Shown: in pieces, positions 1-35,504 of the stretch
Position numbering within the stretch: position 1 is the first letter of the stretch
Layout: every line of letters starts with the position of its first letter
Assembly: GCA_013203755.1 (NCBI GenBank)
Contig: JABMPI010000636.1
Coordinates: 1-35,504 of the forward strand
Length of the DNA stretch: 35,504 nucleotides
Source of the DNA: Bacteroidota bacterium
GTDB taxonomy: Bacteria > Bacteroidota > Bacteroidia > Bacteroidales > Prolixibacteraceae
Direction: 5' to 3'
Position numbers and translations under genes: made by a program
Notes under the pieces: generated by a model
Database searches by the model: none
Told to the model about the DNA's origin: nothing
Seen by the model: only the letters and a program-made list of their open reading frames with translations

Positions 1-99
1 CCCTTTGAGTGGGGAAATCTGGCAGAAAATAAAAAATATTCTTCAAAAAAAGATGAATTGAAAACAGAAATGCTTGATATAATAAACACTCATAAATAG
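1..99 (+). CDS. 3' end of a sulfatase (partial, cut by window edge)
   Basis: Frame 1 reads PFEWGNLAENKKYSSKKDELKTEMLDIINTHK* (TAG 97-99). This resembles the C-terminus of the 22977 sulfatase (DPNEWTNLASDVKLNEKKKELKDKVL). Not in the ORF track. Confidence 0.7.
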   Translation, partial: PFEWGNLAENKKYSSKKDELKTEMLDIINTHK

Positions 100-105
100 A
101 AAATT

Positions 106-1521
106 ATGAAATTGAAAGTGATTGTTTTACTAATACTAACACAGATTATTTTTGCTTCGGTCATTCAGGCCCAGCAAAAAGCAACATCGCCCAACGTTAT
201 TATTGTTCTGGCTGATGATTTGGGAAATGCTGATGTTGGATTTAATGGTTGTTTAGATATCCCGACGCCCAATATCGATCGGATTGCAGAACGCGGAGTG
301 GTATTTACAAACGGTTATGTCAGTTATTGCGTTTGTGGCCCAAGCCGGGCTGGACTTATTACTGGCCGTTATCAGGATCGTTTCGGATTTGGACGAAATC
401 CGTTATTCGCACCAAACGATCCGGGAATGGGACTTCCCCTGAGTGAAGAAACATTGGCCGATGTGTTGAAAAAAGCAAATTACAAATCGCTGGCTATTGG
501 CAAATGGCACTTGGGCGCACACGAAACCTTGCATCCCCTGGAAAGAGGGTTCGATGATTTTTATGGGTTTTTGAGTGGCGGGCATCAATATTTTCCCGAG
601 CTTTTGGTATTAAACGATCCGTTTGAGGCAAAAGCACAGTTTGACGGCTACAAAACCAAGCTGCTCAAAAACTACGATCGCGTTGAGGAAACTGAATATC
701 TGACCGATGCTTTCTCGCGTGAAGCTGTTTCGTACATTGAAAAGAATAAGGACAATCCATTTTTTATTTACCTCGCTTACAATGCTCCTCACACACCATT
801 GCAGGCCACCGAAAAATATTTAAGTCGGTTTGAAAATATCAAAGAGAAAAAAAGAAAAACTTATGCTGCCATGGTTAGCGCTGTTGATGATGGGGTAGGA
901 CTAGTTCTGGCAAAACTACAGGAACTCAATCTTACTGAAAATACAATCGTTGTTTTTCTATCCGACAACGGCGGACCAGAAAAAACCAATGGATCAAACA
1001 ACGGAGTTTTCCGGGGGCAAAAAGGCGATGTTTTTGAAGGAGGAATCCGAGTCCCCTTTGCAATGCAGTGGCCGGCAAAAATCCCGGCTGGACTGGTTTA
1101 TGATAATCCCGTTATTTCGCTTGATATTTTTGCTTCGGTTATTGCCCAAACAAAAACTCAGGTGAGTACAAAAAACCAACTGGACGGAGTTAATCTTATT
1201 CCATACTTATCGGGAAAAAAGGAAGATGCACCGCATGAGTATTTGTTTTGGCGAAAATTTGACGCAAAAGATTATGCGGTTAGAAAAGGAAATGATAAAA
1301 TGATTCTCAAAGCCGGATCAGAGGAAATGCTTTTTGATTTGGAACAGGATATTTCGGAAGAAAAAAATCTGAGTGCCAAAAGAAAAGTGCAGGTTAACAT
1401 GTTAACGGGCGATCTCAAAAAATGGGAATCCGAACTTTTGGACCCAACTTTTACCGGTTTGATGAAAGATGAAGAGTACAATGCGAATCATCCGGAACGA
1501 TTTAAGAAACAAAGTAAATAA
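106..1521 (+). CDS. S1 sulfatase, Cys-type, signal peptide; probably S1_19-like (carrageenan galactose-4-sulfatase type)
   Basis: PNVIIVLADDLG, CGPSRAGLITGRY (CxPxR), GKWHLG, SDNGG, KG..FEGGIRVP motifs. Subfamily is from recalled similarity, not a search. Confidence 0.93.
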   Translation: MKLKVIVLLILTQIIFASVIQAQQKATSPNVIIVLADDLGNADVGFNGCLDIPTPNIDRIAERGVVFTNGYVSYCVCGPSRAGLITGRYQDRFGFGRNPLFAPNDPGMGLPLSEETLADVLKKANYKSLAIGKWHLGAHETLHPLERGFDDFYGFLSGGHQYFPELLVLNDPFEAKAQFDGYKTKLLKNYDRVEETEYLTDAFSREAVSYIEKNKDNPFFIYLAYNAPHTPLQATEKYLSRFENIKEKKRKTYAAMVSAVDDGVGLVLAKLQELNLTENTIVVFLSDNGGPEKTNGSNNGVFRGQKGDVFEGGIRVPFAMQWPAKIPAGLVYDNPVISLDIFASVIAQTKTQVSTKNQLDGVNLIPYLSGKKEDAPHEYLFWRKFDAKDYAVRKGNDKMILKAGSEEMLFDLEQDISEEKNLSAKRKVQVNMLTGDLKKWESELLDPTFTGLMKDEEYNANHPERFKKQSK

Positions 1522-1539
1522 CCCAAATACGCTGAAAGT

Positions 1540-3222
1540 ATGTTACATTCACTAAAAATATGGATTACTATAATACTGATAGCAAGTCAGGTTACAACTA
1601 TTATTTCATCAGATACACCAGCCGAAAACCTGAGAACTTCGCCTAACAATTACTACTTGAATCCAAATTCTACGGACAGTGAACCTGAGGGATCATTCAA
1701 TAATCCTTTTCATAACTTAGATGAAATAAACCGTGTGAAATTAAATCCTGGCGACTCCATACTTATTGCTGCCGGAACAATTAACCGGGGGACATTGGTT
1801 TTAAAGGATGTTGCGGGAGCAGAGGATCAGCCAATAGTAATCTCCAGTTACCACTCAGGAAACCAACTCGCAGATAAACGGGCAATTATAGATGCAAAAG
1901 GATTTGCAAATGGCGTGCTGCTTGAAGATTGCAGCTACATTGAAGTGAATAATATTCTTATTAAGGCCAATGCCGGTGGAATAAAAACTTTGGATGGAAA
2001 ACCACCTGATAAACGATGTGGTATTTTAGTGCAAACCACCAAACCCGGAAATTACGGGAATATTACCTTGTCGGGTTTGATGGTGAAAGACTTGTTTTAC
2101 GAAGATCCCGGTTTTACCAGAGGTAAAGATGAGGTCAACTCGGCAAATGGAACGCAGAAATACGGCTGGGGAATCCGGTTCATTAACAAGACAGAAGGTG
2201 CACTTCTAAAGGATTTGAAAGTGATGAATTGCGAAATAAACAACATCGCTCATACCGGGCTAAAGTTTACCGCAAAAAATCATGGAATAGAAAATATTTA
2301 CGTAGTAAACAACCGGGTAATTCAAACCGGAGGTCCCGGAATACAAATGTCGGGGGTTAAAAACGGAATGGTCGATAGAAATTATGTCGATAGTTCGGGA
2401 AGCAATAACGACAGCCGCAAATGGGGTCGGGGCAGCGGTCTCTGGACCTGGGGAACAAGCAATGTGCTTATTCAGAATAATTATTTTTTGAATGCAAACG
2501 GACCGGGTGATTCTGCAGGTTGTCACATTGATTTTAATTGCAGCGATGTGGTTGTACAATATAATTTCAGCGCCAACAATGCAGGTGGTTTTTGCGAAAT
2601 TCTCGGTAACAATTACAATTGTGCCTACCGATACAACATTAGTGTTAACGACGGTTATCGTGTAAAGGGTGTAAACGGTGCTTTTCAGGAAGGAAAAATA
2701 TTTTGGTTAAGCGGTTTCAACGGGAGTGGTAAAAAAAGGGATGGGCCTTTTAACAGTTATTTCTACAACAATACCATTTATGTGAAGAAAGATATTGTGG
2801 CCAAAATTGCGGTCGACCGAGCATCGTCGGGAGTACTAATTGCCAATAACATTTTTTATATTGAAGGTGAAAGCCGTGCAGTAAAAGGCGACCAGTATAA
2901 GCCGGAAACCGAGGGTGAATCGTGTGTTGAAAAAATTGTATTCGAGAATAATTTATACCTGGAGAAAGAAAACTGGCCGGAAGAAGTTTTAATTCAAGAT
3001 AACAAACCCATATTTGGCGATCCTGATTTTCAAAATAAAGGAGGCCTCAACATTAAAGATTACATCCCGGGAAACAATCAACTTGTAAAAAATAAAGGCA
3101 TAGAAATCCGGAAACTGAATGATGATTTGGTGGGATTAAAAGTTGGATTGCAGGTAAAACATGATATTTTGGGAAATAATATTACCGGAACTCCTGATAT
3201 GGGAGCCATTGAATTAAAATAA
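1540..3222 (+). CDS. Secreted right-handed parallel beta-helix protein, GH136-related candidate glycoside hydrolase
   Basis: N-terminal signal; YYLNP..G..NNPF..L..IN...LNPGDSIL start; Asn/Ile ladder repeats; GRGSGLWTW..N..IQ.N, D-SAGCHI-D, QYNFS.NN.GGF.E; C-terminal PDMGAIE. Confidence 0.8.
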   Translation: MLHSLKIWITIILIASQVTTIISSDTPAENLRTSPNNYYLNPNSTDSEPEGSFNNPFHNLDEINRVKLNPGDSILIAAGTINRGTLVLKDVAGAEDQPIVISSYHSGNQLADKRAIIDAKGFANGVLLEDCSYIEVNNILIKANAGGIKTLDGKPPDKRCGILVQTTKPGNYGNITLSGLMVKDLFYEDPGFTRGKDEVNSANGTQKYGWGIRFINKTEGALLKDLKVMNCEINNIAHTGLKFTAKNHGIENIYVVNNRVIQTGGPGIQMSGVKNGMVDRNYVDSSGSNNDSRKWGRGSGLWTWGTSNVLIQNNYFLNANGPGDSAGCHIDFNCSDVVVQYNFSANNAGGFCEILGNNYNCAYRYNISVNDGYRVKGVNGAFQEGKIFWLSGFNGSGKKRDGPFNSYFYNNTIYVKKDIVAKIAVDRASSGVLIANNIFYIEGESRAVKGDQYKPETEGESCVEKIVFENNLYLEKENWPEEVLIQDNKPIFGDPDFQNKGGLNIKDYIPGNNQLVKNKGIEIRKLNDDLVGLKVGLQVKHDILGNNITGTPDMGAIELK

Positions 3223-3300
3223 TTTATCGACATATAAAAAACAATAAAATAAAACCACCATGATAAAAGAGTTTGGACACAAAGGAGAATGTTTAAAATT

Positions 3301-3340
3301 TCCTGTCTTGCGTCTTAATACTTGAGTCTTGGTTCTAATT
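3301..3340 (+). repeat. Heptamer-periodic intergenic motif, copy 1
   Basis: tcctg-tcttgcg-tcttaat-acttgag-tcttggt-tctaatt; 32/40 identical to 10320-10359. Confidence 0.75.
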
Positions 3341-3347
3341 ATAAATT

Positions 3348-4847
3348 ATGAAAAAGCCGCTTATAATAAATCTGTTATTGATATTTCTGTTTGCAATTTT
3401 TGCAGCTTGTACAAAAAAATTGGGTAGTAAAGATATACTCCCCCAACCAAATATTCTTCTTATCGTTGTTGACGATCAGGGATACGCCGATTTTGAACCC
3501 TTTGAAAATCACGATTCGCAAATATCTACGCCAAACATGTCGAGGCTGGCAGATGCCGGAATGGTATTTACACAAGCTTATACAACGGCTCCGGTTTGCA
3601 GTCCGTCGCGTGCAGGATTAAATACCGGGAAAAACCAATTTCGTTGGGATGAAAAAGCGAGCTGGACACCCGGATTACCTGACAGCGTAAAAACCATTGC
3701 CGAATATTTAAAAGAAGCGGGGTACACAACTGCACGTGTTGGAAAGGCCGATTTTGGAACCAACTACCATAAATTTGATGTTCGCGAATATCCACTCAAT
3801 CATGGTTACGACTATTTTCTTGGATTCAGCGCACATGCCCATGATTACTGGTTACTATCCGATGAAATGGCCAAACGAACTCCCGACCCAAATGGAACCA
3901 GTGCTCACCTTGGCCCTTTAATGGAAGACGGTGGCTACAAAAGTTATGACGAAGGTTACATCACGGAAATTTTTACGGATGAAGCCATTAAGTATCTTGA
4001 AACTGAAAAGGACAAACCATTTTTCCTGACCTTGAGTTACAATTCGGTTCACCACATTATTCACGAGGTTCCTCAAAAGTATTTAGATAAATATAATGTG
4101 CCACCTATTCATAATTACGAACCGGATAGTATGGAAACTTTCCAAAAACAAAAACCAGGATCTTATTCTGCTTACTACGAAAAATATACTCGTCCGGGAG
4201 CCATAAACGATGAGGACATGCGAAAATTTTATCTGGCAAATCTGAATTGTTTAGATGATAATATTGGCCGTGTTTTAGATGCATTGAAAAAAGAAAAGTT
4301 GGATGAAAAAACATTAGTTGTTTTTGTCTCGGATAATGGAGGGTCGCCATTAACCGGAGCTAGTAATAACCCACTTTCTGGTGGTAAATATTCGCTTTGG
4401 GAAGGTGGTATTCGTGTGCCAATGGCAATTCGTTGGCTGGGCAAAATTGAAGCTGGGAAGGTTCAGAATAAATACGTTTCGGCATTGGATATTTTGCCAA
4501 CCATAGCCGAAGCTGCCGGAATTACGTTAACTGATGAAACTATTGATGGAACAAGTCTTTTAAATGAAAATGCTAACAATGACCGCCTGTTAGTTTGGAG
4601 GTGGGGAAATACCTGGGCAGCACGAAAAGGGGATTGGAAATTAACAAATTCAAATGAGGGGTGGGGGAAAGGACGCCCAACTAATTTGTACATTAAACCC
4701 GTTTCGAACGATTTGAGTCTGAAACTTTTTAATCTGGAAGACGACCCGGCTGAAAGAAAAAATCTGGCAGAGAAAATGCCACAAAAAGTGGAACAACTGA
4801 AACTGGAATACGATAACTGGGTGAAGCAAAATAATGGGAAATATTAG
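3348..4847 (+). CDS. S1 sulfatase, Cys-type, predicted lipoprotein
   Basis: Lipobox-like IFAAC; PNILLIVVDDQGY, CSPSRAGLNTG, SDNGG, KYSLWEGGIRVP. The usual GKWH motif is replaced by GKAD. Confidence 0.92.
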   Translation: MKKPLIINLLLIFLFAIFAACTKKLGSKDILPQPNILLIVVDDQGYADFEPFENHDSQISTPNMSRLADAGMVFTQAYTTAPVCSPSRAGLNTGKNQFRWDEKASWTPGLPDSVKTIAEYLKEAGYTTARVGKADFGTNYHKFDVREYPLNHGYDYFLGFSAHAHDYWLLSDEMAKRTPDPNGTSAHLGPLMEDGGYKSYDEGYITEIFTDEAIKYLETEKDKPFFLTLSYNSVHHIIHEVPQKYLDKYNVPPIHNYEPDSMETFQKQKPGSYSAYYEKYTRPGAINDEDMRKFYLANLNCLDDNIGRVLDALKKEKLDEKTLVVFVSDNGGSPLTGASNNPLSGGKYSLWEGGIRVPMAIRWLGKIEAGKVQNKYVSALDILPTIAEAAGITLTDETIDGTSLLNENANNDRLLVWRWGNTWAARKGDWKLTNSNEGWGKGRPTNLYIKPVSNDLSLKLFNLEDDPAERKNLAEKMPQKVEQLKLEYDNWVKQNNGKY

Positions 4848-4944
4848 TCTTTATAAACATTAAAATTTGGAACTAAAGCATAACTCTGAAAAGTTGTTTA
4901 AATAGCCAGAACGAAAATAATAAATTTAAAAACCAACTATAATA

Positions 4945-6498
4945 ATGACAAGGAGAATTGGAATTTTTGGGGCATTTGCATTACTAAGCCTTACCTTTTT
5001 TATCGGATGTAAGAGAGGGAAAAGTGAACAAGAGAAAACAGTTCAACCTAATATCGTAATTGTGTATTTGGACGACCTGGGATATGGTGATGTTGGCGCC
5101 TATGGCGCTACCGGATTAAAAACACCCAACATCGATAAATTGGCAAAGGGAGGGATTATGTTTACCGATGGTTATGCAACTTCGGCAACATGCACGCCAA
5201 GTAGATACGGACTGCTTACCGGAGTTTATCCATGGCGCGAAAAAGATGCAAAAATTCTACCGGGGACTGCTCCATTGTTAATAAAAACGGAGCAGTTGAC
5301 CATTCCTAAAATGTTAAAAGAAAAAGGTTATCATACCGGAATAGTGGGCAAATGGCACCTGGGTTTAGGCAGCGGAAATACAAATTGGAACGAAAAAGTT
5401 GCCCCCGGACCAAATGAAGTGGGTTTCGACTTTTCCTACATTTTAGCTGCCACCCAAGACCGCGTACCAACCGTTTATATTAAAAATGGTGATGTGGTTG
5501 GTTTAGATCCCAATGACCCCATTGAAGTAAATTACAATAAAAACTTTGAAGGTGAACCTACCGGAAAAGATAATCCGGAATTGACGACAATGAAATGGCA
5601 TCATGGTCACAATAACAGCATAGTTAATGGGATTCCGCGAATTGGTTATATGAAAGGTGGCGAAAAAGCAAAATGGTCAGATATTGATATGGCCGATCAT
5701 TTTTTAGCTATTGCAAAGGATTACGTAAAAATGCATAAAAACGAACCCTTTTTTCTCGTTTATACCATGCAGCAACCTCACGTGCCAAGAACACCAAATC
5801 CTCGTTTTGAAGGAATGTCAGGCATGGGACCTCGTGGCGATGCAATTGTAGAAGCCGACTGGTGTTTGGGTGAATTTGTTAAAACACTGGAAGAGGAAGG
5901 TCTTTTGGAAAATACATTAATTGTTTTCTCTAGCGACAATGGCCCAGTGTTAAATGATGGCTATTATGATGATGCAGAAGAAAAACTGGGCGATCATAAA
6001 CCAGGCGGTGAATTACGTGGGGGCAAATATAGTCTGTTTGAGGCCGGCACGCGTGTTCCGTTTATTACTTACTGGAAAGGCAAAATTCAACCAACAGTTT
6101 CCAATGCATTGGTTTGCCAGGTTGATTTATTGGGGTCGCTGGCAGCATTGGTTGGCAGCGCTGAAAAAACGCAGGACAGCCAGGATTTGATTGACGCATT
6201 TATGGGCAAGAGCAAAACCGGTAGGGAAGAACTGGTTCTGGAAGCAACCACTCGTACTGCAATGCGCAAAGGCGATTGGTATTTAATTCCTCCGTACAAA
6301 GGGCAGGCGTTAAATAAAGATGTAAATATTGAACTTGGTAATAGTACTGATTTTCAACTTTATAACATAAAAGAAGATGTAGGTCAGCAAAAAAATCTCG
6401 CCAAAGAAAATACAGAAAAGCTTCAGGAAATGATAGCAACTTTTGAGAGTATTAGAGGGAAAGATTATTCAAATATTCAGAAGTTGAAACTGAAATAG
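4945..6498 (+). CDS. S1 sulfatase, Cys-type, predicted lipoprotein; S1_15-like (galactose-6-sulfatase type)
   Basis: FFIGC lipobox; DDLGYGD, ATSATCTPSRYGLLTG.YPWR, GKWHLGLG, ATQDRVP, PHVPR.P, SDNGP, GGKYSLFEAGTRVP. Confidence 0.92.
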   Translation: MTRRIGIFGAFALLSLTFFIGCKRGKSEQEKTVQPNIVIVYLDDLGYGDVGAYGATGLKTPNIDKLAKGGIMFTDGYATSATCTPSRYGLLTGVYPWREKDAKILPGTAPLLIKTEQLTIPKMLKEKGYHTGIVGKWHLGLGSGNTNWNEKVAPGPNEVGFDFSYILAATQDRVPTVYIKNGDVVGLDPNDPIEVNYNKNFEGEPTGKDNPELTTMKWHHGHNNSIVNGIPRIGYMKGGEKAKWSDIDMADHFLAIAKDYVKMHKNEPFFLVYTMQQPHVPRTPNPRFEGMSGMGPRGDAIVEADWCLGEFVKTLEEEGLLENTLIVFSSDNGPVLNDGYYDDAEEKLGDHKPGGELRGGKYSLFEAGTRVPFITYWKGKIQPTVSNALVCQVDLLGSLAALVGSAEKTQDSQDLIDAFMGKSKTGREELVLEATTRTAMRKGDWYLIPPYKGQALNKDVNIELGNSTDFQLYNIKEDVGQQKNLAKENTEKLQEMIATFESIRGKDYSNIQKLKLK

Positions 6499-6534
6499 TG
6501 ATAATATAAAATACAATTTAAGAGTTTACGATAG

Positions 6535-6581
6535 ACTGAGTTAATCGAAAAGCAATTTTATATTAACTCAGTTTTAATTTT
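6535..6581 (+). terminator. Probable intrinsic terminator after the sulfatase cluster
   Basis: Inverted repeat actgagttaat (6535-6545) / attaactcagt (6562-6572) followed by a T-rich run. Confidence 0.55.
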
Positions 6582-6706
6582 GTAGGAGAATTAATAGTGA
6601 ATAGGATTCTTTTAGCTTCAATTTGTCGGGTATATTAATGCCTTGTGCCGATGGAATAAATTTACTTATAATTTGATTTTATACCTTTATACGTAAAAAA
6701 AAAGAA

Positions 6707-7573
6707 TTGAAACTCAAGTATAAATCCGAAGACAAAGAATATAATCAATCCTTTTATTTAAGGAGGGAGAATGTGCCATATCATGAAGGGAACTGGCATT
6801 ATCACGAAGAATTTGAGCTGATTTATATTATTCGGGGTGAAGGTGTTCGGATTGTTGGTGATAGCTTATCCAATTTTAGGGCCACTCAATTGGTGTTGGT
6901 GGGGTCATGGTTGCCTCATTTATGGAAAAATGTTGAATCGAATCAAAATGATGAAACGGTTGATATTATTATAATTAAATTTTCGCGGTTTATAGGCGGT
7001 CAGGAAATTTTTTCAATACCCGAATTTTATGAAATTTCAAATCTTTTAAATCAGTCAAGCAGAGGTTTAGCTTTTGGGGAAAAAACCGTCAAAAAAGTTC
7101 ACAAACTTCTACTAAATATGTCCACGTCTGATGGCTCTGATAAAATCATTAATTTGTTGCTTGTTTTGAAGTTGCTTTCAGAAGTGGATGATTATAAAAT
7201 GCTCTCCAGTTCTGAGTTTACCCTACCAACATCAATATCCGGGGAAAATCGTTTAAGTAGAATTATCAACTTTATCTCAAATGAATATGCGAATCAGATC
7301 GCTTTGGAAGATTTAGCCAAAGAAGCTGCAATGACAACCAGTTCACTTTGCCGCTTTTTTAAAAGCAGAACCAATAAAACCATATTTCAGTTTATTAACG
7401 AATTCAGAATCGGTAAAGCCTGTCAGCTATTAATATCCGGGAATCAATCAGTAACTGAGGTTTGTTTTAATTCAGGGTTTAACTCTTTAACTACTTTCAA
7501 CCGGGTTTTTAAAGAGTATAAAAGAGTTACTCCCAGCAAATACAAGGAGAAATATCGGGAGCTGAATCAGTAA
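6707..7573 (+). CDS. AraC-family transcriptional regulator (cupin + HTH), positional analogue of cgrA
   Basis: WHYHEEFELIYI cupin motif; C-terminal LEDLAKEAAMTTSSLCRFFK and SVTEVCFNSGFNSLTTFNRVFK double HTH; TTG start. Confidence 0.93.
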   Translation: MKLKYKSEDKEYNQSFYLRRENVPYHEGNWHYHEEFELIYIIRGEGVRIVGDSLSNFRATQLVLVGSWLPHLWKNVESNQNDETVDIIIIKFSRFIGGQEIFSIPEFYEISNLLNQSSRGLAFGEKTVKKVHKLLLNMSTSDGSDKIINLLLVLKLLSEVDDYKMLSSSEFTLPTSISGENRLSRIINFISNEYANQIALEDLAKEAAMTTSSLCRFFKSRTNKTIFQFINEFRIGKACQLLISGNQSVTEVCFNSGFNSLTTFNRVFKEYKRVTPSKYKEKYRELNQ

Positions 7574-7657
7574 GGAAATATTGAATATTTTGTGTGATTA
7601 ATTATTATCCTTCTATTAGCTGGTATTCTTTATTTTATCTCTTTTGTTCATTGATCT

Positions 7658-7747
7658 GGCATTGTTATGACAATGTGTGGTCAGTGTTGGATAATTATTG
7701 AATAGTTTCCAATAAGTCAGTGTTGTACATTTGCTTTAGTAATTTTG
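7658..7747 (+). promoter_or_regulatory. Candidate promoter/operator region of the anhydrogalactose operon
   Basis: TAATTTTG at 7740-7747 matches the Bacteroidota -7 element TAnnTTTG; direct repeat gtcagtgttg at 7680 and 7716. Confidence 0.45.
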
Positions 7748-7783
7748 AAATAGACGGATAGTAAAAATATAAATCAACACAAT

Positions 7784-9220
7784 ATGAATTTTGGGTATCA
7801 CAAGCTTTATATCGACGGGAAATTAGTTGATGCTGAAAGCAAGGAACGCACAGCGGTAATTTGCCCGGCAACCGGAGAACCAATTGCAGAAGTTGCAAAA
7901 GCAGGAGCTGCAGATGCTGAAAAAGCTTTGGATGCTGCACAAAGAGGGTTTAAATATTGGTCTAAACTTTCGCTTGTCGAACGTACTGAATGGATGACCA
8001 GATTGCGCACGGCTGTTTTAGAAAACGAAGATTTGCTTCGTCTGGCAATGATTTATGAAATGGGAAAAACATACGAAGGCGCCTGGGAAGATATTGAAGC
8101 TGTTGTAAATGGTTTAGACTGGTATCCAAATGCGATGAAAAACTATCGCGACGAACAAATACCTGATTACGAAAACACACACAGTCATAAAATGATTCAT
8201 CAACCGGCGGGTGTTGCAGTAGCATATCTGGCGTGGAATTTCCCATTGTTGAATGTAGGTTTTAAGCTGGGGCCAGCTCTTGCTGCAGGTTGTAGTTTGA
8301 TTATTAAACCTTCAACACTTTCACCATTGTCTGCCTATTTGATGGGAAAAATTATGCACGACATTAATTTTCCGGCCGGTGTTGTAAATATTATTTCAGG
8401 CCCTGCTAGTGAGGTTGCCAATACACTCACAAAAAGCAAAAAAACCAATGTGTTAACCATGATTGGTTCTACGCAAACTGGTTTAAAGGTAATTGCTGAC
8501 AGTACAACTTCAATAAAAAAGTTTGGATTGGAATTGGGAGGAAACGCTCCATTTATAATATTTGATGATGCAGATTTCGACACTGCTTTGAATTTGGCAA
8601 TTGGTTTGAAATTCGGCAACAGCGGACAGATTTGTGTCGCAGCCAACCGTATTTTTGTACATAAAAGTATTCACGATAAATTTCTTGCTGCCTACGTAAA
8701 AAGGGCGCAAGCATTAAAACTTGGTTTTGGTAAAGATGCCAAACCTGATATGGGCCCGGTAGTAACCAGGTCAGACCGCGACCGCATGTTTGAGCTCGTT
8801 GAAGATGCAGTTTCAAAAGGAGCAACCTTAGAAACCGGTGGTAAAATTCCTGAAGGGAAAGAGAAAGGCAACTGGATTCAACCTACCGTATTAAGTGGCG
8901 CCACGCCCGACATGCGGGTTTTTAAAGAAGAAATATTTGGCCCGGTTGCACCAATTTTTAGTTTCGAAACCGACGATGAAGTTTTGGAATTAGCCAACGA
9001 TACAGAATATGGCCTGGCATCTTATATTTTTACCAATAACCATAAACGTGTTGAACGTTTTACTGCTGAACTTGATTTTGGCGAAGTACAGGTAAATGGG
9101 GTTAAATATTCAATTTATTTGCCTCACGGAGGAATTAAGAATAGTGGAATCGGACACGATTGTTCGCATTTGGCTTTGGAAGATTATTTGGTTAAGAAGC
9201 GCGTTACAATTGCAAAATAA
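7784..9220 (+). CDS. dauA: NAD(P)-dependent aldehyde dehydrogenase, probable 3,6-anhydro-galactose dehydrogenase
   Basis: AWNFP, IIKPS, LELGGNAP (catalytic Glu), GQICVA (catalytic Cys), EEIFGP. Specificity is inferred from context (AraC, permease, enolase-family gene, sulfatases). Confidence 0.8.
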   Translation: MNFGYHKLYIDGKLVDAESKERTAVICPATGEPIAEVAKAGAADAEKALDAAQRGFKYWSKLSLVERTEWMTRLRTAVLENEDLLRLAMIYEMGKTYEGAWEDIEAVVNGLDWYPNAMKNYRDEQIPDYENTHSHKMIHQPAGVAVAYLAWNFPLLNVGFKLGPALAAGCSLIIKPSTLSPLSAYLMGKIMHDINFPAGVVNIISGPASEVANTLTKSKKTNVLTMIGSTQTGLKVIADSTTSIKKFGLELGGNAPFIIFDDADFDTALNLAIGLKFGNSGQICVAANRIFVHKSIHDKFLAAYVKRAQALKLGFGKDAKPDMGPVVTRSDRDRMFELVEDAVSKGATLETGGKIPEGKEKGNWIQPTVLSGATPDMRVFKEEIFGPVAPIFSFETDDEVLELANDTEYGLASYIFTNNHKRVERFTAELDFGEVQVNGVKYSIYLPHGGIKNSGIGHDCSHLALEDYLVKKRVTIAK

Positions 9221-9244
9221 AAATCAACTTAAAATCTAAATAAA

Positions 9245-10251
9245 ATGGAATCAACTTTTTTACCTTTTCTTCTGGTAATATTTGCCAGTATCTTTCAAGG
9301 AAGTTTTGGCGTTGGAATGAAATACATGGCCCCGTTAAAATGGGAGTCGTGGTGGCTGGTTCACGTAACAATTGCAATGGTACTATTCCCTCTAACTTGG
9401 GCGCTAATTGCAGTTCCCGGATTATTCGATATTATTGGAAACGCTCCAATGAATGCAGTTGCGTTAGCAATGTTTTTTGGATTTTTATGGGGAGTTGGCG
9501 GAATTTTATTTGGTGTAAGTATACCTTACATCGGCATCTCTCTTACCTACGGAATTGTAATGGGACTTGCTTCTTCGGTGGGTAGTATTATCCCGCTTCT
9601 TCAAATGGAAAATGCAACTTCAAATCCGGCCTTCCCGGTTGTAATTGCTGGTGTATGTGTTATGCTATTTGGTGTTGCAATAACGGCAGTTGCTGGAATA
9701 AAAAGAGACAAAGCAAAAAATGAAAATAAGAAATCAGACAAAATAGTTAAAGGGTTGATAATTGCTGCGGTTTGTGGTGTTTTATCTGCCTTGTTGAATG
9801 TAGGTTTTGCCAACGCTGCACCAGTTGCAAAAGTAGCCGAGGCTTCGGGCGTAATTACCCGGAACAGCAGTTTGGCTGCCTGGGTAGTTGTACTTGTCGG
9901 AGCATACTTAATGAATGCTGGTTACTCCTTAGTTTTACTTTTCAAAAATAAAAGCTGGGGCTCTTTTGGTGTTGCTAAATCTGGCAAAGCTTATATGTGG
10001 TCGATTATTGCAGGACTTTGCTGGTTTGCCGCACTTGGCGTATACGGACAAGGCTCGGCATTATTAGGCGAAATTGGGCCGGTCATCGGATGGCCAATAT
10101 TATTAGGACTGTCATTAATCATCAGTAATATTTGGGCGTATGGCGCTGGAGAGTGGAAAGGTGCAGCAAAACCTTTCAGATTACACTACTCGGTTTAGCC
10201 GTTTTAATTTTGGCCAGCGTTATTCTTGGCTATGCAAATACTGTTCAATAA
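9245..10251 (+). pseudogene. RhaT/DMT-family sugar:H+ symporter with a 1-bp frameshift near the 3' end (pseudogene or sequence error)
   Basis: Multi-TM protein with KWESWWLV, GFLWGVGGILFG, SNIWAYGAGEWKGA. The ORF stops at 10198, but the -1 frame continues LLGLAVLILASVILGYANTVQ* to 10251, supplying the last TM helix. Confidence 0.8.
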
Positions 10252-10319
10252 TTAAACGCAGGTTGTTATTATTTGATGCAATTCAACAAATGATTTGTTG
10301 CCCTCATACCATTAGTACT

Positions 10320-10359
10320 TCTTGTTTTGTGTCTTGATACTTGCTTCTTGAATCTAATT
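10320..10359 (+). repeat. Heptamer-periodic intergenic motif, copy 2
   Basis: tcttg-ttttgtg-tcttgat-acttgct-tcttgaa-tctaatt; aligns without gaps to 3301-3340. Confidence 0.75.
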
Positions 10360-10366
10360 TCAAAAT

Positions 10367-11497
10367 ATGAAAATAAAAAAAATAGAACCATTTATAGTTA
10401 CCCAGAAACTGAAAGAACCTTTTTATTTCTCTCAGTGGGAATACCAGTCGAGAATAATTTGTCTGGTAAAGGTTACTACCGATGAAGGTACTTATGGATG
10501 GGGAGAAGGTTACGGTCCTGCAAATTTGATAAAAGCCGGGATTGAGTTTTTTAACCAGTTTATATTGGGAATGGATGCGCTTGACCACGAAGTTGTTTGG
10601 CAACAAATGTACTTGCGGTCGCTGGATTATGCCCGGCGGGGAGTGATGTTAGCTGCTTTAAGCGCCATCGATATTGCTTTGTGGGACATTAAAGGGAAAC
10701 ATTTTGAACTGCCAATTTCTATTTTACTGGGAGGCCGAAAAAATGAATTTGTAAAACCTTACGCCACCGGATTATATTTTTCAAACGGAGGTGATTTGAA
10801 AGAAAAGTTAGTTAAGGAAGCACTTTTATACAAAGAGCAAGGGTTTAAAGGAATTAAAATGAAAGTGGGTTTGGGCATCGTAAAAGATGTTGAAATTACA
10901 ACTGCCGTTAAAAAAGCCATTGGCGATGAGGTGGAATTGATGATTGATTCCAATCATGCGTATTCATTAAAAGAGGCGCTCCAACTTTGTCATAAATTAA
11001 AAGATCTGGATATTTCCTGGTTCGAAGAACCGGTTTCTCCGGAGCATTACGATAGTTATCGTCAATTGCGCGAGAATACCCATATTCCCATTGCCGGTGG
11101 CGAATGTGAATATTTACGACATGGATTTTTGCAACTTTTTCAAAATAAATCGGTGGATATTGCCCAGCCCGATATTTGTGCAGCTGGTGGTATTACCGAG
11201 GTAAAAAGAATCGCAAACATGGCCAACACTTTTGGCGTTGAAATCGTTCCTCACAGTTGGGGAACTGGTATTGCTTTACATGCTGCGTTACATTTAATTT
11301 CAAACCTCGATTCTAATCCGGGAAGAATGTATGATTCTTTGCCATGGATGGAATTAGATAGAACAGAAAATGCACTTAGAGATGAACTGACAGTACCCCT
11401 AATTATACCGGAAAATGGTTTGCTAAAAGTTCCTGAACTGCCCGGATTAGGTGTGGATGTTAATGAAGAGTTACTTGGGAAATATCGAATTGATTAG
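10367..11497 (+). CDS. dauB: Mandelate racemase/enolase-superfamily enzyme, probable 3,6-anhydro-galactonate cycloisomerase
   Basis: SAIDIALWDIKGK, KMKVG (KxK), MIDSN, WFEEP, GGECE metal ligands, PHSWG. Context next to the dauA-like gene. Confidence 0.8.
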   Translation: MKIKKIEPFIVTQKLKEPFYFSQWEYQSRIICLVKVTTDEGTYGWGEGYGPANLIKAGIEFFNQFILGMDALDHEVVWQQMYLRSLDYARRGVMLAALSAIDIALWDIKGKHFELPISILLGGRKNEFVKPYATGLYFSNGGDLKEKLVKEALLYKEQGFKGIKMKVGLGIVKDVEITTAVKKAIGDEVELMIDSNHAYSLKEALQLCHKLKDLDISWFEEPVSPEHYDSYRQLRENTHIPIAGGECEYLRHGFLQLFQNKSVDIAQPDICAAGGITEVKRIANMANTFGVEIVPHSWGTGIALHAALHLISNLDSNPGRMYDSLPWMELDRTENALRDELTVPLIIPENGLLKVPELPGLGVDVNEELLGKYRID

Positions 11498-11516
11498 TAA
11501 AAAATAGAAGGTTTAA

Positions 11517-14456
11517 ATGAAACGAACAAATAAATTTATCTGGATATTGTCATTGATATTAATTTCGATGTCACTGCTTGCACAACAAAATACAGACCCA
11601 AGCCAGTTGTCTCTTGACGGAAGTTGGGAAATTATTTTCGATGACAAAAATGAAGGTGTAGAAAACGCCTGGCATATAAATAAAAACTACGAAACCCATC
11701 AAAGGAAAAGGGAAATCGAAGTCCCCAGCTGTTGGGAAGAGTTCGAAAAAAACTACGAAGGGGTAGCTTTCTATCGCAAAAAATTTACACTCCCTGAATC
11801 GTGGGAAGGACAAATTATCGATTTAAAATTCGAAGCATCGAACTACATGACACAGGTTTGGCTAAACGAACAAGTAGTAGGTTTCCACGAAGGTGGTTAC
11901 ACTCCCTTTAGCTTCCGTATTGATAAACTGACGAAACCCGGTGAAGAAAACACTCTAACCGTTCGTGTAATCAGCCCAATAATTCTTGCCGATAAAAGAA
12001 TCGATGGACTTGGCCGTCAGGAAGTGCCCATGTGGCGTGGTGCTATTACAGGTGGAATCTGGCAGTCGGTAAGTATTGAAGCATCAGGTTCTGTACGGTT
12101 TACCGATGTTTTTCTTGAGCCAAACATTCACAACAATACCGCAACTTCTAATATCGAAATAGAGAATGTAGAAACCGGAATCAGTAACTCCGAAGTGAGT
12201 ATAAAAATCCTTTCAAAAGATGGAAAACAAGTAGCAACTCAAAAAGTGGAAGTTGAAGTTCAACCGGGAAAAAATCATTTAAAATACGAGCTGAAAATTC
12301 CGGATGCAGAATACTGGTCGATGGGCAATCCGTATTTGTATAAAGCTGAAATTGAAATCAATACCAACGGAATGGTTTCAGACGAATGGTCGGCAAAATT
12401 TGGAATGCGCGAGTTTTCTGTTAAAGATGACAAGTTTACTTTAAACGGAAAGTCCATGTATCTAAAAGCCTGCTTTTTTGAAGGTTTGTACCCCGTTAAA
12501 CTGGCATACCCCGACAGCAAGGAAATGGCTATAAAAGAAATTACTTTGGCAAAAGAAGCCGGCTTTAACATGATTCGCCCATGGAGAAAACCAGCCCCTC
12601 CAATGTGGTTGGATTTATGTGATTCAATTGGTGTTTTAACTGTTGGTAGTTTGGTGACTGAATGTATGCATCGTCCAATATCAACGCCGCGTTTACCATT
12701 TGTTGTTGAAAACGAAGTTCGCAAAACTATTCTCGCTAACCGCAACCGAACTTGTATTGTACAATGGGAACTATTTAATGAAATAAACCGTCCCATACTT
12801 GCCCAAATGTTAAATTCTATGTCGTTACTTGCTCGTGAGCTAGATCCTACCCGAATGATTTTAGATGAATCAGGAGGATGGGGGGAAGGTGCAAATGTCT
12901 ATTTGCCATACCAACGAACACCAATCAAATTCAACGATATTCATCATTATAGTGGCTCGCAGATACACGAAAAAGAATACAATGGTTATCTGGCAATAGC
13001 CAAAACCAAGAAAGAAATTGAGGAGTATAAACTTGGTGATGCCAAAGGTTACGGTAAAAACGTGCTCACAGGTAAAATGTCGTATGTTTCCGAATTAGGT
13101 TATGGAAGTTCGCCGGATCTAAGCATCAATAATCTTCTGTTTGAAGAAAAAGGAAATCCAATAGTTTCACCAACTATTTACCACAAAAAAATGGAAAATG
13201 AAGCCAAAATTGCATTGGAGAAAACTGGGTTCAATAAAATATATCCAAACATTCAGGAGTTTTATCTGGAACAACAAAAAATGCATGGAATTGCCAATAA
13301 AAGAATTATTGAAGCAACCCGAAGTAATTCGAGCATAGCAGGTTATTGTGTTCACGCACTGGTTGGTGGCGACTGGGTAATTGGAGCCGGTTTGCTTGAT
13401 TTATGGAGAAACCCAAAAACATTGGTTTATGATTTAACCAAAGCTGCCAGTCAAGAACAAATTGTAGCTATTCGTATTCTTCCTCGTAATATTTATGCTG
13501 AAAAGGGTGGAAAACTCGAGATAACAGGAATTAGTGAATTGGAAACCGAAGCTGCCAATATTTCAATAAAAATAAAATCAGAAAAAGGGAAAACAGTTTA
13601 CAGTAAAACATTAAATCAGGATTTTGAACATGGTATTTCGAAATTATTTAAGGACGATTTACAAACTGAAAAATTAAAAGGAAATTATTCGGTTGAAGTT
13701 CGCGTTACCGATAAATTGGGGAAACTAATTACTGCAAATTCTCAGCCATTCGATGTATTTATACAAAAACAATTGGTGGCCCCAAAAACAAAAATTGCGG
13801 TTGTCGACCCGGCAAATACTTTGGTTCCTTTTCTTAAAAATAGAAACATTGAATTTGTTCAATTTTCTTCTGAAACAGATAAAAATACAGTGGTAATAGT
13901 TGGACAGGCTAACCTTAAAAATCCAAAATATAAACAGCAGGTTGAAGCTGTTAAAGAATTTGTGAAAAAAGGCGGTTATGCAGTTTTACTTGAAGTTCCG
14001 GGGAAACCAATTAAAAGATTACATATTGGAGGCGAACTAAATGAAGTTAAACCCGATGCTTTACCTTTTGGTGCAGAACTTCATTCACCATGGGTAACGC
14101 TGGGAGGTTGGGCCGGCAAACCACACATTGTTACCGATCATCCTGTTTTTAAAGGATTACCAACAGAAATGATCATGTATGGCGTGTATGAAAATGTTCA
14201 TCCAAAAACTTCCATGTCGAAGCAAAAAGGGAAATACATAGCAGGATTAATTGGATACGATCACTTTCCTAAAATGGATATAATGATTCGCCATTACAAT
14301 GGTCCCGGTGAAACATGGTGGGCTGCTGATGTTCTGGAAGCGGAAATTGGTAATGGCAAAATGCTACTTTCAACTTTGGATATTCTAAGCCATTTAGGTA
14401 AAGACCCAGTGGCTGAAAAGATACTTTATAATATGATTAATTTTGCTTCAAAGTAA
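11517..14456 (+). CDS. GH2 glycoside hydrolase (probable beta-galactosidase) with long C-terminal extension
   Basis: Signal peptide; SLDGSW, HEGGYTPF, GGIWQSV, FGMREF, GFNMIR, WELFNE (acid/base), VSELGYG (probable nucleophile). Confidence 0.88.
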   Translation: MKRTNKFIWILSLILISMSLLAQQNTDPSQLSLDGSWEIIFDDKNEGVENAWHINKNYETHQRKREIEVPSCWEEFEKNYEGVAFYRKKFTLPESWEGQIIDLKFEASNYMTQVWLNEQVVGFHEGGYTPFSFRIDKLTKPGEENTLTVRVISPIILADKRIDGLGRQEVPMWRGAITGGIWQSVSIEASGSVRFTDVFLEPNIHNNTATSNIEIENVETGISNSEVSIKILSKDGKQVATQKVEVEVQPGKNHLKYELKIPDAEYWSMGNPYLYKAEIEINTNGMVSDEWSAKFGMREFSVKDDKFTLNGKSMYLKACFFEGLYPVKLAYPDSKEMAIKEITLAKEAGFNMIRPWRKPAPPMWLDLCDSIGVLTVGSLVTECMHRPISTPRLPFVVENEVRKTILANRNRTCIVQWELFNEINRPILAQMLNSMSLLARELDPTRMILDESGGWGEGANVYLPYQRTPIKFNDIHHYSGSQIHEKEYNGYLAIAKTKKEIEEYKLGDAKGYGKNVLTGKMSYVSELGYGSSPDLSINNLLFEEKGNPIVSPTIYHKKMENEAKIALEKTGFNKIYPNIQEFYLEQQKMHGIANKRIIEATRSNSSIAGYCVHALVGGDWVIGAGLLDLWRNPKTLVYDLTKAASQEQIVAIRILPRNIYAEKGGKLEITGISELETEAANISIKIKSEKGKTVYSKTLNQDFEHGISKLFKDDLQTEKLKGNYSVEVRVTDKLGKLITANSQPFDVFIQKQLVAPKTKIAVVDPANTLVPFLKNRNIEFVQFSSETDKNTVVIVGQANLKNPKYKQQVEAVKEFVKKGGYAVLLEVPGKPIKRLHIGGELNEVKPDALPFGAELHSPWVTLGGWAGKPHIVTDHPVFKGLPTEMIMYGVYENVHPKTSMSKQKGKYIAGLIGYDHFPKMDIMIRHYNGPGETWWAADVLEAEIGNGKMLLSTLDILSHLGKDPVAEKILYNMINFASK

Positions 14457-14461
14457 TAAAT

Positions 14462-17074
14462 ATGTATTATTTCAAATCTGGTTCTCCAATTTCAAAATTG
14501 TGTTTTGTTGGCATAATTCTGTTTTTGTCTTTATTTATTCAAGCAAGTGAAACTAAAATAAATGAAAAGGTAAAGGGCATTTGGTTTGGATCTAATGAAT
14601 GGGATATTCCGGCTCATAAGTTAAATGCAACATGGATTTGGAATGATGAGAGCCTCGAAGCAAAGGCTATTTTAGTCAGGAAAACATTTTCTCTTTGGAA
14701 GTTACCTGAAAAAGCAATACTTCGTATCACAGCTTCTTCTCAATATCAGCTTTATGTGAATGGGCAATATGTTTGTCGGGGTCCGGCACGTTGTGCTCCT
14801 CACCATCAGTCCTACGACATTCTTGATATTACCGGACTTTTAATAACAGGAAAGAATCTTCTGGCAATTCGGGTACACCACCAGGATGGAAAAAGGTCGT
14901 ATCAGTATGAAGGAAGAGCAGGATTACAGGCACAGTTATCACTTGAAAACGGGATTACCAGAACCATTTATGGAAGTAATTCAAGTTGGAAAGTAACAAC
15001 GGATCCATCATGGGATAACAATGCTCCGGTAATTAGCCGTTTTCAGCAGGTGGTGAATGACAGGGTAGATTTCCGTGAGTACCAGAATGGATGGGTAGAA
15101 ACTGATTTTGACGACTCAAAATGGCAAAAGGCAACACCACTTATGCGAAACGTGGGTTGGCCCTCTCCAGAAAAAAATGCAAAGGCACAAGCTTTAACAC
15201 CGCCGTGGACTTCTTTGATTCCGCGCGATATTCCGTATATGATTGAAAAAAATATTCGGGCTGCAAATTTAATTGAAGCCATTCAAATTAAAGATGAGCC
15301 GTTTAAATCGATTGCACTTACTGGTCAAATAGATGAAGTATTTACAAAGGATTTGAATAATTATCAAAGTGCAAAAAGTCCTTTGATAATTCCTGCGTCC
15401 GATTCACCCAAAACCTGGTTTCTTTTGTTCGATTTCGGTGAAATAAAAAATGGAATGCCAAAACTCGATATTCAGGGAACAGAAGGAACCATAATTGATA
15501 TTGTTTGCGCCCCGTTTATTGTAGATGAAAAATTCACACACAAAATTGTTGATTCTGAATTGTTGGATAAAATTGTATTGTCAGGGAAAAGAGATAACTG
15601 GGAAGCGACTTATTTTAAACCAACACGTTATTTGGGTCTTGTAATCAGAAGTGGAAAAGAGCCACTTAAAATTTATTCTGCTGGAATTCATCAAATTCAA
15701 TATCCTTTTAAAGAGGATGGTTTAATGAAATCGGACGACGCTTCGTGGGTTGAAAATTATTTTGACGCCACTGCAAAAACAATCAATGTTTGCACTATCG
15801 ATGCTTTTACAGATAATTACCGCGAGCGCCGGCAATACGCACAGGCCGGATACTATGGAGCGCTGGGGAATTACTGGATTTTTGGAGATTACTCCTTGCA
15901 ACGCCGTTATTTGGTGCAGGTTTCACAGGAGCAGCAAGCTAATGGAATAATGCCCGCTTACGCTCCGGCTGCCGGTAACGATTATATGGTAATTATGGAT
16001 TCCAACTGTTTGTGGATTCGTAGTTTGCGTAATTATTTGTTGTATTCGGGCGATAAACATACGGTAAAAGAACTGCTTCCGGCTGCAAAAAAGTTGATGG
16101 CTTTGTTGCACAGCTACACCAATTCTCTACGAATGATTGACAATCCTCCTTACGCATATTGGTTAGACCATGCATTAAACGACCGACAGGGAGCAAACTT
16201 CAATTTAAACGGCCATTATTTGGGCGCACTTGAAGATTTTGCACAAGTTTTAGATTGGTTAAATGAATCGGGAGGTGATGAATTTCAAGCTCGTGCCAAA
16301 GAACTTCGTCAATCGCTTCAAACACATTTGTGGGACAACGAAAAACAACTTTTTGCTGATGCATTAATTGATGGGAAACGTTCAGATATGTTTAGCGAAC
16401 ACGCTAATGCAATGGCACTGGCTATGAATGTAGCCACAACAGAACAAGCAAAAAAAGTAGCTGAACAACTGCTTGCAAAAGATAACCACAACTTTATAAA
16501 AAGAGAATCGGGAATTACAACGGTCACTCCGGCAATGTCCTATTTTTTGCATAAAGGACTATGTAATTACGGATTTATCGATGAATCGTTTGTGATGTTC
16601 TGCTTGCGCTTTGATAAAATGCTTGATTCAAAAACAAATGGAACCTTGTGGGAAGAGTGGTGGCGCGATGCCATGGGACGAACAGGAAAATTGCAAAAAG
16701 GAAGAACGCGCAGCGACGCACAAACTGAAACTGCATTTCCTCCAGCCCTATTTGCTGAATATCTTTTGGGAGTTCAACCAACTCAGCCCGGAATGAAAGA
16801 GATTGAGATATCTCGTTGCTCAACAGAACTTAAAAATATTGAAAGTAAAATTCCAACACCCGAAGGAATTCTTCAGGTAAAGTGGAATTTTAATAAAAAT
16901 GGAGGTGAATTGAAATTAGATATTCCAGGAGAAATGACGGTGAAATTGAATTTGGAAAGTTTGGGAGTTAAAGAAGGAAAACAAATTGTGTTGAATGGAA
17001 AAACACTGGATTCAAATTTGCAAAGTGAACCATTTTTAAAACTTTCAAAAGGAAAACAAAATATCGAATTCTAG
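14462..17074 (+). CDS. GH78 (alpha-L-rhamnosidase)-like (alpha/alpha)6 glycoside hydrolase, divergent
   Basis: Signal peptide; ITASSQYQLYVNG..V.RGP N-domain, LLFDFGE, TDNYRERRQY, TLWEEW, LLGVQP..PG, IPTPEG...VKW C-domain. Confidence 0.75.
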   Translation: MYYFKSGSPISKLCFVGIILFLSLFIQASETKINEKVKGIWFGSNEWDIPAHKLNATWIWNDESLEAKAILVRKTFSLWKLPEKAILRITASSQYQLYVNGQYVCRGPARCAPHHQSYDILDITGLLITGKNLLAIRVHHQDGKRSYQYEGRAGLQAQLSLENGITRTIYGSNSSWKVTTDPSWDNNAPVISRFQQVVNDRVDFREYQNGWVETDFDDSKWQKATPLMRNVGWPSPEKNAKAQALTPPWTSLIPRDIPYMIEKNIRAANLIEAIQIKDEPFKSIALTGQIDEVFTKDLNNYQSAKSPLIIPASDSPKTWFLLFDFGEIKNGMPKLDIQGTEGTIIDIVCAPFIVDEKFTHKIVDSELLDKIVLSGKRDNWEATYFKPTRYLGLVIRSGKEPLKIYSAGIHQIQYPFKEDGLMKSDDASWVENYFDATAKTINVCTIDAFTDNYRERRQYAQAGYYGALGNYWIFGDYSLQRRYLVQVSQEQQANGIMPAYAPAAGNDYMVIMDSNCLWIRSLRNYLLYSGDKHTVKELLPAAKKLMALLHSYTNSLRMIDNPPYAYWLDHALNDRQGANFNLNGHYLGALEDFAQVLDWLNESGGDEFQARAKELRQSLQTHLWDNEKQLFADALIDGKRSDMFSEHANAMALAMNVATTEQAKKVAEQLLAKDNHNFIKRESGITTVTPAMSYFLHKGLCNYGFIDESFVMFCLRFDKMLDSKTNGTLWEEWWRDAMGRTGKLQKGRTRSDAQTETAFPPALFAEYLLGVQPTQPGMKEIEISRCSTELKNIESKIPTPEGILQVKWNFNKNGGELKLDIPGEMTVKLNLESLGVKEGKQIVLNGKTLDSNLQSEPFLKLSKGKQNIEF

Positions 17075-17108
17075 AGATATGAAAAGACAATGATTATTAT
17101 AAAAAATC

Positions 17109-17132
17109 CTTTGCGTCTCTGCGTCTTTGCGG
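17109..17132 (+). repeat. Octamer tandem repeat (ctYtgcgK) x3
   Basis: ctttgcgt-ctctgcgt-ctttgcgg, flanked by A-runs. Confidence 0.65.
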
Positions 17133-17147
17133 TAAAAAAATAAACAA

Positions 17148-19433
17148 ATGAAACAACTTTCTCAGTACATCAAGAAAATAATCCTAATCTCAGTTTTGAG
17201 TATCGGACTATTAAATATTACTTCTGCCCAAATCAACCAAATTTTGGAAGCCGAAGCCGCAACACTTCAAGGCACAGCGCAGATAGCTACTTGTACAAAT
17301 GCTTCTGGTGGTGAAATGGTAAAAGGGCTGGATAACGGTTCCGCTAATTCCCTGAAGTTTCAAAAAATGACTATTCCACAAACCGGAGATTACTTTGTTT
17401 TGTGTAGTTACTATTCGGTGAGCGAGAGGAGTATGACTTATCGGATAAATGAAGAGGCAGCGCAAACAAAATCGGTTTCTGCAACAGGTGGCTGGTGTTA
17501 TCAAGGGGGAGTACCGGACGATTTTATTTTTAAGGCAACATTGGTTGAAGGTGAAAACAGCCTGGTTTTTTACGATTCGCCGATTATTGACAAAATTGTT
17601 ATACTAACCGATACAACCGCTAGAAAAGCTTCTGCAATCTACATTAGTTCTTCAGCAGGTGACGATAATAAGGATGGATTAACCCCTGAAACTGCTTTTC
17701 AAACGCTCGCAAAAGTGAATTCACTTGAGCTGTTGCCGGGCGATTCACTGTTGTTCAAATCGGGCGATACTTTTGTTGGGAAATTGTCTGTCGTTAATGA
17801 AGGTGGCTCATCTGAAAAACCAATTTTAGTGAGCAATTTTAGTAATGGCGAAAATCCTGTTTTGGATGGCGATGGTTATCTATCCACTATTCACATTGTA
17901 AACAGCGGCTACCTGCATTTTTCAAACCTTGAAATAAAAAATAACGGTGGCGAGGCAAAACCGGGAGACTCTGAAGTTCTTAGGTACGGAATGTACATTG
18001 AGAATACGTTTACCGACGGGACTTCTTTTGAACACTATCGCTTAAATAATCTCACATTCAAAAATATTTACCCAACAATTGAAGTTACCGAAGATGATAA
18101 TACCGGTGTAAATGCGCATGCTATTATTACAAGTGGTTCGTGGGGCGATGATATTCATCCAACTCGTTTCGACGATATGACGATTGAAGGTTGCATTTTT
18201 ACCAGAACAGCCAGACATGCCACTTTTTTTAAGGCAGTTAATAATCTGGTCATAAAAAATAATCTTTTTGAACATGTTGGAGGTGCCGGAATGGTTATTG
18301 GAAACGGATGTACAAATATTCTGGTTGAAAACAATGTTACAAATTATACGGGGTCAAGTATTGATAACAGAATGGCCGGGCGTGGAAGTGGAATCTGGTG
18401 TTTTCATTCCAAAAATCTTACTGTTCAATACAATAAATTAATGCACGCCAAAGGGATTCACGATTCGTATGGAATGCACATTGATATTGGTAATAAAAAT
18501 GTAGTTTATCAGTACAACTACAGCGAAGACAACGAAGGTGGTTTTGTCGAAATTCTGGGAGAAAATGTAAATGTTGGTTATCGTTATAATTTAAGTGTTG
18601 GCGATGGTTGGCGTAAAAGAGGAAACCGATTTGGACAAATTTTTTGGTTGGCAGGATGGTCGGGAGACCCGCAAAATCCAATTGGCTCAGACAGTATTTT
18701 TGTGTACAACAATTCTGTTTATGTACGCGATTCCATTTCTCCGGGAATTTGGATTGAGGAGGTTTCTAAAAATGCCCGGATTTATAATAACATTATCAAT
18801 GTGACCAATGAATTTGGTCCGGTAATGATAAAAAACGATGCAAGTTTTAACGATTTTGATTACAACATTTGGTATGGAAATATTCCTGTAACAGACGAAA
18901 ATGGAAATGCTTATCGAGGTTCAAATGCATTGACTTCGAATCCTATGTATAAAGATGAGATTGTCGTTGATTCTTCAGGTTTTATTTTACAATCCGGAAG
19001 TCCGGCTCTTGGAGCGGGCAAGTTGATTTATAATTCCGGAGTTTCTTATACATTCGATTATTACGATAATCATGGAGGTTTAGATTTTTACCGGAATAGT
19101 GTTTCGAATACATCACCACCAAATATAGGGGCGTACAACGGAGAAGGTGTTGGAGTTAATGCTTTTAAGGGATTTAAACGCGATGAGTCTTTTAACTTAT
19201 ATCCCAATCCTGTGCGAACAGATCAATCCTTGAATGTCAAGATTTCATCTCATGTAAATGCTCGGGATTTAACCATTCAGGTGATCGATATAAACGGAAA
19301 AATCTGGATGGAAAAATCGTATCAACATCAAAATATAATTAGTTTCAGTACAAAAGATTTATCAAGGGGAAGTTACATGGTTAAAGTAAAGACAGATAAA
19401 TACAACGAGACTAAACAGTTGTTAGTATTTTAA
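17148..19433 (+). CDS. T9SS-secreted modular protein: CBM6/35-like domain + GH136-related beta-helix + Por secretion C-terminal domain
   Basis: ILEAEAATL.G.A...ASGGEMV (CBM6/35-like start); YISSSAGDDNKDGLTPETAFQTL, GRGSGIWCF, D-SYGMHI-D, QYNYSEDNEGGFVE; C-terminal FNLYPNPV...LSRGSYMVKV...KQLLVF. Confidence 0.85.
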   Translation: MKQLSQYIKKIILISVLSIGLLNITSAQINQILEAEAATLQGTAQIATCTNASGGEMVKGLDNGSANSLKFQKMTIPQTGDYFVLCSYYSVSERSMTYRINEEAAQTKSVSATGGWCYQGGVPDDFIFKATLVEGENSLVFYDSPIIDKIVILTDTTARKASAIYISSSAGDDNKDGLTPETAFQTLAKVNSLELLPGDSLLFKSGDTFVGKLSVVNEGGSSEKPILVSNFSNGENPVLDGDGYLSTIHIVNSGYLHFSNLEIKNNGGEAKPGDSEVLRYGMYIENTFTDGTSFEHYRLNNLTFKNIYPTIEVTEDDNTGVNAHAIITSGSWGDDIHPTRFDDMTIEGCIFTRTARHATFFKAVNNLVIKNNLFEHVGGAGMVIGNGCTNILVENNVTNYTGSSIDNRMAGRGSGIWCFHSKNLTVQYNKLMHAKGIHDSYGMHIDIGNKNVVYQYNYSEDNEGGFVEILGENVNVGYRYNLSVGDGWRKRGNRFGQIFWLAGWSGDPQNPIGSDSIFVYNNSVYVRDSISPGIWIEEVSKNARIYNNIINVTNEFGPVMIKNDASFNDFDYNIWYGNIPVTDENGNAYRGSNALTSNPMYKDEIVVDSSGFILQSGSPALGAGKLIYNSGVSYTFDYYDNHGGLDFYRNSVSNTSPPNIGAYNGEGVGVNAFKGFKRDESFNLYPNPVRTDQSLNVKISSHVNARDLTIQVIDINGKIWMEKSYQHQNIISFSTKDLSRGSYMVKVKTDKYNETKQLLVF

Positions 19434-19458
19434 AATCGTAATCAATAAAATATAGAAA

Positions 19459-20130
19459 ATGCAACCTATAGAACAACGGGCAATGTCGCCTGAAATAATA
19501 AAAAAAATAGATGAAGCCGGAGTAATTGCTGTGCTGGTTATCGATGATGTTAAACATGCGGTTCCAGTTGCGAAAGCTTTGTTAAAAGGTGGTGTTAACG
19601 CTATTGAATTGACTTTGCGAACTCCCGCAGCAATTGAGGCAGCGCGTGCTATAAAAAGTGAAGTGCCAGAGATTACACTGGGAATTGGCACTGTACTTAC
19701 AATTGGCCAGGTAAAAGCTGCCGCAGAACTGGGAGCCGATTTTGCTGTTTCTCCCGGTTGCAATCCAAGAGTAATTGCCGCAGCCCGCGAACATGACTTA
19801 TCATTTGCCCCGGGAATTATGACACCCACAGATATTGAAATTGCAATAGAACAGGGTTGTCGTGTGTTGAAATATTTCCCGGCAGAAAGTTCGGGAGGAA
19901 TGAATCATCTTACAAATATGGTTGCTCCATATCAATACTTAGGTTTAAAATTTATTCCTCTGGGTGGTTTGAGTATGGCAAATGCCGCAAGCTATTTAGA
20001 ATCACCAATAATTACTGCAATTGGAGGTTCGTGGATTGCAAAACGCCCATTAATACAAGCTGAAAATTGGGAAGCAATTACAGAAAATGCAAAAGAGGTT
20101 AGAAAATTAATTACAGAAATCAGAAAATAA
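19459..20130 (+). CDS. eda: KDPG/KHG aldolase family (2-keto-3-deoxy-6-phospho-hexonate aldolase)
   Basis: IELTLRT, GIGTVL, FAVSPG, PGIMTPTDI, LKYFPAE (Schiff-base Lys), IPLGG, IGGSW. Confidence 0.92.
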   Translation: MQPIEQRAMSPEIIKKIDEAGVIAVLVIDDVKHAVPVAKALLKGGVNAIELTLRTPAAIEAARAIKSEVPEITLGIGTVLTIGQVKAAAELGADFAVSPGCNPRVIAAAREHDLSFAPGIMTPTDIEIAIEQGCRVLKYFPAESSGGMNHLTNMVAPYQYLGLKFIPLGGLSMANAASYLESPIITAIGGSWIAKRPLIQAENWEAITENAKEVRKLITEIRK

Positions 20131-20176
20131 AAAATTGATTTTTGTCTAAATGAAATTGGGATTAACTTAAAATTAG

Positions 20177-20244
20177 TACTCTCTTTTCTCCCTCTCTACG
20201 CGTAGAGAGGGACGATTACATTGCAGATGTAATCAGGGTGAGTA
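20177..20244. repeat. REP-like double-hairpin element between eda and kdgK
   Basis: Perfect 24-bp palindrome tccctctctacgcgtagagaggga (20189-20212); second hairpin gattacat/atgtaatc (20214-20234); outer tactc/gagta. Confidence 0.7.
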
Positions 20245-20329
20245 ATGTTATAGATTATAAAGTTATTTTAAAATTGGAAAAGCCTATTGTTTTGTTGTAA
20301 AACTAATGGGATTTGTAAAACTAATAAAC

Positions 20330-21421
20330 ATGAAAACGATAGTAACATTTGGCGAGATAATGGGTCGTTTTTGTCCCGATGAATTTCAACGTTTCAAACA
20401 AAGTATGCCGGGCAGGCACAACCTAACTTTTGCAGGTGCAGAAGCAAATGTTGCAGCATCAATTTCAATGTTAGGCGGAAAAGCATGTTTTGTTACCGCT
20501 TTGCCAGATAATGATATAATCGATGCTTGTATTTCAACCTTAAAAGGAATTGACATTGATGTTTCTGGAATAAAAAAGGTAAACTACGGACGACTTGGGC
20601 TTTACTTTGTTGAACGTGGCGCCAATCAACGTCCAAGCAGGGTAATTTACGACCGCGATTATTCATCGGTATCTCTAACTCCCGGTTCAGCTTACGATTG
20701 GAAAAATATTTATGCCGATGCTGGCTGGCTGCACACAACCGGAATTACACCTTCACTTTCAGAAATTTCAGCAGAAGCTACAGAAACTGCCGTTAGAAAA
20801 GCAAAAGCTACAGGACTTACCGTTTCGTGTGATCTTAATTTCCGTAAAAAATTGTGGCAGTGGAAACCTGGAACTTCCGCCTCTGAATTGGCACAGGAAA
20901 CCATGCGCAAAATACTTCCTTTTGTGGATATGGTAATTGCTAATGAGGAAGATGCACACGATGTTTTGGGTATTTTAGCAGAAAATGCCGATGTTGAAGG
21001 AGGGAAATTGGATGCAAGTAAATATACCGATGTGGCAAAAGAAATTGTAAAGCAGTTCCCAAATGTAAAAAAAGTGGCCATTACTTTACGCGAAAGTATT
21101 TCTGCTACTCACAACAATTGGGGAGCAATGTTATATGATGCTGAATCAGGACTGTCTTATTTTACACCACTTGAAAATGGGGAATACACTCCATACGAAA
21201 TCAAAAATATTGTTGACCGTGTTGGGGGTGGCGACTCATTTGGTGCAGGTTTGGTTTTTGCAATGAATACACCAGAATTGGCAAATCCAGAAGACGCTAT
21301 TCGTTTTGCGGTGGCATCATCTTGTTTGTGTCACTCAATAAATGGCGACTTTAACTATGTGTCACGAAGTGAGGTAGAATCTTTGATGGGAGGAAGTACT
21401 TCGGGGCGGGTGGTACGATAA
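20330..21421 (+). CDS. kdgK: PfkB-family 2-keto-3-deoxy-hexonate (KDG-type) kinase
   Basis: MKTIVTFGEIM, GAEANVA, GRLGLYF.E.GA.QRPS.VIYDR, DLNFRKKLW, IANEEDA, VDRVGGGDSF. ATG 20330 is preferred over 20306. Confidence 0.9.
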   Translation: MKTIVTFGEIMGRFCPDEFQRFKQSMPGRHNLTFAGAEANVAASISMLGGKACFVTALPDNDIIDACISTLKGIDIDVSGIKKVNYGRLGLYFVERGANQRPSRVIYDRDYSSVSLTPGSAYDWKNIYADAGWLHTTGITPSLSEISAEATETAVRKAKATGLTVSCDLNFRKKLWQWKPGTSASELAQETMRKILPFVDMVIANEEDAHDVLGILAENADVEGGKLDASKYTDVAKEIVKQFPNVKKVAITLRESISATHNNWGAMLYDAESGLSYFTPLENGEYTPYEIKNIVDRVGGGDSFGAGLVFAMNTPELANPEDAIRFAVASSCLCHSINGDFNYVSRSEVESLMGGSTSGRVVR

Positions 21422-21525
21422 AATGATTGCTATGAATGAGCATGCAGGAATGCTTCACAAACATGCATAATTAAAAAGGGAGTGGCAGGCATCGAATACA
21501 TTTGAAAACTTACAATTTTAATCAT

Positions 21526-22965
21526 ATGAAAAAAATAATTTTATTAATTGGTCTTACTGCAACGATTTGCACCGCGTTAATTTTAGGTTGTAAACATTAT
21601 GAAAGTGCCAAAAACAATCAAACTATAGAAATATCTCAGCAGCCAAATTTAATTGTTATAATGGCCGATGACCTTGGTTACGCCGATGTTGGGTTTAACG
21701 GCTGTAAAGATATTCCCACACCAAATATCGACAGGATTGCAGAAAATGGCGTAATGTGCACCAACGCTTACACAACATACTCTGTGTGCTCGCCAAGTAG
21801 GGCTGGTTTTATTACCGGGCGCTATCCTCAGCGTTTTGGTTACGAGCGAAATGTACAATACCGGGTAAACGACCCCGAAATGGGGCTTTCGAAAGATGAG
21901 GCAACTTTGGCAACATTCCTAAAGCAGGCAGGTTATAAATCTGGCGTAATCGGGAAATGGCATCTTGGAGCACATCAGTCGAACCATCCATTAAACAGGG
22001 GCTTTGATGAGTTTTACGGACACCTTGGGGGTGGACACCGCTACTTTTCTGAAGAGTTGGTAATTGACGATAGTTATGCTGCGGTTGATGAGCCTGAAAG
22101 TTATAGAACATGGATTATGCGAAACCACGGACATGAAAAAACAGATGAATACTTGACCGATGAGTTTTCGAATGAAGCAGTGCAATTTGTCGTGCGACAT
22201 AAGGATGAGCCCTTCTTTTTATATTTGTCATACAACGCGCCCCATGCACCAATGCAGGCTACTGAAAAATACCTCTCGCGGTTCCCAAATATAGAGGACA
22301 TCAAAAGAAAAACTTATGCGGCAATGGTTAGTGCTGTCGATGATGGAGTAGGTAATCTTCTCAATAAGCTGGCAGAGTTGGATATCGAAGAAAACACCAT
22401 TGTCATTTTTCTTTCAGATAATGGCGGACCGGAAAAAAATAATGCATCCGATAACGGAATTCTTCGCGAAGGCAAAGGATCAGTTTACGAAGGTGGTTTT
22501 AGAGTTCCTTTTGCAATTCAATACAAGGCAAAGTTTGACAAAGGAGTTTACAACAAGCCAATATCAGCTTTAGATATTTATGCAACAATGGCAGCCATTA
22601 CAGCAACGCCAGAAAATCCAAATAAACCGTTGGACGGTGTAAATCTTATCCCGTACATTACTGGGGAAAACAAAGAGGTTCCGCACGAAACAATCTATTT
22701 GCGAAAGTTCGATCAGAACCGTTTTGCTGTTCGGAACAACGATTACAAATTGGTAACATTTAATAATGGTTCTGTAAAAGAGCTTTATAATCTCAAGGAA
22801 GATATAAGTGAGAGTAAAAACATAATTGGCGATTTTCCTGAAATTGCAAACCAGATTGATACAATAAGAGGGGAGTGGGCAAAACAGTTAATAGACCCTG
22901 CATTTTTAGGATTAATACATACCGATGCCTGGCAAAAATCAGGAAAAAAAGGAAAGAAAAAATAG
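21526..22965 (+). CDS. S1 sulfatase, Cys-type, predicted lipoprotein; close paralog of 106..1521 (S1_19-like)
   Basis: ILGC lipobox; ADDLGYADVGFNGCKDIPTPNIDRIA, CSPSRAGFITGRY, RKTYAAMVSAVDDGVG. ATG 21526 is preferred over TTG 21502. Confidence 0.92.
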   Translation: MKKIILLIGLTATICTALILGCKHYESAKNNQTIEISQQPNLIVIMADDLGYADVGFNGCKDIPTPNIDRIAENGVMCTNAYTTYSVCSPSRAGFITGRYPQRFGYERNVQYRVNDPEMGLSKDEATLATFLKQAGYKSGVIGKWHLGAHQSNHPLNRGFDEFYGHLGGGHRYFSEELVIDDSYAAVDEPESYRTWIMRNHGHEKTDEYLTDEFSNEAVQFVVRHKDEPFFLYLSYNAPHAPMQATEKYLSRFPNIEDIKRKTYAAMVSAVDDGVGNLLNKLAELDIEENTIVIFLSDNGGPEKNNASDNGILREGKGSVYEGGFRVPFAIQYKAKFDKGVYNKPISALDIYATMAAITATPENPNKPLDGVNLIPYITGENKEVPHETIYLRKFDQNRFAVRNNDYKLVTFNNGSVKELYNLKEDISESKNIIGDFPEIANQIDTIRGEWAKQLIDPAFLGLIHTDAWQKSGKKGKKK

Positions 22966-22976
22966 ATTAGGATGTT

Positions 22977-24605
22977 ATGAAGCGAATAATATTAAATATA
23001 TTTTTTATTACTGCAATTTTACTTGCCAGTTGTACCTCAAATAGAATAAAAGAGAAAGATGAAAAGAGTTCGTCGAATCCAAATGTTGTTTTAATCGTAA
23101 TTGACGACTTGAATGACTATCAGGGATGTTTTGGAGGTCATCCACAGGCGCTTACTCCCAACATTGATAAACTGGCAAATTCAGGTGTTCGTTTTGTAAA
23201 TGCACAAACAAATATCGGTTTGTGCAATCCGTCTCGAAATAGTTTGTTTACAGGTGTTTCTCCGCATCATTCAAGAAATTTTGGTTTAGACAAAAAAACC
23301 ACGCAAGAACTATTCAGGAATAATAAAACCATAATGGAACGATTTTCTGAAAATGGATATTATGTAATGGGAAGTGGAAAATTACTGCACTCAAACCAAC
23401 TAAAACTATGGGATGAATGGGGAGTGAATGTCAATAATTACGGACCATTTGCTTATGATGGCGCCAACCAGGTTGGGCATCCTTCAGTACCTCAGCCTTT
23501 CAGGAGTATTGGCGATGTGGACGGTTCCTTTGCACCAATGTCTGATGTGCCTGTTTTTTTCGAAAATGAGATAAAGGGTGAAAATCCGGGTTGGGCTTAC
23601 TCGGCGCGAGATAATAAAATATTTCATTACACCGATGAAAATAATCGCGATTTACTTCCGGATGAATTACATGCTCAATGGGCAGCTAAACGATTGAAAG
23701 AGATGGGTGAAGCGGGAAAAGAACAACCATTTTTTATGGGAATCGGATTTGTTCGTCCACATACGCCACTTTATGCACCGAAACGTTTTTTCGATATGTT
23801 TCCAATCGATGAACTTCAACTTCCTGTAATAATGGGAAACGATGTAGACGACACACATTACAAAGACAATTATCCGGTTGAACGAACCAAAGATGATAAA
23901 TGGTACGCCAACACCTCGAAAGGACAGATGTATTCCAAAATGCTAACCGAATCTTATAACGGCGATGAGGAAGAGGGTTTGAAACATTTTCTTCAAGCTT
24001 ATCTGGCTTGTGTTGCTTTTGCCGATGAACAAGTGGGAATTGTATTGGACGCTTTAAACAACAGTAAGTTCAAGGAGAATACAATTGTTGTTTTAACCAG
24101 CGACCATGGTTGGCAAATGGGGCAGAAACAATATCTGTTTAAAAATTCGCCATGGGAAAATAGCACACACATTCCTCTTGTAATTAAAGCTCCCGGAGTA
24201 AAAGAAAATAGCAAAGTTGAACAACCCGTTTCACTTGTCGATATCTATCCAACTTTAATAGACTTTTGTGCTCTCGAAGGAGACAATAAGAAAAACGATT
24301 CCGGCTTTTCAGTAGGTGGATTTAGTTTAAAACCTTTTCTTGAAAACCCAAATTCGAATGAGTGGGAAGGCCCGGACGGGGCGTTAACTGCAATTGCAAC
24401 AGATATTGTAGATTACGAATTCACAGCGCAAACTTTTGCATACAGAACACAGGATTATAGATATATACTTTACCCCAACGGACAGGAAGAATTATACGAT
24501 CTGAAAAACGACCCAAATGAGTGGACAAATCTGGCTTCGGATGTAAAATTAAATGAGAAGAAAAAGGAGCTAAAAGACAAGGTTTTGGCACTGATTCAAG
24601 ATTAA
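22977..24605 (+). CDS. S1 sulfatase, Cys-type, predicted lipoprotein; iduronate-2-sulfatase-like (S1_7-like)
   Basis: LLASC lipobox; IDDLND, CNPSRNSLFTG, GKLLH, GFVRPHTP, TSDHGW.MGQK..LFK, LVDIYPTL. Confidence 0.9.
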   Translation: MKRIILNIFFITAILLASCTSNRIKEKDEKSSSNPNVVLIVIDDLNDYQGCFGGHPQALTPNIDKLANSGVRFVNAQTNIGLCNPSRNSLFTGVSPHHSRNFGLDKKTTQELFRNNKTIMERFSENGYYVMGSGKLLHSNQLKLWDEWGVNVNNYGPFAYDGANQVGHPSVPQPFRSIGDVDGSFAPMSDVPVFFENEIKGENPGWAYSARDNKIFHYTDENNRDLLPDELHAQWAAKRLKEMGEAGKEQPFFMGIGFVRPHTPLYAPKRFFDMFPIDELQLPVIMGNDVDDTHYKDNYPVERTKDDKWYANTSKGQMYSKMLTESYNGDEEEGLKHFLQAYLACVAFADEQVGIVLDALNNSKFKENTIVVLTSDHGWQMGQKQYLFKNSPWENSTHIPLVIKAPGVKENSKVEQPVSLVDIYPTLIDFCALEGDNKKNDSGFSVGGFSLKPFLENPNSNEWEGPDGALTAIATDIVDYEFTAQTFAYRTQDYRYILYPNGQEELYDLKNDPNEWTNLASDVKLNEKKKELKDKVLALIQD

Positions 24606-24620
24606 ATCTAAATTGTATTA

Positions 24621-24666
24621 AGCTCTGAAAGAGCGAAAGCTATTAGCCCAGGGCATCGCCGTGGGT
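24621..24666. repeat. REP-like twin-hairpin element
   Basis: gctct-gaa-agagc (24622-24634) and cccagggc-atc-gccgtggg (24647-24665, one mismatch); GC-rich patch in an AT-rich spacer. Confidence 0.65.
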
Positions 24667-24806
24667 ATAGAAGGAGAAGAGAGATTGCCCCACGTTCCGA
24701 CCTAAATAATAAAATGAACGTTGCATGGGGCAAAATAATAAGACCTAAATCGAAGAAGGAATAACGAATTTCATAATCTAAAAACAAGCAATCTAAAACA
24801 AAACCT

Positions 24807-25112
24807 ATGTATAAACATGTAGTATTCTGGAAAATTAAGGAAGAAGTAAACGGAGTTTCAAAAAATGAAATAGTTGCAGAAGTAATGCAGAAATTAAAGG
24901 CTCTTCCTGCTGTTATCCCTGAAATTAAAGAGTACGAAGTTGCAGAAAACATTGGCGACTACGGAGCATCGTTTTTTGATGTCTGTTTAATTTCTGTCTT
25001 TGAGAATAAAGATACATTTTGGAATTACACAAAATATCCCGAGCACGATGTTGTAGTAGAATTCATATAATCCGTTCAGGAAGCGGAAGAGATTGTTGAT
25101 TTTGAATTTTAA
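24807..25112 (+). pseudogene. Dabb (stress-responsive A/B barrel) protein with in-frame premature stop at 25068-25070
   Basis: MYKHVVFWK...LKALPAVIPEI...FDVCLISVF....YTKYPEH. After TAA the same frame continues SVQEAEEIVDFEF* to 25112, the VD(F/Y)E-type ending expected for the family. Confidence 0.75.
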
Positions 25113-25192
25113 TTCCAATTGATGATGTGAAATGAGCATGTTGTAAAGCTGTTTTCGGAATTCGGCAAAAATCCCTATCATTGTATTACTGG

Positions 25193-25750
25193 ATGACTTC
25201 ATTCGAAAGAATATATACAGAGCATTACCACTATTTATTTCTCTACAGCCTGAAGTTTGTAGAAAATGATAACGATGCACACGACATTGTGCAAGAAGTA
25301 TTTGTGTCTGTTTGGGAAAAAGAAAAATATAAACTGGAAAAAACACATCTAAAATCCTATTTGTTTAACTCGGTGCGTAATAGTTGTTTCAACTATTTGA
25401 AACACCAAACTATTGTTAGGAAGCATGTTGAAGAAGAACATGATTCGCTAAAAATGCATGAATTAGATTTTTACAAGAGTGGTGAAAAATCGCTTATTGA
25501 AAAAGAAGATCTTGAAAAGATATATGCTGCCATAGATTCTTTATCAGACAATTATAAGGAAATAATTCAGCTTAGTAGATTTGAAGGATTAAAAAATAAA
25601 CAGGTTGCAGAACAATTGAAAATCCCGGGAAGAACGGTTGAAACCCGTTTGTTTAGAGCATTAAACAAACTTCGCGAAATACTATCCGATAAACAAATCT
25701 TCATTTTATTTAATCTGTCTGTTAGAAAAGAGAAAAAAAATAATTTTTAG
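25193..25750 (+). CDS. ECF-type RNA polymerase sigma-70 factor (Bacteroidota PUL type)
   Basis: FERIY, AHDIVQEVFVSVW, KSYLFNSVRN..FNYLKH, LSRFEGLKNKQVAEQLKI..RTVE. The start is uncertain (TTG 25181 or ATG 25193). Confidence 0.92.
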   Translation: MTSFERIYTEHYHYLFLYSLKFVENDNDAHDIVQEVFVSVWEKEKYKLEKTHLKSYLFNSVRNSCFNYLKHQTIVRKHVEEEHDSLKMHELDFYKSGEKSLIEKEDLEKIYAAIDSLSDNYKEIIQLSRFEGLKNKQVAEQLKIPGRTVETRLFRALNKLREILSDKQIFILFNLSVRKEKKNNF

Positions 25751-25803
25751 TGACGTAGTTTTTTGAGTTGAGTTGTATTGATAATACTACACAACAAAAA
25801 AGG

Positions 25804-26793
25804 ATGAGTCAGATTAAAGATATTGAACAACTTATTGCACGTTATTTAAACGGTGAATGTAATGTTAGCGAGCGGAATGAATTATTGAGTTGGATAGATA
25901 CATCGGAGGCGAATAAAAAGCTTTTTTATCGTATTAAGGATGTTTGGGATGCATCGTTGAAAAAAGAGGACCGCGCACACCAGGCATTATTTCATTTTTA
26001 TAAACAACAGGCAACAAAAAATAATCAATCACAAAAAGTTATCCAATTATGGAAGCGGGTTGCAAGTGTTGCAGCAGTATTCGTTGTTGGTCTGGTATCA
26101 ATAGTTTTATTGAATACTCAATTAGGAACTGACAATAGCATGGTTACTTTTAAAGTTCCACTGGGATCGCGCTCGGAAGTAATGCTGGCTGACGGAAGCC
26201 AAGTCGTACTAAATTCCGGTTCAGAAATTACCTATCCCGCTACATTTAACTCAAAACAACGGGAAGTTACCTTAAGCGGGGAAGCGTTCTTCAAGGTGAA
26301 ATCAGATAAGAATCATCCCTTTATTGTAAAAACTTCCGATTTTAATGTGCACGTAAGCGGTACACAGTTTAATGTCTGTAGTTATACCGATAATAATTAT
26401 TCATCGCTTACACTTGCCGAAGGTAAAGTTGGAATTCAGTTTTCAGGTAAGGATGAGTTGGTGGATGTATCTCCGGGTGAAAAATTGAATATTAATAGGG
26501 AGAATAGAAAATATCATATTTCAGAAACTGAAGTAGAGACAGCTTTTGCATGGAAAGACGGAGAATTTTGTTTTAAAGAAACTGCTTTCCCTGAATTGAT
26601 AAAACGCCTGGAACGATGGTACGATGTAACCCTGACCTATTCAGCACCGGAACTTGAAGAGATGGAATATAGCGGACGATTCAAAAACCAGGAATCCATT
26701 TGGCAGGTATTGGATGCCTTAAAATTGACCTCCCCAATTAATTATAAAAAACAAGGATTTAGAGAATTTAAAATTATATATCAGCCTATGTAA
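25804..26793 (+). CDS. FecR-family anti-sigma factor
   Basis: LIARYLNGE...E..EL..W, single TM (VASVAAVFVVGLV), LADGSQVVLNSGS, REVTLSGEAFFKV, V.GTQFNV, AWKDG, LERWYDV. ATG 25804 is preferred. Confidence 0.92.
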   Translation: MSQIKDIEQLIARYLNGECNVSERNELLSWIDTSEANKKLFYRIKDVWDASLKKEDRAHQALFHFYKQQATKNNQSQKVIQLWKRVASVAAVFVVGLVSIVLLNTQLGTDNSMVTFKVPLGSRSEVMLADGSQVVLNSGSEITYPATFNSKQREVTLSGEAFFKVKSDKNHPFIVKTSDFNVHVSGTQFNVCSYTDNNYSSLTLAEGKVGIQFSGKDELVDVSPGEKLNINRENRKYHISETEVETAFAWKDGEFCFKETAFPELIKRLERWYDVTLTYSAPELEEMEYSGRFKNQESIWQVLDALKLTSPINYKKQGFREFKIIYQPM

Positions 26794-26801
26794 AAAAAGA
26801 A

Positions 26802-26833
26802 AAGGTGGAATGTCGGCTAGGACAAACCACCTT
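26802..26833 (+). promoter_or_regulatory. Stem-loop in the fecR-susC spacer
   Basis: aaggtgg (26802-26808) / ccacctt (26827-26833) with inner tgtc/gaca pair. Confidence 0.5.
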
Positions 26834-26877
26834 CGATAATCAATAATTATTAATCATCGTATTAACATTTCAAATTT

Positions 26878-29800
26878 ATGAAAAAAAAACGAATTCGTGG
26901 AAGTAGTGGCTCATTTGTCAACCTTCCCAAAATTTATCGAACTATGAAACTAATCTGTTTGTTTATGTTTGTTGCCTTATTTCAGGTTTCCGCTTCGAGT
27001 TACGCTCAGAGTGCAAAGCTAAATATTTCAGGGCAAAACTTAACACTTGAAAAGGTCTTCGAGTTAATTGAAGACCAGTCGGAATTCTCATTCATCTACA
27101 ACTTAAAGCAGATTGATTTAAGCAAAAAAGTGGATGTTGAATCTAAAAATCAAAAAGTTGAAAGAATACTAAACGAGGTTCTTGAAGGAACCGACATTGC
27201 CTATACTGTAAACGACCGCTTAATAGTGGTACATCGCGGTGGTGAGGCAAGTAGTTTGTTATCTTCAGTTACTCAGCAAAAATCGATTACCGGAAAAGTC
27301 ACCGATGCGCAGAGAGAACCACTTCCGGGAGTAACAGTAATAATTAAAGGTACTACAAGTGGTACAGTAACTAACTTTAACGGAGAATTCAACTTAAACA
27401 ATGTTACCTCCGAAAGTGCTTTGGTGTTTTCATTTGTAGGGATGACCACTCAAGAGCTTCTTGTTGGAAATCAAACTTCCGTTGACATAACTATGTTGGC
27501 TGATGCAATTGGTCTTGAAGAGGTGATAGCAGTTGGCTATGGTACTATGAAAAGGATGGATATTAGTGGTGCATCTGCCAGAGTTAGTACTACTGTATTC
27601 AAAGATCTTCCTTCAACTGATATTGCCCAATCAATGCAAGGTAGAGTGGCCGGTTTAGCAATTACCAGTAATTCAGGTTCGCCCGGTGCAAGTTCTAAAA
27701 TCAGAATTCGAGGAGGTAATTCAATGTTAGGGAATAACAACCCATTAATCGTTTTAGATGGTGTAGCTGTTAATATTGGGCTGAATGATATCAATCCAAA
27801 CGATATTGCATCACTCGATATTCTTAAAGATGCATCTTCAACAGCTATTTACGGTTCAAGAGGTGCAAATGGCGTTATTGTTATTACTACCAAAACAGGT
27901 AATTCCGATATACCACGCATTCAAATATCTACAAATTACTCTTTGGATCAGGTTGCCAATCGCTATGATATGCTTAATGCCGCCGATTTTGTGACTTTGA
28001 ATGACATTACTTTGACAGGCCCAAGTGCTGATACTGACTGGCAGGATCAGGTATTTCAAAATGGAATGACAAGTAATACCCAATTAAGCATAACAGGTGG
28101 TAACGAAAAATTGAAATATTTTTTATCGGGAAGTCTGGTTGATCAGGATGGACTAGTTAGAAATACAGGTTACCAGAAATATAACTTACGTTCGAATATT
28201 GATACAAAAATAAATGACAAGCTAAATGTTTCATTAAACCTTTCTGTTTCTAAAACCGAAAGAAACAATACGAATGATAATGCAGCATCTAAAGGAAGTA
28301 CAATATGGCAATCATTAATCTGGTCGCCTACCGAGCCGGTATTTAACGAAGATGGTTCATACAATAAAACAGACCAATATAGCTCAATCGGGCTTAACCC
28401 GTTTATGGTTGCAACCGAACGTCAGAACGATTTATTTGCTACGGCATTACTTGCTAACTCTAAAATCGACTATAAAATAACAGATAAGTTAACTTATAGT
28501 GCCATACTTGGTGCCGACGAAATTAAAACGGAGCGAGCCACTTTTACAAATCAATTTGTTAGTCCCACAACTGGTTCGTCCAGGTCTTATAATGGTAATT
28601 TCTTTTGGCAATTCACTAACTTTTTAACGTATAAGAACACTTTTAACGATGTTCATCGTATATCAGTAATGGCTGGCTTTGAGCAATCGCAAAATACAAC
28701 TAAAGGATTTAATGCGAATGGTAGTAATTTGGCCACAGAAACAGTTGGGTATCATAATCTAGCATTGAATGCTTCAGCCGCAATTGGTTCTTACTGGAGA
28801 CAATCGTCACTTAGGTCTTATCTTGGTCGTGCAACCTACTCGTTAAGAGATAAATATTTGTTAACCGCAACCTTTAGGATGGATGGCTCTTCAAAATTTC
28901 AGGATTCCAATAAATACAGTTCTTTTCCTTCGCTTGCTCTTGGTTGGAGAATTAGTGAAGAATCGTTTATGCAAAGTGCCGATAATATTGATAACTTAAA
29001 ATTACGTGCAAGTTGGGGAATTACAGGTAGTCAGGCAATTGCCCCATATGCAACTCTTGCTTTATTAACACCAAAAGCATATTCTTACGGAACCCCCAAT
29101 TTATTAACAGGTTATATGCCGAGTGGAGCTCCAAATCCTGACTTAATATGGGAAGAAACAACTCAAATTAATATTGGCGCCGATCTGTCGATGTTTAATG
29201 GAAGATTGAACGTTACGGCTGATTACTTTCAAAAGAATACCGATGGTTTGCTTCAGGCAAAAGCACTACCTGCATACAATGGCGGAGGTTCAATTATTTC
29301 AAATATCGGAGAGATAGAGAACAAAGGTATTGAATTGGCAATTGGTGGTGATATAATCCGGAAATCTGATTTTAGCTGGAATGCTGCTTTAAATTATTCA
29401 AAATTGAATAATAAAGTTTTATCAATTGGCGATGAAGAGCAGATCTTTCCGGGTGGAAACTATGCAAGTGGTTTTTTAAGTAGCAAGGTTTTTATTGTTA
29501 AACCTGGAGAATCGCTGGGAAGTTTATATGGATATAATTTCTTGGGCATCTGGCAACAAGAGGAAGCATCAGAAGCATTAAAGTATGGTAATGTACCAGG
29601 TGATTCCAAATATGAGGATTTGGATGGAAATTATATTATTGATGGAGGAGATCAGAAAATAATAGGAAAAGGTTTGCCTGACTTCAATTGGGGTTTGAAT
29701 AATTCATTTTCGTATAAAGATTTTGATCTAAATATTATGATCGAAGGAGTTCACGGGCGAGATGTAATAAACCTTGGCTATGCTGGTGCAGGAGCTGCAG

Positions 29801-30171
29801 TTGGCGATGCCCGGGCGATAACTCTCGAAGATGCAAAAAATACCTGGACAGAATCAAATACGAACACCATTTGGCCAAAAATTGGAAGTACCAGTAATAC
29901 CGACTATATTAATTCTTCTAAATGGGTTCAAGACGGTAGTTATGTGAAACTAAGAAACATCAGTTTGGCTTATTCTATTCCGAAAGAAAAGTTAAAAATT
30001 GGCGATTTACGAATTGTATTAAGTGGACAGAACCTTCTTACTTTTACCGATTATAAAGGGTTTGATCCGGAGGTTTCATCTACTGGAAAAAGTGATATCG
30101 ATCAAGGTTTAGATCTGGGATCGTATCCAACCGCCAAATCATATACAATAGGTTTGACACTAAATTTTTAA
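26878..30171 (+). CDS. susC: SusC-like TonB-dependent transporter with N-terminal signalling (STN) extension
   Basis: STN-like IEDQSEFSFIY; ITGKVTD...PLPGVTV, LEEVIAVGYG, IRIRGGNS, LKDASSTAIYGSRGANGVIVITTK, YVKLRNISLAY, terminal Phe. Confidence 0.96.
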   Translation: MKKKRIRGSSGSFVNLPKIYRTMKLICLFMFVALFQVSASSYAQSAKLNISGQNLTLEKVFELIEDQSEFSFIYNLKQIDLSKKVDVESKNQKVERILNEVLEGTDIAYTVNDRLIVVHRGGEASSLLSSVTQQKSITGKVTDAQREPLPGVTVIIKGTTSGTVTNFNGEFNLNNVTSESALVFSFVGMTTQELLVGNQTSVDITMLADAIGLEEVIAVGYGTMKRMDISGASARVSTTVFKDLPSTDIAQSMQGRVAGLAITSNSGSPGASSKIRIRGGNSMLGNNNPLIVLDGVAVNIGLNDINPNDIASLDILKDASSTAIYGSRGANGVIVITTKTGNSDIPRIQISTNYSLDQVANRYDMLNAADFVTLNDITLTGPSADTDWQDQVFQNGMTSNTQLSITGGNEKLKYFLSGSLVDQDGLVRNTGYQKYNLRSNIDTKINDKLNVSLNLSVSKTERNNTNDNAASKGSTIWQSLIWSPTEPVFNEDGSYNKTDQYSSIGLNPFMVATERQNDLFATALLANSKIDYKITDKLTYSAILGADEIKTERATFTNQFVSPTTGSSRSYNGNFFWQFTNFLTYKNTFNDVHRISVMAGFEQSQNTTKGFNANGSNLATETVGYHNLALNASAAIGSYWRQSSLRSYLGRATYSLRDKYLLTATFRMDGSSKFQDSNKYSSFPSLALGWRISEESFMQSADNIDNLKLRASWGITGSQAIAPYATLALLTPKAYSYGTPNLLTGYMPSGAPNPDLIWEETTQINIGADLSMFNGRLNVTADYFQKNTDGLLQAKALPAYNGGGSIISNIGEIENKGIELAIGGDIIRKSDFSWNAALNYSKLNNKVLSIGDEEQIFPGGNYASGFLSSKVFIVKPGESLGSLYGYNFLGIWQQEEASEALKYGNVPGDSKYEDLDGNYIIDGGDQKIIGKGLPDFNWGLNNSFSYKDFDLNIMIEGVHGRDVINLGYAGAGAAVGDARAITLEDAKNTWTESNTNTIWPKIGSTSNTDYINSSKWVQDGSYVKLRNISLAYSIPKEKLKIGDLRIVLSGQNLLTFTDYKGFDPEVSSTGKSDIDQGLDLGSYPTAKSYTIGLTLNF

Positions 30172-30183
30172 AACAAAACAGAC

Positions 30184-31668
30184 ATGAATAAATACATTAT
30201 ATTTTTGCTTTTTGTTAGCTTGTTCGTCTCTTGTTCTGAAGATTTTTTAGAGGAAGAGCCTAAAGGGCAACTAACTACAAAGGGCTTTTTTCAAAACGGA
30301 CAAGACCTTGAACTAGGAGTTACAGCTTTATACAACAGGGTAAATGGAATTTTTAGGGCAAGTCAAACTTGCACAGCACTTATGGGAGCTGATGATATAA
30401 CCACAAGAGCAGGAAGTAACAAAGGACCTTTTAGGGAATACGATACGTTTTCTGCAACCAATACCAATCCATGGGTGTATTACGACAAACCCTATAGCGC
30501 GATTCTCGCGGCTAATAACATTATTGTAAATTATGAAGATGCAGAAAAAGCGACCGAAGAAGAACGCAAATTTGCTGCCGGACAAGCTTATTTTATGAGG
30601 GCACTAAGTTATTTCTGGTTGGTACGTGTGTTTAATGAAATTCCGCTGATTACACAATTGGAAGTTGATTTTGAAGCTGTAAAATCAAGTCCTCAAGATG
30701 TTTATGCGCTTATAATAGAAGATCTTAAAATAGCAGAAGAGTTTTTACCTAACAGTTGGTCGGGTCTAAAAGATGGGGTTGCTCCAACAAAAGGATCAGC
30801 AAAAGCTCAGTTGGCCTCTGTTTACCTACAGATGACCGGTTATCCTGTAAATGATGAATCGAAATATGCACTTGCTGCCCAAAAAGCAAAAGAAGTTATT
30901 GATAATGCAGGTACTTATGGATATCGTCTTTTAGATGATTTTGCTGATTTATGGACTCCGGAAAAGTTTAATGATGAAACTGTTTTTGGTTTGATTTATA
31001 ACCAAAAAACCCCTGGCTGGACTGCGGAAAATGGAAATATGTGGGCTCCAGTGGCTTGTAAACCTGAAGAAGAAGGAGGTTGGGACGATTATTTTGCTGA
31101 AATTAATTTCTTCAACAAATTCCCGGAAGGACCTCGAAAAGATGCTACATTCCAAACGGTAATAAAACCAAATGCGGAAACAACCTGGCATTGGACCGAG
31201 GGAGTTCAAAAACATCCTTATTACAAAAAAATGCAACAAATTGAAGGCTACAATCCGGATGAACCGTGGATTTATATCGATTGGTGGTCAGGTCGTACAA
31301 ATATGGTAATAAGATATGCCGAAGTATTATTGATTTATGCCGAAGCACAAGCTATGGCTTCTTCTCCTGACCAGTCGGCGTATGATGCTCTAAATGCAGT
31401 TCGAATCAGAGCAGGATTGTCAGAAATGTCATCGGGACTTTCTAATGTAGCCTTTAGAGATTCGGTAGTAATGGAACGAGCCTGGGAGTTTGCCGGAGGC
31501 GAGATAAATGCCGCCAGATGGTATGACCTTGTACGTTTGGAAAGAGTAGAAGCAGCGGCTCAGGACAGACATGAATGGGAACTTCTAATTCTGAATCCTC
31601 CAACAAAAGAGGATTATTTTGCACCAATACCTATTAGCGAAATATTAATTAATCCAAACCTGGAGTAA
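30184..31668 (+). CDS. susD: SusD/RagB-like surface lipoprotein
   Basis: FVSC-SEDFLEEEP lipoprotein start; AYFMRALSYFWLVRVF, IRYAEVLLIYAEA, LNAVRIRAG, ERAWEFAGG..RWYDLVR, PIP..EI..NPNL. Confidence 0.95.
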   Translation: MNKYIIFLLFVSLFVSCSEDFLEEEPKGQLTTKGFFQNGQDLELGVTALYNRVNGIFRASQTCTALMGADDITTRAGSNKGPFREYDTFSATNTNPWVYYDKPYSAILAANNIIVNYEDAEKATEEERKFAAGQAYFMRALSYFWLVRVFNEIPLITQLEVDFEAVKSSPQDVYALIIEDLKIAEEFLPNSWSGLKDGVAPTKGSAKAQLASVYLQMTGYPVNDESKYALAAQKAKEVIDNAGTYGYRLLDDFADLWTPEKFNDETVFGLIYNQKTPGWTAENGNMWAPVACKPEEEGGWDDYFAEINFFNKFPEGPRKDATFQTVIKPNAETTWHWTEGVQKHPYYKKMQQIEGYNPDEPWIYIDWWSGRTNMVIRYAEVLLIYAEAQAMASSPDQSAYDALNAVRIRAGLSEMSSGLSNVAFRDSVVMERAWEFAGGEINAARWYDLVRLERVEAAAQDRHEWELLILNPPTKEDYFAPIPISEILINPNLE

Positions 31669-31740
31669 AAGTTGTTGTCTTAATAAATTGAAGAGAATTG
31701 ATTAATTTCTAGATTTATGTAGTTTAGTTTAGTTAGTTTG

Positions 31741-31780
31741 AAGGAAGGTGGTGTAATGCTGCCTTCCTTATTTTTTATTT
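31741..31780 (+). terminator. Intrinsic terminator (or stabilising hairpin) after susD
   Basis: aaggaagg...ccttcctt stem (31741-31769) followed by a T-run. Confidence 0.75.
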
Positions 31781-31807
31781 TGATAATTTTATAGAAAAAA
31801 CGGAACC

Positions 31808-33352
31808 ATGAGACAACTAATTATTCTGTTATTTGTAATTGTATTTTTTTCGTGTTCAAATGAAAATAGCTATTACATCGATGCAAAAAAAGGTGATGAT
31901 TCAAATTCAGGGCACTCTCCAAAATCAGCCTGGGTAAGTCTTGAAAAAGTAAATGAAACTATTTTTCAGGCTGGCGATGAAATTCTTTTTAAAGCAGGAG
32001 GAAGTTGGAGTGGTCAGGTTGAACTAAAAGGAAGTGGAACAGCAGAAGACCCAATTTTAATAAATAAATACGGGGTAGGGGTAAATCCTGCAATCAATGG
32101 CAAGGGTGAAAAACTACATACGCTTCTTTTGCATAATATAGAATATTGGGAAATCCGAAATCTGGAAATTACAAACACCGGAAAAGAACGTGCTACAAAA
32201 CGACGTGGAGTGATTGTTTCTGCAGAAGATTTTGGCGATTGCCATCACATTGTTTTAGATAGTTTGGAGATTCACCATGTAAATGGGGGTCTGGTTAAAA
32301 GCAATGGCGGAGGAAGTGCAATTCTATGGCAAAATAGTGGCGATTCAGTTAAAACCCGGTTTATAGATTTGCAGATTACAAACTGCCATTTGCACCATTG
32401 CGGTAGAAATGGTATAAATTCTCGTGGTTACACCAATCGAAAAGACTGGCATCCGAGTTTGGAGGTGGTTATCCGAAATAATTTGTTGGAGCAAATTCCG
32501 GGAGATGGAATTGTGCCGATTGGTACCGATGGGGCAATTATTGAGCACAATGTTATGCGGGATTGCCCCGATATTTTATCGCACAAAGAAGCCGCAGCTG
32601 GAATTTGGCCATGGAGTGCCGATAATACAATTATTCAGTTTAATGAAGTGTCGGGACATAAAGCCAAATGGGATGGACAGGGTTTCGACTCGGACTGGAA
32701 CTGCCAAAACACAATCATTCAGTACAATTACAGTCACGATAATTATGGCGGTTTTTTATTGGTGTGTAACAATGGAAGCAATGTCCACACCGACCGTAAT
32801 ATTGGAACTACTAACACAATTGTCCGCTACAACGTTAGTCTAAACGACGGAATTCGTCCGTATGAAACAACTCAAAGAAGTTGGTTTGCACCGACAATGC
32901 ACATTTCCGGGCCGGTAGAAAATACGCAGATTTATAACAATGTATTTATAATTCCGGAAAAACCATTAAAAGAAAATGACCGAACCATTGTTGAAATGGA
33001 TAACTGGGGTGGACCGTGGCCTGAAAATACCAGTCTTTCAAACAATCTTTTTTATGTGAATGAAAAAGCAGATTTCTCTTTTGAAAAGGACAAAAATACA
33101 AGCTTTACCAATAACTGTTTTTATGGAGAATTTGAGAATCTTCCTGAAGACTCGGCTGCTATTTTTGACGACCCACTGTTTGTAGATGTAACCGCTCGTG
33201 GAGCAGGATTTGAAGTATTGAAAGATTTCATGTTAACAAAGTTTTCACCTTTAAAAGACAAGGGAATCTCAATAAAAAATAATGGTGGAAAAGATCTGTT
33301 TGGGAATACTTTAGATGGAAAAATAACAATTGGGATTCACGAATTTGAATGA
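31808..33352 (+). CDS. Lipoprotein, right-handed beta-helix, GH136 (lacto-N-biosidase LnbX)-like
   Basis: FFSC lipobox; YYIDAKKGDDSNSG.SP..AW.SLEKVN, GDGIVP, AAGIWPWSADNTIIQFNEV, D-GQGFDS-D, IQYNYSHDNYGGFLLVC. Confidence 0.8.
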   Translation: MRQLIILLFVIVFFSCSNENSYYIDAKKGDDSNSGHSPKSAWVSLEKVNETIFQAGDEILFKAGGSWSGQVELKGSGTAEDPILINKYGVGVNPAINGKGEKLHTLLLHNIEYWEIRNLEITNTGKERATKRRGVIVSAEDFGDCHHIVLDSLEIHHVNGGLVKSNGGGSAILWQNSGDSVKTRFIDLQITNCHLHHCGRNGINSRGYTNRKDWHPSLEVVIRNNLLEQIPGDGIVPIGTDGAIIEHNVMRDCPDILSHKEAAAGIWPWSADNTIIQFNEVSGHKAKWDGQGFDSDWNCQNTIIQYNYSHDNYGGFLLVCNNGSNVHTDRNIGTTNTIVRYNVSLNDGIRPYETTQRSWFAPTMHISGPVENTQIYNNVFIIPEKPLKENDRTIVEMDNWGGPWPENTSLSNNLFYVNEKADFSFEKDKNTSFTNNCFYGEFENLPEDSAAIFDDPLFVDVTARGAGFEVLKDFMLTKFSPLKDKGISIKNNGGKDLFGNTLDGKITIGIHEFE

Positions 33353-33433
33353 CTTTTTACCACGTGTAGAAGTCTATTTTTACCATAGGCTAAAACATGG
33401 TGTAAAAAAGAAATTGATGTTATACTTTTGATT

Positions 33434-35106
33434 ATGAAAATAAAACCAACGATTCTAATACTGATTTTTTTTCTGGTTTCCTGTACCTTTTCAAAAAAGG
33501 AAGAATTTGAAAAACCAAACATCATTTTTATAATGCTCGACGATTTTGGCTATTCGCAAATTGCCTACAATAGCGAACAAATTTCAAAAGAAGACTACGA
33601 TCCACTATTTTTAAAATACACTTTGGAAAATGGTGATTATTCACCTGAACAAGCACTTGATTTTTCGCGCCGAGCTACACCCACGCTTTCGCGAATGGCA
33701 AAAGAGGGAGTAATTTTTACTAATGCTTTTGCATCGTCAAATTTATGTGCACCATCAAGAATCGGGATTGCAACCGGAGTACAACAAAATCGTTGGGGAA
33801 TTTATCGTAACATAGATTGCGAGGCTCATGGCCCAAAACCTGGTAGCTTACTGGTTGAAAATCTTCACAATGCTGGTTATGCAACAGCACACATTGGCAA
33901 ATGGCACATCGGCAGCCGTGACCAAAGCATGATTCCAAAATTCATGAAAGAACACGGAGTCAAAGATTCGGCAGGTATTTATCCTTCAATAAATAAATTC
34001 CCAAAAATTCAAAAAGACTTAAATGAAAATGGATACGCGGGATCTATAATTCCGGAACATCATGCCCTAAATAACGGATTCGATTATTATTATGGTTATA
34101 ATATGTGGGAAAGCCCGTTTTACAATGCTACTAATGTTTGGGATGGTTTTGAACACGCCGGTAAAAATCCAAAATACAACACTGATTATTTACTGATTTA
34201 GCATTGGATTTTATCGAAGAAAGTATAGAAAAAGAAAAACCATTTTATGTGCAACTCCATTTTCATGCGGTTCATGCACCACTCGATCCAAAAGCACCAG
34301 AACAGTATTACAATAAATTTGATTCGGAGTCTTTCATTCTAAATAATTTTTATGCCCATGTATTTGCAGTTGATGAAAATGTGAGAAGGCTCGAAAACTA
34401 TTTGAAAGAAAAAGGTTTAGCTGAAAATACAATTATGGTTTTTACATCTGACAACGGTGGTTCAATTGGGGGCCGTTCAACTATGCCTGGCAATGCGCCT
34501 TATCGTGGTCACAAAGGAATGTATTTATTGGGCGGTATAAAAGTTCCCTTGTTTTTTTATTGGCCCAAAGGAGTTTCAAATCCTGTTAGAAACACACAAT
34601 TGGTTTCGGCTCTCGATATTCTACCCACCGTTTTAGATGCTTCAGGATTAGAATATCCAGAAAATATTGATGGGAAAAGTTTACTGCCGTATTTGAAAAA
34701 TAAATCGAATAAACCGGTGCATGATTATTTAACATGGTCTGGAATACATGCTCGTGCCTGGGGATTTATGAGCCGTTCAGCATTTAATCCACCACTGAAA
34801 TCGCGTGAAATGGCACCCTATGCCTGGGTGGTTGTAAAAGATAACTATGCTTTGCGTTTTATTTCAGAAACAAAAGAGGGCTTGTACAAAGATATTCCTG
34901 ACGGGAAATCTGGTTTTTATGAAATGTACAATATAAATTCTGACCCGGGAGAAGAAATTGAATTGATTGCTGAAAAACCAGGTGTTTTTTCCGAACTAAA
35001 AGCGATTTGGGAAAATGAGGCAAAAGATTTTCCGCCTCCGTTTAAAAAAGGGAAAGACAAATGGGAACAGATCATTCCTAAAGACAATAAGTACCTAAAA
35101 AACTAA
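33434..35106 (+). pseudogene. S1 sulfatase (YdeN-like, Cys-type lipoprotein) split by a 1-bp frameshift at ~34189-34191
   Basis: 5' ORF has DDFGYSQ, CAPSR, GKWHIG; 3' ORF has KPFYVQLHFHAVHAP, SDNGG, GHKG...GGIKVP. Adding one T gives continuous NTDYFTDLALDFIEES. Confidence 0.88.
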
Positions 35107-35111
35107 TTCAT

Positions 35112-35504
35112 ATGAAATCGGCTAAAGTTTTATTTTTAATTGTATTAATCACTGGATTTAGCGTTTTATCTTTTGCACAAAACGCTGTCAAACTTTCTGA
35201 AGAATCATGGACACTGCCAACCTATAAAGTGGAACCAGGGGAAAAAGCACCAATATTTTACACTGGAGAGAGTTTTCAGGGAGCAAGAAAAGTAATTTAC
35301 CCTTATGCACTAAACGACGTAATTTCCAACGAAAAGGTAGAACAAGCCTGGAAAGCTTTAATACTCGAGAATGAGTACATAAAATTATGCATGACCCCGG
35401 ATATTGGTGGGAAAATATATTATGCCACCGATAAATCAAACGATTACAATTTTATCTATAAAAACAATGAGGTAAAACCCTCGAACATTGGAATGACTGG
35501 CGCC
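35112..35504 (+). CDS. DUF5107-domain protein, 5' part (cut by window edge)
   Basis: Manual translation: MKSAKVLFLIVLITGFSVLSFAQNAVKLSEESWTLPTY...FQGARKVIYPY...LENEYIKLCMTPDIGGKIYYATDKSNDYNFIYKNNEVKPSNIGMTGA; open to the end of the window. Not in the ORF track. Confidence 0.8.
   Translation, partial: MKSAKVLFLIVLITGFSVLSFAQNAVKLSEESWTLPTYKVEPGEKAPIFYTGESFQGARKVIYPYALNDVISNEKVEQAWKALILENEYIKLCMTPDIGGKIYYATDKSNDYNFIYKNNEVKPSNIGMTGA

Follow-up and report, generated by a model that had tools for sequence, protein, structure and literature searches.

Three GH136-related beta-helix proteins in a sulfatase-rich Prolixibacteraceae locus: candidate enzymes for a sulfated 3-linked beta-galactan

Which polysaccharide is attacked by three related beta-helix proteins encoded among the sulfatases of a Prolixibacteraceae bacterium? 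The window, i.e. the whole stretch of DNA analysed here, comprises 35,504 nucleotides (contig JABMPI010000636.1 of the Bacteroidota bacterium assembly GCA_013203755.1). The host is sediment- or water-dwelling. An initial annotation had proposed that the three proteins, here termed bhA, bhB and bhC, are GH136 relatives that take the place of the known carrageenases. Their reading frames are present at 1540..3222, 17148..19433 and 31808..33352 (forward strand, as are all features of the window described below) and encode 560, 761 and 514 aa, respectively. bhA is a single-domain GH136-like beta-helix of a branch with a His motif, bhB consists of a CBM6/35-like N-terminal module, a GH136-like beta-helix and a T9SS tail, and bhC is a lipoprotein (Cys16) encoded directly 3' of a SusD gene. 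The motifs G(I/L)W-x-(W/F), Q.N, D-x6-D and QYN.S..N.GGF align across the three proteins, and the Asp codons at 2509/2530, 18462/18483 and 32672/32693 belong to segments that read DSAGCHID, DSYGMHID and DGQGFDSD.

GH136 is known from gut enzymes acting on milk and mucin-type glycans. The proposed kinship with this family held, as sequence profile and structure models agree. With a profile built from 25 sequences of the three clades, all five GH136 sequences of solved structure are recovered at E values between 1.5e-80 and 1.4e-67 (next match 8e-10), and a phmmer search with bhA finds 6KQS (E 1.5e-16) and 7V6M (2e-12). The NCBIfam LnbX model gives 39-65 bits, its cut-off of 2500 being set for a full-length protein of 1498 positions. 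Structures were modelled for bhA and bhC. The bhC model (pLDDT 90.5) has Z scores of 36.2, 35.9 and 35.2 to TnX, LnbX and BsaX, with an rmsd of 2.4-2.5 A over about 460 residues, and the next fold follows at 30.1; for the bhA model (pLDDT 77.3) the top six Foldseek matches are GH136 (E 9e-17 to 1e-13; next 5e-7). A new fold or family is thereby ruled out, and the view that the system lies outside known families had to be given up: by profile and models these are uncharacterised branches of GH136.

It is instructive to compare the three proteins with the GH136 lacto-N-biosidases LnbX (5GQC), ErLnb136 (6KQS), TnX (7V6M) and BsaX (7V6I). Common to all are the whole beta-helix domain, the catalytic Asp pair seven residues apart, the C-terminal closure and the GIWxW rung with its Gal-stacking aromatic residue (W548 of ErLnb136, at the -2 Gal, corresponds to W304, F419 and W269 in bhA, bhB and bhC), but the identity is only about 26-33%. 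D324 and D331 of bhA align to D570 and D577 of the 6KQS chain, i.e. to the catalytic D568/D575 in the numbering of the available text of PMC7335108 (the offset of 2 was checked). LnbX insertions of about 21, 23, 14 and 10 residues have no counterpart in the three-clade profile, and we infer from the accessible parts of PMC8106489 and PMC7335108 that these long loops are those forming its closed lacto-N-biose pocket. Since the pocket loops are missing, bhB and bhC probably have an open groove. ErLnb136 has an N-terminal domain, while in the three proteins no GH136-I domain is apparent and there is no evident LnbY neighbour; the 6KQS alignments begin at chain residue 244, beyond that domain, and in bhA and bhC the beta-helix directly follows the signal peptide. 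The setting also differs, sulfatase-rich Bacteroidota PULs as opposed to milk-oligosaccharide loci.

The predicted acid/base and nucleophile of bhA are D324 (nt 2509) and D331 (nt 2530), accompanied by H329 (nt 2524); the counterparts in bhB are D439, D446 and H444, and the Asp pair of bhC is D289 and D296, within a motif (AAGIWPW..DGQGFDSD) that is nearest to canonical GH136. At E 1e-10 there are at least 2044 homologues of bhA and at least 3086 of bhC, and both Asp residues are conserved without exception in all 119 homologues compared for each protein. H329 and E353 are likewise invariant in 119/119 homologues, and on the groove floor of bhA and bhB they replace the Asp and Met that lie beside the nucleophile in LnbX. 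Such a His-Glu pair could mean that bhA and bhB merely bind glycans or use it for elimination, epimerisation or cyclisation, and the bhA model fits alginate epimerases (Z 28.9) about as well as GH136 (29.3). Lyase and C5-epimerase chemistry requires a uronic acid, however, and no uronate-specific genes recur among the neighbours; moreover, the Asp pair is fully retained, the first six Foldseek rows belong to GH136, and the alignment to GH136 chains spans about 450 residues (26% identity), that to the epimerases about 335 (14%). We regard a non-hydrolytic role as very improbable.

Pairwise, bhA, bhB and bhC match at E 7e-51, 5e-26 and 3e-32 with 25-30% identity, and a BLASTP search against the 10,686 ORFs of the genome gave no further match. 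A recent local triplication is refuted by this low identity together with the presence elsewhere of orthologs of each protein at 65-83%. In a quick, midpoint-rooted tree of 75 of 138 domains (thinned at 68% identity, characterised GH136 rows excluded) the His branch with bhA and bhB is separate from the bhC branch (SH-aLRT 99). By sequence comparison the three are thus old out-paralogs, two in the His-motif branch and one near canonical GH136. An atlas search with a bhA homologue returned unnamed beta-helix clusters only, and in a scan of metagenomes bhB was represented by 2 loci, both from a single type of organism. Many carriers bear freshwater-type names (Pedobacter, Flavihumibacter).

The window opens with the C-terminal stub of a sulfatase (1..99), the N-terminal half of which ends contig C464; the stub joins the window to an upstream HTCS-SusC-SusD-sulfatase-GH128 block. 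This GH128 is a lipoprotein that retains both glutamates and is encoded a short way upstream of the window, so bhA, bhB and bhC are not the sole candidate depolymerases of the PUL. Sulfatases of type S1 are encoded at 106..1521, 3348..4847 and 4945..6498, and two more at 21502..24605. The first is related to solved galactose-4-sulfatases (6PRM, S1_19), shares 53% identity with the first gene of the later pair and represents the most frequent neighbour type of bhA orthologs. The sulfatase at 4945..6498 is 45-48% identical to two plasmid sulfatases of P. carrageenovora, from a locus described as having two S1_15 genes; we take the S1_15 specificity to be 6-sulfate. Here and in neighbour loci the subfamilies are suggested by similarity. 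An ECF sigma factor, a FecR anti-sigma factor, SusC and SusD (25181..31668) precede bhC, which is followed by a single sulfatase broken by a frameshift (33428..35106), its intact counterpart (557 aa) being found in G353, a 100% complete genome of the same genus. The last gene, for a DUF5107-TPR protein (35112..35504), continues on contig C102; no Pfam or NCBIfam family was matched by a 669-aa protein of C102 or by three recurring neighbours.

Between these sulfatases lies a second set of genes: an AraC regulator (6707..7573), the 3,6-anhydro-D-galactose dehydrogenase-like dauA (7784..9220), an RhaT/DMT sugar symporter with a frameshift near its 3' end (9245..10198), the 3,6-anhydro-D-galactonate cycloisomerase gene dauB (10367..11497), an atypical GH2 (11517..14456) that travels together with a GH78-like (alpha/alpha)6 enzyme (14462..17074), and, beyond bhB, a KDPG-type aldolase (dauD) with a PfkB keto-deoxy-sugar kinase in the dauC role (19459..21421). 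The best PDB matches of dauA are 6PNU/6POP (E 2e-148), which we take to be D-type, ahead of the presumably L-type 6J75 (E 2e-98); dauB matches 5OLC at E 3e-171, the next being 8e-92. The D-anhydrogalactose (D-AnG) pathway recognised earlier is real and complete, and an agar (L-AnG) PUL is ruled out as both enzymes match D-type structures far better.

This pathway is an argument for a carrageenan target, in which at least one of the three proteins, most plausibly the secreted bhB, would cleave beta-1,4 linkages in a red-algal galactan that contains D-AnG. The target would be a kappa/mu/beta or theta-type hybrid; its 1,3-linked neocarrabiose would occupy subsites -2/-1 as a mimic of lacto-N-biose, and the release of D-AnG for DauA-D would fall to the GH78-like enzyme and GH2. 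In its favour, bhB lies inside the complete pathway, the sulfatase at 106..1521 matches carrageenan G4S sulfatases, in six Marinilabiliaceae genomes the dau-GH2-GH78-like genes are followed, 3-4 genes further on, by a His-branch gene for a secreted protein, and the available text of PMC5698469 mentions species with carrageenan PULs and no known carrageenase. The predicted absence of known carrageenases was borne out: the P. carrageenovora GH16 kappa/beta, GH82, GH150 and GH167 enzymes are unmatched in the window and in the 86.65%-complete genome, the 23 window proteins contain no GH16 Pfam domain, and bhA, bhB and bhC have no BLASTP match at E 0.01 to GH82, GH110, GH150, GH167 or GH16 carrageenases (each family represented by one or two proteins of P. 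carrageenovora, assigned through the accessible part of PMC6262041 and gene order). DagA-type GH127 is absent from the window, C464 and C102, and neither DagA nor DagB was found in the host genome; its GH127 genes are 34-35% identical to the dau-linked GH127 of Flammeovirga as opposed to 61-71% in control dauB loci, while the DagB query was a DagB-like protein chosen for its position, its length and a weak Pfam match, the Pfam GH129 search being uninformative as it was silent in every control genome.

Gene association largely speaks against carrageenan. dauB occurs in 0 of 19 own-family genomes with bhA or bhC orthologs and in 2 of 14 Flavobacteriaceae bhA genomes (Fisher p 0.29; such p values overstate the case, related genomes not being independent); it lies within 10 kb in 1 of 80 bhA loci. 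Carriers free of dauB include Maribellus sediminis, Draconibacterium aestuarii and Pedobacter glucosidilyticus; Carboxylicivirga spp. are dau-linked. On the other side, dauB is present in 15 of 50 bhA genomes (50 of the 80 loci, picked for long contigs), and a His-branch gene and dauB share a contig, no more than about 55 kb apart, in G005, G011, G017, G025, G026, G034, G029, G046 and G823. No GH136-like gene was found in 20 control dauB loci (from 20 of the 27 Flavobacteriaceae genomes that have dauB but lack a bhA ortholog, hence partly by construction). In G353, bhB (78%), bhC (82%) and a bhA-type gene stand in one syntenic PUL together with GH2 and GH78-like genes, and this genome has no dauB above 32% identity, whereas G614 and G858 have dau-GH2-GH78-like genes and no GH136-like gene in the 60 kb and about 70 kb covered. 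The AraC-dauA-DMT-dauB-GH2-GH78-like-dauD-dauC genes are likely a separable D-anhydrogalactose module, merged into the PUL in some lineages. Furthermore, the recurring partners of the orthologs belong to beta-1,3-acting families, and it is hard to see what GH43_24 would do on a chain of alternating alpha-1,3 and beta-1,4 bonds. The association with dauA/dauB, by which the proposal itself was to be judged, thus largely fails; the case for carrageenan is weak, and we consider it an unlikely though not far-fetched target.

The neighbours of 80 bhA loci (54 of them at least 15 kb long) point elsewhere. A sulfatase is present in 75 and adjacent or fused in 61 of the 80, orthologs of the G4S-like sulfatases of the window in 51 and S1_15-like ones in 33. 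GH43_24 or GH128 is found in 31/80 (28/54 of the longer loci) and beside 8 of 11 bhC ortholog loci, and GH16 in 23/80, whereas DagA-type GH127, GH82, GH150, GH167, GH110 and kappa/beta GH16 are found in none. Matches of the GH43 neighbour include GH43_24 structures from Bacteroides (6EUG, E 2e-111) as well as named exo-beta-1,3-galactanases. In one subset, 5 of 12 Flavobacteriaceae bhA loci (L163, L165, L168, L169 and L170) are reduced to SusC/D, GH128, a sulfatase and bhA, with or without GH16. The G4S/G6S-type sulfatases, GH43_24, GH128 and GH16 beside the orthologs thus indicate a sulfated 3-linked beta-galactan. Of the substrate first proposed, the sulfated and probably galactose-rich nature was supported, and a role of the three proteins in place of carrageenases was not. 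While fold, family kinship, Asp pair, domain layout and neighbours are directly supported, we predict that the three proteins are retaining beta-glycosidases that likely cut 4-O/6-O-sulfated 3-linked beta-D-galactan of algae, with a probability of about one in two. According to the available text of PMC7550628, Bryopsidales and Dasycladales contain 3-linked beta-galactans with sulfate on C-4 and C-6, and Cladophoraceae contain 6-sulfated ones.

Several observations sit uneasily with a galactan. The D-AnG pathway surrounds bhB, the known source algae are scarce in freshwater although many carriers are freshwater-type by name, the host's own GH43_24 is on a separate contig (C112), and 49 of 80 bhA loci have neither GH43_24 nor GH128 within the stretch covered. 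Characterised GH128 enzymes are beta-1,3-glucanases and laminarinases are the best or nearly best match of the GH16 neighbours, so the sugar could be glucose. The target might accordingly be another sulfated beta-1,3-linked glycan, either a glucan or galactoglucan of microalgal or cyanobacterial origin or a Gal-GlcNAc chain with sulfate (type 1 LacNAc or keratan-like), which bhC would attack much as LnbX does its substrate. GH116, GH29, GH95 and acetyl-esterase neighbours and the freshwater-type carriers would fit such a glycan, and in bhC AAGIWPW and DGQxxDxD are nearly as in TnX and LnbX. Nevertheless, GH20 hexosaminidase and GH3 glucosidase are absent from the recurring neighbour clusters (32 representatives, singletons left out), the sulfatases are akin to galactose-directed types, GH43_24 and LacZ-type GH2 recur, and the LnbX pocket loops are missing. 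We consider these glycans improbable.

On a sulfated beta-1,3-galactan, the chain would be nicked extracellularly by the likely secreted first-attack enzyme bhB together with bhC, a surface lipoprotein, and the GH128 encoded upstream, bhB and bhC probably through open grooves. SusC/D would take up sulfated oligosaccharides, which G4S- and G6S-type sulfatases and bhA, with invariant Arg/Lys in its groove, would trim. Acting by double displacement, with D324 as acid/base and D331 as nucleophile, bhA may release short oligomers or units of beta-1,3-galactobiose, and GH43_24 and GH2 would complete the breakdown to galactose.

Known systems share parts of this layout. As far as the available texts of PMC5698469 and PMC6262041 describe them, the PULs of Zobellia galactanivorans and the P. 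carrageenovora plasmid have in common with the window dauA, dauB, the DMT symporter, AraC, the aldolase and kinase steps, G4S-type sulfatases and GH2, but the window has no DagA-type GH127, DagB-type GH129, GH16 kappa/beta, GH82, GH150 or GH167; its kinase is PfkB-type and the GH78-like gene occupies the usual place of GH127. The same part of PMC5698469 gives dagA (GH127 anhydro-D-galactosidase) as strictly conserved in the core carrageenan PUL of Bacteroidetes. The SusD of the window is 26% and its best sulfatase 28% identical to their counterparts in a Flammeovirga dauB/GH127 locus (stand-ins for Zobellia cgtA/cgtB and cgsB). Another related case is the sulfated arabinogalactan system of Bacteroides plebeius, where the accessible text of PMC8406133 describes GH43_24 with sulfatase S1_8, i.e. 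desulfation coupled to an exo-beta-1,3-galactanase on a sulfated beta-1,3-galactan backbone; that text does not mention GH136-like or GH128 proteins, the sulfatase types differ, and the hosts are gut as opposed to aquatic bacteria. By annotation alone, a Winogradskyella forsetii PUL (PMC9723794) is also alike, with GH136-annotated genes and sulfatases in an aquatic member of the Bacteroidota; it was termed enigmatic and given no proposed substrate. In the main texts of a mostly open-access literature we found no characterised GH136 galactanase or carrageenase; the supplements to PMC5698469 and PMC9723794 may include such genes.

Cleavage of sulfated beta-1,3-galactan would, if true, be a new role for GH136. 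The GH78-like protein is a candidate new anhydro-D-galactosidase. In 8 genomes dauA/dauB are accompanied by the GH2/GH78-like pair, and both known families of anhydro-D-galactosidase are missing, so that the question of the missing carrageenan enzymes becomes directly testable. A bolder, combined proposal is that the His-motif and bhC branches are the first dedicated sulfated beta-1,3-D-galactan depolymerases, their His-Glu pair and open, Arg/Lys-lined groove being adaptations to sulfate, and that the GH78-like protein founds a third unrelated alpha-1,3-(3,6-anhydro)-D-galactosidase family in a D-AnG route without known carrageenases, GH127 or GH129; we offer it tentatively, as rather doubtful in its entirety. 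The substrate class would give a function to a large aquatic GH136 branch with thousands of homologues, would supply tools for sequencing the sulfated galactans of green algae, a subject of anticoagulant research, and would end the reading of such GH136 loci as carrageenan PULs.

Three open reading frames on the forward strand, bhA (1540..3222), bhB (17148..19433) and bhC (31808..33352), exist where the initial annotation had placed them. The six codons it named do encode Asp, within DSAGCHID, DSYGMHID and DGQGFDSD, and our alignment agrees with the shared motifs it described. Compared with the 10,686 ORFs of the genome, the three proteins are 25-30% identical to each other (E 7e-51 to 5e-26) and match no further paralogs. 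Pfam assigns Beta_helix to bhB and bhC and no family to bhA; it also finds a T9SS tail at the C-terminus of bhB, whose N-terminus weakly matches CBM6. bhC has a lipoprotein cysteine (Cys16), and its gene lies directly downstream of SusD.

Kinship with GH136, catalytic Asp pair included, had been proposed and is borne out by several approaches. A single-sequence search with bhA finds the lacto-N-biosidases ErLnb136 (6KQS, E 1.5e-16) and TnX (7V6M, E 2e-12), and a profile of 25 sequences covering all three types matches five GH136 sequences over the full domain (E 1e-67 to 1e-80, next match 8e-10). Superposition on LnbX, the suggested check, succeeds for the bhC model (pLDDT 90.5), which matches TnX, LnbX and BsaX with Z 35-36 across ~460 residues. 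For the bhA model (pLDDT 77.3) the top six Foldseek rows are all GH136; by Z, GH136 is level with alginate epimerases, but the GH136 alignment is longer, and we regard non-hydrolytic chemistry as very improbable. The Asp pairs align to D568 (acid/base) and D575 (nucleophile) of ErLnb136, and W304 (bhA), F419 (bhB) and W269 (bhC) to its W548, which stacks Gal (PMC7335108). Together, the profile and model matches and the aligned Asp pairs and aromatics place the three proteins in GH136, with enzyme activity predicted from sequence.

Two branches can be distinguished. The bhC motifs AAGIWPW and DGQxxDxD are nearly identical to those of TnX/LnbX; bhA and bhB carry DSxGxHID and FxEILG and belong to a His branch that splits off with SH-aLRT 99 in a quick-search tree of 75 of the 138 domains. 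H329, E353, R213, K242, R293 and R297 are kept in 118-119 of 119 bhA homologues, and from the beta-helix register R213, K242, H329 and E353 would face the groove. LnbX, whose substrate pocket has been described (PMC8106489), has four insertions without counterpart in bhA, bhB or bhC, which suggests a more open cleft in these types; none of the three carries a GH136-I domain.

The initial annotation took these proteins for replacements of known carrageenases. Its absence claim holds for the 86.65%-complete genome, where P. carrageenovora GH16 kappa/beta, GH82, GH150 and GH167 queries find no match. A DagB-like query also finds none, and the GH127 genes that the genome does encode share just 34-35% identity with dau-linked GH127. 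One GH110-like gene, with 29-33% identity to its P. carrageenovora counterpart, is apparently divided between contigs C615 and C687, the former with a sulfatase beside it. Some species with a carrageenan PUL lack known carrageenases (PMC5698469). The closest characterised counterpart of the window's cycloisomerase is Zobellia DauB (5OLC; E 3e-171), so 3,6-anhydro-D-galactose (D-AnG) catabolism is present.

A carrageenase role is nevertheless unsupported by dauB co-occurrence and by the neighbour counts. Among 200 other genomes of the family, 10 carry a bhA ortholog (>=54%), 13 a bhC ortholog (>=57%) and 1 an ortholog of bhB; dauB is absent from all 19 of these carriers, and the single genome with dauB has none of the three. 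The association with dauA/dauB expected initially thus largely fails, dauB being found in 0/19 of these genomes and in 1/80 bhA loci. In the 100% complete genome G353, of the same genus, a single block without dau genes contains GH2, GH78-like, bhB and bhC along with the sulfatases, DUF5107, GH43_24 and a bhA-type gene, and in the Gaetbulibacter family (381 genomes) dauB occurs in 29, bhA in 14 and both in 2 (p 0.29). Counting against a beta-1,3-galactan, dauB is present in 15 of 50 bhA genomes (a picked subset of homologue carriers), often within about 55 kb of the bhA type (six Marinilabiliaceae genomes, G029, G046 and G823, mostly close kin). On balance a carrageenan-type substrate, for which bhB makes the strongest case, seems rather unlikely. 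In G823 a ~90-kb locus (L157-L162; C6, 125-215 kb) holds five GH136-like genes, many sulfatases, GH116, GH95, dauA/dauB and a T9SS protein distantly like lambda-carrageenase (L160:1182-4439).

The dau block is probably a separate module. Its order, AraC-dauA-DMT-dauB-GH2-GH78-like-dauD-dauC, is kept in Carboxylicivirga and Labilibacter, and G614 and G858 have it without any beta-helix gene nearby. The GH2 and GH78-like pair (11517-17074) accompanies dauA/dauB, and the GH78-like gene occurs in 4/29 dauB-bearing and 0/12 dauB-free Flavobacteriaceae genomes tested. Since neither DagA-type GH127 nor a DagB-like gene was found in 8 of the 11 genomes with dauB and GH78-like (G000, G005, G011, G017, G025, G026, G046, G614; DagA-type genes are present in G034, G823 and G858), the GH2 or the GH78-like protein is a candidate new D-AnG-releasing enzyme. 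The GH78-like protein retains the two Glu that we take to be catalytic in the rhamnosidase RhaB, and the binding motif adjoining this pair is altered. The presence of the GH2 and GH78-like pair without dauB in G353 counts against a strict AnG role for the GH78-like protein. The keto-deoxy-sugar kinase (20306-21421) is PfkB-type, whereas the dau loci of P. carrageenovora and Flammeovirga have a kinase annotated as galactonokinase.

The window is a complete contig (C586) of a genome in 809 contigs, and runs on into C102 via a 74-base overlap. C464 very likely precedes it, since a single sulfatase of G353 is matched at one end by the final gene of C464 and at the other by the opening 99 bases of the window; C464 contributes an HTCS, SusC and SusD, a sulfatase, and a lipoprotein of GH128 in which both glutamates are present. 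The three contigs total 60,700 bases, one gap uncounted, and a protein database puts bhA and bhC on one 61,617-base contig, which fits a single PUL of ~60 kb. A sulfatase (33428-35106) and a RhaT-type symporter (9245-about 10250) are frameshifted relative to intact orthologs, through assembly error or decay. A PUL protein of 669 aa (L001:2563-4569, minus strand), whose N-terminus is signal-like, has no match in Pfam or NCBIfam.

In stretches of up to 10 kb on each side of 80 bhA loci, a sulfatase occurs in 75, a gene orthologous to the window's G4S-like sulfatases in 51, an S1_15-like one in 33, GH43_24 in 19, GH128 in 23, GH16 in 23 and GH29 in 11; DagA-type GH127, GH82, GH150, GH167, GH110 and kappa/beta GH16 occur in none. 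Twenty dauB loci show the opposite pattern: 11 have GH127 and 5 a GH16 of the kappa/beta type, and none has a GH43_24, GH128 or GH136-like gene, the last zero coming partly from locus selection. The GH43 neighbour matches exo-beta-1,3-galactanase structures. For the neighbours of families GH128 and GH16 the structural matches are of the beta-1,3-glucanase type, with no agarase, porphyranase or carrageenase among them; two GH16 neighbours have weak NCBIfam kappa-carrageenase scores (45-52 bits vs a cut-off of 350). That the three proteins act on another beta-1,3 glycan we hold to be unlikely. Sulfatases are fused to a His-branch beta-helix in 4 ORFs (L005, L049, L059, L176) and to GH16 in 11 (L007 and L211, which are one locus, L012, L016, L018, L025, L028, L031, L033, L034, L042); such fusions would couple sulfate removal with cutting of the chain. 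In Pedobacter, Pelobium, Flavihumibacter and Ferruginibacter, bhA is accompanied by a G4S-like sulfatase and GH128 despite low-sulfate habitats (L013, L017, L022, L023, L060, L071, L077, L080). Proteins of ~515-690 aa without family match lie in or beside bhA loci (L011:11643-13280, recurring in 3 loci; L017:4683-6227, in 4; L159:17498-19555; L160:11951-14014) and are possibly further enzymes of these loci.

The neighbours share a theme of beta-1,3 linkage, galactose and 4-/6-sulfate, and members of the Bryopsidales, Dasycladales and Cladophorales have been described as containing beta-1,3-linked, 4-/6-sulfated galactans (PMC7550628). We therefore propose, at a probability of about one half, that bhA, bhB and bhC are retaining beta-galactanases or galactobiosidases with a division of labour. 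Going by gene context, bhB, bhC and GH128 would attack the galactan outside the cell, bhA would act together with sulfatases after import, and GH43_24 and GH2 would perform the last steps. A PUL with GH136 and sulfatases has been called enigmatic, with no obvious substrate (PMC9723794), and the term GH136 is absent from the main text of PMC6442616, PMC13168452 and bioRxiv 10.64898/2026.05.19.726164. Literature searches on GH136, galactanases and carrageenases yielded no characterised member of either branch. The feature is genuine: these are uncharacterised branches within the known family GH136, and their predicted specificity is likely to be new.
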